From positions 64,001 through 128,000 of the forward strand of contig JAWOEX010000010.1 in assembly GCA_046482545.1 (NCBI GenBank): 64,000 nt of DNA, in the 5' to 3' direction. Under the pieces are notes generated by a model. The model did no database searches. It was given only the letters and a program-made list of their open reading frames with translations, and was not told where the DNA came from. Positions 1 through 64,000 of this stretch are shown one piece after another. The stretch's first letter is position 1; the number at the start of each line of letters is the position of its first letter. Origin of the DNA: Candidatus Thorarchaeota archaeon (GTDB lineage Archaea > Asgardarchaeota > Thorarchaeia > Thorarchaeales > Thorarchaeaceae). Both the position numbers and the translations under genes were made by a program.

Positions 1-104
1 CCAAGAAGGGGAGATTCTGTGGGTCTGAACGGTGTTGAATTAAGATTCGTAGGAATCAAGATAAGAATTGACACAATCACTACTGCTAGGGCTATTCGCC
101 TCAT
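1..104 (-). CDS. 5' part of a secreted/membrane protein (runs off the window)
   Basis: ATG at 104 opens MRRIALAVVIVSILILIPTNLNSTPFRPTESPLL, a basic plus hydrophobic signal-peptide-like N-terminus. Confidence 0.55.
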   Translation of the reverse strand, partial: MRRIALAVVIVSILILIPTNLNSTPFRPTESPLL

Positions 105-106
105 AT

Positions 107-301
107 TTAATGACCTCCGAGTTCAACTGGGAAAGCGACCTTCATTTGGAAGGCTGAAGATTTACCATCATAATTCAGATTAGGCAAAGATAAATCAAGC
201 TTCTTTGAATGTACGTCCGGATCGTTATCTGAATTCGCCATTCTGAAATGTACAACAGCATAAAGTGAGCTCTTTTTATCTATAAAGGAGTTTTCCGTCA
301 C
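107..301 (-). CDS. small hypothetical protein
   Basis: 64-aa ORF with GGAGG upstream; abuts the next gene; no recognisable motif. Confidence 0.3.
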   Translation of the reverse strand: MTENSFIDKKSSLYAVVHFRMANSDNDPDVHSKKLDLSLPNLNYDGKSSAFQMKVAFPVELGGH

Positions 302-507
302 TACTCATATCCTCCGGGCAGACATCCCAAGTACCAAGCAATTGAAACGGACAGATTTCATCAAAGTATACTTCTTACTGTCCTTGCCTGATTGTCCCGT
401 AGTTAGGAAAGTGCATAATAAAGAATATCATCTAGAGTGTTTCGTTCCTTTGTCAAACCTTTCGTTTTTTCGATTCGCTTTTCCGACAAGTACCCAAATG
501 GTATACA

Positions 508-1230
508 CTAGGTGGTTTTCATGTCTTCAGTTACCTGATCCAAATAGTCACGATATCCAAAAAATCGATAATCAAGACGATCAACCAGTTCCTCAATTAG
601 ATTGTACGTCCGGTTACGCTCAGAATCCAGTGGGTGAACAGCAATTTGTAGGGGGCCACCTATTTCAGTTTCAACGATAATATCCTCTAGTGAAGGCTCC
701 TTTGTCTTTTCGCTTATTATAGTTTCAACAGTTGAATACGACATACTGGAAGAAAGGGAAAAGACTTGATTACCAACTGCATAGTACGCAAAGCCAAGAT
801 TAGAAAGGGCGGTTTTCAATCGTTTTGGAGCTACCCATCCAGGGGGAATAAAGCCGCTCGGTTTAACCCCGAAATTCTTTAGAATTGATTTCAAACCACT
901 TCTAAGTCGTGAAGCTGTCTGCTGTTTGTCGAGATTCTTGAATTCTTCAGGACGTCCAGTTTTTGTGGTGTAAGAGAAACCATGAAGAGAAATCTCTAGG
1001 TCAAGAGAAAGCAAGTAATCCACAAGCATTGGATGCCTATCAAAACGCATATTCCGCTTTCTTTCCAAGAATGGAGTCACAAGCAGAGTGAATCTATCAA
1101 TCCCAAGATCTCTCAACCTGTCATAAGACGCTACTATGGCATCCTCGTAAGCGGGACTAATCTCATGCAGACTTAGTAGGACTGTGTTGTCTTCAACGAG
1201 TTGCATAGAATTGCCTGCACGATTGGGCAT
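508..1230 (-). CDS. DUF2334 / polysaccharide deacetylase-family protein
   Basis: SLHEISP, EISLHG, GFIPPGW and IAVHP motifs of the NodB-like fold. Confidence 0.75.
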   Translation of the reverse strand: MPNRAGNSMQLVEDNTVLLSLHEISPAYEDAIVASYDRLRDLGIDRFTLLVTPFLERKRNMRFDRHPMLVDYLLSLDLEISLHGFSYTTKTGRPEEFKNLDKQQTASRLRSGLKSILKNFGVKPSGFIPPGWVAPKRLKTALSNLGFAYYAVGNQVFSLSSSMSYSTVETIISEKTKEPSLEDIIVETEIGGPLQIAVHPLDSERNRTYNLIEELVDRLDYRFFGYRDYLDQVTEDMKTT

Positions 1231-1294
1231 ACAGATGAAAGAGTTTTCCTTGGTTATCTAAGTTGTGTTGATTTGAAGAACTTAGTTGACCCGA

Positions 1295-1531
1295 TTACCG
1301 TCCTCTCCGCCACTGTTTGTAGGCCAGTTCAACGTCAGCATCGGTAATCGTTTTCCGATCTGCATGCTCTGTAAGGTCAACTGCCATCCTGGCCAGCTCT
1401 TCACCCACCTCTTCAAGAATCTTGGCGAGTTTCTCCGCACCTGTATCACTAACTCGTTCTGCTCCGGCTTTTCTAATCAGCCTGTCTACTGGCGCCACTG
1501 GCAGAATTCTATCTTTCCGTGATCTTGGCAT
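1295..1531 (-). CDS. archaeal nucleosomal histone (HMf-like) with short basic tails
   Basis: LPVAPVDRLIRKAGAERVS...HADRKTITDADVELA histone fold. Confidence 0.95.
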   Translation of the reverse strand: MPRSRKDRILPVAPVDRLIRKAGAERVSDTGAEKLAKILEEVGEELARMAVDLTEHADRKTITDADVELAYKQWRRGR

Positions 1532-1714
1532 AGTTTTTCATACTCCCTTTTGTATTGTCTGCTGGTTCTATAACACTTTTTCAGTGCATATCTCCCTTTA
1601 AAAGCGTTTATCTTACAATATAGACCAACTGAAGTTTCAAACAGGAAAATAAGATATTATTACGCAGGTTAGCAATGAAGACATAGATTAGTTCATACAA
1701 AGAAGATAGGAATT

Positions 1715-2908
1715 TCAAGGCGATCTCAGGTTCAATACCTTGGAATCTCTCACTTCATCTTTCAGTATTGTGAAGTCCAGAGTCGAATCAAATTCTTCTA
1801 TCGAATCGATGTGTGGTTTGATTATGGGATACTGGGGGGGAAGGGTACAGCAAGTCTGAGCCCGAGCAGCGGGTTCATAGGTACCGAGCTGGCGCGATAA
1901 CTCCTGAATAGTCTCCTTGTCTTCACCAATACAAGGCCGTAGAACGGGCAACTCACAAATTGCACTGTCGATAGCCCGGATGTTTCTGCTTGTTTGTGAT
2001 GCTTGCTCACCAAGTATGTCACCCGTCACTATAACATCCGCATTCTCCTCAAAGCCAATCATTTGGGCAATCCGAAGCATGTTTCTCTTGCAGTAGACGC
2101 AGATCATGCGTTCCGGGACTTTTTCTACGATTTGCTCCAAATCTCTTTCGCGTTGTACTATGTACATCTTGACTTCATAATCATAAATGTATTTTGACAG
2201 AATCTTAGCTTGTTCTATCGCGGCCTCACGACATGTTGAATTTGAGTACCCAGCATTGTCAAGATATAGGAACACCGGGATGCAACCGCGTCTCATAACT
2301 TTATACGCTGCGATGGGAGAATCAAGTCCCCCAGATATCGTGCAAATTGCCTTTCCTTGTGTTCCAGTTGGCATGCCTCCGAGACCTTCAATTGTTGAAG
2401 TGAAAATGTATGCAGTGTCGGGACGTACCTCTACATAAATTAGGTTTTCCGGATTATCCAAGTCCACCGAAACTGAGTCATCTCCAAAGCTCTGGAGAAC
2501 CAAATCGCCCAGTTGAATCTTGATATCCATACTCGTGAAATCATGCTCGCCTACCCTGTGAGCATCTATTGCAAACGATTGGTCTTCGTCGATAACAGAT
2601 TTGGCAACTTCCAAGCCGACATCGAGAATCAAATCTAAGTCTGTATTCACCACAACAACTGGAGAAGTAGACACAACGCCAAAGACCCCCGCTGAAGCAT
2701 TGGCCGCTTTGTCAGCTTCTTCTGTTTCTATGAAGATGCGTCCAAATTCGGTTCTTATCTGTTCAAACGAGATGCCTTGCTCTCTCAGTGCAGATCGAAG
2801 ATGTCGAACCAACATATTGACGAGACGGTGCCTTGTCTGGCGAGACTTTATGCCTATCTCGCCGTAGCGAACTAGAACCGCGGAGTATTCTATACTTAAT
2901 ATCAACAC
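1715..2908 (-). CDS. thiI: tRNA 4-thiouridine synthase ThiI
   Basis: VRYGEIGIKS, THUMP domain, SGGLDSP PP-loop, CxxC and GEQASQT. Confidence 0.92.
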   Translation of the reverse strand: MLILSIEYSAVLVRYGEIGIKSRQTRHRLVNMLVRHLRSALREQGISFEQIRTEFGRIFIETEEADKAANASAGVFGVVSTSPVVVVNTDLDLILDVGLEVAKSVIDEDQSFAIDAHRVGEHDFTSMDIKIQLGDLVLQSFGDDSVSVDLDNPENLIYVEVRPDTAYIFTSTIEGLGGMPTGTQGKAICTISGGLDSPIAAYKVMRRGCIPVFLYLDNAGYSNSTCREAAIEQAKILSKYIYDYEVKMYIVQRERDLEQIVEKVPERMICVYCKRNMLRIAQMIGFEENADVIVTGDILGEQASQTSRNIRAIDSAICELPVLRPCIGEDKETIQELSRQLGTYEPAARAQTCCTLPPQYPIIKPHIDSIEEFDSTLDFTILKDEVRDSKVLNLRSP

Positions 2909-3046
2909 CTTCTGAAACAGTTGAGATTCTATATAGATTGATTCGTTGCTGTAAATAAGTGCAGGCTATTGCGGCATAATCCCATCAAATATTCAGTATC
3001 TCATATAAGAGTGGGTTCTCGTTCCCATCATGGGTTCTATATTATC

Positions 3047-5092
3047 ATGGGCCAGAGGAAACCCGTACTTGGTATCGATGTGGGTGGCACCTTCACTGAT
3101 TTAGTGCTGACCGATACAGAGACAGGAAAGCATGCCATCCACAAGATTCCGACAACCCCTTCCGCTCAAGAAGAAGCTGTAATCCAGGGTATACGCCAAA
3201 TACTTGATGAGACCAGTACCGACCCTAAGAGTATAAGTCTGATAATTCACGGGACGACTGCAGCGACCAATGCTCTACTTGAGCGTAAAGGTGCTAAGGT
3301 TTCTCTGGTTACTACTAGGGGGCTGGAAGATGTCATTGAAATAGGACGACAGAACAGAGAAGAAATCTACAGTCTTGTAGCGAGCAGACCAAAACCTCTT
3401 GTCAATCAGGAAAGGAGAATTGGTGTCGCGGAGAGAATTAACGAATCAGGAGATATCCTGCGTCAATTAACTCCTGGAGAAATTGAACGGGTACGCACGA
3501 AGGTGAAAGAAACCGATCCAGAATCCGTAGCAATTTCTTTGCTGTTCTCGTTCCAGAATCCGATACACGAAGAAATGCTGCTCCGAGAACTCGGGAACTC
3601 CTCTGACTGGTACACAGTAGCCTCCCACAATGTGCTTAGAGAATTCAGAGAATTCGAACGCACTTCAACAACGGTACTCGAAGCATATCTCGGACCCGTA
3701 GTCATAGATTATCTGGAGAGGCTTCGTGAAGGTATCCACCAGCTTTGCCCTAACGCGTCCTTAGCAGTTATGCAATCCAACGGAGGAACAATGTTGAGCT
3801 CCGAAGCAAGGGGGCACTCTATCTGGCTCGCAATATCAGGATTAGCAGGCGGGGTGATAGGAGGGTGGGCTGCTGCTCAACACCACAATATCATGAGAGC
3901 CATCACAGTCGATATGGGTGGTACCAGCTGCGACGTGAGTGCAGTTGAGGATGGTATCATAGTGAAAGCAGATAACAAAGTGGCCGGATTTCCGCTAAGA
4001 GTTCCATCTGTCGATGTACAAACCATCGGAGCAGGCGGAGGCAGCATTGCATGGATTGATGAAGCCGGAGTTCTGCATGTCGGACCACAGAGCGCAGGGG
4101 CGGATCCTGGGCCAGCTGCCTACGGACAGGGTGGACGGGATGCGACCGTAACTGACGCCAATCTCCTTATTGGCAGACTCAATCCAGACTACTTCTTGGG
4201 TGGAGAAATAAAACTCGATGCGAGGAAGGCCAGACAGGCTATCGAAAATCTTGCAAACGAATTGGATCTTCCGCTCATGGATGCTGCTTGGGGGATAACA
4301 CGAATCTCAACAGCTAACATGGTGCAAGCTATTCGAGAAGTCACGGTGGAACGGGGCATAGATCCAAGGGATTTCGTCTTGGTTCCATTTGGCGGTGCTG
4401 GCCCAACACAAGCCGTCGACATAGCTGAGATGCTCCAAATCGATAACATACTTGTACCAAGATATCCAGGCATTACATCGGCGATGGGCCTCGTGCAAGC
4501 GAATCCAAGAGTAGACAGAATGAGGACTGTGTTGACGAAAGCCAAGAGCGAACATACCTCTTCCCTATGGGAAACGTTGAAGGACCTGACTACAGAGGTG
4601 ACAACCAGACTAAAGAAACAGGGTTCAAAGGAGGGGAATATTGCATTCAACTGGGCCGTTGATATGCGTTATGAGGGACAGTCCCATGAACTCACGATTC
4701 CAGTGGAGCCATACACAGACGGATTGCTAGATGAATCAACGCACCGCTTTGAAGAAAGACACGAACAGGAATTCGGCTACAGGATGCAGGATAAGACCAT
4801 CGAGTGGGTCACAGCAAGAGTCACCGGGATAGTAGAACATCCAATGAGTACAAGAGGAAAGCAGTTCCATTCAGGTGAATCAGAAGTGGTTGATCTTAGG
4901 GAGGTTACTCTGATGGATGGAAGCAGAGCCAAAGCAGACGTGTTTAGAAGGGAACTGCTTGGACAGGACACACTCATCAAAGGTCCTGCAATCATCGAGC
5001 AGGTAGATACTACAACATGGATTGGCAATGGATGGGAAGGGCAACAATCTGCTGAAGGGGCACTATGGATAAGGAGGTGTAATCATGATTGA
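3047..5092 (+). CDS. hydantoinase/5-oxoprolinase subunit A
   Basis: GIDVGGTFTD, HGTTAATNALLE, DMGGTSCD, GAGGGSIA; start placed at MGQRK. Confidence 0.92.
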   Translation: MGQRKPVLGIDVGGTFTDLVLTDTETGKHAIHKIPTTPSAQEEAVIQGIRQILDETSTDPKSISLIIHGTTAATNALLERKGAKVSLVTTRGLEDVIEIGRQNREEIYSLVASRPKPLVNQERRIGVAERINESGDILRQLTPGEIERVRTKVKETDPESVAISLLFSFQNPIHEEMLLRELGNSSDWYTVASHNVLREFREFERTSTTVLEAYLGPVVIDYLERLREGIHQLCPNASLAVMQSNGGTMLSSEARGHSIWLAISGLAGGVIGGWAAAQHHNIMRAITVDMGGTSCDVSAVEDGIIVKADNKVAGFPLRVPSVDVQTIGAGGGSIAWIDEAGVLHVGPQSAGADPGPAAYGQGGRDATVTDANLLIGRLNPDYFLGGEIKLDARKARQAIENLANELDLPLMDAAWGITRISTANMVQAIREVTVERGIDPRDFVLVPFGGAGPTQAVDIAEMLQIDNILVPRYPGITSAMGLVQANPRVDRMRTVLTKAKSEHTSSLWETLKDLTTEVTTRLKKQGSKEGNIAFNWAVDMRYEGQSHELTIPVEPYTDGLLDESTHRFEERHEQEFGYRMQDKTIEWVTARVTGIVEHPMSTRGKQFHSGESEVVDLREVTLMDGSRAKADVFRRELLGQDTLIKGPAIIEQVDTTTWIGNGWEGQQSAEGALWIRRCNHD

Positions 5093-6659
5093 AGACCCAA
5101 TCAGTTTCGAGGTAATCAAGAATGCGCTTGTATCATGTGCTCGTGAGATGAGCCAAGCACTTCGAAAAACAGCGTTCAGTCCCAACATAAAGGAACGACG
5201 AGATTGTAGCTGTGCACTTTTCGATTCTGAAGGAAGACTTGTTTCTCAGTCAAAAGATATACCGGTCCACTTAGGAGCAATGCCACTGTCTGTAAAGGCA
5301 TGCATTGATGATTTGGGTTCAGAGATGGCAGCAGGTTCCATGGCTTTAGTCAACGATCCATTCTCAGGCGGGTCGCATCTACCAGACTTGACACTGGTTG
5401 CCCCGGTCTATCATGACGAAAAGCGCGTTGCCTTTGTGGCAAATAGAGCCCATCATGCAGATGTGGGAGGAGAAAGCGCGGGCTCAATGCCAGGCATGTC
5501 GTCGACTATCGAAGAAGAAGGCATACTGATTGAGCCAAGAATCATAGTCGAAAACAACCAACTCAAGGAAGAAAGAATCTCGGATTTGCTTGAAGCTACA
5601 CGAACACCAGAAGAACGGCATGGTGACCTCTCAGCTCAGATTGCTGCAAATCGGGTAGGAATCATTCGTCTCAGTGGAGTTGCTGACCGACATGGCTGGC
5701 CCACGCTACTCAATTCATTCGATGATTTGCGAGATTACTCAGCCAAACGCATCCAGTCAGCGATGAAATTGTATGCAGGAGAGCAGGGGGAATTCTCAGA
5801 CGTACTGGATAGCGATGGGGCAGGTAACTGGTTCCTAGATATTAGTGTACATCTTTCCTTTCATGATAATCATGCCAGCATAGATTTCACGGGAACAGCA
5901 GACCAAGTGAAAGGTAACGTGAATTGTCCAGTAGCGTCTTCATTATCGGCGGTCTACTACGTCTTCATAACGCTATTTGGCCAAGGAATACCTGTGAACG
6001 AAGGGTGCTGGAGGGCTCTGGAAGTGAAAATCCCCGAAGGCTCGCTATTGAACCCCCGTTACCCGGCGGCTGTATCGGCAGGTAATGTTGAGACTACACA
6101 GCGAGTGGTGGATACAATTCTCGGAGCTATGGCCGAAATTGACCCCAATATTGTTCCTGCTGCGAGTCAAGGTACGATGAACAACTTGGCGATAGGGGGC
6201 GAACTCGCAAGTGGCGAAGGAATGTTCTCATTCTATGAAACTGTGGGCGGTGGAGCTGGCGCCGCAAAGGGAATTCATGGCACAGATGGTATCCATATTC
6301 ACATGACCAATACCCGGAACACACCAACAGAATCACTTGAGAGTTCGTACCCTTTGAGAGTTACAAAATACTCCATCAGGAAAGGTAGTGGTGGGGACGG
6401 AAAATGGCGGGGTGGGGATGGCATAGTACGCGAAATCGAAACTCTAGTTGATGGCTGCAGTATATCTATTCAGACTGAGAGAAGGCATAGCAAGCCATGG
6501 GGGTTAGCAGGTGGAAAGTCAGGATCTCGAGGACGAAATCTACTCTTCTATCAGGGTAAGGAGTATCAGCTACAGGCGAAATCTACTGTCATTGCTCCTA
6601 AAGGAACAAGAATACGCCTTGAAACTCCTGGCGGTGGGGGATGGGGGACCACCGAATAG
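5085..6659 (+). CDS. hydantoinase/5-oxoprolinase subunit B
   Basis: SPNIKERRDCSCA, IPVHLG, NDPFSGGSHLPD, HHADVGG, TPGGGGWG; overlaps subunit A. Confidence 0.93.
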   Translation: MIEDPISFEVIKNALVSCAREMSQALRKTAFSPNIKERRDCSCALFDSEGRLVSQSKDIPVHLGAMPLSVKACIDDLGSEMAAGSMALVNDPFSGGSHLPDLTLVAPVYHDEKRVAFVANRAHHADVGGESAGSMPGMSSTIEEEGILIEPRIIVENNQLKEERISDLLEATRTPEERHGDLSAQIAANRVGIIRLSGVADRHGWPTLLNSFDDLRDYSAKRIQSAMKLYAGEQGEFSDVLDSDGAGNWFLDISVHLSFHDNHASIDFTGTADQVKGNVNCPVASSLSAVYYVFITLFGQGIPVNEGCWRALEVKIPEGSLLNPRYPAAVSAGNVETTQRVVDTILGAMAEIDPNIVPAASQGTMNNLAIGGELASGEGMFSFYETVGGGAGAAKGIHGTDGIHIHMTNTRNTPTESLESSYPLRVTKYSIRKGSGGDGKWRGGDGIVREIETLVDGCSISIQTERRHSKPWGLAGGKSGSRGRNLLFYQGKEYQLQAKSTVIAPKGTRIRLETPGGGGWGTTE

Positions 6660-6665
6660 TCTTGA

Positions 6666-8396
6666 CTACTTATGTGCAAAAGCCAGCTTCACCGCATCGT
6701 TCATGTCATAAATCTTAGCGAAGCCAACTCGCTCGAATTGAAGAAACGTTCCTACATCCAAATCCGATATGCTTGGTTCTCCAACACCCCCCGTAATCTC
6801 TCCATCAATCATAGTCAATTCAATGGGGATATTGTTTCCTCTTGGAACCCAGTGGATAATCTGGCCTTCGCAATCAAGAATCTCTTCCACATCGAAACTC
6901 TCAAAGATTGCCGAAGGCTCAGAACACTTATTCATCCTGCAGTTTGCCAAATCCTTGAGCCTGAAGACCTCACCATCCGCAATCCGCTTGAAGTCATGAG
7001 TGGGAATCCCAATATCCAAGTGTTCGTTGTTCCGTGGCAACGGTATTTCTCGTTTCCCTCGAGCAGGGTAATCAGGGTGAATTGGCGCCTCAGCAAACTC
7101 GACATCACTAGGCAAACCCGTAACCGATATCCAAATTGGCGATTCTACAAAGAACGCTCGTGGGACATCTGAATCACGTAGTTTTCGATTCTCAGAATAG
7201 ACGGCTTTCATCGAGAAGTTGATATCAGACAGACTCAGTCCAAGGTCAAGCATGGCTTTTCTCAGCGCTTGCGGATGGATTCCACGATGTTCCAAGGATT
7301 GTAAGCTCCACGTACGCGGGTCATTCCAACCAGTATATTCACCCTTCAGGATCTTTCTTCTGGCTCTACTCTTGCTCAATGTGGCATCTTGAAATTTGAG
7401 ACGACCATAGTAAATCAGCTCAGGTTCTGCCCACCCGTAAATCCTCCAGAGGTGTTGTTCGATTTTGCCTTCCTTCACCAAGTCCTTTCCACGGATGATG
7501 TGGGAGATACCTAGTTCGTGATCATCGATGCCCCATGAATACTCCAGCATCGGCCATACTCGATAGCGATCCCCCACTCGTGGGTGTTCAGTTTCTGAGA
7601 TGCGGAGAATTACATGATCTCTCATAGCAGGATCGGGATCATCCATCCCTGTCTTGATACGAACAGCCGCTCCCTTTTCCGGGTAGGTTCCATCCAGCAT
7701 CTTTTCCCAGCGTGCCAGATTCTCCTCAACCGACAGGTCACGACATGGGCATGGCCTAGATAGAACCTTGTGTTCGTTCCTCCAGACCTCGGGATCGCAA
7801 TTACAAACGTATGCCTCTTGCTTCTTGATTAGGTCAACCGCGTACTCGTAGAAGATTTCTAGCCTATCAGATTTGTACACTGTTTCATCCCAAGCAACAC
7901 CCAGATATTCCAGACCTTCGGGTATCAAGTCGTAGGCCTCGGGTTCGACTACTTTCTTTTCAGACCCAATGGTATCGTCAAAAACAAGGATGAGCTTTCC
8001 ACCCAATCGTTTCACATAGTAATCATTTAGAATAACCATTCTTGCATTTCCTATGTGCAGCGTACCCGAGGGGAACGGTGCCAATCTCATGACGATGTCG
8101 TCCCATTTGTCCACATTCGGTAACTCGGGAGGCTCCTCTTCCTCGGGTTCTTCCTCATCTTCCTTAGCGAGCTCTGGAGCTATTTTCATCAGCTCAGCAC
8201 GCTGTGCCTCTAGGGATTCCTTCTCAATTTCCTCCACTAGGCGCTCGGTGATTTCCTTCACTTCTGCAGCACGAGAACGTAGGTCTTCTCTGGAACCAAG
8301 TAGAGCAGACATTACAGACTTCACGGATGGTTGACCTTCATACTTCACTGCGTTGTGCAGCACCATCTTGCGTATCTCTAGCTCAAGATCATCCAT
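6666..8396 (-). CDS. gltX: glutamate--tRNA ligase (archaeal type)
   Basis: RLAPFPSGTLHIGN (HIGH), HIIRGKDL, LSKS, FLQFERVGF; start placed at MDDLE. Confidence 0.95.
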   Translation of the reverse strand: MDDLELEIRKMVLHNAVKYEGQPSVKSVMSALLGSREDLRSRAAEVKEITERLVEEIEKESLEAQRAELMKIAPELAKEDEEEPEEEEPPELPNVDKWDDIVMRLAPFPSGTLHIGNARMVILNDYYVKRLGGKLILVFDDTIGSEKKVVEPEAYDLIPEGLEYLGVAWDETVYKSDRLEIFYEYAVDLIKKQEAYVCNCDPEVWRNEHKVLSRPCPCRDLSVEENLARWEKMLDGTYPEKGAAVRIKTGMDDPDPAMRDHVILRISETEHPRVGDRYRVWPMLEYSWGIDDHELGISHIIRGKDLVKEGKIEQHLWRIYGWAEPELIYYGRLKFQDATLSKSRARRKILKGEYTGWNDPRTWSLQSLEHRGIHPQALRKAMLDLGLSLSDINFSMKAVYSENRKLRDSDVPRAFFVESPIWISVTGLPSDVEFAEAPIHPDYPARGKREIPLPRNNEHLDIGIPTHDFKRIADGEVFRLKDLANCRMNKCSEPSAIFESFDVEEILDCEGQIIHWVPRGNNIPIELTMIDGEITGGVGEPSISDLDVGTFLQFERVGFAKIYDMNDAVKLAFAHK

Positions 8397-8461
8397 AATC
8401 ACCAGCACCACGTTCCCTTTCTTTGTCACTGCATATATGTTTCCGGTTATTGTCGGACGGT

Positions 8462-9250
8462 CTACGGTGAAGAGAAGGGAAGATTGACAAAGTATAGCGA
8501 GAAAAGAGCCAATGCAACCAGCACCAGCAAAGTAGCGTTACCTACAAGCTAATGCTTTGCTTTCGATTTACTCACCTTCAGCGGCCCCACAGGCTTGAGA
8601 CCAACAGGGGCTTCATCATATGGACTAACTACCCACCAAACGATTTCAAAAGGACTGGCATTGCTTGGATATATATCCAAGAAAGGGTGGTTAGCATATC
8701 CAAGTAAAAAGAGTGCCGTGATATATAGTACTCAACTTCATCTCCAATTCTGAATGTGTGTGCAGAAGCAACTTTCATGGCAACATTTAGGATAGTTGTG
8801 AGCGTAATCAAGAGGGGGAGAATGGCTGAATGGAATACTACATTGCGGTGCCGTGATATGCCAAGCAACGGAATATCAGAATCGGCGAGTTCTGCACCGA
8901 TAAGGGTAATCAACCCGCCAATAAGGGTCGAAATATTGCCGACGATAGGGATTCCGCTTCTCCACTGGTAGATTATTGACCCCCTAGTGACCCTATGCCG
9001 AATGTAACAAAAGCCAAAGCAGAAACGGCACCTAGGTTTCCAAATGTGCGAGTGCTGGTACCCCGATATGGCGCTTTATAGTAGAGTATAGGCACTGAAA
9101 CAACAGTAAGAACCAATCTACCGATAGCGTAATATGTAAGCAAGTCTGTAAGAAGGGCAAAGCTGGCTTGCCACACGCTGAAAGCATGGATTAGCGAATA
9201 GAGCGCAACAAATAGGAAAAAAGCAAATAGGATATGGAAAGCCGATTCAT
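8462..9250 (-). pseudogene. disrupted membrane-bound metal-dependent hydrolase (YdjM/DUF457-like)
   Basis: Hydrophobic reading frame broken across frames: MNRL/FHILFAFF..., ADSDIP...HRNVVFHS, GYANHPFLD; about three frameshifts plus an in-frame TAG. Confidence 0.65.
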
Positions 9251-9447
9251 AATTGGATCACCTTAGGAATAGGTCAAATCATTTCTTAGAAATATCCATT
9301 ATCTCTCTTTAACTTGAACGGATATCGACGGAGCATATTAAGCAATTCCATCGTCAAAAGCATTCGATTAGAACTGATGAGCTGAACAATGCTGAAACCT
9401 TTTGCAACATCAGGGTTAAACATTTATGTCGAAAACGCAATCGCGTC

Positions 9448-10572
9448 TTGGAGCTTCAAATGCCTGAAGGAGTCTTTGTCGTCCGCTTGGACAAGATGAG
9501 CGGCTTTCTTGTAGAAAAGAAATACCCTTCATCATTGAGATTGAATGAAAAGCTTCTGAATCTCATCTATTATGAACATGAAACAGGAAAGAGGGAACAG
9601 ATGAAATTTTTCGAATCGGAGGGTAAGAGGTTTGGTTCGTTCACTCACACATCCCACCCAGCATATTTTGTTTGTTTTGTGCTTAATCCAGAAGAGAAAC
9701 CCGAGATAATTCGGGATCAATTCATCGGTATGGGGAGATTAATTATCCAACTTGCTATAGAATCTCCAGACAAACTGTACTTGGGACAGATACTAGAAAA
9801 GGGCAGCGTGTTACCGAAGCGATCCGATGAACAGATTTTCACGGATATATTTACAACTCCCTCTACAGCACTGCTACTTGAAAGACTGGAAAAGGAAGGA
9901 CTGGAAAAGGCGGCCGCACTTTCACTGTGGTTAAAGAATCAGATAAGAAGTGAAGATATGGATTTGCGTGAGACTGTCAAACCCCTCATGAAATCAGGGG
10001 CGGTAGAAGTTAAGATGGTTGGAAAGGCTTCCGAAATGGTCTTTCTCATCAAAGATGTATTCGCTCACAGGGCGCCTCCGGTTAAAGCACTACTACATGT
10101 AGAAAAACAAGAAAAGGAAATCGCGCAGAAATATAGGGAAGAAATCAAGAAATTCTTCTCGCCTGCTGGAGAGGGGGGTTATAACCCTACAATACCCGTG
10201 GAAGACCCGAATTCACCCCTTCTAGAGGATAGACAGAAGATTGCGGAAATAATGTCAGATATTTTTCATTACAGGATAATTGAGGCGCTCAGACAAAAAC
10301 CGCTTACTGCGGCGGAAATAGCTGATGAAACTGCTCTTCCAGACCAAATTGTCGAGGATTCATTATGGACGTTACACGATAATCACATAGCAATTAATAT
10401 TGGAGAAAACATTACGTGGGTACTGCTTTCAGATCCAAGGATTGATTGTTTCCTGCCGGAATTCGTGCTTCCTATTGTAGCAAATAAGGTTAGAAACAAG
10501 AAAGTACAAAGAAGAGCTGCACAGGAGTATCTGAAATCATTGATGCAGAGCTGGAAAGGTGAATGTATTTGA
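9448..10572 (+). CDS. uDENN/longin-like N-terminal domain protein with C-terminal winged-helix domain(s)
   Basis: N-terminus GVFVVRLDKMSGFLVEKKYP resembles the uDENN/NPRL2 first strand; RIIEALRQKPLTAAEIADET wHTH. Confidence 0.55.
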   Translation: MELQMPEGVFVVRLDKMSGFLVEKKYPSSLRLNEKLLNLIYYEHETGKREQMKFFESEGKRFGSFTHTSHPAYFVCFVLNPEEKPEIIRDQFIGMGRLIIQLAIESPDKLYLGQILEKGSVLPKRSDEQIFTDIFTTPSTALLLERLEKEGLEKAAALSLWLKNQIRSEDMDLRETVKPLMKSGAVEVKMVGKASEMVFLIKDVFAHRAPPVKALLHVEKQEKEIAQKYREEIKKFFSPAGEGGYNPTIPVEDPNSPLLEDRQKIAEIMSDIFHYRIIEALRQKPLTAAEIADETALPDQIVEDSLWTLHDNHIAINIGENITWVLLSDPRIDCFLPEFVLPIVANKVRNKKVQRRAAQEYLKSLMQSWKGECI

Positions 10573-11438
10573 TACGCGGGGTTTATGTACTGGGAAAGCA
10601 CAACAGCATCCTTCATTCTAAGGAATACGCAGAACCTGTATCAAGAGAGGCTCTTATCGATTTCTTGCTTAATTTGAGCGAGTTTCTTTCTACGCAAAAC
10701 TTGGGAGACCAAATCGAATTTATGAATCTCGCAACTTCTCGGCTCTACTATTCAGTAAATGGAGAATATACGTTTCTTCTCGTAGCAGACAAAGCAGATG
10801 ATATGGAGCAAATAACCAACAAGATTGAGCAGCTGGAAACTGTATTCATGGAAGAATTCAAGCCGTTGATTGAGGCTGGCAGAGCAATTGAAGGCCTTGA
10901 CAACTTCATAGACAGCTTGGCAGTGACCATGGTAAAGGTAGCAATTCTCGGTTTTGCTGGTGTCGGAAAAACAACTACCCTACATCTGCTCCGGGGTGAG
11001 ACACTACCCCTTAAACATGATCCCACAATTGGCGTCACTATCAAGAAGCTGCCTTCAGAAGTTCAAAATGCTAACATAGTTTTGTGGGATTTGGCGGGAC
11101 AATCACGGTTTAGTATACTTTGGGGAAAGATGATTGCAAATGCTCAAGTCGTTGTTATTGTAACCGATAGCACACTTGAGAATGTCCTAAAGAGTAAGAA
11201 ACTAGTCAGCCTTGTGAAAGAGAAGGTGCCTAATGCAAAAATAATTGGTATTGCCAATAAGCAGGACCTCCCAACTGCCCTTACCCCGGACAGAGTTGGC
11301 AAGATACTAGGCGTTCCTACCTATGAGTTGGTAGCAATCGATGTTACCTATCGGGACAGGCTTATCCAAATCATCCGAAAGGGCATTTTGGAAGGAAAAG
11401 CAGAAAGATCCAGTGATGGAGAAGAGACAGACAATTAG
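10563..11438 (+). CDS. longin-domain / Arf-like small GTPase fusion
   Basis: N-terminal longin-like domain; G1 GFAGVGKT, G2 PTIG, G3 WDLAGQ, G4 ANKQDL. Confidence 0.85.
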   Translation: MYLIRGVYVLGKHNSILHSKEYAEPVSREALIDFLLNLSEFLSTQNLGDQIEFMNLATSRLYYSVNGEYTFLLVADKADDMEQITNKIEQLETVFMEEFKPLIEAGRAIEGLDNFIDSLAVTMVKVAILGFAGVGKTTTLHLLRGETLPLKHDPTIGVTIKKLPSEVQNANIVLWDLAGQSRFSILWGKMIANAQVVVIVTDSTLENVLKSKKLVSLVKEKVPNAKIIGIANKQDLPTALTPDRVGKILGVPTYELVAIDVTYRDRLIQIIRKGILEGKAERSSDGEETDN

Positions 11439-11504
11439 ATATAAGACAACAAAGATTAAGAATACTAGAATAAGAACAAACACTAGAGTTACTATTAACT
11501 GAAG

Positions 11505-12200
11505 GTGGATTATCTGATGGCGTTTGATATCGAAGAGATTATGGAGAAGCTCAAGGCAATCGAGGGTTTTGCCAAGAATGTATCTGAAACCAAAAAGCTA
11601 GCAGACGAGTTAGCCAAGAACTTTGCTAGTATGAAAGAAGCACTAAACAAGACCATGAACGAAAGCTTCACTGAGATTGCCAACCAAATAGATACACTTC
11701 GTAAGAACATGGAGCGTATGGAGGAAATGGGAACGGTGGAAGCAACCACCTCGACAGAGGAGGAAAAAACCTCACCAACTCCGAAGGTACCTGAACCAGA
11801 ACTGGAGCCAGAGCCAACCCCTCAAGAATCGACTATAGAACCACCTGAAGTGGAAGAAGTGGAAGAACCTGAACCCGAAGTACCCCCCGAAGAACCACCT
11901 ATTCCTGAACCCACCGAGGCGGAACAACTGGAAGCAGAAGAACCTACAGTGGAAGAGCCTACGGCGGAGGAGCCTACCGTAGAAGAACCGGCGGAGGAGC
12001 CTACCGTAGAAGAACCGGCGGAGGAAAGTGGAGAACTCGATTTGCTCATCCAACAGCAAGATCAGGTCAAAGCAAAGTTAACCGACCTGCGTTTTGACTA
12101 TATGAGAGGGTATATTCCCGAAGATGAATATAAACAGAAAGAGAGCGAGCTAGATGACAAGCTCGAAGAGTTGGATAGGAAGATTGCTGACTTGAAATAG
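11505..12200 (+). CDS. coiled-coil protein with Glu/Pro-rich linker and SHOCT-like C-terminus
   Basis: Heptad N-terminus, EEPTVEE repeats, RGYIPEDEYKQK motif. Confidence 0.7.
   Translation: MDYLMAFDIEEIMEKLKAIEGFAKNVSETKKLADELAKNFASMKEALNKTMNESFTEIANQIDTLRKNMERMEEMGTVEATTSTEEEKTSPTPKVPEPELEPEPTPQESTIEPPEVEEVEEPEPEVPPEEPPIPEPTEAEQLEAEEPTVEEPTAEEPTVEEPAEEPTVEEPAEESGELDLLIQQQDQVKAKLTDLRFDYMRGYIPEDEYKQKESELDDKLEELDRKIADLK
11964..12025 (+). repeat. 27-bp in-frame tandem repeat (about 2.3 copies, AEEPTVEEP)
   Basis: gcggaggagcctaccgtagaagaaccg at 11964 and 11991, partial third copy at 12018. Confidence 0.9.
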
Positions 12201-12293
12201 TCTGGAAAGAAAGGCTGATAGAGAGCAGTATTCTCTTACTGCTCTCCGCCTAGAGGGGTTCGTACATCACTGCTAAGATAGAATCAAGTGTTA

Positions 12294-13253
12294 TTATTTC
12301 AGAAGCTTCTTTGCTGCTTTGATTATCCGTTCAGCACCATCGTCGGTTATTCCTTCGACTTTCTTTGCTACTTCTTCTGGTTTAGCATCTGCCAGCTCCT
12401 TTACAGAGTCATAATGTGCCAGAATCAAACGCTTTTCCAGTGTCGGACCAATACCCTTGATATCCGCTATCTCCGGGATTTCCTCACCTTCACCTTCGAT
12501 TTCTCGGATCATCTTCTTTGCTGCATAAATCATATCAGCCGCACCCTTGGAACCAATCCCATCAACCTCATCCGCGATTTGGTCGGGTTCAGCTTCGGAT
12601 ATGGCTTTAACCGAATCAAACCCTGCATTCGTCAAGCCCTCTGCAGTCTTGGGCCCAACACCAGAGATGTCGGTTATCTTAATCTCAGGTTTCTCGGGAG
12701 CAGGAGCCTTCTTTTTCTTCTTTGGTTTGGGCTTCTTCTCTGGCTTCTTCTTTGGCTCTTCTTCCACTTCTTGAACAGCTTCTGGTTCAGGTTTGGCCTT
12801 CTTTTTCTTCGCTTTCTTTTCCCGTGCTTCCCGTTTCTGTCGGGCGGCTCTACCGGGTTTCATGGGAGCACCCTCTGATGCAGCATCAATTGCTGATTCC
12901 ATTTTCTCTGTCATCAGTGGGACATTAGTGATAGTGCTTGCTACGACCTCAATTTGTTCGGGTTTTCCCTCGTTATGCTTCTCCATCTGTTCAGGAGTGG
13001 TATATACACTAACACCACTATCACGAATCAGGGGTACGATATCGTCCGCATCTGCATACTCTCTGAGCATTTTCTTTGCAACGCTTATTCGTATGTTGAA
13101 TTTCGACGCCAAATCATATGGCGTCACCGATTTGGCATTGAGCACATAACTCTTGATATCAGAAACGGTGTCATCTTTTGGGATAGCATCTCTGACTACC
13201 CGCTCTTTCTTCTTTTTTGATCGGCCCCATTTTTTCTTGCTAATTGTAAACAC
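12294..13253 (-). CDS. rps25e: ribosomal protein eS25 fused to a Lys-rich linker and helix-hairpin-helix repeats
   Basis: SKKKWG...VTPYDLASKFNIRISVAKKMLRE...VYT is eS25; C-terminal ISGVGPKTA, VDGIGSKGA, IKGIGPTLE and VEGIT HhH motifs. Confidence 0.8.
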   Translation of the reverse strand: MFTISKKKWGRSKKKKERVVRDAIPKDDTVSDIKSYVLNAKSVTPYDLASKFNIRISVAKKMLREYADADDIVPLIRDSGVSVYTTPEQMEKHNEGKPEQIEVVASTITNVPLMTEKMESAIDAASEGAPMKPGRAARQKREAREKKAKKKKAKPEPEAVQEVEEEPKKKPEKKPKPKKKKKAPAPEKPEIKITDISGVGPKTAEGLTNAGFDSVKAISEAEPDQIADEVDGIGSKGAADMIYAAKKMIREIEGEGEEIPEIADIKGIGPTLEKRLILAHYDSVKELADAKPEEVAKKVEGITDDGAERIIKAAKKLLK

Positions 13254-13393
13254 TCTCCTAGATTATTTGCTGAGGCCCCAGTATCATACTAGGCCCTCTC
13301 CTTGAGGTCATCGCGAACCGTCATTTTCCAACTTAAAAACGTGCGCATCTGGAACAGCGTGAATGGTCGTAAGGAACGCTGGTCCTAGCAGTT

Positions 13394-14674
13394 TTAACCC
13401 TTTTTTTCTGAAATATTCAGCTCTTGCTTCACTGAGACATTCTTCCGAGGGGGGATATCTCTATCAATAATGCACCCAGGCGAAATCACACTCTCCTCAC
13501 CAATCTTCACTGCAGGATACAGAGATGCATTAACACCAATCACGACGTTATCTCCGATAATGCCGCCAATTTTACTCAAAGGCACTTCGATTCTCTCCTC
13601 ACCGGCATAGAAGTAAAAAGGGTCTGATCCCGGTCGCCAGTTCCATAGCTGCGCTCCTGCTTCTATACAGCTATTGGTGCCCACCATCGAGTCCGCGACA
13701 TAGGTCATCCTGCCAACATTGACTTTTTCGAAAACCATGGAGTTTCGGATTTCAACAGAATAGCCAATATGAACATCATCGCATAGACATGAATAGTCTC
13801 GTATTAAGGAATTATTGCCAATGTGGACTCTCTTACCGATGTATAATGGACCTCGAAGCGTTGTACCAGGTCGAATGATAGATTCTTCATCGATGTAAAC
13901 AGGCCCCTCTATAACCACATTCTTGTCAATCTTGACAGATTCAGCTATGAAACTGCCTCGGCCTTTCAACATCCTGTCCATTACAATCCTATTGGCCTTA
14001 AGAATATCCCATGGCCAAGTGAATTCAGCCCACTCCTTCTCCCAGACAGTACTAACGACTCGTCTGTCGTTTTCGATCATCTCGCCAATAGTCTTCTCCA
14101 TCGTTTCATGCTTTCTCAGCAAGTCGAAGACTTCGGTCGTGAACACAGAAACGCCTGCAACTGCATAGTTGCTCACATATCGCTCAGGACCACCCTTCTC
14201 GACAAGCTTTTCCACACGGCCATTCTTGCCCATTTTGACAGTACCAAACTGTTCAGGGTTAGAGACGAGCGTAACCAGCATGGTTACATCCGCATTCATG
14301 TTGTCATGGTTGTCAAGTGTTCGTGATACCATTTCGTCCTCTACGAGCACATCACCATTGACAAGCAGGAACTCATCTTCATCTTCCAATTCCGCAGCAG
14401 CTGTCAGCATAGCATGTTCAACACCCTTCTGTTCATGCTGCAGAACATACCCAATCTGGACCTCCTGGTCCCCACCATGCTGAAAGTGATCCACAATCTG
14501 ATCTCTGCCGTGGCCAAGCACAATAATGATATCCTTGATTCCATTCTCCTTGAGGCTGTCAATGATATACTGGAGCACGGGACGACCAGCAATCATCAGC
14601 ATTGATTTGGACCGATTGGCCGTCAACGGCCTGAGCCTTCTTCCTTTCCCTGCTGTCAAGACAAGAGCCTTCAT
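13394..14674 (-). CDS. sugar-phosphate nucleotidyltransferase with hexapeptide LbH domain (archaeal GlmU-like)
   Basis: MKALVLTAGKGRRLRPLT, LVNGD, left-handed beta-helix repeats. Confidence 0.88.
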   Translation of the reverse strand: MKALVLTAGKGRRLRPLTANRSKSMLMIAGRPVLQYIIDSLKENGIKDIIIVLGHGRDQIVDHFQHGGDQEVQIGYVLQHEQKGVEHAMLTAAAELEDEDEFLLVNGDVLVEDEMVSRTLDNHDNMNADVTMLVTLVSNPEQFGTVKMGKNGRVEKLVEKGGPERYVSNYAVAGVSVFTTEVFDLLRKHETMEKTIGEMIENDRRVVSTVWEKEWAEFTWPWDILKANRIVMDRMLKGRGSFIAESVKIDKNVVIEGPVYIDEESIIRPGTTLRGPLYIGKRVHIGNNSLIRDYSCLCDDVHIGYSVEIRNSMVFEKVNVGRMTYVADSMVGTNSCIEAGAQLWNWRPGSDPFYFYAGEERIEVPLSKIGGIIGDNVVIGVNASLYPAVKIGEESVISPGCIIDRDIPPRKNVSVKQELNISEKKG

Positions 14675-14782
14675 CGCTGACACGCGTTCCCAGCTGTCCT
14701 CATAACTAATATAACCTTTCGCAACACCCAAGAAAAAGGGAACAAAGTATGAAACCACCACTAAAACGGGGTTACCAAGTAC

Positions 14783-15511
14783 TTAATGCTCCCTGAGACT
14801 GAAATAGATTCGCTGTTTTTCAGATCCCATATTCTTGTTCTCCGTAATTTCGATTCCACCAATCTCTCTTGTATTCCTAACATGTGTACCGGCACACGAA
14901 GCAGCATCATAATCTCCAATGACTATAATGCGGAAGATTTTCACGAAATCGGGTACCATTTGGATGTACCTTGTTTGGTATCCGCGTGACTCAAGGAATT
15001 CAACAGCCTCCTCACGTGGCATAAATCGCATCTCTACATCAATGCCTTTTTGAATAATTGAGTTGACCCCGTCTTCTACTTCACGTTTCATGTCGTTGCC
15101 GAAATCATCAATGGGTTGATAATCAGCACGACCATGGTCCGGCTTAATCATACTTCCTGCAGTCTCAAGGCCATAGTTCTTTTGGAGGTATCGAGATAAT
15201 ATATGCTGAGCCGTGTGGAACCTCATGCAACGAAATCGGCGGTCCCAGTCAATAATCCCGTGAACATCATCGCCAACTTCGATGCCTTCCACAGAATCGA
15301 CCTTGTGGTATACAGTCTGGCCTTTCTTTTTCGCCTGCTTCACCCGAAACTCCTTGTCACCAATCAGCAGTACTCCGCTATCACCTACTTGACCACCGCC
15401 CTCAGGATAAAAGGCAGTACGATCTAGCACTACCGAATCCTTGGTAATTTTCTCTACTTCGGCATCAAATTCTCGGGCATAATTATCTTTCATATGTAGC
15501 ATTTCAGTCAT
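14783..15511 (-). CDS. alaX: alanyl-tRNA editing protein AlaX-M
   Basis: TAFYPEGGGQVGD, HTAQH, CAGTH zinc motifs. Confidence 0.92.
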   Translation of the reverse strand: MTEMLHMKDNYAREFDAEVEKITKDSVVLDRTAFYPEGGGQVGDSGVLLIGDKEFRVKQAKKKGQTVYHKVDSVEGIEVGDDVHGIIDWDRRFRCMRFHTAQHILSRYLQKNYGLETAGSMIKPDHGRADYQPIDDFGNDMKREVEDGVNSIIQKGIDVEMRFMPREEAVEFLESRGYQTRYIQMVPDFVKIFRIIVIGDYDAASCAGTHVRNTREIGGIEITENKNMGSEKQRIYFSLREH

Positions 15512-15523
15512 TGTTGATAACCT

Positions 15524-16030
15524 CTACTGACGGCGGTGGCGCTGCCATTCATTCAAGGCTAGCTGCTTAGCTTCCTCTACTTCCCGAACGTTGAAATCTA
15601 CTCCCACCATCTCTGTTGCAGCCTCCACTACATCGAACACTTCTTGCCGCTTAAGAGTTGGCAAGTCGTCAAGAATCGCCCTCATAGTATCAATATCAAC
15701 GCCGTGCTGAATCATATAGTCTGAAAAATCGCCTGTCGATACAGGAATGTAACCAGCTTCGCTTGATGGTTCCAAACCGATTTTGTTCATTTTGCTCTCA
15801 AAGATGTCAGTGATTATCTCCCGTCGAGATCTTGTAACTGGTGCTTTTGGCTCCTTTCCCTTCTTGATATCGGAATGCATATCCTTTATCTTTCGAATCT
15901 CAGGGGGTTCTGTGGGCTCAAGAAATCTACGGCGAGCGAAATATAGGACAGCAACGAGAAGAATCAAAATGACAAGAACAATCAATATTGGTTGTCCTAA
16001 TAAACTTCCAAGCGAATCGGGGAATTGCAT
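15524..16030 (-). CDS. single-pass membrane hypothetical protein
   Basis: N-terminal TM helix followed by RRR; start placed at MQFPD. Confidence 0.65.
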   Translation of the reverse strand: MQFPDSLGSLLGQPILIVLVILILLVAVLYFARRRFLEPTEPPEIRKIKDMHSDIKKGKEPKAPVTRSRREIITDIFESKMNKIGLEPSSEAGYIPVSTGDFSDYMIQHGVDIDTMRAILDDLPTLKRQEVFDVVEAATEMVGVDFNVREVEEAKQLALNEWQRHRRQ

Positions 16031-16153
16031 TCCTGTGGGACCTCGCAGAGAGCTAGTTCTACTTGCAACAGCACTAAAGGTCAACTTTAAGGTTTCTACC
16101 AGCAGTCATCAAAACTACATTCGGGAGTTCCATGTCATCTAGAGTATTCTCAT

Positions 16154-16726
16154 TCAGGCCCATCTAGCCTTGTCTTCATCTTCCTCTTGCTTTTCCCTTA
16201 CTTCCTGTTCCAGCTGTGAACGGCTTTGCTCAGGATCGAGATTGTCCCATTGTGGGGGCTTCTTTTCAACTTCTTCTTTCTCATACTCTTGAGAGGGTAC
16301 TGGTTTCTCCTCTCCCTCGTCGGGTCCATGGGCGTCATAGGAATCGTCGTCGGTTTCTTCTTCCTCCTCGTAAGGATATTCTTCATATTCCTCTTCCTCG
16401 TAGGAACGCTCCTCAAATTCTTCTTCTTTTTCTGCTTCTGGTTCCTCCGCCTCATAGAACTCGCGTTCCTTCTCGCATTCTTCTTCGGTATCTATCTCTT
16501 CATAGGAATACTCTTCAGATTCCTTCTCTTCTTCACTATCTTCGTCCTCTCCCTCGAACTCAATTTCCTCTGCAATCGGGATTTTTCCGGATTCGATTTT
16601 TTCAAGAAGTAGATTGAACATCCGTTCGATTACGGTAGCTTTCCCCTTCGCTTCGAATTCCAGCGAGCCCAGCTCGAATTCGAACTCTATTTGTTCATCC
16701 TTTTTCTTCGCCTCTTTACGCACCAT
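16154..16726 (-). CDS. highly acidic, largely disordered protein
   Basis: Short folded-looking N-terminus followed by a Glu-rich tail. Confidence 0.65.
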   Translation of the reverse strand: MVRKEAKKKDEQIEFEFELGSLEFEAKGKATVIERMFNLLLEKIESGKIPIAEEIEFEGEDEDSEEEKESEEYSYEEIDTEEECEKEREFYEAEEPEAEKEEEFEERSYEEEEYEEYPYEEEEETDDDSYDAHGPDEGEEKPVPSQEYEKEEVEKKPPQWDNLDPEQSRSQLEQEVREKQEEDEDKARWA

Positions 16727-16850
16727 TTGTTTTCACGTTTCTCCTTTGACTCTTTTGTATTAATAAAGGATATTCACAGATGTTCGGTAACCTTTGCCAA
16801 AGCTTTTAGAGAAATACGACCACACAATCCTCGGCCGAGGTGGCCTATAG

Positions 16851-17345
16851 TTGCCTCAACAACTTACTGTGGACTATCAGAAATGTACGGGATGCCGGCT
16901 TTGCGAATTAGCTTGCTCAGCTCACCATGAAGGGAAATTTCAACCAAGCTTGGCGCGACTGAAGATTGTGCGGTACGATGATTTGGGAATTGATATTCCG
17001 AATGTTTGCGGTCCCTGCGAAGAGGCACCTTGCGTTGATGTTTGCCCGACATACGCAATGCGGCGAGACCCAGTTACCAAGATGACCTATGTGGAACATG
17101 AAAAATGCATTCTCTGCAAATCGTGTATTGGAGCATGTGTCAACGGCGTTATTCGCCTAGATACTGAAAGGATGCGGATTATCAAATGTGATCATTGTGG
17201 AGGGGATCCTAGGTGTGTTAAGATTTGCCCGACAGGAGCAATTCAATATGGGCCGCCTGCAAGAACCACAGTTGTTGACCGGCATGATAAGGCAGAAGCA
17301 TATCTCTCAGAGATGGCTCGTACTGCAAGTGAAGGTGAGGCATAG
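16851..17345 (+). CDS. 4Fe-4S polyferredoxin subunit (AOR-associated)
   Basis: Four CxxCxxCxxxC-type clusters; adjacent to AOR. Confidence 0.9.
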   Translation: MPQQLTVDYQKCTGCRLCELACSAHHEGKFQPSLARLKIVRYDDLGIDIPNVCGPCEEAPCVDVCPTYAMRRDPVTKMTYVEHEKCILCKSCIGACVNGVIRLDTERMRIIKCDHCGGDPRCVKICPTGAIQYGPPARTTVVDRHDKAEAYLSEMARTASEGEA

Positions 17346-19241
17346 ATGACCGTTGGAGGATACAAGGAATCAATTCTACGAGTCGACCTTACTAACGAGC
17401 AATTCAAGCACGAACAGATTCCTAAGGAATGGATTGTGGACTACATCGGTGGTGATGGATTTGCAGCCAAGATTCTTTTTGAAGAAGTGCCACCAGAATG
17501 TCGGCCCTTGGATGAGGGTAACAAACTGATTCTTGCAACTGGCCCGGTCACAGGAACCCTTTGGCCAACGAGTGGGAGGTCTGCTTTCTTTTCAAAAGCA
17601 GCACTAACGGGAATCTGGGGAGAAAGTCATGTGGGGGGATTCTTAGGACCTGAGCTGAAGTATGCAGGTTATGACCTTCTTGTGGTGGAAGGGCGTTCTG
17701 AGAAACCCGTTTACATTAGTATCGTTGATTCAGATTTGCGTCTGAAAGATGCTACTGATTTGTGGGGAAAAACAACAGATACGACTACGTCAGAGATTCG
17801 TCGCTTGCAACAGGATCCCGATACGCAGGTTGCAGCAATTGGTCCGGCAGGTGAACACGGTGTTCGTTTTTCGTCCATTATCGTCAATCACGCTCGAGCA
17901 GCTGGTCGAACTGGAATGGGCGCAGTTCTTGGCTCTAAAAATGTCAAAGGCATCGCTATTCGAGGGCGAGGGCCAGTCGAAGTGCATGACCACGAAGCCT
18001 TCGTAGAATTAGCGAAAGACGCACATAGGAGGACTCGGGAAAATCCTCAGGCTCAGGAGATGAGCAAGTGGGGTACATGGTCACTAACGGCAACAAAACA
18101 AGAAATAGGTGAACTCCCAACATATAATCATAGAACAGGTGTCTTCTCAGGTTGGGAGAGGCTGAGTGCCAGTTATATCCGTCCGCGATACACGGTGTCG
18201 GATCGAGCTTGTTTTGGCTGCAGTATTGGGTGCAAAAAGGTCAACTACATCAAAGAAGGTGAGTATGCAGGTACGCTTGAAGAGGGACCAGAGTATGAGG
18301 GTCTGATGGCGTTTGGCAGTTCATTGGGAATTGATGATTACCCAGTTTGTCTGAAGGCAAACGAAATCTGCAATAAGTATGGAATGGATATTATTTCAGC
18401 AGGAACAACAATAGCATTTGCCATGGAGTTATTTGAACAAGGAATTCTCACTGTGGAAGATACTGGCGGATTGGAGCTTGAGTGGGGAAACAACGAGGCA
18501 GCTCTAGATCTCCTTAGAATGATTGGTGAACGGGAAGGGCTTGGTGAAGTACTATCAAAAGGAAGCAGGAAGGCTGCAAAGGCTATTGGCCCTGAAGCAG
18601 AAAAGTATGCAATGCACGTAAAGGGACTGGAAGTATCGGGTCAGGATGGGCGCACTCATAGAAGCATTGGTCTGGCGCATGCGACCGCCGCGAGGGGTGC
18701 AGACCATCTGAGAAGTCTGGTGACTGTAGATCAACTTGGATATGAAGATGTAGCTGCCAAGCGCTGGGGTAAAGACAAACTGCCTGAGATTATTGACCCA
18801 TACACTGAGAAATACAAGGCAGCGGCTGTAGTTGAAACTGAAAACGCCTATTGCATTCGTGATACGTTAATTGTTTGCTGGTATTCTGTTTCATGGCCGC
18901 CTATATTTTGGATGGAGGACTTTGCTGAATTGCTACCCTTGGCTACAGGAATTGAAGAATTCGGTAGTGTTGACAAGCTGAATCTGATTGCAGAACGACA
19001 AGTAACGCTCAAACGGCTTTTCAATGCACGAGAAGGCATCACCCGACAAGATGATATGTTGCCAAGTAGGTTTACTGATGATCCTATGCCCGAAGGACCT
19101 GGAAAGGGACAGACCGTGGACTTGAACCCGATGCTCGATGCCTATTATCGCAGGCGTGGCTGGAATAAAGAGACCGGTTTGCCCACTAATAGAACAATCA
19201 AGCATCTCTCGCTGGGATGGACAAGAGATTTAATGAATTAA
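17346..19241 (+). CDS. aor: tungsten aldehyde:ferredoxin oxidoreductase
   Basis: GGFLGPELKYAGYD, GRTGMGAVLGSKN, CFGCSIGC, EYE, RGADHL. Confidence 0.93.
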   Translation: MTVGGYKESILRVDLTNEQFKHEQIPKEWIVDYIGGDGFAAKILFEEVPPECRPLDEGNKLILATGPVTGTLWPTSGRSAFFSKAALTGIWGESHVGGFLGPELKYAGYDLLVVEGRSEKPVYISIVDSDLRLKDATDLWGKTTDTTTSEIRRLQQDPDTQVAAIGPAGEHGVRFSSIIVNHARAAGRTGMGAVLGSKNVKGIAIRGRGPVEVHDHEAFVELAKDAHRRTRENPQAQEMSKWGTWSLTATKQEIGELPTYNHRTGVFSGWERLSASYIRPRYTVSDRACFGCSIGCKKVNYIKEGEYAGTLEEGPEYEGLMAFGSSLGIDDYPVCLKANEICNKYGMDIISAGTTIAFAMELFEQGILTVEDTGGLELEWGNNEAALDLLRMIGEREGLGEVLSKGSRKAAKAIGPEAEKYAMHVKGLEVSGQDGRTHRSIGLAHATAARGADHLRSLVTVDQLGYEDVAAKRWGKDKLPEIIDPYTEKYKAAAVVETENAYCIRDTLIVCWYSVSWPPIFWMEDFAELLPLATGIEEFGSVDKLNLIAERQVTLKRLFNAREGITRQDDMLPSRFTDDPMPEGPGKGQTVDLNPMLDAYYRRRGWNKETGLPTNRTIKHLSLGWTRDLMN

Positions 19242-19267
19242 ATCTCAGCAACCACTCGCTCAGCCTT

Positions 19268-20236
19268 CTACATTCTAACATAGTCTACACGATGAGTGGC
19301 ACCGCAGTTCGGGCATTGGTATTGGTCCGGTCCGACCCAGTCTATCTCCTGCCAGGATAATGGAGCTCCACAGTGACTGCATTTATCACTGATTACTGGC
19401 TTCACGAAAACCGTACCACTTGATTGACTCCCAGAAGTAACCTGCATTTCTTCTTCTGTCTCAGTTGCTCTAGCCATGGGTGAAGTCTGCTCGTAGTCTT
19501 GAATATCATATTGCGAGAGTGGATGACGTGCCTTAATGTAGTCGTAAGGACGAACCAACCAGTCAAGATGGTCGTCAGGCACTGTGTCCCATGCCCGTGC
19601 TTGCCAGACTCTCAAAAGGTGGTCCTGTCGCGGGACTTTACCCCGAATCTTGAAGTCGCCTGTCTTGCACTCAATTTTCAATTCGCCTCTTTTGGATTCA
19701 AAGGTGTGAACCCAGTGCATCGGAAAGATGAATAACTTATTCTTACGAGAATCTCGCTGATATAGGCGGTAATTAGTTAAGATAAACGAATCTGGATAGT
19801 ACGTGAAGATTTCTTCTCCCTTAATCCATGCATAAACTCGATAGAAGTGCTGAGAAAACTTCCTGTGGTAGCCTATAGTCGTCCAATGATTGTATGGATG
19901 TCGTTCATGCACAAAAGGTACTGATGACACCTCGCATAGTTTCCGTTGGTCACCCACATTCAAATCATCGAATTCCCTCATGCTCAGCGCAGAGCGTATC
20001 TCCTCTCTTCTGGGCATATTTCCCAATACATTGACAATACCATTAATGACCTTGAACATAGCCTTGCGTGATGTCAGCTTGTACTCCTTGATTATGTGAA
20101 GCGGAAGGCTGACACTGGTTCGAGAACCATGGTCATATTGGATTAGGCGATAATTGGTTAGGATGTATTCATCGGCTTGTGCGAGTTTTCGCTCGCTTTC
20201 AATTGGGATATATACAAGGGAAGAGCTCGGAGTCAA
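19268..20236 (-). CDS. tandem PH/GRAM-like domain protein with C-terminal zinc ribbon
   Basis: Duplicated ILTNYRL...P...G.(M/V)PR unit; CSHCG...CPNCG. Confidence 0.6.
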   Translation of the reverse strand: MTPSSSLVYIPIESERKLAQADEYILTNYRLIQYDHGSRTSVSLPLHIIKEYKLTSRKAMFKVINGIVNVLGNMPRREEIRSALSMREFDDLNVGDQRKLCEVSSVPFVHERHPYNHWTTIGYHRKFSQHFYRVYAWIKGEEIFTYYPDSFILTNYRLYQRDSRKNKLFIFPMHWVHTFESKRGELKIECKTGDFKIRGKVPRQDHLLRVWQARAWDTVPDDHLDWLVRPYDYIKARHPLSQYDIQDYEQTSPMARATETEEEMQVTSGSQSSGTVFVKPVISDKCSHCGAPLSWQEIDWVGPDQYQCPNCGATHRVDYVRM

Positions 20237-20319
20237 TTCGGTACACCATCCGGTGATTAGTGTAGTACATACTTTTCTTTTTCATTAAAAGGTTGACCAT
20301 GTCTATTGGTCTGCAATGA

Positions 20320-20568
20320 CTACTTCCGGGAAATCGAGAGATACAAGATATCAGAATAGCCAAGAATGCCAAAGCCGGAGGGATTTTCCAGCTTCACATG
20401 GTCATCGTTGATTTCGTTTACCTGCACATTAGGAATCTTAGCAAGCGTGTCCTTCTGTTGGTATCGCAAATAGACCGTGAAGGTCGTTTCGGTATTCTTC
20501 AAATCTTCAAATATACGCTTCCAGTTTATTTCAGCCAAGCTTTTTTCCTCCGCTGTCCTGTAAGTCAC
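20320..20568 (-). CDS. small conserved-looking hypothetical protein (beta-rich)
   Basis: Clean ORF with an upstream TTAAA promoter-like box; no motif recognised. Confidence 0.6.
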   Translation of the reverse strand: MTYRTAEEKSLAEINWKRIFEDLKNTETTFTVYLRYQQKDTLAKIPNVQVNEINDDHVKLENPSGFGILGYSDILYLSISRK

Positions 20569-20617
20569 TTATCCTAATGGGGAATTTAACCCTTGCTGAA
20601 TGATGAATTAGCGATTC

Positions 20618-21091
20618 TTATTTTGAAGGGGAAGGGAATTTCTTCCCTTTTGCGATGTGTGGCTGAAGACCCAGCTTCTTGAAAATTCTGTCCAGAATGT
20701 CCGCTGTAGATTGATTTGTTGTTTGCCGAAACAGGTGGGTACCACAGTTCCTTTTGCAATCAGAGGCACCGAACCCCGGTGGGCCTTGCTCGAAGTCATC
20801 GCTGCTCTTTATGCTCTGGGCTAGATCACATTCCATTGTTTCATCTGTCCTAGCCCATACTGCGCTTTCAATTTCTACATCCATGTCTAACAGGTAATCG
20901 ATGTGCCAATGAATTGTCTTTGTATCAGAGAAGTGACGGCCCAGTCTGTTTTCTAAACTTGTGGAGCCTATCCCCAATGCAGACCCAACATAGACATAGG
21001 CCCCCTTCTCTAGAGTTAGTTTTCCTAGTCCTCCTGTTGTGAGAGTCAGTTGCTTACTGATTTGGATTATAAGTGCGTATACGCCTTTCAT
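20618..21091 (-). CDS. GIY-YIG nuclease family protein (DUF123)
   Basis: KGVYAL...YVYVGSA...RLGRH...HWHIDYL...GFGASDC..C.THL. Confidence 0.9.
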   Translation of the reverse strand: MKGVYALIIQISKQLTLTTGGLGKLTLEKGAYVYVGSALGIGSTSLENRLGRHFSDTKTIHWHIDYLLDMDVEIESAVWARTDETMECDLAQSIKSSDDFEQGPPGFGASDCKRNCGTHLFRQTTNQSTADILDRIFKKLGLQPHIAKGKKFPSPSK

Positions 21092-21128
21092 GATTTGAAA
21101 ACCTGCCGGGTTAACATCACTGTTGAAT

Positions 21129-22172
21129 CTATCTTCTATTCTTCATAGATGGCTTTGCAACCTTCTTGATGAATCGCCAGGCTTGCCTACTGTTTAGCAC
21201 CCCTGCTTCCAGCTCTCTTAGGATTCTATAGACTGATGGACCAACCATACCCCAACCCATGTTATGGAGCTTCCTGAGGAAATTACAACCGAATGTCTCT
21301 CGCCTGGGTGAAAACCCGTGGTGTTTCAGTATATCCTTCATTCGGTATTTCGTCAAGCTCAGAAGTGCCGGTAAGTGGATTTGGAGCATCCCATCTTGTT
21401 CCTGTAGGGCCTGCCTCCCTGTTGGAAGGCTTTGACCCGTCACTACAATATTGTGCCCATCCGCTTTGGCTTCTTCAATGACCTTCGCCATGAGCGCTGT
21501 ATGACATTCACCGCAGGGATGAATCCGCCCTTGTCTTGATTTTTCCATAATACCCTCAATCATGCTTGGGACTTCTACAATGCGGCAAGTAGCATCAAGC
21601 TTTTCACAGACCTCTACTATGGCACGTATGTCTGGGGGTGCCAAGACTTGAGGATGCGGAGATATCGTATAGGCTACGCACTCCATTTCGGCATCTCGAA
21701 GAATAACTAGGGCCGCAGAGCTATCCACCCCTCCTGAATAGGCAACTGCTGCAAGTCCCTTATTGTTGTCTGGCTGGTAATCATGCAGTGACTGAGCCGG
21801 AAACGCAATCTCAAGTGCGATGAGAGCCTCAAGCCAGGGAAATAGGTTATTATCACTAAATTTGCTTGTAGTCATAAGTTCGTGCAGCCTGTGCTTGCTG
21901 GCTTCAAGTCTTACCCGTCTAAGCGCCAGCTCGTCCGCTCCATGAAATGCTACATCCTTTCCTATTTGTCGTGCGATTTTAGCCGCTAGCCTACCCCCAG
22001 GGCCTATACATTGGCTTTTCTCAGCTCTGTCAGGAACGATTGCATGAAGTTGGCCTTCTGGATGCTCAAGAACTTTCCGTACTTGAGGGTTTTCTCCTCG
22101 GTCTAGGTTCAAGCTCTTTCTTGTATCTTCTAGCAGTCGCGCCATTTCTACAGCATCCATCCAATAAGCCAC
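21129..22172 (-). CDS. PP-loop ATPase with N-terminal KH-like domain (COG1365-like)
   Basis: PDRAEKS..IGPGG, AYSGGVDSS, HPCGECH. Confidence 0.8.
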   Translation of the reverse strand: MAYWMDAVEMARLLEDTRKSLNLDRGENPQVRKVLEHPEGQLHAIVPDRAEKSQCIGPGGRLAAKIARQIGKDVAFHGADELALRRVRLEASKHRLHELMTTSKFSDNNLFPWLEALIALEIAFPAQSLHDYQPDNNKGLAAVAYSGGVDSSAALVILRDAEMECVAYTISPHPQVLAPPDIRAIVEVCEKLDATCRIVEVPSMIEGIMEKSRQGRIHPCGECHTALMAKVIEEAKADGHNIVVTGQSLPTGRQALQEQDGMLQIHLPALLSLTKYRMKDILKHHGFSPRRETFGCNFLRKLHNMGWGMVGPSVYRILRELEAGVLNSRQAWRFIKKVAKPSMKNRR

Positions 22173-22232
22173 CTGTACCGTTCAGAAGCTCGATACCATC
22201 TTAAGTTGCCGGGTCCACTATGAAATAGGAAA

Positions 22233-23180
22233 ATGCCTTCCAAGATACTTCCTAGCGTCTACCGCATAGAAGGAGAATATGCTGGAGAGTACGGTTATTT
22301 ATCTAGCTATCTGTATATAGCTGATGATGAATGTCTGGTGATTGATCCCCGAACAGCCGGTAGTCCTGGTAAAAAGATACTCAAAGCAATCAAAACCCTT
22401 GGTTTGAAAGCTTCCCGAGATGTCATAGGTATCCTGTGTACCCATGCTCACCCGGATCATGTTGGCGGGGTGAAGATGCTGAAGGAAGAGACCGGTGCTC
22501 CCGTGATTATACATGCAGATGCCGTACCTCTGCTCAGAGAGCCCGGTCTTTTCACAAAGTCCCGCTTAAGGCTAAACCTCTCTGAGCGAATAGCGATGAA
22601 GTTCGAGAGAGGTCCCTTACGAGTTAACTATGATGGCCAAGAAGCAGACAGAATCCTCAATGACAGAGACTTGGTGCATATAGGCAATAGTACACTTCGG
22701 ACGATACTTACTGCTGGCCATTCTGCAGGCCATTGTGCATTCTATGATTCTGATCGCAAGATTCTATTCTGCGGAGACGAAATCACCAACTTTCCAAATA
22801 GCCCTAGAAAATTCTACGTTGACCTGTCGGGAAGCATGATAGCAAAACGATGCGCTCTCGAAAAGATAAAGAAGATGGAAATTGACTATCTCCTTCCTGC
22901 TCATGATATACCTCATCTTTTCGGAGACGTGAGGACGCAGATTGTAGAGTCACTCAGTGGAGTGATAGCTTTCCAAGACTCAGTTCTTGAGCACGTATGC
23001 ATACGGGGAGAAGCAGATATTGAGCAACTCGTATTCGATATTACGAAAGCCAACTCGATACCATATCCCAAGGAGATGAAGGCGCTTCTGCCAACAACAA
23101 TCCTCGTAGCGCTTAGAAGTCTTCAGAAGGCCGGATTGGTCTTTGAGGAAGAAGGCATTTGGATGTCAGAGAATTGCTGA
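22233..23180 (+). CDS. MBL-fold metallo-hydrolase
   Basis: THAHPDHVGG, GHSAGH, GD, PAH. Confidence 0.88.
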   Translation: MPSKILPSVYRIEGEYAGEYGYLSSYLYIADDECLVIDPRTAGSPGKKILKAIKTLGLKASRDVIGILCTHAHPDHVGGVKMLKEETGAPVIIHADAVPLLREPGLFTKSRLRLNLSERIAMKFERGPLRVNYDGQEADRILNDRDLVHIGNSTLRTILTAGHSAGHCAFYDSDRKILFCGDEITNFPNSPRKFYVDLSGSMIAKRCALEKIKKMEIDYLLPAHDIPHLFGDVRTQIVESLSGVIAFQDSVLEHVCIRGEADIEQLVFDITKANSIPYPKEMKALLPTTILVALRSLQKAGLVFEEEGIWMSENC

Positions 23181-23269
23181 TAAGATTGCCACCCATTTCA
23201 GCTACGAACAGGTTTGCAATGGAAACCTATATACGGAATAGCTCGGCGCATCGTTGTGGTGGCTAATCC

Positions 23270-24670
23270 TTGACAAAGAGATTTACTCCCTCCGGGGTAA
23301 TGCCCGCACTTGTTACACCATTCACTAGACATGGTGATATACATGAAGAGGGCCTCAAGGAGGTAATAGATTACACTATTGAGAAAGGGTGTACGGGGGT
23401 GGTTCCTGCAGGAACCACCGGTGAATTTGTCTACATGCGAACTGAAGAGAGAAAGAAGTTACTCAAACTGACAGTAGAACATGTGGATGGCCGTGTCCCT
23501 GTGGTAGCTGGAACTGGACAGAACAGCACCCGCGCCACAATCAGCCTTACAAAGTACGCTGCTGATTTGGGCTGTGATGCAGCTCTGGTTGTTTCACCTT
23601 TCTTCTTGCGCCCAGATGATAAAGGGTACTACCAACATTATGCAGATGTAGCAAGAGAAGGGAATCTTCCTGTAATCCTGTATAATATCCCTCAATGTAC
23701 CCTTGGGACCCTACAATCCAACGTCGTTCAGGATTTGGCGGATCTCGACAATATCGTTGGAATCAAGGATAGTGGAGGGGATATCGGTCATACAATGGAA
23801 CTAATACAGAAGGTTAGTGACAGAATCCCTGTCCTGATAGGACATGATGAGTGCTTCCTCTCAGCAGTATCTGCTGGAGCTAGCGCTGCTATTATGGCTT
23901 CAGCAAATATTATGCCACATATCTGGCTGGAAATAATGGAGTGTGTCCAGAACGGAAACTTCGAGAAAGCACGAAAAATGCAACTGGATGCTCAGACGCT
24001 TGCCAGAATAGTCACAAGAAATGGGGGTGCTCCACCTGTGAAGGCTGCCCTCAAAATGATGGGTATTGAAGCGGGATATTCTCGAATGCCACTTGATTCT
24101 GGAGGAACACTTACACGGGAACTGAAGGAAGAAATCAGATTGGAGCTTGAAAAGCTTGGCCTGATAGAAACTCCAACTAGGTCACCACTTCAGGAAAAGC
24201 CTGACGTACGGAAATTAGCTACCGACCTTGGCTTTGAGAATCCCGATTTTGAAGGGTGTAGATTCGCTACAGCGGCGAATGATACAGTCTCGGTGACTGT
24301 TGTTACTGGAAAGAAGAAATCAGCAATTGGAGATTTCTTTGTAAGGCTACTCACCACACCCAAACAGGGCTATGAAGGGCTTACCGTTATTCTAGAGCCA
24401 AATTTGGCGGTAAAACCGAGCTCATTAATGGTTCCTGCCAGAGGAATACAATCCATGCGTCAAGCTTCTCTTTTCTATGGCCCCGTTCAATCCGGTGCTG
24501 CTAAGGCGATAGCAGCCACAGTGGAATCTGGTGCTATAAGCGAAGAGAGAATCGACGACACGTTGATGATTCTAATGCTAGATGTGAACTTGGACTCGCG
24601 TGACCGCAGGAAGATAGTCACAGCCACGGAAGAAGTAGTCGCTGAAGCAATGAGTTCTATTTGGAGCTGA
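23270..24670 (+). CDS. DapA-family class I aldolase fused to a Fae-like (formaldehyde-activating enzyme) domain, copy 1
   Basis: GTTGE, LYNIP, GIKDS; C-terminal LTVILEPNLAVKPSSLMVP...FYGPVQSGAAKAIA is Fae-like. Confidence 0.85.
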   Translation: MTKRFTPSGVMPALVTPFTRHGDIHEEGLKEVIDYTIEKGCTGVVPAGTTGEFVYMRTEERKKLLKLTVEHVDGRVPVVAGTGQNSTRATISLTKYAADLGCDAALVVSPFFLRPDDKGYYQHYADVAREGNLPVILYNIPQCTLGTLQSNVVQDLADLDNIVGIKDSGGDIGHTMELIQKVSDRIPVLIGHDECFLSAVSAGASAAIMASANIMPHIWLEIMECVQNGNFEKARKMQLDAQTLARIVTRNGGAPPVKAALKMMGIEAGYSRMPLDSGGTLTRELKEEIRLELEKLGLIETPTRSPLQEKPDVRKLATDLGFENPDFEGCRFATAANDTVSVTVVTGKKKSAIGDFFVRLLTTPKQGYEGLTVILEPNLAVKPSSLMVPARGIQSMRQASLFYGPVQSGAAKAIAATVESGAISEERIDDTLMILMLDVNLDSRDRRKIVTATEEVVAEAMSSIWS

Positions 24671-24674
24671 GAAA

Positions 24675-26150
24675 ATGAGTGATGATTTTAAGTTTCAAGG
24701 TGTCTATCCGGCCCTCGTTACACCTTTTGACGAGGGCGGCGTGAACGCATCGCAGTACAAGGGTTTGATTGAGCATTTGATTGGAAGGGGCGCGACTGGA
24801 ATTGTTCCTTGCGGTACAACCGGTGAGTTTACCAGTATGACTTTTGATGAGCGTTTGCAAGCCATCCGAATCGCATGTGAGACAGCTGCGGGACGCGTAC
24901 CCGTCATGGCTGGTACAGGTGCCCCATACACGGCAGATGCGGTCAAACTCACTCGACGAGCAGCTGAATTGGGAGCGGATGCTGCTCTAGTGGTTACTCC
25001 ATATTTCCTTAAGCCCTCCACAAAGGAAATCTACGAACACTACACGCGAGTAGCTGAGGCCAGTGACCTCCCCATCTTTCTGTACAATATTCCGCAAGTA
25101 ACAGGAATCAAGCTGGACTGGAAACTGGTCGATGGCTTACAAGAAATAGATGGTATTGCTGGCATGAAAGATTCTAGTGGCGATCTGGTTAACCTTACAA
25201 CCATTCTATTGCGACGCCCTCATGATTTTCAGGTTGTTGTAGGCCATGATGAAGTGGCATTTCCTGCTCTTGCGGCGGGTTGTGATGGAGCCATACTCAT
25301 GAGTGCAAATGTCTTTCCTAATCGATACATTCAGATGCAAAGTGCTCTGTCAAGAGGGAATCTCAAAGATGCGAAGATTGTGCAAAGGACGATTCAAAAG
25401 ACTGTACGCCTCCTTGTCAATAAGGGGGGTGCAATCGCAGTCAAAACTGCATTGAATATGATGGGCATAAATGTTGGAGATGCTCGGAAACCTCTTCTCG
25501 AAGGTGATTTGTTTAGTTTTGAGGATCTTGATGAGCTCAGGACATGCTTAGAGGATTTGCAGCTGATTCCAAGAGGACCTGTGACATTCAAGATGGGCAA
25601 TCGGGAAATAGTTGCCGAACAATATCCAAAGGCTGCAGGAATTGTTGCTGATGTTGTTGATGACTTGACACTCCTGCATGGAGAATCTCTGTGCGGTGGT
25701 GGTCATGAGGTCGCCCATGTTGATTTGGTGATGGGTATCAAGACAGGTCCAATGCAACAGGCTTTAGAAACAGCAGATAAGATAGTAAAGGGTTTCCATC
25801 AGTCAAACATTATCAAAAATCTTCAGCCAACAACGGTCTTTGCGCCTACAGTGAATATCACTGATGAAGCCCACAAAGAAATGGTATATGATGTAGCCGA
25901 GAAAGCAGTCGCTGATGCGGTTACCAGAACTGTGACAGATCAAATCATACCCGAGGAACTTGTTCCTGATCTCGTCATTGCGGTTAACGCCTTTGTTCAC
26001 CCTGCTGCTAATAACAAGCGTAGGGTGCACATCAATAATTTCCGCGCTGTTCGGCATGCTCTTAGACGCGCTATTGAAGGACGACCTGATATTTCTACAG
26101 TCATAGAACAGAAGAACTCATCTCGGCATCCTTTTGCCTATGGTCCATAA
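24675..26150 (+). CDS. DapA-family class I aldolase fused to a Fae domain, copy 2
   Basis: GTTGE, LYNIP, GMKDS; C-terminal GESLCGGGHEVAHVDLVMG...AVADAV...FVHPAA...RHPF is Fae. Confidence 0.88.
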   Translation: MSDDFKFQGVYPALVTPFDEGGVNASQYKGLIEHLIGRGATGIVPCGTTGEFTSMTFDERLQAIRIACETAAGRVPVMAGTGAPYTADAVKLTRRAAELGADAALVVTPYFLKPSTKEIYEHYTRVAEASDLPIFLYNIPQVTGIKLDWKLVDGLQEIDGIAGMKDSSGDLVNLTTILLRRPHDFQVVVGHDEVAFPALAAGCDGAILMSANVFPNRYIQMQSALSRGNLKDAKIVQRTIQKTVRLLVNKGGAIAVKTALNMMGINVGDARKPLLEGDLFSFEDLDELRTCLEDLQLIPRGPVTFKMGNREIVAEQYPKAAGIVADVVDDLTLLHGESLCGGGHEVAHVDLVMGIKTGPMQQALETADKIVKGFHQSNIIKNLQPTTVFAPTVNITDEAHKEMVYDVAEKAVADAVTRTVTDQIIPEELVPDLVIAVNAFVHPAANNKRRVHINNFRAVRHALRRAIEGRPDISTVIEQKNSSRHPFAYGP

Positions 26151-26263
26151 CGGAAGAACGTCACAGTTATAATGGTGTATGCACAGCCACCTTTGATACT
26201 TCCCAGGTGTGGCACAGCCAATCCTTACGGCAACCAGAGCTGAAAATTCCCCATAATCGGTGT

Positions 26264-26497
26264 ATGAATGTGCATGAAGAATACAAGAAATTGCTCGATA
26301 ATTTAATTCGATCCGTTAGCTCCAATAAGTTGGATGAGTTTATTGAAGATGGGGAAAACATCGTACTGGAAGGCGATTATGGTCGCATATCCTTAACAAG
26401 GAAAGGTGACGAGGTCCGGGCAAAATCTGTGTCTGGTATTGATTCTGAGGGCAGATATAGGCTTGACAAAAGTGTTCTTTCTGACACATCAGATTAA
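26264..26497 (+). CDS. small hypothetical protein
   Basis: ORF from MNVHEEY with protein-like composition. Confidence 0.55.
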   Translation: MNVHEEYKKLLDNLIRSVSSNKLDEFIEDGENIVLEGDYGRISLTRKGDEVRAKSVSGIDSEGRYRLDKSVLSDTSD

Positions 26498-26760
26498 GCA
26501 ATTCGTTATGAGTAGGCACCCGAATTCGTATTCTTGACCTATTGTGGTTGAATCACACTGAAAAAAAGGTGTGGCTAAGTCTCAGCCTGCTCTTGGATAA
26601 TCATTGCCTTTCGGCTCATACAGGGGTAATTTGCAACATCATGGACCGCCACAGCCTTTTTTCTCAGATTGCCTTTAAGAACTATTTCTTGTGCTCTCGA
26701 AGGCCACTCCCCCGGATTCACAATGCTAATCAGTTGTTGTTCATCTTCTCTGAGTGATAG

Positions 26761-27900
26761 ATGATGGTTAACGAATCTAGGATTTTAGGCCTTCTAAAAG
26801 AACTAGTAGCGACTAACAGCGAAAATCCGCCCGGTAATGAACGCGGAGTGGCCGAAGTGCTTCGCGATTACCTATCACAGTATGATATTAAGTCAAAAGA
26901 GGTTGGAGATAATGAGGATCGCCCCAATCTTATTTTCTCAACCCATGACGGTGATTTTGGAAATCTCCTAATGCACGGTCACATGGATACCGTACCTGTT
27001 GGCTCTAAGGATAATTGGTCTTACGACCCTTTTGGTGCTAAAGTATCATCAGGGCGTCTCTATGGCCGGGGTGCATGCGATATGAAAGGTCCATTAGCCG
27101 CCTTGGCTGAGACCATGATTCAATACAAAAAGGAGAATCATGAGATGCCATTGGTCATGCTTGCAACTTCGGATGAAGAAGCAGGCTTGCGAGGTGCCCA
27201 ACAAGTATCAGACAGTGGTATACTGGAAGGTATTAAGTGGGGGGTATGTGCCGAACCTACCAGCTTGGGTATTCTCTTAGGCGGAAAAGGCACGTTCTGG
27301 GTGAAACTACGGACAACAGGAAAATCCGCGCACGGTTCGAGACCCCAAGAAGGTATCAATGCTATCTCCCTGTGCATAGAAGCCCTAGAAGCAATCACCG
27401 GTGAGCAATTTGAATATGATGAGTCATTGTTGGGAGCGCCTACTGTTAACATAGGAGTGATTGAAGGTGGTGCGAAAATCAATGTGGTACCTGAGTACTG
27501 TGAAGCCCAAATAGATATGCGCACTGTTGAAGGTCAGACTACTGAATACATCGCCGAATCCATGAAGAGCCGACTGGAAAGCGCGGGTTTGGACGAGTAT
27601 GTCCAAATAGATATCATAGATGCACATCCACCAGTACTGACACCAAAGGATGCGGAGATAGTAATAGCTGCGAAAGAGGCGATAACAGAAATCACTGGAA
27701 CCACCCCCGAATTGGCCACAGCCACCTACGGAACAGACTGTTCAGTTCTTCAGCCCGACGTGGGGATTACTAACGTTATCTGTGGGCCTGGATCAATCGA
27801 GCAAGCGCATCAGCCTGATGAGTATATCGAAATCAAGGAACTTCTGACTTCAGTTGGGGTTTATCTCCAGATCGCTCGCTACTTTGCCAATGTTTACTGA
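26761..27900 (+). CDS. M20 metallopeptidase (ArgE/DapE family)
   Basis: HGHMDTVP, GRGACDMKG, DEE, EPT, AHQPDE. Confidence 0.92.
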   Translation: MMVNESRILGLLKELVATNSENPPGNERGVAEVLRDYLSQYDIKSKEVGDNEDRPNLIFSTHDGDFGNLLMHGHMDTVPVGSKDNWSYDPFGAKVSSGRLYGRGACDMKGPLAALAETMIQYKKENHEMPLVMLATSDEEAGLRGAQQVSDSGILEGIKWGVCAEPTSLGILLGGKGTFWVKLRTTGKSAHGSRPQEGINAISLCIEALEAITGEQFEYDESLLGAPTVNIGVIEGGAKINVVPEYCEAQIDMRTVEGQTTEYIAESMKSRLESAGLDEYVQIDIIDAHPPVLTPKDAEIVIAAKEAITEITGTTPELATATYGTDCSVLQPDVGITNVICGPGSIEQAHQPDEYIEIKELLTSVGVYLQIARYFANVY

Positions 27901-27921
27901 CCATCAACGTAGCGACTGCCG

Positions 27922-28707
27922 TTAACTCTCGGATGACGCTCTTACAGCAATAAGAGCTGCAATAGCTCCGCCACCAATACCATTCCCAATGTTGACTACA
28001 GCCAAGCCGGGAGCACAGGACTGAAGCATGGAGGCCAAAGCGGTTTCGCCCCTCCCACCATGTCCGTATCCGATAGGCACAGGTACGCCAATAACTGGGA
28101 TATCAACCAGTGAAGCCACTACTGTGGGTAGAGCCCCTTCCATTCCTGCAAATACAACTATTGCATGAACTTGTTCTTCTCTTATTTTCTGGAGCGGTTC
28201 GATAAGTCGGTGAATGCCTGAGACGCCAACATCACGGAATCTCAATACACCCACCCCCATGGTTTCTGCAACAGCTTGGGCTTCTTCTGCAAAGAATTCA
28301 TCGGAAGTCCCTGCTGTGATAATCGCAATCATGCCGCCTGTTCTTTTTGGTATCCATCTGGGATGATGAACTAACAGAGTCATGTGGTTTCCACCCCCTC
28401 TGATATCAAATTCAAAATCCGCGAGATGATTTTCAAGGTACTCTACTTGTTTTTCGTTGACACGGGTGGCAAGTACAAAATCCTTCACTTCGAGCATGGC
28501 TCGGAGAATCTGCATCAGTTGTTCGCTTGTCTTCGTTTCAGCCATAACAACTTCTGGAATGCCGCTCCTGTGTTCACGCCCAGGATCAATTACAGCTAAA
28601 TCTCCAACTTTCTGCAATTCTAGTTTTTGCAATCTCTTTTGAGCTTCATCAACATTGATTTGGCCTGAAGCTAGGGCTTCCAAAACCTCTCGAATTTCTT
28701 GCATCAC
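27922..28707 (-). CDS. larB: nickel-pincer cofactor biosynthesis protein LarB
   Basis: GIPEVV, AGTSD, DVGVSGIHRL, AGMEGALP, GVPVPIGYG, LQSCAPG. Confidence 0.9.
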   Translation of the reverse strand: MMQEIREVLEALASGQINVDEAQKRLQKLELQKVGDLAVIDPGREHRSGIPEVVMAETKTSEQLMQILRAMLEVKDFVLATRVNEKQVEYLENHLADFEFDIRGGGNHMTLLVHHPRWIPKRTGGMIAIITAGTSDEFFAEEAQAVAETMGVGVLRFRDVGVSGIHRLIEPLQKIREEQVHAIVVFAGMEGALPTVVASLVDIPVIGVPVPIGYGHGGRGETALASMLQSCAPGLAVVNIGNGIGGGAIAALIAVRASSES

Positions 28708-28849
28708 TCTTAGTCATTCCTATGGATATCCTCATTGCAGTTAGTGAGAAATCTTAAAGTTGCTGTTTGCTGCTCCTATAAGCGAGATCCCCTCTGTGAA
28801 GCCAAAGAAAACAATGTAGTTCCTCGAAACTCTCGGCGATTTGGACGTG

Positions 28850-29114
28850 GTGAACAGCCGCAGACTCTCCAGAGCCTGATGAGGCTCTTTGTTCGGATAG
28901 TGGGACTTCTGTCGAGAAGGGGAAGACTTCACTCAGGCTCTCGGCCTCGCGGTTCGCAGCACTGCACTAGCCCTCTAGCCTAGTTCTACGGAAACCCAAC
29001 TCGATAGCTAGCCCAATAAACACCTCTTGTGCTCGGTCATGAAGGGACTTTCAGGAAATCTTGCAGATATGCTTCACTTTGGAGTGCCGATTTGTTTAGG
29101 ATTTTGTAAGATTT
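28850..29114 (-). ncRNA. structured non-coding element E1 (omega-RNA / IS200-IS605 end-like), homolog of 53290-53552
   Basis: Shares AAATCTTACAAAATCCTA, CAGAAGTCCC, a covarying hairpin and a GCGGYTGTTCAC end with E2. Confidence 0.6.
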
Positions 29115-29141
29115 ACGTCTTCCTCGATTTCCGGATAAAGT

Positions 29142-30206
29142 CTATATCTCATAAATCCAGCCATATGGATCGTCAGTATGCCCACACTGAATACCTGTGA
29201 GATTGTCAAACAGCTTCCGTGAGAGATTGCCTACATATCCATCCGCTACCTGATAAGATGTGTTTTCAAAGTAGAGTTCACCCACTGGTGCAATCACAGC
29301 AGCTGTTCCAGTCCCGAAAATCTCAAGCACTTTGCCATTCGCGATACCTTCTATAACTTCGTAAATCGAAATCTTTCGTTCGGTTACATCATAGCCAAAG
29401 TCACGCGCCAATTGCAGTACTGAATCGCGGGTTATACCTGGGAGAATTGTGTCGTTGAGAGGGGGAGTAGCAAGCTCGTCCTCAAAGCGCACAAAAACGT
29501 TCATCGTTCCGCATTCTTCAATATACTTGCGCTCAATGGCATCGAGCCACAACACCTGTGAGTATCCCTTCTCAGTCGCTTTCTTCGTAGCCAAGAGGCT
29601 CGCAGCATAGTTGCTCATCGTTTTAGCTGCGCCCACTCCACCCTTGACCGCTCTCGTGTACTTGTCTGAGACATATATGCTGACGGGATTGAATCCCTCT
29701 TTGAAGTATGGTCCAACAGGACTCAAGATGACATAGAGCAGATACTGGTCGGATGGTTTCACACCAAGTTTGGGCTCAATAGCTATCATGGTAGGCCGAA
29801 TATACAGGGAGGTACCGTGCTCCTCAGGTATCCAATCTCGCTCAATATCGATGAGCTTGGTCAGAGCAATGAGTAGCTGCTCGCTATCGACTTCTGGCAT
29901 GACCATACGTTTGGCTGACCTGTTCAAACGTTTGAGATTCTGACGAGGACGGAACAGTAGGACTCGATTCCCCCGCCGGTATGCCTTCATTCCCTCGAAG
30001 ATACCCTGACCATAATGGAGAACCAATGCAGCAGGACTAAGCTCAAGATGAGAATAGGGCCTAATCTGAGGGCGGTGCCATTGGCCGCATCTATATTCCA
30101 TCATCAACATGTGATCGGAATATACGCTGCCAAAGGTCAAAGCCATCGGGTCTGTGGGCTTACGTTTTCGCTCATCTTCTGGAACCAGATTAAGATCGAT
30201 ATCCAA
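29142..30206 (-). CDS. ilvE: branched-chain amino acid aminotransferase
   Basis: LHYGQGIFEGMKAY, LYIRP, AK..NY, EECGTMN, LPGITR, GTAAVI. Confidence 0.95.
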   Translation of the reverse strand: MDIDLNLVPEDERKRKPTDPMALTFGSVYSDHMLMMEYRCGQWHRPQIRPYSHLELSPAALVLHYGQGIFEGMKAYRRGNRVLLFRPRQNLKRLNRSAKRMVMPEVDSEQLLIALTKLIDIERDWIPEEHGTSLYIRPTMIAIEPKLGVKPSDQYLLYVILSPVGPYFKEGFNPVSIYVSDKYTRAVKGGVGAAKTMSNYAASLLATKKATEKGYSQVLWLDAIERKYIEECGTMNVFVRFEDELATPPLNDTILPGITRDSVLQLARDFGYDVTERKISIYEVIEGIANGKVLEIFGTGTAAVIAPVGELYFENTSYQVADGYVGNLSRKLFDNLTGIQCGHTDDPYGWIYEI

Positions 30207-30312
30207 ATCAACCCAACTCGAGTAGCGAATTTCAGCGGTACCTCTTAGGTCTTTCCTAGAAACGACGCAACAAATATCTTAAGTCAGTGATACGCAAAAT
30301 AGACTGATTTTC

Positions 30313-30915
30313 ATGAGTCACAGTGAAGGAGCAGATGATGAGGATTTTTTCCTTGAGCCGAAGGAGGTGCTTTCCCAGTACTCGGTGGAATGGGTCTCCC
30401 TTCGCAAATCACACACTGAAGTCAAGGATAAGCTTGAAGAAGTAAAAGATAAACTGAATGAACTGGATCAACAGCTTGAGAGAGGCGAGATAAGCGAAAA
30501 GAAACACATGGAACAGTACAGAGACTATTGGCAGAAATCAACAAAAATGATTGAGATAAAGCGAGAAGTCGAATCAAGACTCTTCGAAATCCAGCGTGAA
30601 ATACGAAAGGCAAACCGCAAACTCAAGAAGCTTGAAGAAGAAAAGCGCAGGCGGAAGCGAATTGAACAAGAACGTTCTAACGCTATGATTGAATGGATGA
30701 GCTTGAAGCAGGGATTTGAACTTGTTGGAGAAAAAAGAGACAACATATCTGCGAAAATGGATCAATTGGAACTAAAGCGTCGGAACGGAGAAATTAGTGA
30801 CGCTGATTATCGAAGGCAGCATGTTGAAAATCTGAAAGAATTGGCCAAGTTGCGGACGCTCGAGGTAGATATTCAAAACAGACTCGGTGAATTGCTGGAA
30901 ATAATCAGGAAGTAG
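30313..30915 (+). CDS. CdvA-like coiled-coil protein
   Basis: All-helical; two GEIS..(H/Y) turn motifs as in the CdvA coiled-coil domain. Confidence 0.5.
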   Translation: MSHSEGADDEDFFLEPKEVLSQYSVEWVSLRKSHTEVKDKLEEVKDKLNELDQQLERGEISEKKHMEQYRDYWQKSTKMIEIKREVESRLFEIQREIRKANRKLKKLEEEKRRRKRIEQERSNAMIEWMSLKQGFELVGEKRDNISAKMDQLELKRRNGEISDADYRRQHVENLKELAKLRTLEVDIQNRLGELLEIIRK

Positions 30916-30940
30916 CGCTTTCTCGTAAAAACTAATTTTC

Positions 30941-30975
30941 AAAAAAGATGAGGGTGACCCCCAAGAGGGGGCCTT
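30941..30975 (-). terminator. hairpin plus U-tract after gdhA
   Basis: CCCC/GGGG stem followed by TTTTTT on the minus strand. Confidence 0.55.
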
Positions 30976-30989
30976 ACACCACACATATT

Positions 30990-32342
30990 CTACATCAAAT
31001 AACCCTGTGCAATCATTGCATCGGCGACTTTCATGAAGCCAGCAATATTCGCACCAAGCATGAGATTGCCTGGTTCGCCGAACATCTCTGATGTTTCGTA
31101 TGCAGTCTTGTGGATGTTGATCATGATGTCATGGAGTTTCCGGTCGACTTCCTCTCGGCTCCAGAAGTACCTCTGGCTGTTCTGAGACATTTCTAGGCCA
31201 GATACAGAGACACCACCGGCGTTTACAGCCTTACCAGGACCATATAGGACATTGGCATCTTGGATTATCTCGATTGCATCAGGTGTTAAGGGCATATTGG
31301 CACCTTCACCTACTGCCAAGACACCATTGTCAACCAGGGCTTGTGCTTCCTTCTTGTCCACTTCGTTCTGTGTCGCACATGGAAGAGCAACATCGCAGCC
31401 GAGGTTCCACGGGTTACTTTCAGGATCAAATTCAACATCATCGAATTCTTCAGCGTATTCTTTAATCCGTCCACGACGTACATTCTTGAGCTCAAGAATC
31501 CACTCCAGCTTCTCTCTATCGATGCCGTCAGGATCATACACGGCACCATCAGAGTCGCTCATGGAAATGACCTTGGCACCCAGCTGGATGCACTTCTCAG
31601 CGGCATACTGGGCCACATTCCCAGAACCGGAAACGCATACCTCCTTACCCTTTATGGTTTCATCACGGGTTTTCAGCATCTCTTCTGTGAAATAGACTGT
31701 TCCATATCCAGTCGCTTCTGGACGGATAAGAGACCCTCCGTAATTGGGACCTTTTCCTGTCAAGACACAGGTGCCATGTTTGTTAGTGACCTTGCGGTAG
31801 GCTCCATAGAGATAGCCAATTTCGCGCGCTCCCACACCAATATCTCCAGCGGGTACGTCAGTAAACTGGCCGATATGCTTGTAGAGCTCGAGCATGAAAC
31901 TGGTACAGAAATTCCGCACCTCTTCATTGGTCTTACCGTGTGGGTCGAAATCAGAACCTCCCTTGCCTCCACCCATTGGTAGGCCCGTCAAAGAGTTCTT
32001 GAAAATCTGTTCGAAACCGAGAAATTTGACTAGACCAAGCCTAACCGTTGGATGAAATCTGAGGCCACCCTTGTAAGGGCCGATTGCTGAATTGAATTGA
32101 ACCCTAAAGCCACGATTGACATTGATTTTGTTATCTCTATCTACCCAAGGAACTCGAAACATGACTACCCTTTCGGGCTCAACTATACGCTCGAGGATGG
32201 CATGCTCCTTGTACTTGGGAAATTTTTCGATAGCCGGCTCAAGGCTTTCCAGGACTTCATATACAGCCTGATGAAAAACATCCTGACGCGGATCTTTTTC
32301 ACGGCATTTTTCATAGACTTCTTCGATGTAGCTACTCACCAT
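30990..32342 (-). CDS. gdhA: NADP-specific glutamate dehydrogenase
   Basis: GPYKGGLRFHP, GGGKGGSDF, DVPAGDIG, RPEATGYG, GSGNVA. Confidence 0.96.
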   Translation of the reverse strand: MVSSYIEEVYEKCREKDPRQDVFHQAVYEVLESLEPAIEKFPKYKEHAILERIVEPERVVMFRVPWVDRDNKINVNRGFRVQFNSAIGPYKGGLRFHPTVRLGLVKFLGFEQIFKNSLTGLPMGGGKGGSDFDPHGKTNEEVRNFCTSFMLELYKHIGQFTDVPAGDIGVGAREIGYLYGAYRKVTNKHGTCVLTGKGPNYGGSLIRPEATGYGTVYFTEEMLKTRDETIKGKEVCVSGSGNVAQYAAEKCIQLGAKVISMSDSDGAVYDPDGIDREKLEWILELKNVRRGRIKEYAEEFDDVEFDPESNPWNLGCDVALPCATQNEVDKKEAQALVDNGVLAVGEGANMPLTPDAIEIIQDANVLYGPGKAVNAGGVSVSGLEMSQNSQRYFWSREEVDRKLHDIMINIHKTAYETSEMFGEPGNLMLGANIAGFMKVADAMIAQGYLM

Positions 32343-32470
32343 AATGCCTCACTCACCATAATGACTGTTGGCATGAACGCTCAGCTGTTTCCCTTACATA
32401 AATGTGGTGTTTTAACTAGAAATACCATACCGACTGAGAAAACATATTCTCCGGGTGTGGGAATCATCAG

Positions 32471-33238
32471 CTACTTGAGTGTGTCTTCTCGTTTTGTCTT
32501 CCCATACCCTTTTCGTGTTCTCTCAAACCTTTGCCTTCTGTCAATATCTGCGTTGAAAAACGAACTTCCGATACCAGAACTACACTCTTCACACATTAGC
32601 CCAGACGTTTTATCGAAATTAACGATTTTGCCACAAGAGATGCATATCCAAAGGCCGCTTCGATAAAGGCGGTCTCTCCGAAAGACGATCTTCGCTATCT
32701 CGTTCATAGATTTAGGACATTCCTTAGAAACCCCAGTTATCTTGCCATCGGACCAGCTGCATATGAGAGACACAAGGGTAGTCAGAAGCTCTATCAGTCT
32801 CGTGGTGTTTTCCTCTATTTCATTTGCTGTCTCGGTTCTACTATCAGCAGGGGTTTCCTCAATATCTGAAAGAAATTCTAGGAAAGCAAAGAACGCAGGC
32901 ATTGGAAAGCTCGATTCATTTTCAGAAACGGCCATTCTGGCAAGCACTGCCGATATCATGACTGTTTGGCTATAATCCTCGTTAAGAATGGACTCAACCT
33001 CTCTACCAACATCCTCTGGCTTTAGACGAAACTCAGTCAGTGGCAATCCTTCTTCCTTCAGGACAAACCGAACAGATTCCATGAAATCTCTTTTCTGGTA
33101 CATGGCCGCATTAACGCGGTTTGTGAGCTCGCTATATGCAATGCCTGTTTCGTCTGCAATTTTCTGCAATAAGTCACGAGCAGTATTAGGCAAGCTAAAC
33201 ACAAACCATGATTTCAGGTGTGTGATATCGAACAGCAA
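32471..33238 (-). CDS. hypothetical protein with C-terminal zinc finger
   Basis: CISCG...CEEC; true start probably the downstream TTG (MPNTAR). Confidence 0.65.
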   Translation of the reverse strand: MLFDITHLKSWFVFSLPNTARDLLQKIADETGIAYSELTNRVNAAMYQKRDFMESVRFVLKEEGLPLTEFRLKPEDVGREVESILNEDYSQTVMISAVLARMAVSENESSFPMPAFFAFLEFLSDIEETPADSRTETANEIEENTTRLIELLTTLVSLICSWSDGKITGVSKECPKSMNEIAKIVFRRDRLYRSGLWICISCGKIVNFDKTSGLMCEECSSGIGSSFFNADIDRRQRFERTRKGYGKTKREDTLK

Positions 33239-33291
33239 GCATTTTAGGTTGTCGCCTATGTCCTAAGAATAGCAAGAGGTAAAGAGAGGTA

Positions 33292-33840
33292 ATAACCCTG
33301 CTTTCCGATCGCGACCTAAGAGAGGCCATAGAATCCGGATCAGTTAGAATCGAGCCCTATGACGCTGATTCAGTTGGTCCATGTAGTATTGATTTGCGAC
33401 TTGATTCAGTGTTTCGAACGTATAACCCGGGAACACCGGTAGATATCAAGAAACCGGAGGAAGCTGCCGAGTACACCCAAATCGTTGAAACCCGAGGAGA
33501 ACCATTCATGATTCTCCCAGGACAGTTCGTTCTTGCCCAAACACTAGAAGAAATCGCCATATCAAGTGAATATGCGGGACTTCTGGAAGGACGTTCAAGT
33601 GTTGCCCGATTGGGGATAATTGTTCACGCTGCTGGATTGGTTAATCCTGGTACAGGAATGGAGGAGCCGACGAAATTGACCCTCGAAATCTACTGTTTCA
33701 ATCTTAGTCCTGTGTTGCTTTATCCTGAAATGAGAATCGTTCAGATGATGTTAGTTCCTCTCAGTTCTCCAGCAGCGGTGGGCTATGACGAGAGACCATC
33801 GAGTAGGTACATTGGGCAGGAGTCTCCCGATATGAACTGA
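33292..33840 (+). CDS. dcd: dCTP deaminase (non-canonical start)
   Basis: LSDRDL...IEP...SIDLRL, GRSSVARLGI; conserved N-terminus extends upstream of the first TTG. Confidence 0.88.
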   Translation: MTLLSDRDLREAIESGSVRIEPYDADSVGPCSIDLRLDSVFRTYNPGTPVDIKKPEEAAEYTQIVETRGEPFMILPGQFVLAQTLEEIAISSEYAGLLEGRSSVARLGIIVHAAGLVNPGTGMEEPTKLTLEIYCFNLSPVLLYPEMRIVQMMLVPLSSPAAVGYDERPSSRYIGQESPDMN

Positions 33841-33883
33841 CGGAAGGCCTATAAACAAGCTGGTATGAATTCGGCACGGCGTA

Positions 33884-34873
33884 TTGTTGATGAAGGCTTA
33901 CGATGTGGTTTTGGCAAGTGGCGCCGAGCATCTCAGGTCGAGATTTGAGGAGAAGGGTTACCGCGTATACTGTTGTGGAGAAAATTATGACGAGAGGCGA
34001 GTATTTCCAAATGGTGACTTGTACGTCAGGATAGCAGGAATAGAGGATCTTTCGGATAGAAGAGTCGTAGTTGTACAGACTTGTACCGGAACAATTCATG
34101 ATGGCGCGTTCTTTTCAACAGCGGACAGTGTTGTTGAGCTGCTGCTCATGCTTGATGCGCTTAAACGACCTGTGGAAGTTGAAAGAATACGAAGTAAAGA
34201 ATACAAAACCACACCAATCCCACCACCATCTCATGTAGAGGTAGTTCTTACGTTCCAACCGTTTGGACTGCAGGACAAAGCCTTCGAGACTGGCGAAGCG
34301 GAGTCTGCTAGATGGGCGACTGAAACAATAGCCCGGAACTGCAACAAAATTTGGGCAGTCAACCCCCATGCTACAACAAACCTTGAATGGGTTCAAAATT
34401 TTATGGAGCGTGACCTACTAGAGTATATTGATATTACACCCCGACTCATCGAATTTGGTGCAAAGAAGTTTGGATTCGAAGAATTTGAAGTCGTTACACC
34501 TGATTTGGGAGGACAACAGAGATTCAGTGTGAAGGGTTTCAGCAAAGAGAGGTCTGATTCATTCCATGTACAGCTTACTGGCGATTTGGACGTCAAGGGT
34601 AAGAATGTGATTGTACTCGACGATTTGACGAAAAGCGGTAGCACACTCTTGAATGCACAAGAACGACTACGAGAGCAAGGAGTAGCCGATGTTGGCCTTG
34701 CAGTTGTGCATGTACTTCCATTAGTAGGAAGAGGAGAAGAACTGCTCGAAAACTTGTTTGAAAAATGTGATGGATCTATTGTGACCACTAATACAGTCCG
34801 AACATCTCTCTTTTGGGAGAAGCACCCCGACCGCACGTATAACATTGTTGACAGCTTAGTGGGAATTCTCTGA
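33884..34873 (+). CDS. divergent ribose-phosphate pyrophosphokinase-like phosphoribosyltransferase
   Basis: FPNGDLYVRI, QDKAF..GE, PDLGG, VIVLDDLTKSGSTL PRPP loop. Confidence 0.8.
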   Translation: MLMKAYDVVLASGAEHLRSRFEEKGYRVYCCGENYDERRVFPNGDLYVRIAGIEDLSDRRVVVVQTCTGTIHDGAFFSTADSVVELLLMLDALKRPVEVERIRSKEYKTTPIPPPSHVEVVLTFQPFGLQDKAFETGEAESARWATETIARNCNKIWAVNPHATTNLEWVQNFMERDLLEYIDITPRLIEFGAKKFGFEEFEVVTPDLGGQQRFSVKGFSKERSDSFHVQLTGDLDVKGKNVIVLDDLTKSGSTLLNAQERLREQGVADVGLAVVHVLPLVGRGEELLENLFEKCDGSIVTTNTVRTSLFWEKHPDRTYNIVDSLVGIL

Positions 34874-36610
34874 TTGAGAAGAAAGAAGCCACAGCAAGAG
34901 TTAATTAATAGACTACTGAACCAGAGTCTGAGTGGAGCGTGTGCGGAGATGGTCAGAAGACTTAGACTCCCCTTTGCATTAAAGAAGAAAGATTTGGGGC
35001 TGGAAGCGACTTCAGAATCAGAATCCACCGTTGTGGCTCTGGCAAGAGCAGAACCCAACATAGAAGATGAAATGACTTATGCGCTGGCTAGAATTCCCAT
35101 TCCATTCTGGTGCGTACAGATATCTGAGCATGAATCCATCATTCTCTCTGCAATCATGGATGAGCCCCAAATCTTTGAATTCACCAATGATAAGAAGCTA
35201 GGCACAATCAAGCGTATGCTAAGAAGTGATATGGATAGCTGGCAAACTATTCCAGAAAGTGCTGAACACATCCTTCCGCTTATTGGGAGCATAGAAAAGG
35301 AAGTCAAGTACATGAAAGGGTTGGTCAATCCTTCCGTGTTTTTGCCAGTCGGTAACCATTTTTCAGAGCAAGAAGGGCAGAAAAGTACGCAAGTTCTGAA
35401 TGAAATAATTGATTCCCATAACGCGTTGGATACAAGTGAGCAATTCCAAGAAATTTTGGATACCAGAAGAATTAGGCTCGAAAGCATTCAAGAAATCCAA
35501 CAATTGTTGGAGAAAAAGCTAGAAAGGGAAACAGACAAACTTGATAATTTCATTAAAAGAGAGCGGGAACGGACCGAACAACGTACGAGAAACTTGCATG
35601 AAATTGCCGATATAGAAATCTCCATGCTGAAAGAAGAGGTAGAAGAGCAGCTAGAGAAGCTTGAGCAAGAGGAAACCATGGATTTAAGGGCATTGACTGC
35701 AGAGTTTGCACGAAGCACAAACCAGCTAGAGATTTTCTTCTCGAAGGATATTCTTGAAAAAATCAGGAAGCAGCGTAGTAAGATAGGTCAAAGCAAAGCG
35801 GATGTTGAATCAGCAACTAGTCACTTCGTCGAGCTTGCCGAGTGTTTGCACAACAATGTACACGAGTATAAGGAAATTATCTCTGAACTCAATTCCGAGA
35901 GCGAGCGAATACTTGCTCGCGGAAAGGAAATAAGGCAATCCTACGAAGACAAACGGAACAAGATTCATGATGAGATTAACGTACAAATACGAAATCATCA
36001 GCATCGCATTGTTGAGTTTGATCTTGAGCGTGATCAAGCTGAAAACAAATTACTAGAAGCAAGGGCCCGATTAGACGATGCTCGTGAAAGATTAATTGAA
36101 ACAATCCAAGAACGGGTCCATACGCTTAAAGAGGAGCTGAGAAACCTACAAGAATTCGCTTTCAAAAGTGTGAATATCCCGGGTCTAGCTTCGCTGACGA
36201 AGCTCAACGTCGAGATCTTCTTGCATAACCAAAACGAGCGGCTGGAAATAATGACCCCTTGCATCATACCCGAGGAGGGAGTAACATTGGGTTTGGAATG
36301 TGAGGAAACCAATCATGAACTTAGTTCTTTCCTTAGAGAGATGGTTGAAAATAGAATTGATTCCAGAATGTCATTTGCTAATGAATTAGAACGAGTGTGT
36401 ATTTCAGAGAATTTGTTTCTCGCTCCACAGATGAGCGAATCCCTTCAGGAAGGTGTTGATGAACTGCATCATAGCGGACTTTTAGAAAGCCATAGAAAGA
36501 GAGCCCTCACAAAAAGATTCAGCTTAAGAGCTCGAAGGTGCCCATATTGTGGGGCTGAAATTGCTGAATCTATCCGCTTCTGTGGAGAATGTGGAAAACC
36601 GCTTCAATGA
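34874..36610 (+). CDS. long coiled-coil protein with C-terminal zinc ribbon
   Basis: Extended heptads; CPYCG...FCGECG. Confidence 0.7.
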   Translation: MRRKKPQQELINRLLNQSLSGACAEMVRRLRLPFALKKKDLGLEATSESESTVVALARAEPNIEDEMTYALARIPIPFWCVQISEHESIILSAIMDEPQIFEFTNDKKLGTIKRMLRSDMDSWQTIPESAEHILPLIGSIEKEVKYMKGLVNPSVFLPVGNHFSEQEGQKSTQVLNEIIDSHNALDTSEQFQEILDTRRIRLESIQEIQQLLEKKLERETDKLDNFIKRERERTEQRTRNLHEIADIEISMLKEEVEEQLEKLEQEETMDLRALTAEFARSTNQLEIFFSKDILEKIRKQRSKIGQSKADVESATSHFVELAECLHNNVHEYKEIISELNSESERILARGKEIRQSYEDKRNKIHDEINVQIRNHQHRIVEFDLERDQAENKLLEARARLDDARERLIETIQERVHTLKEELRNLQEFAFKSVNIPGLASLTKLNVEIFLHNQNERLEIMTPCIIPEEGVTLGLECEETNHELSSFLREMVENRIDSRMSFANELERVCISENLFLAPQMSESLQEGVDELHHSGLLESHRKRALTKRFSLRARRCPYCGAEIAESIRFCGECGKPLQ

Positions 36611-36612
36611 AT

Positions 36613-36840
36613 TTACTCCAAGTAATCATCCGCATCCCCGGTTGCTATCCAGCTCTTGGTACTGTATCGTTCAGCCAAATCCTTCTCTTCTAAGGAGTTT
36701 AAAGCGCCGATTATCTCATTTCGAGTATAGCGGGTTTCTTGGCTGCTTAATGCTTTCTGGATTGCTGATGCACGATGATTGTCATCATATATGAAGCGGA
36801 GAATTTTCCGCTCAAGCTCAGAAATGTCTTCGTCACTCAT
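36613..36840 (-). CDS. small winged-helix protein
   Basis: LERKILRFI...EIIGALNSLEEKDL...W. Confidence 0.7.
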   Translation of the reverse strand: MSDEDISELERKILRFIYDDNHRASAIQKALSSQETRYTRNEIIGALNSLEEKDLAERYSTKSWIATGDADDYLE

Positions 36841-36953
36841 GGTAATCTATTCAACTCCCGCAAAACTGAATCTTAAAAACGCTGTCATTGGGGGTAAGAC
36901 ACTACGAAACCCTTTTTACAACTCTGAATTGCACCCCACTAGTCAGTGAATGG

Positions 36954-37706
36954 ATGATGAACAGATCTGAGTACCATATCAGGATAGCCAAAGGGGAGAT
37001 GCCACAACGAGTCTTGCTGCCTGGAGACCCCGGTAGAGCTAAGGCCATTGCACATACCTACTTTGATAATCCTTCAGAAGTAGCAAGGAACCGGGAGTAC
37101 TGGAGTTTTAAGGGCGAATATGATGGCATAGAAGTTGGTGTCTGTTCAACAGGAATCGGCTGTCCCTCTGCGGCTATCGCAATCGAGGAGCTTGTCAAGG
37201 TAGGATGTAAGTCGTTCATACGAGTCGGTTCGGCAGGTGCCATAGATAGAACGCTCTCGGCAGGAGACCTCGTAATCTTTTCTGGATCCGTTCGGGATGA
37301 CGGCACATCAGTTCAGTATGTACCCATCGAGTACCCCGCCGTTGCTGACCCTGTAATGGTCCAATCACTGGCAAGAGCAGCAGAAAGAAGGAATGCACCA
37401 TACAGAATCGGAATCGGACATAGCAAAGATGCCTTCTACAGTGAACATCCAGATATGGTATCTAATCCAACTGCTCTCAAACAAAAGTGGAAATCTATGG
37501 AACGTGTGGGTGTACTGGCTACTGAGATGGAATCGGCAGTTCTTTTTGTACTGGGACATCTTAGAAAAGTCAGGGTTGGAACTGTATGTGTGATAATTGG
37601 TGAACCCATTCAGAACAAAGCAGAAATTACAGAAAAACCAAAGCTAGAACACTTAGTTCCTGTGGCGCTGGATGCCATAACCGCGACTGATATCGACTTG
37701 ACATGA
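36954..37706 (+). CDS. udp: uridine/nucleoside phosphorylase
   Basis: YHI, LPGDPGRA, STGIGCPS, RVGSAG, EMES. Confidence 0.9.
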   Translation: MMNRSEYHIRIAKGEMPQRVLLPGDPGRAKAIAHTYFDNPSEVARNREYWSFKGEYDGIEVGVCSTGIGCPSAAIAIEELVKVGCKSFIRVGSAGAIDRTLSAGDLVIFSGSVRDDGTSVQYVPIEYPAVADPVMVQSLARAAERRNAPYRIGIGHSKDAFYSEHPDMVSNPTALKQKWKSMERVGVLATEMESAVLFVLGHLRKVRVGTVCVIIGEPIQNKAEITEKPKLEHLVPVALDAITATDIDLT

Positions 37707-37761
37707 TTTGAAACAATCGCATCTAATACCTAGTAGGGATAATGCTCCTATTTTCAAAACG

Positions 37762-38547
37762 CTACACTCTTGCGCCCCAAACACGCTTTTGTAGTTTTAT
37801 CAGCAAATCGTCTGCTTCGGATTCTTCTATACGTGCTAACCTAGCGAGATTTTTTGGACTTGAAGAGAGCAGATCTGTTACTCCCGTCAACCCAGCATCA
37901 ATAATTGATTGAACAGTCTTCTCAGAGATACCGATTTCACGAAGAGTGGTTCTCATCTCTTCTGTCACTGTTTCATCTTGAGCAGGGCGGGTAACATCTG
38001 GTAAATCCTGGACATCTTCCGATGACTCTTGACCAACATCGCTAACTTCAATCTCATCGAAATCAGCCATCTTGCCCGCGAGAGAGAACTGATTAACAAA
38101 ATTTGGTCGCAAGAGAAAAATGCCAATTAGAAAAGAACCTATAAGCAAGGGAATTAGGATGACAGGACCCAAGTTAAGCCCAACAATCTCACCTTCAGGC
38201 CCAAAAATGGGCAGGGCATTCTCTACACCAAACAATAGAATGTCAATAATGAAGTCGCCTGTCAGCTCGATATCAAGAATCAACCATAGCGGTGAGAAGA
38301 ATGCCAATCCGCCCAGCTCGAATATGAGAATCTCTCTTAGAGCCTCTCTCCAGCGATAATAGACAAACAGAATCGGCAATATCATAATTATTAACGAAAC
38401 TATGGTCCATATCGTGTATATACGCCAGATTCTTTGCAGCACAGCAGAATCCGAAACACCATAACCCATCATCTTAATGATAGCTGCACCATTAAATATG
38501 ATGCCTGAAATGAGCGCTGAAAAGACAATTCCGTGGGCATATCTCAA
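37762..38547 (-). CDS. multi-pass membrane protein with C-terminal HhH-like domain
   Basis: About four TM helices; GISEKTVQSIIDAGL...LARLARIEE. Confidence 0.65.
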   Translation of the reverse strand: MRYAHGIVFSALISGIIFNGAAIIKMMGYGVSDSAVLQRIWRIYTIWTIVSLIIMILPILFVYYRWREALREILIFELGGLAFFSPLWLILDIELTGDFIIDILLFGVENALPIFGPEGEIVGLNLGPVILIPLLIGSFLIGIFLLRPNFVNQFSLAGKMADFDEIEVSDVGQESSEDVQDLPDVTRPAQDETVTEEMRTTLREIGISEKTVQSIIDAGLTGVTDLLSSSPKNLARLARIEESEADDLLIKLQKRVWGARV

Positions 38548-38722
38548 AGAGTATCAACACCTCTAAGCCTGCTGTTCGCTTAATGGGGCATCAACTCACT
38601 TAAAGTTATTCCGAGAGAAACGCTCTTTTCCTGATGACACTAGCAAGAATTTGACCTTAACAAAGATAAAACATTCACCATCCTTATTTGTAGCATGTAC
38701 CTACAAGTTCTTGTGAATTGGA

Positions 38723-39808
38723 TTGGAACCGTTTCTGGTCGTAGGGACTCGCCCCGAAATCATAAAGATGGCACCAGTTGTCCATGCTTGGGAGAACAGG
38801 GGCCAAAAGCTATTCCTGCTTCACACAGGGCAACATTACTCAAACTACATGAGTGATGCATTCTTCCAAGACATGGATTTGAGAGAACCGGATAAGAACT
38901 TGAATATTGGTTCAGGTTCGCACTCTGAACAGACAGCAAAGGCATTACTCGGAATAGAAAAGCAATTGCAAATACTAAAGCCACCACTTGTTGTAGTGGA
39001 AGGTGATACAAATGCCGTGCTGTCTGCTGCACTAGCAGCTGTAAAGCTCAACATACCTGTTGCTCATGTAGAAGCCGGCCTTCGAAGCTTCGATATCAGA
39101 ATGCCCGAAGAACATAATCGCAGACTGACTGACCATGCCAGCACTCTGCTTTTTGCACCGACAAAAGATGCGGCTGAAACGCTGAAAGAGGAGAATGTGT
39201 GGGGAGAGGTGCATATAACTGGAAATACAGTAATTGATGCAGTTGAAAGATACATGCCTATGGCATTAGAGAAGAGTGACATTCTAGATAGACTGCAACT
39301 CGACAAATATGCACTTCTTACTCTCCATCGGGCAGAGAATGTTGATGATCCTGATATCCTGAAAGGACTCATAGATGGTATTCTCAAACTGGAGACGGAT
39401 ATACTATTCCCAGCTCATCCTAGAACTATCGCCCGACTTGTAGAATACGACATGATGGATAAAATCAAAGCGAACGACCAGATAGTACCCATCGAACCCG
39501 TGCCATATTTGGACTTTCTACGGTTAATGCATGGTTGCTCCTATATCCTTACAGATTCTGGAGGAATCCAAGAAGAAGCAACTGCCCCGGCTGTGAACAA
39601 GCGTGTTTTTGTCCTCAGAACATCGACAGAGCGCCCCGAGGCCGTAGATTCGGGATATGCTCACGTCATCGGTACTGATTCTGAAGTATTCCCAGATCGC
39701 GTGAAGGATCTTTTGGAAAAGCCCTTTGAACCAACGGAATGTCCATATGGAGACGGTAAGGCTGGTGAGAAGATTGTTCAGATAATAGTGGACTGGGCAG
39801 AAACGTAA
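38723..39808 (+). CDS. wecB: UDP-N-acetylglucosamine 2-epimerase (non-hydrolysing)
   Basis: GTRPEIIK, HTGQH, GDT, HVEAGLRS, TDSGGIQEE, ERPE. Confidence 0.95.
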   Translation: MEPFLVVGTRPEIIKMAPVVHAWENRGQKLFLLHTGQHYSNYMSDAFFQDMDLREPDKNLNIGSGSHSEQTAKALLGIEKQLQILKPPLVVVEGDTNAVLSAALAAVKLNIPVAHVEAGLRSFDIRMPEEHNRRLTDHASTLLFAPTKDAAETLKEENVWGEVHITGNTVIDAVERYMPMALEKSDILDRLQLDKYALLTLHRAENVDDPDILKGLIDGILKLETDILFPAHPRTIARLVEYDMMDKIKANDQIVPIEPVPYLDFLRLMHGCSYILTDSGGIQEEATAPAVNKRVFVLRTSTERPEAVDSGYAHVIGTDSEVFPDRVKDLLEKPFEPTECPYGDGKAGEKIVQIIVDWAET

Positions 39809-39967
39809 TTCGTCCCGAAAAAAGACATGTTGTTCGAAAAAAGCGAATGTTTCTACAAAACAAGGCGAGGGGGCTTCTACTGCGTGTCTGGCGAAGTCTT
39901 ATAAGGCATCAATGCGTTGCTTCTATGCATTCCTATACGAGGAGTGAGGAAAAACGGAGGAAAAACA

Positions 39968-40141
39968 ATGGCAGACTATGTAGTCAAGAAAGCAATTCAG
40001 GACTTCGCACGAAGTAACGACCTTATGGTAGCATCAGATTTCTACGATGAGCTTGATAAGCACGTAGAGAAGCTACTACAGGCCGCGGCAAAGAGAACCA
40101 CGGCTAATAGACGAAAGACACTAAGCCCTCACGATTTGTAG
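39968..40141 (+). CDS. minimal 'face-to-face' type histone (DUF1931-like)
   Basis: VVKKAI...VASDFYDELD...AAKRTTANRRKTLSPHDL; GGAGG upstream. Confidence 0.85.
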   Translation: MADYVVKKAIQDFARSNDLMVASDFYDELDKHVEKLLQAAAKRTTANRRKTLSPHDL

Positions 40142-40160
40142 AATCTGGAGGGCTTAGGGA

Positions 40161-40201
40161 CTGGAACTGTGAAGAATTCAGTTCCAGTTCATCTTTTTTT
40201 T
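40161..40201 (+). terminator. 9-bp hairpin plus T-tract
   Basis: CTGGAACTG...CAGTTCCAG then T8. Confidence 0.75.
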
Positions 40202-40281
40202 GAGCTGAATATCTGGATACCAATCATAGCACTCATTAGGAGCTCAAAGAGCACACCTAACAGTAATTGGAGTGATTTCGA

Positions 40282-41058
40282 TTGGAAATATGCCTAACAA
40301 ATGATGACGGAGCAGACCATCCAGGCTTGCTCAAGTTGGCAGCCAATCTCAGTGAGATAGGCAATGTCACAGTAATTGTACCAAGCAATCAGCGGAGTGC
40401 AACAGGAAAGGCACTCACCCTCAATAGTCCCATTAGAATAAGCGAAGGAATATTGAAAGATGATTATAGGATGATTAAACATTCTGGATTGCCAGCGGAT
40501 TCCGTTATATTGGCGAAGGCATTTATGACTAATATTGACCTAGTAGTTGCAGGGATAAATGGGGGTGCAAATTTGGGCTATCAGAGTATGCTAACAAGTG
40601 GAACGGTAGGAGCTGTAATGGAAGGGGCGATTATGGAAATCCCAGGGATTGCATTTTCTATGGTGGTTGAGCCGCATGAATGGTTCAATTCCCATGGTGT
40701 ACAAGAGAATTACCAAAAGGCAGCTGAAATTGCGACAAGTATTGTTGAAAAAGTCTTGAACAAGAAACTTCCAGAAGGAATAGACGCAATCAACGTCAAC
40801 TTCCCGGCAGAAATAGAGAATGATACTGAAACCATAATCACAAAGCCAGCGAAGGTACGTATCAAGAATGAGCTCGATAGGCGCATAGATCCCAACGGCA
40901 GCCCTTACTATTGGTTGAAGGGGGTAACGGCAGACGCCCCAACTGGTACTGATGCCAGTGAAGTACTGCAGAATGGGAATATCTCAATCTCGCCGATAAT
41001 AATCGATACAGTTGAAGAGAAGGAGACTAAACAACTCAGGTATCTACTCTCTCATTGA
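40282..41058 (+). CDS. surE: 5'/3'-nucleotidase SurE
   Basis: LTNDDG, GLPADSV, GINGGAN, SGTVGA. Confidence 0.93.
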   Translation: MEICLTNDDGADHPGLLKLAANLSEIGNVTVIVPSNQRSATGKALTLNSPIRISEGILKDDYRMIKHSGLPADSVILAKAFMTNIDLVVAGINGGANLGYQSMLTSGTVGAVMEGAIMEIPGIAFSMVVEPHEWFNSHGVQENYQKAAEIATSIVEKVLNKKLPEGIDAINVNFPAEIENDTETIITKPAKVRIKNELDRRIDPNGSPYYWLKGVTADAPTGTDASEVLQNGNISISPIIIDTVEEKETKQLRYLLSH

Positions 41059-42070
41059 GTGTGCTTAATGCATTCCATAATGCATCTGTATCATATCTTT
41101 CAACATGATGCGACTGGAAGTCTTCGACAAGCAGTCTCGTTTCCGTGTCATTAGATATGGTGCCAATTATGGTGGCTTGGATGCCCCTCTCCTCAATTGC
41201 ATGTACGACTTCTTCGGCATAACCAGATGAACAGGTTATCAACATACAACCACTGCTTATCAAATTGAGCCAATCCACTCCAATTGCGTCGCATATTGCG
41301 GTTGTTGCTGGATGAAAGGGAATACTCTCCAAGTTCACTTCAAAACCAACATCACTTGCATCACATAGTTCGTGCAAGCCACCAGAAATCCCGCCTTCTG
41401 TCGGATCGTGCATTGCAGTTACGTGGCCGGTTCCAAAAGCCGTAAGGCCCTCCTCAACAACGCTAATCTTATCTCGGATTGCGATTCCCTCCTCGACCAA
41501 ATCTATACCAATGACTTCAGTTAGATATTCACGTCCTTCTGAAGCCAGAATTGCGGTTCCCTCGATGGCAGCGGTCTTTGTCATAACAATTGCATCCCCC
41601 GGTTGCGCCCCACTTGATGTCACATATTCTCCAGGATTAGTCAACCCCAGCATAAATCCAGCTATTATAGGACGCGGAAGACCCTGAGTTATCTCTGTGT
41701 GTCCACCAGCTACCGAAATACCTAGAGAGTCTGTCGCTTCGTTAATCTGTTGCATAATTTTGGCTAAGTCATCTTCATTAGACGCTTCGGGCAGCATAAT
41801 CGAGTTCAGGAACCATTTCGGAGCCACTCCGAAGGTTGCTATATCATTGGCATTTACGTGCACAGATAGCCATCCTGCATCTTCTATCGAGCCAGTTATA
41901 GGATCAGTTGCCGCCACAAGCACCTTGTCACCAAACCGAATCAGGCAAGCATCTTGTCCAATACCTGGACCGAGAATCAGATCTGAATCTTCCTTTCCGA
42001 GGTGAGTGAAAACGAGCTCCTTGAGCATCTTGGGGGGAATTTTTCCGGGCAACAACGTTTCATTCTCCAT
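41036..42070 (-). CDS. AIR synthase-related protein (HypE/ThiL-like)
   Basis: GK, GPGIGQD, TDPIT, NANDIA, GGHTE, MHDPTEGG. Confidence 0.88.
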   Translation of the reverse strand: MENETLLPGKIPPKMLKELVFTHLGKEDSDLILGPGIGQDACLIRFGDKVLVAATDPITGSIEDAGWLSVHVNANDIATFGVAPKWFLNSIMLPEASNEDDLAKIMQQINEATDSLGISVAGGHTEITQGLPRPIIAGFMLGLTNPGEYVTSSGAQPGDAIVMTKTAAIEGTAILASEGREYLTEVIGIDLVEEGIAIRDKISVVEEGLTAFGTGHVTAMHDPTEGGISGGLHELCDASDVGFEVNLESIPFHPATTAICDAIGVDWLNLISSGCMLITCSSGYAEEVVHAIEERGIQATIIGTISNDTETRLLVEDFQSHHVERYDTDALWNALSTLNERVDT

Positions 42071-42198
42071 TCTGTCGCTTGCATGAATATTGGTATGGAT
42101 ATCAAATTTGAGTATCATCACAACGGAAGGCGATGAATTCAGCTGCACAGTTCATACAAATTCCTGTGAGTGTGTTGGGGTTAATAATTCAATCGAGT

Positions 42199-44865
42199 CT
42201 ATTGCAGGTAGCCACTGACGTCCTTCAGGTCGTGAGCCTGCAACGAGGGGGTATTAGCGGCAGCCTCTAGTAGGGTATCGATTACCGAATCTGCGCGTGT
42301 TACTTCTGTACAAAGCAGAGCCCGACTCCCAGCGATTTTTGCTACAAGGTAGGCACCGAATTCTTTCCGGAACGCTGAAACTGATAGAATTGTCTCAATT
42401 GGATCCGAGTGGCCCTCTTTGCGCATGCGAAGATATGTAGCAAGTTCCAATGCCTGATGATAGGGCCGCTTCAAGATGGAACTCCACTTGATTTGGTTTC
42501 GGTTCACATTGACAGGTACAACCGGCACATCGTTTTTCTTCAAAATACGCGTGGACTTGATGATGTCGCGTACTGGTGTATATCTAGGATGACCTGGGCC
42601 TGCAGATTGTTCTAGTGGGATATTGGGCGCAAAATCGGAGAGAAGAACAACTAATGGTTGAACTCCTCGATTCCTCATCCGCTCTCGTTTCACAGTCTCA
42701 AGTGATTTCATAAGTCCCTCAGCCAAAGGAGTCAATCCTGAAATCCTGAGCTTTAGAAGAGCACGATATAGACGATTCCAGTTTGTTGTTGGAGCCTGAA
42801 CCTCAATGGCTCCGCTATCCTTGAAGGCGATAATCCCTACACGATCCTTGGAACCGCGCGTTTCATCCTCAATTCGTTGCACAATCTCACGAATATGTTT
42901 CAGACTTCCTTTGATAGACATACTCACATCTATGACGAGCAGAACTGTCAGTGGTGTCTTGCCCGAGAATATTCGTTCTCTCAAATCCGATTTTGTAATC
43001 TGCAGGTAATCAGTGTCATCAATTTGGCCAGTTCTGGCAACAGCTGCAACTAACGACGCAGGAAGATCTATGCTCTGAACCTCCCCTACAGGTATCCGTG
43101 ATCTTGTGGAGCGACCATGTTGGGCGATTTCCGAAGATTGCATCGAACCCACAGAACGAGTCGAACGATTTTTTCTAGACCATGCACCGGAAGTGACTCT
43201 GGACCGCACCAGTGACCTCTTCTGAATCTCTTCCTTCTCAAAAACAGGTTCACCAGCATCAAGGTCAGGAGTCTTAACGAAAAACGTATTTTCGAGGTCC
43301 AAAGGTGGTTGACGGATGTCTGACTTGGATCCAATTACTTCAGATTTCTCCGTCTCACTGTATTGCCCAGTGGCTATCCCCCATTCATCTCCCGCTTGTG
43401 GTTCTGCCTTGCCGGGTTCGACTACATCAATACCTGCTGCAGGACCACTCTTTCGTTTCTGCATGGTCCGAAGCCACCGTCGGATAGTTAGAGCAATGAG
43501 TGGGACATAGATTACTGCGTTCAAAACGAGTAGCGGCGGAGGAGGAAAGACTCCAATCCCAGATCCAAAGAGAATATTGAGGGGACTCAGGTAAATCCAA
43601 GCAAAGAAACCAAAGAAAGCAACCATCATGACAACAAGGATAGTTCCTCTAATCGGAAGGCCTCTAGGATTCCTTACTTTCGACGTTTTTTTTTTGCCTT
43701 CTTGGCCTCCCCATGCGGCAAACGAAGACTGTCTTCCGAATTTCCACCCGCTCTTTCGTTCATCAGTCTCTTCTGAGGAAGCTGGCACTTCGGTGGGCGA
43801 TTTCCTTTCATCGTCAGTCTTGGTGATGTCCGCAGCCCGAGTAATTGCTTTATCAATCTCGGAAGGAGACGGAGGTTCCAAGAGACCGCCGCGCCGTGTC
43901 CTGTGACTAAGCGCCAGTTGAGCTCCAAGCTTCATATCTTCCAAAGTAACGTATTTCCGTCCTTGGAAGGCTGCGTGGGTTATAGCCGCCTTACTGATAA
44001 CAATATCAGGTCTGACTCCATCAACCTCTAGAGCATCACAAGCCATTGCTATTGCCCGTAATTTGGATTCACTAAATACAATTCCGTCAAGAATATCTCT
44101 AGCTTTGACAATTCGCTCCCGCAGCTGTGCTTGCAGCTCGGACCACTTTTCTCTAAATTCCTTAGGATTCTGCTCAAATTCAAGATTCCGTCGAACTAAT
44201 TGCATCCGTTCTTCAATTGAATGCCCACCTCCCACAGATACATGCAAAGGGAATCGATCCAACAATTGAGGTCTGAGCTCTCCTTCTTCTGGATTCATAG
44301 AACCCATCAATACAAAATCTGCAGGATGGGAGACGGATATACCTTCACGCTGTACAACATTAACTTTCGTTGCTGCCGCGTCAAGTAAATCGTCAACAAG
44401 GTGATCAGGAAGCAGATTGACCTCATCAACATACAGAATATTCTGATTGGCCTCTGCCAGAATTCCCGGCTGCAATGCCCGAATTCCTTCTTGGAGTATA
44501 CGTTCTATATCGAGAGAGCCCACAAGGCGATCTTCGGTTGTCGAAAGCGGGAGATTAACGACGCGCATCTTCCGTTTTTCAGTCGAGAGAGACTCACCTG
44601 ATTCAACCCTTGCTCGACAATCAGCACAGAGGAGTTCCTCATTCAAAGGGTTGCAGCTAAAGGGGCAATCGCTTACGACTTCCACTTTAGGCAACAGGTC
44701 GGCTAACGCCCTGACAATAGTTGTCTTGCCGGTACCCTTGGCTCCAGAAACCAACACGCCTCCAATTCGCGGATTGACACCATTCAGAATCAGAGCAATC
44801 TTTAGTCGTTCCAGTCCCACTAGAGCGGTGAATGGTAGAACAGACCTTCCGCGAGGCTCACTCAC
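42199..44865 (-). CDS. Mg/Co-chelatase ChlI/ChlD-like AAA+ ATPase – two TM helices – vWA fusion
   Basis: PFTALVG, GAKGTGKT, EDRLVG, YVDEVNLL, NPEEGELRPQLLDRF; DVSMS MIDAS, TPLA, LSD. Confidence 0.85.
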   Translation of the reverse strand: MSEPRGRSVLPFTALVGLERLKIALILNGVNPRIGGVLVSGAKGTGKTTIVRALADLLPKVEVVSDCPFSCNPLNEELLCADCRARVESGESLSTEKRKMRVVNLPLSTTEDRLVGSLDIERILQEGIRALQPGILAEANQNILYVDEVNLLPDHLVDDLLDAAATKVNVVQREGISVSHPADFVLMGSMNPEEGELRPQLLDRFPLHVSVGGGHSIEERMQLVRRNLEFEQNPKEFREKWSELQAQLRERIVKARDILDGIVFSESKLRAIAMACDALEVDGVRPDIVISKAAITHAAFQGRKYVTLEDMKLGAQLALSHRTRRGGLLEPPSPSEIDKAITRAADITKTDDERKSPTEVPASSEETDERKSGWKFGRQSSFAAWGGQEGKKKTSKVRNPRGLPIRGTILVVMMVAFFGFFAWIYLSPLNILFGSGIGVFPPPPLLVLNAVIYVPLIALTIRRWLRTMQKRKSGPAAGIDVVEPGKAEPQAGDEWGIATGQYSETEKSEVIGSKSDIRQPPLDLENTFFVKTPDLDAGEPVFEKEEIQKRSLVRSRVTSGAWSRKNRSTRSVGSMQSSEIAQHGRSTRSRIPVGEVQSIDLPASLVAAVARTGQIDDTDYLQITKSDLRERIFSGKTPLTVLLVIDVSMSIKGSLKHIREIVQRIEDETRGSKDRVGIIAFKDSGAIEVQAPTTNWNRLYRALLKLRISGLTPLAEGLMKSLETVKRERMRNRGVQPLVVLLSDFAPNIPLEQSAGPGHPRYTPVRDIIKSTRILKKNDVPVVPVNVNRNQIKWSSILKRPYHQALELATYLRMRKEGHSDPIETILSVSAFRKEFGAYLVAKIAGSRALLCTEVTRADSVIDTLLEAAANTPSLQAHDLKDVSGYLQ

Positions 44866-44948
44866 TGGATTTCCCTTCCCTTATTTGAGAAAAGAATGAA
44901 AAATAGCCAAATAAGGGTGTGCTTCCCCGTAGTATATGAGTTGACACT

Positions 44949-46097
44949 ATGACCTCACGAATGACTCATCTTCACTGTCCAAACTGTGGAAAGAAATACA
45001 AGGCTGAACCCGGAATTTCATACTGCTCATGCGGCTCTCCCATTTTTGCACAATATGATATCAAAGCTGTTTCGGAGGATATTGCAAACAATGATTTCCC
45101 CGGAAGGGAGAATTCGATGTGGAGATATGCCAGTCTGTTACCTGTTGACTCGCGAAGAGCTGTCACATTGGGTGAAGGTTGGACTCCTTTACTTTCATCA
45201 AAACGTATCCATGAATACATGGGCCTAGAATCGGTCTATATCAAGCAAGAATCGCAAAACCCTACGTTGAGCTTCAAAGATCGTGGACTCAGTGCCGCTA
45301 TCTCCAAACACACTCAACTTCGGAGCAACCATTTTGTAATTCCATCAGCAGGTAATGCAGCCATATCCATGTCAGCTTATGCTGCAGCTGCTGGGGCTCT
45401 AGCGACAGTTTACATGCCTGAAAATACACATGAGTCATTTTTCCAAGCTTGTTCCCAATATGGAACAGAAGTCATTGCTGTGAAAGGAACTATCGCAGAT
45501 TGCGGTACAGCGGTACAGAAAAATGAGGGGGTTTGGACCGATATCTCAACAACAAAAGAGCCATTTCGGGTGGAAGGTAAGAAAACACTAGGTTTCGAAA
45601 TATGTGAACAGATGAACTGGTCACTTCCTGAAGTGATTATCTGTCCTACCGGCGGAGGAACCGCACTTCTCGGTATATGGAAAGGAATACAGGAGCTTGA
45701 GAATGTGGGACTCATCGATGGGACCCGGCCCCGTATGTTTGCAGCGCAGAGTGATGGTTGTGCGCCCGTCGTCCGAGCGTTCAAAGCCGGATCCAAGACA
45801 ATTGAGCCTTGGGAAGATAGTGAGACAAAGGCCTTAGGTCTGCGTGTTCCAAAACCATTCGCAGATGAATTGATTCTAGATATACTGCGAGAGTCAGAAG
45901 GAGGAGCAGTAGCAGTAGATGAAAAATCGATTGGAAAAACTAGACGATTAGTAGCAGAAGACGAGGGTATTGATATGTGCCCCGAAGCTGCGGTGGCTAT
46001 CGCTGGAGCAAAGAAACTTGTTGAACAGAGAAACATAGACAAGAATGAAGATGTCGTGGTTCTGAACACCGGTTCAGGGGTCAGATATCCAAGCTAG
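44949..46097 (+). CDS. thrC: threonine synthase
   Basis: Zn ribbon, TLGEGWTPL, NPTLSFKDRG, SAGNA, EGKKT, PTGGG. Confidence 0.88.
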   Translation: MTSRMTHLHCPNCGKKYKAEPGISYCSCGSPIFAQYDIKAVSEDIANNDFPGRENSMWRYASLLPVDSRRAVTLGEGWTPLLSSKRIHEYMGLESVYIKQESQNPTLSFKDRGLSAAISKHTQLRSNHFVIPSAGNAAISMSAYAAAAGALATVYMPENTHESFFQACSQYGTEVIAVKGTIADCGTAVQKNEGVWTDISTTKEPFRVEGKKTLGFEICEQMNWSLPEVIICPTGGGTALLGIWKGIQELENVGLIDGTRPRMFAAQSDGCAPVVRAFKAGSKTIEPWEDSETKALGLRVPKPFADELILDILRESEGGAVAVDEKSIGKTRRLVAEDEGIDMCPEAAVAIAGAKKLVEQRNIDKNEDVVVLNTGSGVRYPS

Positions 46098-46735
46098 GTT
46101 TTATTTGGCAGGTGGTCAAGAATAAATCTCAAATCATTCTCTTTTATTACAACGTCAGCTGCTTCTGCTACTTCGTCATCTTCCGGACAAAACGCTATTG
46201 AAAGTCCCACATGAGAAAAAGCGCTGACATCATTTTTCCCATCACCTACGTATGCGGTTTGTTCTAGTGGAACAGCAAAGCGATTAGCGATTTGTTGGAT
46301 TAGACTACCCTTCTCCCCCCATTCGACACGCACATCCACTTCACCTGTAATCTTACCATCCTCGTGTAGTAAGCGATTTGTCATAACACAGTCTATGCCT
46401 AAACGATTTCCGACATGTTCTGCTACTATATCTAACCCTCCAGATATGATGGCCAACTCAGCCCCCGCATCCTTGAGAGCTTCAACTGTCTCCATCGCCC
46501 CCGGAGTCAAGTCGGATGTCTTCGCTAATTCTGCTGCATCTTCAATTTTTTTGCCTTTCCATAATGATGCATCTAGAGTTGCCCATTGTTTATAGTTAAT
46601 ATCACCAGCGAAGTACCGATTGAAATACGCCTTACCTTCAGCTTGGGTTCCAAAATGCTCGTGCAGTCTCCACCAGATAGAGGAATGGGTTGTAAGAGTG
46701 CCATCAACATCAAACACTACAAGGCGTATTGTCAT
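46094..46735 (-). CDS. HAD-IB phosphatase (phosphoserine phosphatase-like)
   Basis: FDVDGT, ISGG, K, GDGKND. Confidence 0.85.
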   Translation of the reverse strand: MTIRLVVFDVDGTLTTHSSIWWRLHEHFGTQAEGKAYFNRYFAGDINYKQWATLDASLWKGKKIEDAAELAKTSDLTPGAMETVEALKDAGAELAIISGGLDIVAEHVGNRLGIDCVMTNRLLHEDGKITGEVDVRVEWGEKGSLIQQIANRFAVPLEQTAYVGDGKNDVSAFSHVGLSIAFCPEDDEVAEAADVVIKENDLRFILDHLPNKT

Positions 46736-46766
46736 TTATTATCCCGTACCAAATCACAAATCAGTA

Positions 46767-47417
46767 TTATGAACTTCGCTCTCGTTCAGTGCGTGCTTCT
46801 TCTTCCAACTCTAGTAGAAGCTCCTCAACCCTATTAGAAGCAGCCTCATTTCGTTGCTTCACAGCCGCCTGTTGCTTCTCGACCGATGGAACAGCAGTTT
46901 TTTTCTCCATAAGAACTTCGGCTTCAATATTGCTCAGCCGTTTCTCAATCTGTTCTTCTTCCGCAATAGTTGTTCCTGACCCAACTAAATCCTCTGATAG
47001 GAGCTCACTCGATATGGACACTCGCTCCAGAGAATCTGAGAGTTTATCCATTTCTTCCTGAATTTCAGCAGGTGAAAGCATATCCCGAGCTTGATTCAAT
47101 GCCCGGTTTGCAGTGCGAAGGGTTTTGAGAATCCTGGTCTGATCGCTAGATTCTTCTATGCTCATCAATGCAGATTGAAGAGTCTGGAATTGCTGCTGAT
47201 ACCTACCAAGTCTCTTCTCAAGGTCAACCGCTACTCCAAGATGAGTTCTGGCTACGCTTTTGTTTCCTTGTTTTACAGCCTTCTTCGCTGCACGATGCTC
47301 CTCGGAAATACGGGTTTCGAGCTTCCTTATGCGGAGAGTGATAGCGTTCATAGTCCCTTTAATCTCTAGAATTCCTCTCTCGGCATCAACTTCCTTCTTG
47401 CCGCTTAGGAAACCCAT
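46767..47417 (-). CDS. ESCRT-III (Snf7 family) protein
   Basis: Helical hairpin with AKKAVKQGNKSVAR, basic N-half and acidic C-half, C-terminal ELLLEL helix. Confidence 0.8.
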   Translation of the reverse strand: MGFLSGKKEVDAERGILEIKGTMNAITLRIRKLETRISEEHRAAKKAVKQGNKSVARTHLGVAVDLEKRLGRYQQQFQTLQSALMSIEESSDQTRILKTLRTANRALNQARDMLSPAEIQEEMDKLSDSLERVSISSELLSEDLVGSGTTIAEEEQIEKRLSNIEAEVLMEKKTAVPSVEKQQAAVKQRNEAASNRVEELLLELEEEARTERERSS

Positions 47418-47506
47418 AATGTGCACCAGTCCGGTTCTACAACCTGTCTCCTCAGCGAGAGCATTTAAACGATTGGACTATCCAGACATATAACGGAAGT
47501 CTCAGC

Positions 47507-48325
47507 ATGAGAATTATTGACACTCTCCGAAAGGCAGTAGAATCCGCCCGTGAATTGATCCTTGACAACATTGAGAGAGCACGTGTAAAAACAGGGAAAA
47601 GGAATCCTTTTGGTGACCAGACCCTCGCTCTTGACAAGGAAACTGAAGATATAGTCATCAATGTGCTCCAAGAATCTGACACAACTTTTTCGATTATGAC
47701 TGAAGAACAGGGTATTGTCGAGCAAGACAGCCGGCCTGACTATATTGCTATCGTCGACCCCATTGATGGTTCTGCGAACCTAGAAAGAGGCATACCCATT
47801 TGTTCAATTGGTATTTCGGTTTTGCCCTATGGCGAAAGACTCACGACAGATGACCTCGAAGTGAGCATCATCCAGTCATACTTTACCAATGAAACCTATG
47901 TGGCAATGAAGGGTAAAGGTGTGACCCTCAACGGCAAGCAGATAAGACCAAGGGAGAAAAGCCCGATTGCGGAGACGATAATCTCATACGATACAAAAAA
48001 GCAGTGGGATGAAGAATTCTCTGCGGCTTCTTTGCGGGTACTGAAAAATGTCTTTGATATGCGCCGCAGTGCAAGCAATCTGCTCGACCTGTGCTGGACA
48101 GCCGCAGGAGGCCTTGATGCGATGCTCGATCTTCGCGGTGTCTTGCCAATTGTGCATGTCTCTGGCACCCACATGGTTACTGAGGCTGGAGGATTCGTTG
48201 TTGATTTCCAAGGATCCAGATTGAAGCTCCCAATAGATTACGACGAGAGAATGAGTTTCGTCGCGGCGTCGAATGAAATATTGGCTAGAAATCTTTTAGC
48301 TCTTTGGCAGGGCACTAAGAGCTGA
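47507..48325 (+). CDS. inositol monophosphatase / FBPase family protein
   Basis: TEE, VDPIDGSAN, EAGG. Confidence 0.88.
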   Translation: MRIIDTLRKAVESARELILDNIERARVKTGKRNPFGDQTLALDKETEDIVINVLQESDTTFSIMTEEQGIVEQDSRPDYIAIVDPIDGSANLERGIPICSIGISVLPYGERLTTDDLEVSIIQSYFTNETYVAMKGKGVTLNGKQIRPREKSPIAETIISYDTKKQWDEEFSAASLRVLKNVFDMRRSASNLLDLCWTAAGGLDAMLDLRGVLPIVHVSGTHMVTEAGGFVVDFQGSRLKLPIDYDERMSFVAASNEILARNLLALWQGTKS

Positions 48326-48401
48326 AGCGCAAATTTTAGTCGTATCTAAATTCTTTTTTGTGAGGAACGAGTGTAGGGAAACAGCACAGAGGAGTATTGA
48401 A

Positions 48402-49217
48402 ATGTCTAAATCAAAATCAATGGTGCCTCCCGAAGTGGAGAAGGCGATGAAAAATGTCAAGCATAAGATTGTCATACTCAGTGGGAAAGGTGGAGTAGGC
48501 AAGACCACAGTAGCGACTAACCTAGCCATGTCCTTTGCAAAAAAGGGAAAGAAAGCTGGGATTCTGGACGTAGATATATACGGTCCTAATGTACCCAAGC
48601 TTCTCGGCTTAGAGGGGCAACATCCAACAGCTGAGGAGAAGATGATCCACCCAATTGAAGGCCCATTAGATACGAAAGTTATGAGCATGGCCTTCCTGTT
48701 ACGGAACAAGGATGATGCTGTAGCATGGAGAGGTCCACTAGTAGCGAAAACTATCAGCCAGTTCCTGAGCAATGTTACCTGGGGTGAGCTTGATGTCCTA
48801 GTTGTTGACCTTCCGCCAGGTACAGGTGATGAAATCCTAAGCATCCTTCAATCCATTCCAGACATAGACGGTGTTGTCATTGTGAGCACTCCTCAAGAAG
48901 TTGCAGTAATGGATGCAAGGCGTGCTGTTCGACTTGTTAAGAAAATGGGGGTACCAGTGCTTGGAATCGTTGAGAACATGAGTGAATTTGTCTGCCCCAA
49001 TTGCAGTGAATCATTCAAGCTATATGGTGAAGGAGCAGCTAAGGAAGCAACAGAAGATTTCCAAATCGATTTGCTTGGTTCTCTTCCTTTTGACCCTAGA
49101 GTGATTCAGCGCAGTGACCAGGGAAAACCTTTCGTTATTTCTGAGCCTGATACTGAAGTTTCGAAAGCGTTTGCGAAGGTTGTGGAAAAGCTCACTAAGA
49201 AAATCAATATTGAATAG
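48402..49217 (+). CDS. Mrp/NBP35 Fe-S cluster carrier ATPase
   Basis: SGKGGVGKT, DVDIYGP, WRGP, DLPPGTGD, ENMS..CPNC. Confidence 0.93.
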   Translation: MSKSKSMVPPEVEKAMKNVKHKIVILSGKGGVGKTTVATNLAMSFAKKGKKAGILDVDIYGPNVPKLLGLEGQHPTAEEKMIHPIEGPLDTKVMSMAFLLRNKDDAVAWRGPLVAKTISQFLSNVTWGELDVLVVDLPPGTGDEILSILQSIPDIDGVVIVSTPQEVAVMDARRAVRLVKKMGVPVLGIVENMSEFVCPNCSESFKLYGEGAAKEATEDFQIDLLGSLPFDPRVIQRSDQGKPFVISEPDTEVSKAFAKVVEKLTKKINIE

Positions 49218-49356
49218 TATCAAAAAAAGGGAAAACGGGAATCTGGGATAACTCTTACAAAGACTGAAAACGAGTGAGCATGGAAATACAAGAATAAGTC
49301 AGTATGTCTGGCATTTTTCAATTCCGCTGGTGGAATTGATTTGAAAATGTAATTTT

Positions 49357-49656
49357 CTATTCCTGAGGAACCTCTTCTTTATCAATTCGAACTAGATATG
49401 CTTGGAGGAGCAGAAAGCTAGAAACCGCCATACCAACTTCTATCCAGAAAGTCAGGTGCGCCCCGAACCACTTGATAGGATTAATGGCGAGGTCGCCAAA
49501 GGCAGTCCCAAACACAACAGATTGAATCCACATTGGAACAATGAAAGCTAGTGGCAGAGATACCAAAAGTACCAAGATTATTGAAGCTAGAATCTCAGCT
49601 GTGTACATAAGGACCCGCTTGAGCGATTCGTTAATTTTTGAAAGAGTCTCTGACAT
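49357..49656 (-). CDS. small two-TM membrane protein
   Basis: Two hydrophobic segments. Confidence 0.65.
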   Translation of the reverse strand: MSETLSKINESLKRVLMYTAEILASIILVLLVSLPLAFIVPMWIQSVVFGTAFGDLAINPIKWFGAHLTFWIEVGMAVSSFLLLQAYLVRIDKEEVPQE

Positions 49657-49728
49657 TGTTTTCCCTTTCCTAGGAATTCAGTTTTCACCGTCCTTTTAAC
49701 GCTTGCTAGAACATGAACAAATCTCGAA

Positions 49729-49820
49729 TAAAAGAAGACGGGGTGACCCCCGAGAGATGATCAGGGATTGAGTGTGGATGTCCGAGAGGGAGAGATGTGG
49801 GTCACCCGCTAGTGACAGCT
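49729..49820 (-). ncRNA. candidate CU-rich-loop small RNA 1
   Basis: 9-bp stem GGGTGACCC/GGGTCACCC enclosing a pyrimidine-rich loop, followed by a U-rich tract. Confidence 0.45.
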
Positions 49821-49904
49821 ATGTAATATTATATAATAAGTGTATATAGTATAGATGGATTGACGAATCACAATCGAATTCCCTGTAAAGAAGGAAGATG
49901 GAGC

Positions 49905-49987
49905 AAAAAGAAAGGGCAGGGGGCCCATTCAGAACACAGAAGGAGAAGAGAGAAGATCGTTCGTGAAAGAGTAGCCCCCAGTCACCT
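49905..49987 (-). ncRNA. candidate CU-rich-loop small RNA 2
   Basis: GGGGGC/GCCCCC stem, CU-rich loop, CTTTCTTTTT tail. Confidence 0.45.
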
Positions 49988-50003
49988 TCAGTAATATTAC
50001 TGA
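49988..50003. promoter_or_regulatory. perfect 16-bp palindrome TCAGTAATATTACTGA (candidate operator)
   Basis: Core GTAATATTA recurs at 49823-49831; GTAATAACA at 50031. Confidence 0.5.
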
Positions 50004-50261
50004 GAGAATGCATATAATCAATTTCATGATGTAATAACAAAGAAGGGCCGGAAACTCCTACATCCTGTTTGCACGGGTAACGTGCACACACTCCTCTCCT
50101 CCTCAAGCGCGGGCGTATAAGCCTGTTACAACCAGGGAATCTTTTTCTCGGGCGCTCCTAGCACCTTCACATTTTTCTTGTGGATTGCAAGGTGGTCAGG
50201 AAAATGGGGGCACCCTTGATCAGGTGGGTTCCATAAACTGAAAGAGATTTAGATAGAATGC

Positions 50262-50933
50262 TCATTCCAATGGAAAAGCATACTCTCTTTTCAAATCCTT
50301 GAGTATTGAGCGGACAGTTTGTTCCCGCAGATTCAATTTGCTAGAAATACTTGTAACCGTTTCATCTTGGCTATCAAGGATGCAATACAAAACCCTACGA
50401 ACATTGGGTCTATCAATCTTCTTTACAATATGCGATGCTTTGTGTACAACCCTATTTCGGATATACAATAGAATCGCCCGTTCTCGTTCCATTCTATCAA
50501 GTAATGCATCTATTCGATCCAGTAAATCCGCAAATTCACCTATCTGCTCGCGTTCGTTTTGTTCAGAAATTAACTCGAGCTCTTCAAGAAGCCCAGAAGA
50601 GGATTTGCGAAAATTGGCGGCATCAGGCTCAGTCCTGAAAGATATCATTCGTAGATCAAAAAGATGGGGAGCTAGTTCGATAGTAATCAACAGATTCTTA
50701 CTAAGCGAGTATACTCTCCTCTTGGGTCCTCTTGTGCTATCCTCTAGCTCCGACTCTATTAGCCCCCCTTCTTCCATGATTCTCAGGTGGGACGAAACCA
50801 ATTGTTGACTTATTCCTAGCTCTTTTGCTATACGCAAGGAATAGCCAGGTTCGTGGCTTAAGCGCTCCAGAATTCGTCTTCTGGTGGGATTCTCAAGAAG
50901 GGTTATGAAATCATCAATACTTTCAGTTGTCAT
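50262..50933 (-). CDS. ArsR-type HTH regulator, heat-shock regulator (Phr/HSR1, COG1777)-like
   Basis: LENPTRRRILERL..EP.Y..IAKELGISQQLVSSHL..GP.RR.Y; directly downstream of hsp20. Confidence 0.75.
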   Translation of the reverse strand: MTTESIDDFITLLENPTRRRILERLSHEPGYSLRIAKELGISQQLVSSHLRIMEEGGLIESELEDSTRGPKRRVYSLSKNLLITIELAPHLFDLRMISFRTEPDAANFRKSSSGLLEELELISEQNEREQIGEFADLLDRIDALLDRMERERAILLYIRNRVVHKASHIVKKIDRPNVRRVLYCILDSQDETVTSISSKLNLREQTVRSILKDLKREYAFPLE

Positions 50934-50991
50934 TATAGGGTTGCTCCGATTAGGAAAGAAAAAAGAAGGAAGGAGCGTAGATAGAACTCGA

Positions 50992-51513
50992 CTATTCAAG
51001 TTCTACCTTTGTCATTCGCTCCTCAGGTTTTGGTTCTTTCTTCGTGACTTTGAGCTCCAGCACGCCATCTTTCATTGTGCCTTTGACTTTTGAGGGGTTA
51101 ACTTCCTCAGGAAATCGCACTGTTCTGCTAATTTGTGAATATGTTCGCTCCCTATGTATGTAGTCTCCTTCTGTCTCTTCCTCCCGATTTTCTATCTCCG
51201 CCTGTACTCGCAGGGTATCCTTGTTTACCTCAACATCCACATTGTCCTTGTTGAGACCAGGGAGCTCCGCTGTGACAAGATACGTCTCGCCCTGATCTAC
51301 GAGATCACAGAGAGGATACCTAGTGGGAAGACGCCCACCAGTTCTTGCCGCTGTTCTCATCGGCATAAAGGGTGCCATAAGATTGTCAAAAGATCTCCTG
51401 AAATCATCAAATATCGCATCAAATCCGCGTGCTAGTGATCTGTTACGCTCGGGAACACGACTGTCTGATCTCGGTTCAATATTCTTGTGTTCATCGATAT
51501 TTTCTTTAGACAT
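50992..51513 (-). CDS. hsp20: small heat-shock protein Hsp20
   Basis: AELPGL.K..V, RER, FPEEV, MKDGVLEL. Confidence 0.93.
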   Translation of the reverse strand: MSKENIDEHKNIEPRSDSRVPERNRSLARGFDAIFDDFRRSFDNLMAPFMPMRTAARTGGRLPTRYPLCDLVDQGETYLVTAELPGLNKDNVDVEVNKDTLRVQAEIENREEETEGDYIHRERTYSQISRTVRFPEEVNPSKVKGTMKDGVLELKVTKKEPKPEERMTKVELE

Positions 51514-51524
51514 TTGTGCACCTC

Positions 51525-51551
51525 CATTATACATATTTGGTTTGTATAATG
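51525..51551. promoter_or_regulatory. 9-9-9 inverted repeat CATTATACA-N9-TGTATAATG adjoining the hsp20 SD
   Basis: Perfect arms at 51525-51533 and 51543-51551. Confidence 0.55.
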
Positions 51552-51804
51552 TCGCAGTATCTATTTGAATTTTTCGGTAGATTGGTCATTTGTTATGTGA
51601 ACACACAGGTATAAACCCCCGAACTCGTTAAACATACAGAGGATACTTCACTGCGCTTTACAGGCATAGGAGAATATCAGCTGGTTCAATGATCTCCTTT
51701 TCACAACAATCATAATCTACGTTCTGTCAGTACAACCAAACACCTGTGGTGAAGACCAATAGTAGTTGGGATAGCCCAAGGGTGAAAATTCCTCAATGAA
51801 GCAA

Positions 51805-52281
51805 TCAAGAGAAAGTCCTTCCAAGCCGTACGTCGCAGCCATTTGCTAACCGGATCCGTATGGGAACAGATCCATGAGAGAAAACCTCGACAAAAAATGG
51901 ATTTGAGGATTCGGCCACTTTCAGCCAAAAATTGTTTTCATTCCGGTAGTAGCTGTACTTGAGATTGTTCTCTTTCACCTCTATAATGGAGCCCTCATAC
52001 AGCTTATTCAAATCCTCAACAATAAGCCTAGAATTATTCGATTTACTATGACAGATAGGATGCGAGAGATAGAATTTCTCAACTCTTCCAGCTTCGATGC
52101 AAAGAACTGCAACATGGGGGCGCCTGCAAGAATCCCATTCATTTGGAATAGGAGGGCTGCGACAAAGATAAGCACCTCTTGCTGACGCTAATACTGAATA
52201 TGCACCCTCATCGATCATCATTGACTCATTATCCTCTATTTCTCTTCCTTGTACCGTGGACGAGGGACTGCCCAATAGCAT
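51805..52281 (-). CDS. hypothetical protein
   Basis: 158-aa ORF with an upstream TTTATATA box; no motif recognised. Confidence 0.45.
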   Translation of the reverse strand: MLLGSPSSTVQGREIEDNESMMIDEGAYSVLASARGAYLCRSPPIPNEWDSCRRPHVAVLCIEAGRVEKFYLSHPICHSKSNNSRLIVEDLNKLYEGSIIEVKENNLKYSYYRNENNFWLKVAESSNPFFVEVFSHGSVPIRIRLANGCDVRLGRTFS

Positions 52282-52493
52282 ATCCCAATTACTTAGATAG
52301 AATATAATAAACTGTTACAGTCTCATAATGAGAAAACCATAGTTCTAATACCATGTTCTATGCCTCGTAGAGAGCCTTTAGGAGGCATTGGGCAGAAACA
52401 AATACTGAACAAATGTTTTTCAGACAGAAAGTATAGATGCAGTTGGAAAGGCCGACACGGATTTAATTGTTTATCTTAACAATCGGACATCAG

Positions 52494-53183
52494 TCAAGAA
52501 GAGACTAATCCATTCAACTGCTTTCGCAATGCGGGAAGGATTTCTTTGAGCTCATCAAATACTTCCTCTGCACCTGCTTCCAAAAGATCTTCCTTTTTGA
52601 CTTCGCCAGTTGCAACTCCCCAGAAGGGAATATTAGCTCGTTTAGCGGCCTCAGCATCTATTGTAGCATCACCAACATAAACAGCCTCCTGTGGTTGTAC
52701 ATCCAATCTCTCCAAAACGCGCAATAACCCATCAGGAAAAGGCTTCGGATTTGGTGATTCATTACGCGTCTGAATAACGTCAAAGAGGTGTTCTACATCG
52801 ATTTGATCCAGTATTCTGTCAACGGCTTCTCTGCCATTATTGGTCAGGATAGCAGTCTTCAATCCCATATCAGATACGGATTGTACAACAGACCTAGCGC
52901 CATCCAGCAACCGAACCTCACTAGCTGCATCAGACTCGTGCTTATTGAGTACAACATCAACCTCTTTCTGAAGCTGCTGCCATTCTTCCTCAGACATTCC
53001 ATCATTTCTAAAATACTCTCTTGCCTTCATAGTAGAACTGGATATACCGTCGGTTGAATCAAGCAGATGCGGAGGGAGACCCTTTTCTAGATAGAATTTC
53101 TTGGTGTCATTGCGCATCTTGTTTAAGGGTAGCATCAGAGCTATTATTGTGCCATCAAGATCAAAAATTACAGCTTCAAGCAT
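52494..53183 (-). CDS. HAD-IA hydrolase (phosphoglycolate phosphatase-like)
   Basis: FDLDGT, LTN, KPFP, VGD...D. Confidence 0.9.
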   Translation of the reverse strand: MLEAVIFDLDGTIIALMLPLNKMRNDTKKFYLEKGLPPHLLDSTDGISSSTMKAREYFRNDGMSEEEWQQLQKEVDVVLNKHESDAASEVRLLDGARSVVQSVSDMGLKTAILTNNGREAVDRILDQIDVEHLFDVIQTRNESPNPKPFPDGLLRVLERLDVQPQEAVYVGDATIDAEAAKRANIPFWGVATGEVKKEDLLEAGAEEVFDELKEILPALRKQLNGLVSS

Positions 53184-53289
53184 TCAGGGCTTCACCCGTG
53201 TGGCCTACAGGAAAAACGTGAGGGTCGTTATGGCTACTAAAACCTATCGGATTCACAATATTCATGAATGATGAATCCAAGAATAACAG

Positions 53290-53552
53290 AAATCTTACAA
53301 AATCCTAGAAGAGTCGAGTACAAAAGTGCAAGATAACTGTAAAATTTTCTGCAGTGCTATTGTAGCCTTGGAGGGGAGTTTATGAGGCCCAGTACGAGAG
53401 ACCGGTCTAGTGGGACTAGGGCGGTGGGCCACTCCCCGCGGGAGAAGCGCTCAGCCCCGAAGGCTGTGAGAGGGACTCGTTCCACTAAGCAGAAGTCCCC
53501 ACTCTCCACTAAAGGAACTCCATCAAGTTCCGGAGTGTCCGCGGTTGTTCAC
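53290..53552 (+). ncRNA. structured non-coding element E2 (omega-RNA / IS200-IS605 end-like), homolog of 28850-29114
   Basis: Homology to E1; AAGCAGAAGTCCCC...hairpin...GCGGTTGTTCAC. Confidence 0.6.
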
Positions 53553-53751
53553 ATTGTCTGTAATGAACCTCCTCAGCGGCAGCGACAAAGCCCCTGCTGA
53601 CTCAAGGGCATACTGGGTACCCTTGCAGGCGGCGACGCTGGCAGGGGAAGGGTGGAACACAGAAGTTTCAAACAGTCTAGTAAACTGTAAGTAACAAGTC
53701 ATATCAAGAGCTGTGGCTGTCCCAAGTCAAGTCAATACAGGATGCTATATT

Positions 53752-54261
53752 TCATTCGGGAGCACCACTAATCACAAGCGATTTTACGCATGTTCTTTCC
53801 TCATTGGCCGGTTCTAAAACCTCCATCTCAACCGATGGAGTGACACCTTCAGCAATAGCCCTGACATATGGCAAACAAACAGATTCACAGTACAGCATTC
53901 CCCGTTCTTTGAACTTCTCATACTGTGGACAATACGGATGCTCAGTATTGACTCGAGTCTCTGATACTTTTACAACTTTCATTTTTGCCCCCATCACATG
54001 GCCTACAACTCTCCATGCATCCACAGCATCTACCAATGTTTCACCCAAACCAAGCCGATCCTTCAGTTGCATAGCGTCTTCCTCACCAAGCTTCCGGAAG
54101 ACCTCAGAAAGTGCATCTAGACCTTCACTCCCAAACCGGTCATGGAACACTACGGCTGACTCCACCATGAGCCTAGCTAGGTTATCCCTAAGCTCGGATA
54201 CCTTCTGACCCGAAGGAATGAGGCCCCGTTTCGCAAAGACCCTTGTTAATCCCATAATCAA
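53752..54261 (-). CDS. ATC-hydrolase / V4R-like small protein
   Basis: FGSEGL, CPQY, CESVC, terminal C. Confidence 0.6.
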   Translation of the reverse strand: MIMGLTRVFAKRGLIPSGQKVSELRDNLARLMVESAVVFHDRFGSEGLDALSEVFRKLGEEDAMQLKDRLGLGETLVDAVDAWRVVGHVMGAKMKVVKVSETRVNTEHPYCPQYEKFKERGMLYCESVCLPYVRAIAEGVTPSVEMEVLEPANEERTCVKSLVISGAPE

Positions 54262-54400
54262 AACCTACCCGAATGCATCCTTCGCTTCTAATGAAGCTTG
54301 TTGATGATGCCGTGGATTAAGGCAAATCAGAATGTAGGGATTCATTAAGTCATGAAGAATGATATATACCTAGTACGGACAAGAAGAGCTGTGATATGCA

Positions 54401-55429
54401 TTGCAGGAAAATGTAAACATTACACGTAATTCGATGAGCAGCTTAGTTGATGCCTTCTTCTCTTTGTTAGCTAAGAAAACACTACAAGAGAATACACAGC
54501 AAGCGGCAAAGAAACTTGCAATTCCAAAGACAGAAGGTATCTGCACAGTCGGTATGGGAGGAAGTTCAATTGCAGGTCAAATTGCCATTGCCTTACTTAA
54601 CGATTCCTCATCTATACCTTTGACATTCGTAAGGGACTATCAGCTGCCAGCGTTTATAGATGATCGATGGACTGTAATTGCTGTAAGCTATTCGGGAACT
54701 ACCGAAGAAACGTTATCTGCATACAACGACGCAGACTCAAGGGGTTGTGAGCTATTCTGCGTGACAACGGGAGGAGAGCTCGGAGCATTGTGTAGTTCAG
54801 ATAGAACTCATGTCCTACCGAAGGGAATTCAGCCGAGGGCTGCCCTTCCCATGATTCTAGCGGCTGTATTGCCTCTTATGCAGTGCTTGCTTGGTAACAG
54901 GCCTACAGATTTTGAGCGCTTATCAGAAAAGCTGACTGATAGGCAGAAGGAATTGAAAGGTTCTATGAAGGAGCCCCAAGAAATAGCCACTCATATTCAT
55001 CAACGGATACCCGCCTTCATAGGTTGGCGACATCTTGCACCTGTAGCATACAGAGCAAAGACCCAAATCAATGAAAATGCCAAATCAACGGCATATAGCC
55101 TAGAACTGCCCGAGGCCAATCACAACGAGATAGAGGCCTCAGCTGCTTACGCTAATCAATCAATAGCTCCAATTCTATTAAGAAGTGCATACGAGGACGA
55201 ACAGACAAGAAGACGCTTCGAGGCAACAAGCAAGATTCTCGAGCAAGAAAGCGTCGAGGTTGAGAGTATACAGTTTTCTGGTGAATCCAAGCTCGAAGAG
55301 GTTCTATACGCAATACAATATCTCGACGCGGTATCAGTACGCCTTGCTGACATCCGTGGAGTGAATCCGATGGATGTTCCTCAGATTTCATTGCTTAAAG
55401 CAATTCTCGCAGGAAACAGTGAACTCTAA
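54401..55429 (+). CDS. bifunctional phosphoglucose/phosphomannose isomerase
   Basis: GMGGS, SYSGTTEET, QPRAA, INENAK, PEANHNE. Confidence 0.92.
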   Translation: MQENVNITRNSMSSLVDAFFSLLAKKTLQENTQQAAKKLAIPKTEGICTVGMGGSSIAGQIAIALLNDSSSIPLTFVRDYQLPAFIDDRWTVIAVSYSGTTEETLSAYNDADSRGCELFCVTTGGELGALCSSDRTHVLPKGIQPRAALPMILAAVLPLMQCLLGNRPTDFERLSEKLTDRQKELKGSMKEPQEIATHIHQRIPAFIGWRHLAPVAYRAKTQINENAKSTAYSLELPEANHNEIEASAAYANQSIAPILLRSAYEDEQTRRRFEATSKILEQESVEVESIQFSGESKLEEVLYAIQYLDAVSVRLADIRGVNPMDVPQISLLKAILAGNSEL

Positions 55430-55972
55430 AGGCTCTACGATATCCACTCCTACCTGACTGAACGATACCACACGAACCTCAGAGGCGTCAGAGTCGAAAG
55501 TATGATAGAATATAGTTAGAACAACTGAAAAGGTCCAGTTCGATTCTTCATATGCATTGTAGAGAATTTCTTTATCTGAATCTACCGTGATTGTGGAGCC
55601 AATCGTGTGATTCTTGTCATATCCTGGAAATAACTCCCTGTCTTCCATTGATAGTCGCTTTCTAAAGAAAGTATAATCGAAGGATTCGCCATTGAGGTAA
55701 ACGCTCGCCCGGAGAAAAGTGACTGACGCCTTACCTGAAAGGCCATCAGGAACCTGCATATTGAAAGACAGAGTTAAGGAGGGGTTTACCGTCTCATTCT
55801 CGAGCTGAAGATTTTGAGCTTTTATCCCGAGCAAATCTACTTCTAGATATCGAACCATAAGATAACTGCCCGAGTAATACGCCGAACTACCTGCTAGACT
55901 AACACCACTCAATACCCCGATAATTAGTGTTATTGCCATGATTGCGTTTTGTGAGCGTTCACTAGATATCAA
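55388..55972 (-). CDS. membrane-anchored hypothetical protein (beta-rich ectodomain)
   Basis: N-terminal TM helix. Confidence 0.6.
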   Translation of the reverse strand: MISSERSQNAIMAITLIIGVLSGVSLAGSSAYYSGSYLMVRYLEVDLLGIKAQNLQLENETVNPSLTLSFNMQVPDGLSGKASVTFLRASVYLNGESFDYTFFRKRLSMEDRELFPGYDKNHTIGSTITVDSDKEILYNAYEESNWTFSVVLTIFYHTFDSDASEVRVVSFSQVGVDIVEPLEFTVSCENCFKQ

Positions 55973-56029
55973 TCAAATCTCTCCCTTGAATTCGCATTAC
56001 TCTTTGCATCAGCAACACTTGCCTGTTAA

Positions 56030-56896
56030 TCATACTAGGTATATCAATGTGGCCAAATGAGCAGCCCAAGGAAACATACCTAAAATTGCAGGTATTGGAA
56101 TAGCTGGGAAGATCTTCCCTTTCTGCGCCAGTACGGTCAAATTAATCACGACTCCCAGGAAGGATAACGCCATTGAACTTAGCCAGACATGAAACGGGAA
56201 GAAAAGAAGTGCATGCGATGAGATAAGAGAATAGGCGATGAAATCCCCAACCCCGACTACGGTATCCTTGGATTTTATTCTTGTGTAGTCGAAAGGATCC
56301 TCTCCCACATTTCCAGTCATCTGTGCGGACCGAACAACAGGAGAATACCGAGTAAGGAAGTAGTCTTCAGCTACAATGGTGAATACAAGAACAAACATTG
56401 TCGGGGTCGCCAAAGTGGCAGCGAGGAAAGTGCCAAAGACTGCACCATAGAACGCGACGTATATATTTCGTATTGAAGTAGGAATCGCATCTACTACTAC
56501 CAAGATAATGGATAACATAGAAATCCCTATCGAGAGAACCATTACAAGACCCTCCAAAATTGTCTGACTCCCCTTGAATAATATCAGAAGAAAGGCTTGA
56601 CCTAAAAACAGAGAGACAAAGAAGATGATGGGCGATACAACAAATGCTACAACTATCTTCCGTGCACTTCGACTACGCCTGTGAAGTATCCAGAACAGTG
56701 AGAATACAACCAATGAACCTATGACTGTCGACACTAGGGCTTGCAAGACAAGCTCCAGAGGGGTGAACGAATCTCCATTCCCTATTGTCCGCCCAATCAG
56801 AGATGTGTTCCGCACAACATAAGCCAAACCTGAGCCAACAAGAAGGGGAAGAGATGAAATTGTTACTCCTATCAAGTGATGTCTATCCAGTCTCAT
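56030..56896 (-). CDS. presenilin/SPP-like GxGD intramembrane aspartyl protease
   Basis: Multi-TM; AED (first Asp), GVGD, PAIP (PAL-like) motifs. Confidence 0.75.
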   Translation of the reverse strand: MRLDRHHLIGVTISSLPLLVGSGLAYVVRNTSLIGRTIGNGDSFTPLELVLQALVSTVIGSLVVFSLFWILHRRSRSARKIVVAFVVSPIIFFVSLFLGQAFLLILFKGSQTILEGLVMVLSIGISMLSIILVVVDAIPTSIRNIYVAFYGAVFGTFLAATLATPTMFVLVFTIVAEDYFLTRYSPVVRSAQMTGNVGEDPFDYTRIKSKDTVVGVGDFIAYSLISSHALLFFPFHVWLSSMALSFLGVVINLTVLAQKGKIFPAIPIPAILGMFPWAAHLATLIYLV

Positions 56897-56994
56897 TTCT
56901 GGCCAGCTGAAATGACAATGAAATTAGAAAATAAATCAACTGAGTTTGGCGCAATGCGTGTTATCAAACTGTAGAACATCTCAGAAGTGCATTC

Positions 56995-57028
56995 AAAAAA
57001 AAGAGGGGATGGGGACAAGAAGTCCCCA
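56995..57028 (-). terminator. hairpin plus U-tract after the ABC binding-protein gene
   Basis: GGGGAC/GTCCCC stem then T8 on the minus strand. Confidence 0.65.
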
Positions 57029-57036
57029 AGATTATA

Positions 57037-58857
57037 CTATCGCTGTCTCATCAATACATAGCCGCCAACGAGGATAACCACTGCTGCACCAACTGCACCG
57101 GCAACTACTGCCAGAGTGTAGTCAGGACCGAGTGGACCGCCGTTCTCATCTACTGTGTAATCTGGAGCGAAGAAGTAGTTCGGGTTCCTGCTAATCTCAC
57201 AGAACTCACCGGGCTGGTACTCCGACACATTGAACGGACCAGAGGTAACCATCTCGTCAGATGGTGGATCGGGATTCCACGTATTCCAACCCTCAAGACC
57301 AATTTCGGTGAAGATATGCTTGGGGAGGACAGGCTTGTATGCGATGTTGTGTAGGTGCCAATATGACTCCGTGCTGAATTCAACCTCAAGTGTGTAAGGT
57401 GTCTTCGCGTAAGCCGCAGTCACATCGGTCAGATCAACACCGTATGGATTACCAGGTGCATCACGGAAGTAGTTGAGTGAGAATGCAACATCTTCTGCCG
57501 TAAGCGGTTCACCATCTGTCCAAGTAGCATTCTGGACCATATCGAAGGTAAACCGTGTGTGACCATCTGGTACATCGGAATCGTCGTCGTGTGTCAGTGC
57601 CTCGTAGTCCGTGCACAGCCAGTTGAGGTCTTCGCCGTTCCAGTCAATGGTTATGAGGCTGTCATACAGCATCATCAAGATGTTATTGGTGTACGCAGAA
57701 GAGCTAACCATAGTATTGAAGGTATCAAGGTCGAGCGGATTGCTCCATGTGAAAGTACCTCCGTATGGTCCACCCTCGTCATCTTTGAGATGAACCTTGT
57801 AGTTTGTCCAGTATCCTGGAACACCACCGCTAACATCATTGACGAAACCTTCGAACCGGTCAGTCCTGTAGGCTGATATCTCCTCGTTCTCGTAGGCGAT
57901 AATCATTGGGGATTGATAGACCCAAATCTTCTGCATCTCTTTAGCTGCTTCCATCACGTCCTCTAGTTCAGTGCTGTAAAGCAACTGTTCCCTCCACGCG
58001 TCATAACTATCGTTGGCGAAATTCGGGAAGTTCCAGTATGGCTCATCAACGTATTCTGACCAGTACTCGTAAGCTAGCCAGTCAACATCAAAGCTGCTGA
58101 ATGATGAACCAAGGAAGACCATGTCATAATCGCCATGGAAGTATAGCCTGTTCAGGTATTCATAGAAGTCCGTTGGTTCGGAAGTGGCTTCAACACCAAG
58201 CTCCACAAGAGCGTCGGCTACGTATTGGCCAACCTCAATGGCAATCGGTGATGATTGAGCGCACTCAATGAGAACATCAAACTCCTCACCATTAGGTGCT
58301 TCTAACCAATTGTCGTCATTATCATCCACGAACCCGGCGTCTTCAAGCAATTGCTGACCAAGTTCGACGTTGGCTTCGTAGTAGTGGTAGTTCAAATCTT
58401 CTTCAACTGAGAACGGATTCACCTTTGGAACACAGCTATCCTGTGGTTCGGACAAACCATCCCAAACATCAGCTGAAATAGCCTGTTTGTCCACAGCAAA
58501 ATTAAGGGCTCTCCTGAAGGCGGTTATGTTGAATGGGTATTTCGCACAGTTTATGGTTATATACCCGTATCCATTTCTCAGAACTGATTCGGTCTGTATA
58601 TCCTCTGCCTCATCTAGCTCCTGCAAAAAGCTTGGGTCGACCATGTCACCAATCAAGTCGATACTACCATCTTGCAGAGCGAGAACAGCCTGGTCTTCCT
58701 GCGAAATCACATCGTAGACAATTTTTTCCACGAACGGGCCGGTCTTCGTGTGGCCAAGATCATCCTGTGCCTTAGCAAACAATGGCGAAGCGGCCATGAA
58801 TAAGAACGCAGCGACCAAGAATACAGCGAATATTCTTTTCTTACGACTGCTTAACAT
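57037..58857 (-). CDS. peptide ABC transporter substrate-binding protein (family 5, permuted; C-terminal anchor)
   Basis: FRRALNFAVD, WTDGEPLTAEDVAFS, GPF; signal peptide and C-terminal TM. Confidence 0.9.
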   Translation of the reverse strand: MLSSRKKRIFAVFLVAAFLFMAASPLFAKAQDDLGHTKTGPFVEKIVYDVISQEDQAVLALQDGSIDLIGDMVDPSFLQELDEAEDIQTESVLRNGYGYITINCAKYPFNITAFRRALNFAVDKQAISADVWDGLSEPQDSCVPKVNPFSVEEDLNYHYYEANVELGQQLLEDAGFVDDNDDNWLEAPNGEEFDVLIECAQSSPIAIEVGQYVADALVELGVEATSEPTDFYEYLNRLYFHGDYDMVFLGSSFSSFDVDWLAYEYWSEYVDEPYWNFPNFANDSYDAWREQLLYSTELEDVMEAAKEMQKIWVYQSPMIIAYENEEISAYRTDRFEGFVNDVSGGVPGYWTNYKVHLKDDEGGPYGGTFTWSNPLDLDTFNTMVSSSAYTNNILMMLYDSLITIDWNGEDLNWLCTDYEALTHDDDSDVPDGHTRFTFDMVQNATWTDGEPLTAEDVAFSLNYFRDAPGNPYGVDLTDVTAAYAKTPYTLEVEFSTESYWHLHNIAYKPVLPKHIFTEIGLEGWNTWNPDPPSDEMVTSGPFNVSEYQPGEFCEISRNPNYFFAPDYTVDENGGPLGPDYTLAVVAGAVGAAVVILVGGYVLMRQR

Positions 58858-59065
58858 TATATCTCTATCTCCTTTACCGAGTCGAATCGGATAGTTTTAC
58901 CTATTCAATATGCAATAAAAGGCTTCTGTTGGGTTTTTTCACACAAAGGAATTTGTCGAGAACACTCTCGATATACGACGATGTCATATGATACGAATGG
59001 CAACTGGCACAAAAAAAGGGAGAGTACCCCAAGCTATGGGGGTAGTCTCAGAGGCTGTACGTCAA

Positions 59066-60115
59066 TCAAGTATACTTGATTCTGGGATCTAGGACTCCAT
59101 AGAGCAGGTCTGCAATGAAATTAGCTAGAATCGCTGTGATAGCGATAATCATGAAAATGGCCTGAACTACTGGAAAGTCCAAAATAACCAGACTATCATA
59201 GATAAAGCGCCCAAGCCCATACCATACAAAGACTGTCTCTGTCAGAGTAGCTCCATTGATGAGAAAACCGAAGGTCATTGCAATGATAGTAACCATTGGA
59301 AGCATAGCATTTTTCAGACCATGTTTGTACAAGACCTGACTCTCATTCAGCCCCTTTGCGCGTGCAGTTAGTATGTAATCCTCTGTCATGACGTCAATTA
59401 GATTGTTCCGCATGTAGAGGAAATAACCGCCATAACCACCAACACCCAAGGCAACAACAGGCAAAACCAAGTGATGCAGGATATTGGCGGCAATCATAAG
59501 AGCCCCGAATGGACTATCTTTCGCCGCTATCCAAACGCTATAAGAGATTGTCCCCTTCAATGGGAAGCCGATTAAACCTCCTGTCATGTTGGGAAGATAA
59601 TAGCCGAACACCATAAGCAACATCATACCAAGCCAGAAGATTGGAAGCGAATAGATGAACAGCGCCACAGTCACTGCACCAACATCCTTTTTGGAGCCAG
59701 GATCAGCAGCGACTCTCACTCCTGTCCAAATTCCTAGAGCAATAGAGACAATGGATGAAGTGCCCATCAAGAGTAGGGTGTTTGGGAGTCTCTCCATGAT
59801 TTCCTCAATCACTGGTGCTTGTGTGACGAAGGAGATGCCGAAATCGCCCGTAAACATGTTGACGAGATATCGCCAGAACATATAGATCCAGTCAAAGATA
59901 TCTGGGTCAGGAACAAGGCCAAACCGCAGGTATAACTCTTCAAGAGCCTTCTGTGTAAGATTACGCCGCAACTCCTCGTTTATCATGAGATCAACGGGGC
60001 TCACGTTCAGGACCAAAGTTGGAAGTCTGAATAAAAAGAAGTTGAAACAAACAACGGCAACTACAAGCAGGAACATGTAGATGGATCTTCTGATGACATA
60101 TTCTCTCAGTCCCAT
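59066..60115 (-). CDS. peptide ABC transporter permease (OppB/DppB)
   Basis: GDFGISF, DYILTARAKGL, TETVF, LDPRI. Confidence 0.93.
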   Translation of the reverse strand: MGLREYVIRRSIYMFLLVVAVVCFNFFLFRLPTLVLNVSPVDLMINEELRRNLTQKALEELYLRFGLVPDPDIFDWIYMFWRYLVNMFTGDFGISFVTQAPVIEEIMERLPNTLLLMGTSSIVSIALGIWTGVRVAADPGSKKDVGAVTVALFIYSLPIFWLGMMLLMVFGYYLPNMTGGLIGFPLKGTISYSVWIAAKDSPFGALMIAANILHHLVLPVVALGVGGYGGYFLYMRNNLIDVMTEDYILTARAKGLNESQVLYKHGLKNAMLPMVTIIAMTFGFLINGATLTETVFVWYGLGRFIYDSLVILDFPVVQAIFMIIAITAILANFIADLLYGVLDPRIKYT

Positions 60116-60329
60116 TTCTAGTATTCCTCGAATTATTGATAGGCCATACCTAGTATTGCTAGGTAGAGCATTCGATTATTGAAAAGTGTACTAATGGTAA
60201 TAAAGGTGGCGTTGTACGCTAACGTAGTTGGTACAAAGCCGCCTTCAAAAGATACTAGATTTTGAGAAATTCACAAAAAAAGAAAGATGAGGCACTATCC
60301 ACCTAGGGACTTCGTGCCTCTCTCCGGGG

Positions 60330-61901
60330 CTAACGTTCTCGCAGTTTCGGATTGAGAACCTGGTCCATTGTATGTCCAACAAAGGTAAATGCAAGAGACA
60401 AGGTGGTGATGGCCATACCAGGGAATATCACGAGCCACCATGCGCCATTTGCAAAAGCTCCTGCTGATTGAGCATCAGCCAGCATGCGTCCCCAGCTGGC
60501 TAGACTAGGGTCTGTCAAACCCAAGAAAGCGAGTCCAGATTCTGACAGGATGGCCCCTACCACACCAAGCGTGATGTTTGCAAAGAGAATTGGGGTCACA
60601 TTTGGCAGTATATGGCGGAACATGATATAGGTATCCGATGCACCAATGGCGCGAGCAGACTCAACATATGCTTTGTTCTTTTCTGCAAGGACCTGCGATC
60701 GAATCAACCGAGATGTTCCTGTCCAACCAAGGATTGCAATTACAACGATGATATTCCAGATATCTCTACCCAAAAACGCGGCGAGAACCATCATCAAAGG
60801 TAGACTCGGTATTACAAGCAAGAAGTCTACAACCCTCATGAGAGATTCGTCTACTTTTCCACCGAAGTACCCTGCAACAAGCCCTACAATCACACCGACA
60901 GCAGTAGAAAGTGCCGTAGCTAGTATACCCACAATAAGAGACACTCTAGAACCAAACACTAGCTGACTCCAAGCATCAGCGCCCTTATCAGTAGTTCCAA
61001 GGATTCCGAAGTATTCACCATACACGTACATGCTCATTCTGGTGACAGTTAGATTGACAGAACCAGTATAATCATCCTGAGGTGACTCACCGCCGTAGGA
61101 CAAGAATCTCTTGGTGGGGGCGAGCACACATGCAACTGTCAGCTCATCCGTTGGATCTTCTTGACTGCCTTCTTCTTCTACCATTCCGCCCCAGCCCTCC
61201 AACATGTCCCAATAGCTCAATGAGACTCTTCGGCTTTGGAGATTTGGATTGTAGGGGGGATATGATTGGTAAATTCTCCACCAATTGTCAGAACTGTCTA
61301 CTAAGTAGAGGAAGACCTTAAACATCAGCCCACCTTCATCTTTCTCGGCAAAATCACCCGTGAGTTCAACAGCAAAGTCAAATGTCATGTTAACCCCGCC
61401 GGGTATTTTATTGAACGGCCAGTCTATGCTTTGAGTGAAATAGACGTAGTCATTACAAGCTGGCCCATTCTTGGTATCTAGTGGAAGAGGCGTAGGCCAA
61501 TCCATCGACCCGGGTGTATGGTCCCATCGCAATTCAACCTTGGATTGATTAGGTCCTGAACTGGGCTCATGTCGATAGTCAAATTCATCCGTATTAGTTC
61601 CTTCGACAGTAAACTCTGGTTCTTCGTAGAAGTATGGGTCCGGCATATACTGGCCTGATGTGACTCCTTCAGGGTCAAAAACAGATGCCCATGAGGGAGC
61701 TCTAAAGGTTGGCGCAACTTTATTGTTTATTTTTGGATCGTGTGTGGCGAGATATGGAGCAGAAAACGCCATGCCAACATAGAACACCAGAATGGCAAGC
61801 CCGACGAAGCCTATTTTGTGACGTCGAAACTCTTTCCAGAAGCCCATAAAACTAACATACCAGCTACTGTCTTTCCAACTGGCTTTGTCTTGTTCGGAAA
61901 T
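60330..61901 (-). CDS. peptide ABC transporter permease (OppC/DppC) with large extracellular insertion
   Basis: LGTTDKG, YVESARAIGA, HILPN, LNPKLR; probable ATT start behind GGAGG (first ATG at 61847). Confidence 0.9.
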   Translation of the reverse strand: MSEQDKASWKDSSWYVSFMGFWKEFRRHKIGFVGLAILVFYVGMAFSAPYLATHDPKINNKVAPTFRAPSWASVFDPEGVTSGQYMPDPYFYEEPEFTVEGTNTDEFDYRHEPSSGPNQSKVELRWDHTPGSMDWPTPLPLDTKNGPACNDYVYFTQSIDWPFNKIPGGVNMTFDFAVELTGDFAEKDEGGLMFKVFLYLVDSSDNWWRIYQSYPPYNPNLQSRRVSLSYWDMLEGWGGMVEEEGSQEDPTDELTVACVLAPTKRFLSYGGESPQDDYTGSVNLTVTRMSMYVYGEYFGILGTTDKGADAWSQLVFGSRVSLIVGILATALSTAVGVIVGLVAGYFGGKVDESLMRVVDFLLVIPSLPLMMVLAAFLGRDIWNIIVVIAILGWTGTSRLIRSQVLAEKNKAYVESARAIGASDTYIMFRHILPNVTPILFANITLGVVGAILSESGLAFLGLTDPSLASWGRMLADAQSAGAFANGAWWLVIFPGMAITTLSLAFTFVGHTMDQVLNPKLRER

Positions 61902-62162
61902 AATCGTAACCTCCTTTCTTCAGGAGTAGCAAAGAAACCCGCTGTTATCCCAATTGGAGCACTTGGGTCTCTTGGCACACCTGATGGGTAATGATACTCA
62001 CAAACAACGGCGGGGAGCTTGCCCTAAAAAAAGTGTCTGTCTACGTAGCAAGGGCAAAAAGAAAATGACCCTTTAAGAGTATATGAGTCGGGCATTAGAA
62101 CAAACTTCGGAAGAACGCTACTGAACTGGAACGAATCTTTAAGACTGACTGAAAATCCTGAC

Positions 62163-62483
62163 CTATTCTGCTGTGTGATGCTCGCTCTCACCCAAGAGTT
62201 CAACAAATGGATCCTCTAAATCCTCCTCGGTACACTCCCGCTCGCTCTCTTTTCTTGCCTTAATGATGTCTTTAGTTCTTCTAGAAGACGCCCACAAATC
62301 TGCAAAAACCATACCCACCAAGAATATGCTCAATGTCCCTGCAAAGGCAAGGATGATACCAATGAATCTCAAAGCAGGATGAAGATTAGCAAGTAAGAAA
62401 CCCACTGCAATCAAAATAATCGGAATTAGCAGAATCCGCTTGCGTGGTTCCTCTCTTGTTCTTGGGAATGATTTAACCTTCAT
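62163..62483 (-). CDS. small two-TM membrane protein
   Basis: Two hydrophobic helices. Confidence 0.55.
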   Translation of the reverse strand: MKVKSFPRTREEPRKRILLIPIILIAVGFLLANLHPALRFIGIILAFAGTLSIFLVGMVFADLWASSRRTKDIIKARKESERECTEEDLEDPFVELLGESEHHTAE

Positions 62484-62791
62484 CGCTATTCCGGGTTTTT
62501 TGGATTTGTCCTTTTACGGTTTTCGGCCAACGCTCTGAAGCGGCAATCTAACTTCAATCGCGGTAAGTTGTGGTACTAAATGCAGCAGAATAACCATCAT
62601 TCGTTCGATCCTAAAATGAGCTGAACCTGTTTTGCAAATGATCAAAAAAAGCTTCGAACCATAAAGAATAAGTAAAGCACGTACACGACAACTAAAGACA
62701 GCCATCCCATGCTTCAAGAAGAACATATTTAAGAAGTCGAAAGTCCCCCCAACTCGATACGCATAGGGATGTTCCGCCGGAGCGCGACAAT

Positions 62792-63781
62792 ATGACTTTG
62801 TTAGATGTCCGTAATCTACGCATGTATTACCAGACACAAACGGGCTTAGTTAAGGCCGTTGATAATGTCTCGATGGAGTTAGATTCTGGTGAGTCGTTGG
62901 GACTTGCAGGAGAAAGTGGCTGTGGCAAAAGCAGCTTGGCTTATTCCATTATGCAACTCCTTCCGCCAGCAGCGAACATTGTCGGTGGGAATGTCTACTT
63001 CAAAGGCAGTGATTTGCTCAGAAAGTCTGCACAGGAAATGAGGGATATCCGTTGGAAGAACGTAGCAATCGTGTTCCAAGGAGCAATGAATGCCCTTAAT
63101 CCGGTATTTGAAATTGGTGAGCAGATAGCCGAGGCTATTCTGATGCACGAAAACGTTACCGAGGAAGAGGCCCTCGATAGATGTGCCAAGCTCTTTGAAA
63201 TGGTTGGTCTTGATCCTGGAAGAATCCACAACTACCCTCACGAATTTTCTGGAGGTATGAGACAAAGAGCAATGATTGCAATGGCGTTGGCCTGTAACCC
63301 AGACTTGGTTATTGCTGATGAGCCGACAACTGCTCTCGATGTCACGATCCAGGCTCAAATCCTGACACTTATGCAAAAGCTACAGAAGGACCTTGGACTC
63401 TCCCTGATACTCATCACTCACGACCTCAGCGTCATTGCGGAGACATGTGATAAAACAGCAATCATGTACGCAGGGAGACTCGCGGAGTTGGCTGATGTTG
63501 TCTCAGTCTATAAGGATCCCATCCATCCATACACGACGGGATTGGTTGGAGCAATTCCAAGCATGGTAAAGGCTGAGAAAAAGAAGCTAACCTCGATTCC
63601 AGGGATACCCCCTGACCTTGTTAATCCGCCCACCGGTTGCCGTTTTCATCCACGGTGTCCTTATGCTCAGGATATCTGCACGCGAGAAGAACCGACATTT
63701 GATGAAATCGAACCTGGTAGATTCGTACATTGTCACTTTGCTGAGCAGCTCAAAGGTGAACTCAAACTAGATCTTGATTAG
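62792..63781 (+). CDS. peptide ABC transporter ATP-binding protein (OppD/DppD)
   Basis: [31 protein letters not shown]. Confidence 0.95.
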
Positions 63782-63794
63782 GAAGGGTTGATGA

Positions 63795-64000
63795 ATGTCT
63801 ATTGAACAACTCCAAGCAGAAGTCGAAACCGAAGAAGTCAAGAGAGGCGAACCATTAATAGAAGTCCGCAACATGAAGAAATGGTTCCCGGTCAATACGG
63901 GCTTTCTATCGTCACTCCTTTACAAACAAGAGCTCTTCGTGAAGGCAGTGGACGGTGTCACTTTTGACATCAACAAAGGTGAGGTCCTGGTCTTAGCAGG
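63795..64000 (+). CDS. peptide ABC transporter ATP-binding protein (OppF), 5' part
   Basis: MSIEQ...LIEVRNMKKWFPV...VKAVDGVTFDINKGEVLVLA. Confidence 0.9.
   Translation, partial: MSIEQLQAEVETEEVKRGEPLIEVRNMKKWFPVNTGFLSSLLYKQELFVKAVDGVTFDINKGEVLVLA

Follow-up and report, generated by a model that had tools for sequence, protein, structure and literature searches.

Adjacent aldolase-Fae fusion genes with complementary Fae motifs in a Thorarchaeota genome: a possible enzyme for one-carbon transfer between H4MPT and a keto acid

The window analysed here is a stretch of 64,000 nt from Candidatus Thorarchaeota archaeon (GCA_046482545.1, contig JAWOEX010000010.1, positions 64,001-128,000 of the forward strand). 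Two adjacent open reading frames on the plus strand, gene A (23270-24670; 466 aa, TTG start) and gene B (24675-26150; 491 aa, ATG start), each encode a class I aldolase domain followed by a formaldehyde-activating enzyme (Fae) domain, in agreement with the first-pass annotation of this DNA, which had described a pair of aldolase-Fae fusions and called for an HMM domain search. In that search, A matched the Pfam profiles DHDPS (E-value 6.5e-79, aa 7-288) and Fae (2.1e-26, aa 336-461, profile positions 9-134 of 159), and B matched the same two profiles (3.7e-74 and 1.5e-32, the latter over aa 336-487, profile positions 2-158). The two proteins are 34% identical over their full length, and both single-chain models are confident, with a high pTM (pLDDT 91.8 and pTM 0.82 for A; 91.4 and 0.89 for B). 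At the junction of the two genes (24662-24677, plus strand), the TGA stop codon of A and the ATG of B are separated by a spacer of 4 nt, and a GGAG sequence lies 9-13 nt 5' of this ATG; co-transcription and coupled translation of A and B are likely.

A gene for an MBL-fold protein is located directly 5' of A (22233-23180), but was rejected as a functional partner, since about 5.6 kb separate it from the pair in the Thorarchaeota loci L005 and L009 and it is absent from locus L042, where an unrelated gene occupies the position. The M20 peptidase and LarB-like genes 3' of the pair were rejected as well, their conservation being confined to Thorarchaeota. Gene neighborhoods of the aldolase-Fae family in Bathyarchaeia and Thorarchaeota provide no direct metabolic clue.

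The aldolase domain of A (23288-24133, plus strand) contains GTTGEF at residues 48-53, YNIPQCT starting at the catalytic Tyr138, the Schiff-base Lys166 within GIKDSGG, and GHDE at 191-194; the corresponding elements of B (24690-25502, plus strand) are GTTGEF at 47-52, YNIPQVT starting at Tyr137, Lys165 within GMKDSSG, and GHDE at 190-193. Both proteins show the profile match, catalytic Lys and Tyr and carboxylate-binding GxxGE motif of the PF00701 superfamily, and have the equivalents of Lys161 and Tyr133 in a (beta/alpha)8 class I aldolase fold. In a Foldseek comparison, the aldolase domain of B superposed on solved DHDPS chains with TM scores of 0.94-0.95 on the target chain and an rmsd of about 1.6 Å. 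The catalytic Tyr is conserved in 100% of the sequences in each of clades A, B and C (C comprising the single-gene forms, see below), and the Lys in 100, 96 and 100%, respectively. In the pair of lineage L132, the Lys is lost in both partners and the Tyr in B as well, while the split Fae motifs are kept, indicating that the aldolase chemistry is not indispensable everywhere.

The motifs YNIPQCT and YNIPQVT place Cys143 of A and Val142 of B at the position of DHDPS Arg138, so that the loss of this arginine after YNxP, reported in the initial annotation, is borne out, as is every other motif quoted there. In DHDPS, Arg138 holds aspartate semialdehyde by its carboxylate. The position is occupied by Cys in 97% of A, Val in 93% of B and Cys in 50% of C sequences, compared with Arg in 67% of 123 non-fused relatives. 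At the position of Tyr107, a residue of the DHDPS catalytic triad that reaches across the tight dimer, Phe112 is found in this A and Phe111 in this B; among orthologues, Tyr is present in 90% of A, and Phe in 99% of B.

The Fae-like domain of A (24275-24652, plus strand) retains GHE.L, LEPNL.VKP (EPNLAVKP at 376-383), MRQAS and YGP.Q (YGPVQ at 403-407), but reads DTVSVTV instead of the EVAHIDL of Fae and LDVNL instead of FVHP, and stops about 30 residues early, without the C-terminal arm. The Fae domain of B (25680-26135, plus strand) shows the reverse: GE, EVAHVDL (345-351), GP, N.FVHP (FVHP at 440-443, with His442), NNF and the arm with RHPFAYGP (His485) are kept, whereas PNL. is removed by a 4-residue deletion, and MRQAS and the GP of GP.Q are replaced. 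Both domains exceed the 27-bit cut-off of Pfam Fae (93.2 bits for A and 113.3 for B); with TIGR03126, B scores 121.8 bits, above the cut-off of 118.05, and A scores 85 bits, below it, over profile positions 11-136 only.

Comparison of 118 A, 107 B and 116 single-gene C sequences, including about 110 non-redundant orthologues each of A and B, yielded two complementary sets of Fae columns. Those shared by B and C and lost in A are G5, E6, A16, H17, D19, L20, G27, P28, N112, F114, H116, P117, N128, N129, R134, R138, E142, R144 and the arm to H159 and P160; those shared by A and C and lost in B are G43, H44, E45, L47, L51, E52, P53, N54, L55, V57, K58, P59, M72, R73, Q74, A75, S76, G80, P81 and K88. 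The His of EVAH.DL is His348 in B (99% of B orthologues) and is replaced by Ser341 in A (Ser in 81% of A orthologues); we take it to be the counterpart of the catalytic His22 of solved Fae. Conversely, the PNL..KP loop and GP.Q segment are 99-100% conserved in A, whereas the PNL. deletion is found in 100% of B orthologues and other residues stand in place of GP; 89% of these orthologues keep the Gln of GP.Q, which is Glu in the present B. The complementary split is far beyond chance and old. Judged from these sequences, it is the pattern expected of a Fae site to which an A and a B subunit both contribute. Work by Acharya and co-workers from 2005 reportedly shows which Fae subunit contributes His22 and which Gln88 to the site. 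Solved Fae is a pentamer, and an odd-numbered ring cannot alternate A and B, which counts against the heteromer model.

In the phylogenetic tree, A, B and the single-gene C forms constitute three clades, with SH-aLRT support of 99 for A and 99 for B. The C forms, found in Bathyarchaeia and Lokiarchaeia, keep all motifs of both sets. The complementary degeneration described in the first-pass annotation is conserved across five lineages and is not seen in the single-gene relatives, and according to the tree it arose once, in a single evolutionary event. Outside the window, six B genes with upstream DNA available were examined, and each follows an A gene; they represent five lineages (Thorarchaeota, L042, L132, L133 and Korarchaeota L134); in L005, L009, L042, L132, L133 and L134, the two genes overlap by 4 bp or are separated by 5-18 nt. 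Conversely, the full-length single-gene loci classified (about 25) are all lone and match at least four of the five Fae motif patterns, with 22 matching all five. No description of a DHDPS-Fae fusion was found in the literature searched.

A and B contain the only Fae and the only DHDPS domains of the genome that harbors the window. This genome encodes the H4MPT enzyme Mch; the organism has the H4MPT one-carbon pathway. Fae matches were detected in 78 of the 85 genomes of its family, nearly always exactly two and weak, with no canonical Fae. In the set of Asgard genomes checked for Mch, the aldolase-Fae fusion is confined to those that encode it. No Hps is present in the window genome, where the best match to it reaches only 24 bits. 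Replacement of serine hydroxymethyltransferase (SHMT) by the pair was considered and rejected, SHMT being present in this genome.

Genomic context outside the window drew attention to an orphan protein of 427 aa, denoted X, whose copy in the window genome lies at G000:C2:57549-58814 and, as in Thorarchaeota generally, is not adjacent to the A/B pair. X is extremely conserved and enzyme-like, and produced no match in Pfam, NCBIfam, a PDB profile search or two Atlas searches. It adjoins the C-type fusion at 23 of the 28 loci in the genome collection and at six further Lokiarchaeia loci, in one of which the contig ends within the fusion gene. Within Lokiarchaeia, X co-varies with the fusion: among genomes at least 95% complete, a second Fae match is present in none of the 20 that lack X, as opposed to about 40 of the 43 that encode it. 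None of 11 bacterial and archaeal genomes that carry an ordinary Fae encodes X. In three Mch-less Asgard genomes, from families without a Fae match by family tally (0/31 and 0/22), X is the first gene of an operon that continues with an aminotransferase, homoserine dehydrogenase and aldehyde:ferredoxin oxidoreductase (AOR). Because both sets of X partners, the aldolase-Fae fusion on the one hand and the aminotransferase, homoserine dehydrogenase and AOR on the other, can make or remove 4-hydroxy-2-oxobutanoate (HOB), these contexts point to HOB as a shared metabolite and lend indirect support to this compound, which the initial annotation had named as an example substrate. A supply of homoserine specifically for threonine synthase fits poorly: the window genome has three ThrC-like genes above the cut-off but no ThrB, and a complete Bathyarchaeota chromosome with the fusion and X encodes no ThrC-like gene above 72 bits.

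Taken together, the explanation that we favor, with about even confidence, is that A and B form a heteromeric bifunctional enzyme in which a split Fae site and a pyruvate-type aldolase mediate one-carbon transfer between H4MPT and a keto acid; that the two proteins associate, which substrate they use, in which direction the flux runs and that intermediates are channelled are elements that we infer. Each subunit carries a Schiff-base (class I) pyruvate-type aldolase barrel, and the Fae active site would lie between neighboring subunits, with B contributing the acid catalyst His348, the FVHP and NNF segments and the C-terminal arm, and A contributing the PNL..KP loop and the MRQAS/GP.Q segment, such that catalytic interfaces would form only where 'face 1' of B meets 'face 2' of A. 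The Fae part would interconvert methylene-H4MPT with H4MPT and formaldehyde, and the aldolase part would use or release the formaldehyde at a 2-oxo acid, most likely in the reaction pyruvate + formaldehyde <-> HOB. The net result would be hydroxymethyl transfer between H4MPT and pyruvate, with PanB-like chemistry in a Fae-Hps-like architecture, and X probably acts on this C4 compound, HOB. The formation of HOB from pyruvate and formaldehyde is a documented promiscuous reaction of aldolases, and HOB has been called non-native (PMC8879981); no description of the proposed one-carbon transfer between H4MPT and a keto acid was found in the literature searched. Besides the pentameric state of solved Fae, this reading has against it the lost aldolase residues of the L132 pair, the separation of X from the pair in Thorarchaeota, the single origin of the motif split, the GHDE motif discussed below and the uninformative gene neighborhoods in Bathyarchaeia and Thorarchaeota. 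More tentatively, the aldolase-Fae family might be a natural enzyme dedicated to this reaction, a methylene-H4MPT:pyruvate hydroxymethyltransferase or HOB lyase, that together with X forms an undescribed C1-C3 junction at the HOB/homoserine node.

Several other explanations were weighed against this one. That A and B are genuine 4-hydroxy-tetrahydrodipicolinate synthases, as annotated, appears highly improbable, even though their TIGR00674 (DapA) scores of 233.7 and 231.2 bits exceed the cut-off of 206.15, all named database matches are called DapA apart from two labelled 'hypothetical protein', and the fold superposes closely on solved DHDPS. Beyond the family-wide absence of Arg138, the window genome (98.9% complete) yielded no match to the DapB_C, Semialdhyde_dhC (Asd-type) or Homoserine_dh domains, whereas control genomes were positive in 11 of 14 cases for DapB_C and in 14 of 14 for each of the other two; Asd was also absent from all five genomes tested that carry the single-gene fusion. 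Combined with the status of the pair as the sole DHDPS and Fae domains of an Mch-encoding genome, these observations led us to reject DapA function. A hydroxymethyltransferase acting on another 2-oxo acid, namely an H4MPT-dependent PanB analogue that converts 2-oxoisovalerate to ketopantoate or uses 2-oxobutanoate, would share the chemistry of the favored model but is improbable: a good PanB (394 bits) is already encoded in this genome, where the pair is thus excluded as a PanB replacement, the homoserine dehydrogenase in the alternative X operon suggests an unbranched C4 skeleton, and enzymes of the DHDPS family are typically pyruvate-specific.

Rather unlikely, in our judgment, is an aldolase that acts on a larger 2-keto-3-deoxy acid of the sugar-acid type, with the Fae domain binding another aldehyde or a pterin, or serving in regulation. 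The family GHDE motif resembles GxDE of the sialic acid lyase subfamily, which is presumably sugar-binding, and could indicate a larger aldehyde than formaldehyde as substrate; moreover, in one clade (L048), a UxaA/GarD-type sugar-acid dehydratase gene takes the place of X, divergently oriented beside the fusion. However, this neighbor is limited to that clade, the Fae residues retained, the catalytic His among them, are the ones that canonical Fae conserves, and the fusion was found only in Mch-bearing genomes among the Asgard tested, the three Mch-less genomes with X coming from families without Fae. Finally, the pair could be a plain formaldehyde-activating enzyme for detoxification or for feeding H4MPT, with the aldolase barrel as an oligomerization scaffold and no coupled chemistry. 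We consider this unlikely, although the pair is the sole Fae of the genome, the L132 pair retains the split Fae motifs with both aldolase domains devoid of the Schiff-base Lys, and a published survey of Bathyarchaeia interprets 'fae' in this sense (PMC10321748). Against it stand the 96-100% conservation of the aldolase Lys, Tyr, GTTGE and GHDE across about 340 sequences from all three clades, the tight linkage and co-variation with the enzyme-like X, and the fact that an ordinary Fae does without a scaffold.

The wrong name DapA is attached to hundreds of protein clusters in MAGs of Thorarchaeota, Lokiarchaeia and Bathyarchaeia, with the consequence that metabolic reconstructions credit these archaea with a step of the lysine pathway that they cannot perform, or simply count 'fae'. 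If the proposed reaction is real, the aldolase-Fae family would provide an unrecognized link between the H4MPT one-carbon pathway and pyruvate/C4 amino-acid metabolism in abundant sediment archaea, via HOB, a metabolite so far regarded as non-native. Such a reaction would be nature's equivalent of the HOB aldolase step in the engineered homoserine cycle and directly relevant to engineered formaldehyde assimilation. With its Fae site probably divided between two paralogues, the A/B pair would also offer a clear-cut natural case of an active site shared between subunits, and X, being tightly linked and extremely conserved, is a defined target for function discovery.

Among known systems, Fae-Hps (NF009833) of methanogens and many other archaea resembles the A/B pair in that an aldolase-type barrel producing or consuming formaldehyde is fused to Fae in H4MPT-using archaea, and is carried by other Asgard families where Thorarchaeota have the pair. 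In Fae-Hps, however, Hps has the OMP-decarboxylase fold and is C-terminal to Fae, whereas here a class I aldolase of the DHDPS family is N-terminal and two paralogues share the Fae site between them; NF009833 scores A and B at 70.7 and 99.3 bits, in the Fae part only, against a cut-off of 274. The Fae of Methylobacterium extorquens (1Y5Y/1Y60; PF08714) aligns with B end to end (E-value 1.2e-20), with EVAH.DL, F.H and the C-terminal HPFA kept, and with A over residues 16-131, with PNL..KP and GP.Q kept; this Fae is a stand-alone homopentamer with both faces of the site in each chain, in contrast to the aldolase-fused A and B, which, as known from their sequences, each have one face. With DHDPS/DapA of the DHDPS/NAL superfamily (PF00701; 2EHH, 1DHP), A and B share the fold, the Schiff-base Lys, the Tyr133 equivalent and GTTGE, but the family differs in lacking Arg138, in the replacement of Tyr107 by Phe in 99% of B sequences, in GHDE instead of GDD and KDS instead of KEA, in a GG insertion near residue 277, in the additional C-terminal Fae domain, and, for the window genome, in the absence of lysine-pathway partners. 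PanB and, in the synthetic homoserine cycle, the promiscuous HOB aldolase step perform the same net chemistry as that proposed here, the transfer of a hydroxymethyl group from a methylene-pterin or formaldehyde to C3 of a 2-oxo acid (PMC8879981). PanB, also present in the window genome, has no homology to A or B, and HOB aldolase activity is known only as a side reaction catalyzed by other aldolases rather than as that of a dedicated natural enzyme, the role that the aldolase-Fae family might fill.

Genes A (positions 23270-24670, 466-aa ORF) and B (24675-26150, 491-aa ORF) are co-directional on the plus strand and separated by a 4-nt spacer, with a GGAG located close 5' of the B ATG. In Pfam searches, both products matched DHDPS and then Fae (E = 6.5e-79 and 2.1e-26 for A; 3.7e-74 and 1.5e-32 for B), and the two proteins share 34% identity over their full length. 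The profile matches bear out the proposal of the first-pass annotation that both C-terminal parts are Fae domains, and the motifs that it named for A and B were all found in the sequences. AlphaFold models generated from family alignments are confident for both A (pLDDT 91.8, pTM 0.82) and B (pLDDT 91.4, pTM 0.89), and the predicted aldolase half superposes onto solved DHDPS chains with a TM of 0.94-0.95. No solved chain spanning both the aldolase and the Fae halves was found, the query-normalised TM being only 0.57.

The pair is preceded by minus-strand genes for a DUF123 protein (20618-21091) and a PP-loop ATPase-like protein (21129-22172), and followed by an M20 peptidase gene (26761-27900, plus strand) and a LarB-like AIR-carboxylase-family gene (27922-28707, minus strand). 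Other Thorarchaeota likewise have the latter two genes downstream of the pair, an arrangement confined to this group. A 322-aa protein without a family match is encoded at 19268-20236 on the minus strand; its C-terminus shows a weak match to a Cas12f-type zinc ribbon (E = 9.5e-4, below the cut-off).

The Fae parts of 118 A proteins, 107 B proteins and 116 C proteins (single-gene fusions of relatives) were aligned to canonical Asgard Fae, the column numbers of which are used here (M. extorquens numbering is about +5). The alignment shows two non-overlapping sets of near-invariant columns. Set 1 (G5 E6; A16 H17 D19 L20; G27 P28; N112 F114 H116 P117; N128 N129; R134; R138; E142 R144; and the C-terminal arm to H159 P160) is present in B and C but absent in A, where the domain ends early, being truncated beyond column 142. 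Set 2 (G43 H44 E45 L47; L51 E52 P53 N54 L55 V57 K58 P59; M72 R73 Q74 A75 S76; G80 P81; K88) is present in A and C but absent in B, with the PNL. motif deleted in 100% of the B sequences. The complementary loss within paired aldolase-Fae fusions that had been claimed for this locus is fully confirmed. The substituted positions are conserved too (D114 and D116 in A; K51, H74, D88 and R92 in B), which indicates that the 'dead' Fae faces are under selective constraint and may serve as a contact within a heteromer.

In 2005, Acharya et al. reportedly found that Fae binds methylene-H4MPT in a cleft of adjacent subunits; His22 is said to be the acid catalyst, Gln88 to flip upon binding, and the C-terminal arm to become ordered. 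His22 and the arm lie within set 1 and the GP.Q segment within set 2, a distribution that fits a composite Fae site with face 1 contributed by B and face 2 by A.

A quick IQ-TREE analysis of 37 full-length proteins yielded three groups, A, B and C (SH-aLRT 99, 99 and 89, respectively). All six B genes outside the window with available upstream DNA are preceded by a same-strand A, with junctions ranging from a 4-bp overlap to a gap of 5-18 nt. These loci come from Thorarchaeota (L005 and L009), an unplaced lineage (L042), GCA_003560875.1 (L132:4544-7449, on PWJQ01000035.1), a cluster labelled Anaerolineae (L133) and Korarchaeota (L134, RLG49791/RLG49790). Each of the about 25 classified full-length C loci, from Bathyarchaeia, Promethearchaeota, Borrarchaeum and one Undinarchaeales MAG, is lone within about 4 kb; none has fewer than four of the five Fae motifs, and 22 match all five patterns. 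Taken together, the three groups, the pairing rule and the lone, intact C genes indicate that the split arose once after duplication and was then kept as a unit; it is a single event, with no repeated convergence.

The nearest homologues of A and B belong to Thorarchaeota and Promethearchaeia MAGs, and fragments of the fusion were detected in Sifarchaeum and Odinarchaeota MAGs. Among 1.8 billion representatives, the full-length fusion accounts for only about 13 clusters (50% identity). No description of a DHDPS-Fae fusion was found in the literature searched; a large survey of Bathyarchaeia counts 'fae' plainly and proposes formaldehyde detoxification (PMC10321748). A and B are the sole Fae and the sole DHDPS matches in the window genome (3.05 Mb, 98.9% complete). 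Within the family of this genome, Fae matches occur in 78 of 85 genomes, nearly always exactly two and weak (E about 1e-30), and canonical Fae in none of the 85. In other Asgard families, canonical Fae (about 1e-70) is encoded by ORFs of some 400-460 aa, which would suit Fae-Hps.

Named homologues of A and B are nearly all labelled '4-hydroxy-tetrahydrodipicolinate synthase', but this DapA annotation is wrong. At the position of E. coli Arg138, A has Cys and B has Val, and the Arg is missing family-wide; in 123 non-fused relatives, this position is mostly Arg. DapB_C, an Asd-type domain and homoserine dehydrogenase were all missing from the window genome, the same searches being positive in 11/14, 14/14 and 14/14 control genomes, respectively. 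The Asd-type domain is also missing in 29 of 40 genomes of the Thorarchaeota family that are at least 90% complete, and in 5/5 Bathyarchaeia and Lokiarchaeia genomes with the single-gene fusion. Without aspartate semialdehyde and DapB, the DapA reaction would have neither a substrate nor a following step, and this function was ruled out. The window genome encodes the H4MPT-pathway enzyme Mch (328 bits), PanB and SHMT; Hps was not found. It also carries three ThrC-like (TIGR00260) genes above the cut-off, with ThrB, homoserine dehydrogenase and Asd all missing: window 45117-46079 (plus strand), G000:C2:55047-56024 (minus strand; fused to a C-terminal PadR winged helix) and G000:C32:4926-5918 (plus strand).

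All-against-all comparison of the genes neighbouring the fusion revealed the 427-aa orphan protein X (e.g., L047:5501-6784, minus strand; L064:1798-3081, plus strand), which adjoins C in 23 of 28 genome-collection loci, being divergent upstream in Bathyarchaeia, co-directional and 0-30 nt upstream in Lokiarchaeia, and downstream in L076. In six more Lokiarchaeia loci, X precedes the fusion, which in G219 is interrupted by the end of the contig. X sequences from Bathyarchaeia, Lokiarchaeia and Thorarchaeota are 59-87% identical, with about 130 invariant columns that include TLDTKGT, FKISV..G.DNPY, EHH and AKHE, and yielded no significant match in Pfam, NCBIfam, PDB or Atlas. X is carried by 17/17 Thorarchaeota genomes at least 95% complete, and by none of 11 bacterial and archaeal genomes with ordinary Fae (negative control). 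In the genus of the window genome, X is unlinked to the A/B pair; it is encoded at G000:C2:57549-58814 (L138:9544-10821; plus strand), with an ECF S-component gene and, about 1.4 kb away, the ThrC-PadR fusion gene as neighbours. Among Lokiarchaeia genomes at least 95% complete, a second Fae match occurs in 0/20 lacking X versus about 40/43 with X, a comparison of related genomes, made without a formal statistic, in which the pattern varies inside two genera; the exceptions are a contig end (G219) and two genomes whose sole Fae is the fusion (G221 and G269). Directly 5' of the A/B pair in L042 (21-971, plus strand) lies the gene for a 316-aa protein that has no family match and shows weak similarity to X in the C-terminal half of the latter (pairwise E = 4e-5 at 22% identity).

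Two Asgard families, f8 and f11, lack Fae matches (0/31 and 0/22 genomes), and Mch is absent in 4/4 tested X-bearing genomes of these families. In the three of these four that were examined, L139 (G067:C1), L140 (G011:C43) and L141 (G075:C39), X is the first gene of a conserved operon and is followed by genes for a class I/II aminotransferase, homoserine dehydrogenase and aldehyde:ferredoxin oxidoreductase (AOR), with a second aminotransferase in two of the three and peptide-type ABC transporter genes nearby in two. This set could interconvert a 4-hydroxy-2-oxo acid, homoserine, aspartate semialdehyde and aspartate, which suggests an aspartate-semialdehyde/homoserine route running on ferredoxin instead of Asd. 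Thus, in the examined genomes that use H4MPT, X is partnered with aldolase-Fae, and in three without Mch with the aminotransferase/homoserine dehydrogenase/AOR set. The simplest metabolite common to both contexts would be 4-hydroxy-2-oxobutanoate (HOB). In one Bathyarchaeia-like clade, the usual position of X, divergent to C, is occupied by a UxaA/GarD-type dehydratase (GD_AH second and C domains; L048:5430-6910, minus strand) and a small upstream ORF; a sugar-acid dehydratase of this type would fit HOB, which is a 2-keto-3-deoxy C4 acid.

The best-supported reading of these sequences is that A and B associate as a heteromeric aldolase-Fae enzyme in which each A-B interface forms one composite Fae site, as the first-pass annotation had suggested in outline. 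Such an enzyme would exchange a C1 unit, with H4MPT on one side and a 2-oxo acid on the other (most likely pyruvate/HOB), and X would act together with it. In the aldolase-Fae context, HOB would be split into, or built from, pyruvate and methylene-H4MPT; in the aminotransferase/AOR context, it would be converted to aspartate by transamination and oxidation, or formed from it by the opposite route. In a review, HOB is described as a non-native metabolite, made only by promiscuous aldolases in the synthetic homoserine cycle (PMC8879981).

The aldolase residues are conserved across the fusion family: the Tyr133 equivalent in 100% of clades A, B and C, the Lys161 equivalent in 100%, 96% and 100%, respectively, and GTTGE in 94-100%. 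In the L132 pair, the aldolase Lys is gone from both partners (one Ala, the other Leu), GTTGE reads GAEGE or SDVGE, and the Tyr of B is replaced by His, with the split Fae motifs kept; a RibD_C gene lies directly 5' of this pair. In DHDPS dimers, the Tyr107 equivalent extends into the site of the partner. Phe occupies this position in 99% of the B sequences, and Tyr in 90% of the A sequences, a second A/B asymmetry that would favour the site of B in a putative A-B dimer; A of the window has Phe as well. Features that set the fusion family apart from ordinary DHDPS are GTTGEF, YNIPQ(C/V)T, KDS, an inserted GG around residue 277, and a GHDE motif where ordinary DHDPS has GDD.

Follow-up and report, generated by a model that had tools for sequence, protein, structure and literature searches.

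The window analysed here, a stretch of 64,000 nucleotides from a Candidatus Thorarchaeota archaeon (GenBank assembly GCA_046482545.1, contig JAWOEX010000010.1), contains two loci, E1 and E2, that an earlier note had described as intergenic and omega-RNA-like. The intergenic placement was upheld, and the conserved blocks it listed, the 18-mer common to both loci and the hairpin that covaries between them are all present at the coordinates given. The near-equal length of the two loci reflects how they were delimited, both running from a shared left end as far as one internal motif. E1 (28836..29121, minus strand) is the 5' half of a non-autonomous element, without the 3' two-thirds of the omega-RNA, the right end and the guide. 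It consists, on the same strand, of a left-end inverted repeat (AAATCTTACA ... TGCAAGATTT; 29055..29114), a TATA-like box (29014..29020) 33 nt ahead of helix 1 of the omega-RNA, and an omega-RNA remnant from the tnpB 3' end (28836..28986), and it is bordered by a decayed left copy of the TCNNGA target (TCGAGG; 29122..29127). Its nearest sibling is about 70% identical, and a search for the reciprocal half at the other inversion breakpoint found none.

E2 (53283..53703, plus strand) is a whole element of 421 bp with both ends and an internal deletion. Its left target copy, CCAAGA (53277..53282), differs by one change from the right copy, TCAAGA (53704..53709), and a guide would begin at about the latter and extend ~16 nt into the flank. 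Between the two lie a left-end inverted repeat (53290..53347), a TATA-like box (53379..53385), again 33 nt ahead of helix 1, and an omega-RNA remnant with a mutated right-end hairpin (53413..53703), all on the plus strand. About 140 nt of the omega-RNA are deleted at GACAA (53584-53588), a 5-mer that the consensus carries at both ends of the deleted segment. The abrupt end of similarity reported after GTTCAC applies to E1 alone, which stops ~14 bp past this motif because it is truncated, whereas E2 runs on for ~150 bp to its right end at 53703 and the family consensus continues for ~290 bp.

Using HMMs and direct pair counts, we found not two loci but 105 matches in the genome (E<1e-5) spread over 26 contigs; 33 are full-length copies, and the 18-mer has six occurrences. 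An intact copy is a non-coding unit of ~570 bp composed of a left end, a TATA box, an omega-RNA of ~430 nt and a right end, and the median pairwise identity among copies is 73%. The terminal repeats are imperfect: both ends have a common TCTTACAG core, but the terminal 7-8 nt vary, and at the left end the outermost 7-8 nt do so to an extreme degree. The spacing of the TATA box is constant in 25 of 26 copies (the exception being a mis-call), while three control intervals vary.

The insertions duplicate a 6-bp target, TCNNGA, and for 20 of the 31 pairs of ends the duplication is exact. In copies with TCNNGA on either side, the two central bases are identical in 19 of 21 cases versus 4.0 after shuffling (maximum 11), and they vary jointly on both sides within a single left-end type. 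Once a sibling and one 6-mer were excised in silico, the flanks aligned without gaps to the intact gene of two congeners (G001 and G002), in which the empty site carries a single hexamer, and the element is also absent from the E1 and E2 sites of both genomes. A comparison of the variable left-end bases with the right flank of the same copy revealed no clear homology beyond 6 bp among the TCNNGA insertions of this genome (p 0.05-0.19). The family is non-coding and multi-copy, has the ends of its parent, a target site duplication (TSD) and empty alleles, all as in MITE/PATE-like elements, and judging from these sequence features it is mobile.

The omega-RNA has 128 consensus pairs that are 91.8% paired, 81 of them with double changes, compared to 40-45% and 31-42 in slid controls, figures to be read with the structure having been predicted from the alignment used for scoring and with much of the region doubling as tnpB coding sequence in the parents. 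The outer stem (ACTCTCC/GGAGAGT), which had been noted as kept between E1 and E2, is 97.7% paired in 49 relatives. The proposed pairing of CCGCG with a terminal YGCGG did not hold, being 56% paired across the family, about background; instead, CCGCGGC and GTTCACT have their partners further downstream (98-99% paired), in strands now missing from E1 as well as E2. Thus GTTCAC is not the 3' end with the guide directly behind it, and the guide of intact copies would start ~290 nt further on. The omega-RNA overlaps the tnpB 3' end, an overlap the earlier note had proposed to look for, and extends to the right end; the derivation of the two loci from a TnpB omega-RNA is borne out, as the 3' part is the end of tnpB ORFs of this genome and the structure covaries. 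In Rfam, E1 and E2 had no match at gathering level, and two intact siblings gave nothing at E<=5.

Intact mini-elements would transcribe an omega-RNA into the right flank, and this RNA would load TnpB supplied by the parents. In that sense members of the family may serve as guide cassettes that stand alone, as had been suggested for E1 and E2, and the TATA box at a fixed distance is in favour of it. A search for common targets of the mini-element guides returned chance-level matches only, and classical homing by the cassettes is doubtful because a T at TAM position -4 is absent from all 19 clean target sites. E1 and E2 themselves are very probably relics. Only 28 of the 128 consensus pairs form in E1, from which the truncation removes 86; in E2, 56 form and 56 are lost, including the central core helices. 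Most likely both are dead, E1 for want of a right end and guide and E2 of its core helices, and we consider it very improbable that either is functional.

In its ends and its duplication the 8.3-kb parent matches the mini-elements, and its only genes are tnpB, a 224-aa ORF and aCas1, a giant ORF head-to-head with tnpB; we found neither a PolB family match nor a DDE gene in it. Both ~8.2-kb elements have exact duplications, and one C20 parent is a chimera. About 20 elements adjoin a tRNA or 16S gene. The giant protein (1400-1900 aa) has Cas1, PD-(D/E)xK and RecA-like domains. Its Cas1 domain was missed by Pfam (a Pfam Cas1 search of the genome returned nothing), by PDB sequence search and by Foldseek, and was identified only by a wide structural search. 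In the predicted model (pLDDT 85), residues 8-245 fold as a Cas1 catalytic domain (VIA Z 12.8, rmsd 3.4, 179 residues aligned to 8flj; Z 10.4 against the casposase 6opm), scores that concern the helical domain, need care below a Z of ~13 and share the weight with the motif residues kept in the ORF (E79, H174, D181/D184). Of the 64 loci having enough flank, nearly all in Thorarchaeota, 44 show this gene head-to-head with tnpB, and among 31 genomes searched aCas1 and the RNA element are limited to the same family. These observations make it likely that aCas1 is the transposase of the element. Acting in trans, its Cas1 domain would insert the two ends of the element through a pair of staggered attacks, which would generate the duplication, as with casposases.

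Upstream of tnpB sits a crRNA-like mini-guide, callable in 56 of 74 loci (18 were not callable), which copies the element's own TATA box in 54 of the 56. The match lies 92-99 bp upstream, behind T[A/C]AT, a motif that may partly come from promoter (BRE) constraint, and the 48 distinct guides match 12.7/13 to their own locus versus 8.4 across loci. The mini-repeat can, by predicted duplex energy, pair with the omega-RNA 3' end as a crRNA does with a tracrRNA: the duplex with the anti-repeat reaches -24.3 kcal/mol, compared to -21.2 across loci, -11.3 for shuffled sequences and about -10 when the cis arm is the partner. A separate crRNA-like mini-RNA would pair with the 3' anti-repeat of the omega-RNA and bear a 12-15-nt guide to the TATA box of its parent element, long enough for binding and too short for cutting, through which the parents would probably restrict TnpB. 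We regard such autorepression of tnpB as probable. By eye, we also noticed irregular repeats of right-end-like pieces and saw no regular CRISPR array. A more far-reaching reading takes the parent for a transposon that is guided by RNA and catalysed by Cas1, with a split guide and the omega-RNA as tracrRNA, in which the mini-guides silence tnpB and steer aCas1 beside tRNA and rRNA genes like CAST homing spacers; this is rather doubtful. In its favour, matches to tRNAs occur in 18 of 69 right-end guides versus 9 of 136 control 13-mers, an identical guide recurs across different genomes, and about 20 elements lie beside a tRNA or 16S gene, as noted above. Against it, these pieces may be leftover target DNA, and the TCNNGA insertions of this genome lack clear homology beyond 6 bp.

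The earlier note had offered two origins for E1 and E2. One makes them domesticated, trans-acting guide-RNA genes serving a TnpB/TldR-like host regulator; in its favour, the copies are old by their median identity, the hairpins retained covary and both TATA boxes stand at the family spacing. The empty sites in two congeners, the losses suffered by E1 and E2 and the lack of a common guide target beyond chance nevertheless make this highly improbable. Nor does TnpB appear TldR-like: its RuvC triad is complete, albeit rearranged (D243, E404 and D438, invariant in seven TnpBs), where E404 as putative alternative glutamate (RIIr-5-like) is a sequence-based assignment, the predicted TnpB model being poor (pLDDT 58). 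Equally remote is a derivation from IS200/IS605 elements (PATEs) for which a Y1 TnpA would provide the movement and no target would be duplicated, the hexamers being co-inherited cleavage motifs. Hairpins at each end, the omega-RNA overlapping tnpB and one Y1 match in the genome would fit, but the copies carry a 6-bp duplication confirmed against an empty site with one hexamer, the central bases covary within one left-end type, and the parents carry aCas1 in place of Y1, the sole Y1 gene covering 98 of 121 model positions before running into unrelated sequence, unlinked to the element.

It is also conceivable, albeit unlikely, that the mini-elements belong to this family and owe their movement to a DDE transposase unrelated to it, the giant Cas1-fold protein being defence cargo. 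DDE enzymes typically leave a short TSD at a palindromic target, the genome has five DDE_Tnp_1 matches (IS4-like), and aCas1 paralogs share only 25-32% identity, a divergence often seen in cargo. However, no DDE gene lies within the 8.3-kb unit with its exact TSD or within the parents examined, the aCas1-tnpB pairing is conserved throughout Thorarchaeota, and among the 31 genomes searched aCas1 and the RNA element occur in one and the same family. Serine recombinases gave no PF00239 match in this 98.9% complete genome nor within the parents, which rules against IS607, and a search for tyrosine recombinases found none. E1 and E2 are almost certainly decayed members of a miniature, MITE/PATE-like family that arose from an aCas1-TnpB transposon of Thorarchaeota, and the whole explanation, comprising relics, an aCas1 transposase and mini-guide autorepression, seems to us very likely.

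The element is, by description rather than by sequence identity to published groups, a member of the aCas1-TnpB class of Asgard archaea (Cas1H-Asgard-1/2), in which a diverged Cas1 lies beside TnpB between flanking repeats and has been proposed as transposase (PMC10691335, citing Makarova et al. 2020). Both have a Cas1 homolog beside tnpB and the GTTCACTCA motif downstream of it. Unlike in the available text of that paper, there is here a target duplication, a target motif, mini-elements and an upstream self-targeting guide, and GTTCACTC reads as an anti-repeat that lies within the scaffold, ~25 nt ahead of the guide. Like the omega-RNA-only PATEs of IS200/IS605 (bioRxiv 10.1101/2023.03.14.532601), the mini-elements are protein-free, have both ends and an omega-RNA and need transposase and TnpB in trans; they differ in their 6-bp TSD, Cas1-fold partner, ~430-nt RNA, own TATA box and insertion sites without a clear TAM. 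Casposons (PMC9939771) share the Cas1-fold integrase and a TSD, and many relatives here adjoin tRNA genes; in contrast, our element has no PolB, a TSD of 6 rather than about 15 bp, imperfect TIRs, a Cas1 match to the catalytic helical domain only, fused to nuclease and RecA-like domains, and a TnpB, and it spawns mini-elements.

The short guide upstream of an effector gene, targeting the effector's own promoter behind a fixed motif, resembles CreR/crlRNA and tracr-L autoregulation (bioRxiv 10.1101/2024.10.29.618823), and the predicted use of an omega-RNA as tracrRNA for a separate crRNA-like RNA resembles the split-guide TranC TnpBs (PMC13565253); unlike in both, it lies in a mobile TnpB element, and the Cas1 next to it seems to serve for transposition rather than for adaptation. 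Promoter binding guided by RNA is also predicted here as in TldR (bioRxiv 10.1101/2023.11.30.569447), albeit with the RuvC triad kept, the own promoter as target and a mobile system. In the literature searched, mostly non-subscription, we found no earlier 6-bp duplication, promoter-bearing mini-elements or crRNA-like mini-guide upstream of tnpB, no paper joining Cas1, TnpB and Thorarchaeota, and no primary paper of a TnpB repressing its own promoter.

The ends, the 6-bp duplication, the target motif and the empty sites of this family provide sequence evidence, not found in that literature, for the Asgard aCas1 as transposase, and on a practical level they directly define an in vitro assay. Furthermore, for a TnpB clade that is uncharacterised, the self-targeting mini-guide shows where the scaffold ends and points to a candidate TAM. 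It also suggests that a transposon already equipped with a Cas1 has a split tracr/crRNA and CRISPR-style autorepression, which bears on the origin of type V CRISPR, and the parent element is possibly a half-way stage between transposons and CRISPR.

The two omega-RNA-like loci, E1 (window 28836-29121, minus strand) and E2 (window 53283-53703, plus strand), carry the motifs and the covarying hairpin described in the earlier note, but they are not an isolated pair. A search of the genome, in which the window occupies C20:64001-128000, returned a family of 105 matches (E<1e-5) amounting to 35 kb, 33 of them full-length copies of about 570 bp; with identities between copies of 73% at the median and 95% at most, these are old and mosaic. 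Nor does the similarity end at GTTCAC, as had been thought: homology continues for about 290 bp up to a right end, which E2 reaches at window 53703 after losing ~140 nt at a GACAA repeat, while the sequence of E1 ends at about window 28836. The suggested check for overlap with a tnpB 3' end was positive, with the 430 bp at the element's 3' side corresponding to the end of tnpB genes present in this genome.

An exact 6-bp duplication flanks 20 of 31 end pairs, and in 19 of the 21 pairs with the target hexamer TCNNGA on both sides the middle bases match (shuffled mean 4.0, maximum 11). In silico removal of a sibling copy on contig C16 together with one hexamer gave a gapless alignment with an uninterrupted gene in two congeners. 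In the congeners G001 and G002 the element is absent from the E2 site, where the flanks differ by some tens of bases, and E1 is absent from its site; E1 lies at one breakpoint of a ~12.6-kb inversion relative to both (window 16150-28760). The ~40 bp past the E2 right end (window 53710-53750) have neither a congener counterpart nor a second copy in the genome. The mini-elements contain their own target hexamer, and some lie back-to-back or nested at TCNNGA (C20:181311-182450, C41:25041-25605).

Across 49 sequences of the omega-RNA region, the 128 consensus pairs were 91.8% paired and 81 showed double changes, against 40-45% and 31-42 in slid controls, a margin that is optimistic because the structure came from the alignment used for scoring. 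The motifs earlier taken as terminal are in fact part of the central helices, whose partner strands are missing from E1 and E2; E2 forms 56 of the consensus pairs and E1 28. A TATA-like box lies 33 nt ahead of the first helix in mini-elements, and since this spacing is invariant while comparable intervals vary, the sequences suggest that intact copies may be transcribed cassettes. E1 and E2 are neither IS200/IS605 derivatives nor domesticated guide-RNA genes, the two origins first proposed; most likely they are copies, dead or dying, of a guide-RNA mini-element that has its own promoter and derives from an aCas1-TnpB transposon.

An 8.3-kb parent unit (C28:141697-133381) has the ends of the mini-element and an exact duplication. 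Besides tnpB it encodes an ORF of 224 aa and a giant, divergent one that has no Pfam match. In a confident model of a paralog of this giant ORF (pLDDT 85), residues 8-245 align with Cas1 catalytic domains (best match Z 12.8, rmsd 3.4, 179 residues) and residues 597-890 with RecA/KaiC folds, with a PD-(D/E)xK motif between the two regions; the Cas1-type Glu, His and Asp occur in all four copies in the genome. Of 64 loci whose flanks were long enough, 44 pair this aCas1 with tnpB, and almost all are from Thorarchaeota. The parents match the aCas1-TnpB loci of PMC10691335, which puts aCas1 forward as a transposase, a role it probably plays here too. In the TnpB RuvC domain, Gly occupies the position of the usual RuvC-II Glu; an alternative Glu is invariant and both Asp are kept, the pattern described for RIIr-5. 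A tnpB without aCas1 (L012 8477-10326; C34:112476-114325) comes after a gene pair that by eye resembles an AbiE-type antitoxin and nucleotidyltransferase. In L019 (3832-5736 and 11668-12168), the partner of an aCas1 relative is a TnpB-like ORF that has diverged strongly, and a MerR-resolvase gene comes next.

Relatives often adjoin tRNA or rRNA genes matched by their guides. Both the TAM and a homing role for the mini-element cassettes are putative, because T occupied TAM position -4 at none of 19 clean target sites and the bases upstream of tRNA matches varied. In another genome (L016), a unit that shares 88% identity with the C20 parent across 7.25 kb is inserted in tRNA-Ala; it also carries a spare, inverted tRNA-Ala. 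The empty tRNA-Ala of our genome (C6:81529-81604) has TCAAGA directly past the anticodon loop, and the TCNNGA preference may derive from this target. In L033 (4055-4355, 11816-11860) the right flank matches an intron-less tRNA-Asp form, and on the left there is a copy that contains an intron and is bordered on either side by ATGCTA; the tRNA may thus be restored by the element with an intron that prevents self-targeting. Four loci (L107 11763-12020, L059 10237-10500, L073 9785-9950, L011 12300-12500) show short repeats like the right end in irregular series, and after each repeat come ~16-20 nt similar to 16S rRNA or tRNA; these series are candidates for a proto-array or for scars of repeated insertion.

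Upstream of tnpB, parents carry a mini-guide, in which a short stretch copied from the end of the scaffold precedes 12-15 nt repeating the element's own TATA box, which lies 92-99 bp upstream (C28:135200-135330, L009; C20:230340-230460, L010; L011; L014; L033-L112). This held in 54 of 56 callable loci among 74 examined, with T[A/C]AT preceding the target. The 48 distinct mini-guides agreed with the promoter of their own locus at 12.7 of 13 positions and with those of others at 8.4. The repeat of the mini-RNA can pair with the long RNA's 3' loop (-24.3 kcal/mol, against -21.2 across loci, -11.3 shuffled and roughly -10 for the cis arm), with compensatory changes at some loci. Permutation significance is overstated here, since the loci are related and so not independent. 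The anti-repeat loop is retained at only 23 of 62 right ends in the genome. A further cassette (C38 near 60510, minus strand) lies on a contig where tnpB was not detected. We found neither autorepression by a mini-guide nor a split guide in the literature on the aCas1-TnpB class. On sequence grounds, the simplest reading is that the crRNA-like mini-RNA would combine autorepression like that of CreR/tracr-L with a candidate split guide resembling TranC, and it is the parent system, rather than E1 and E2, that holds the interest.
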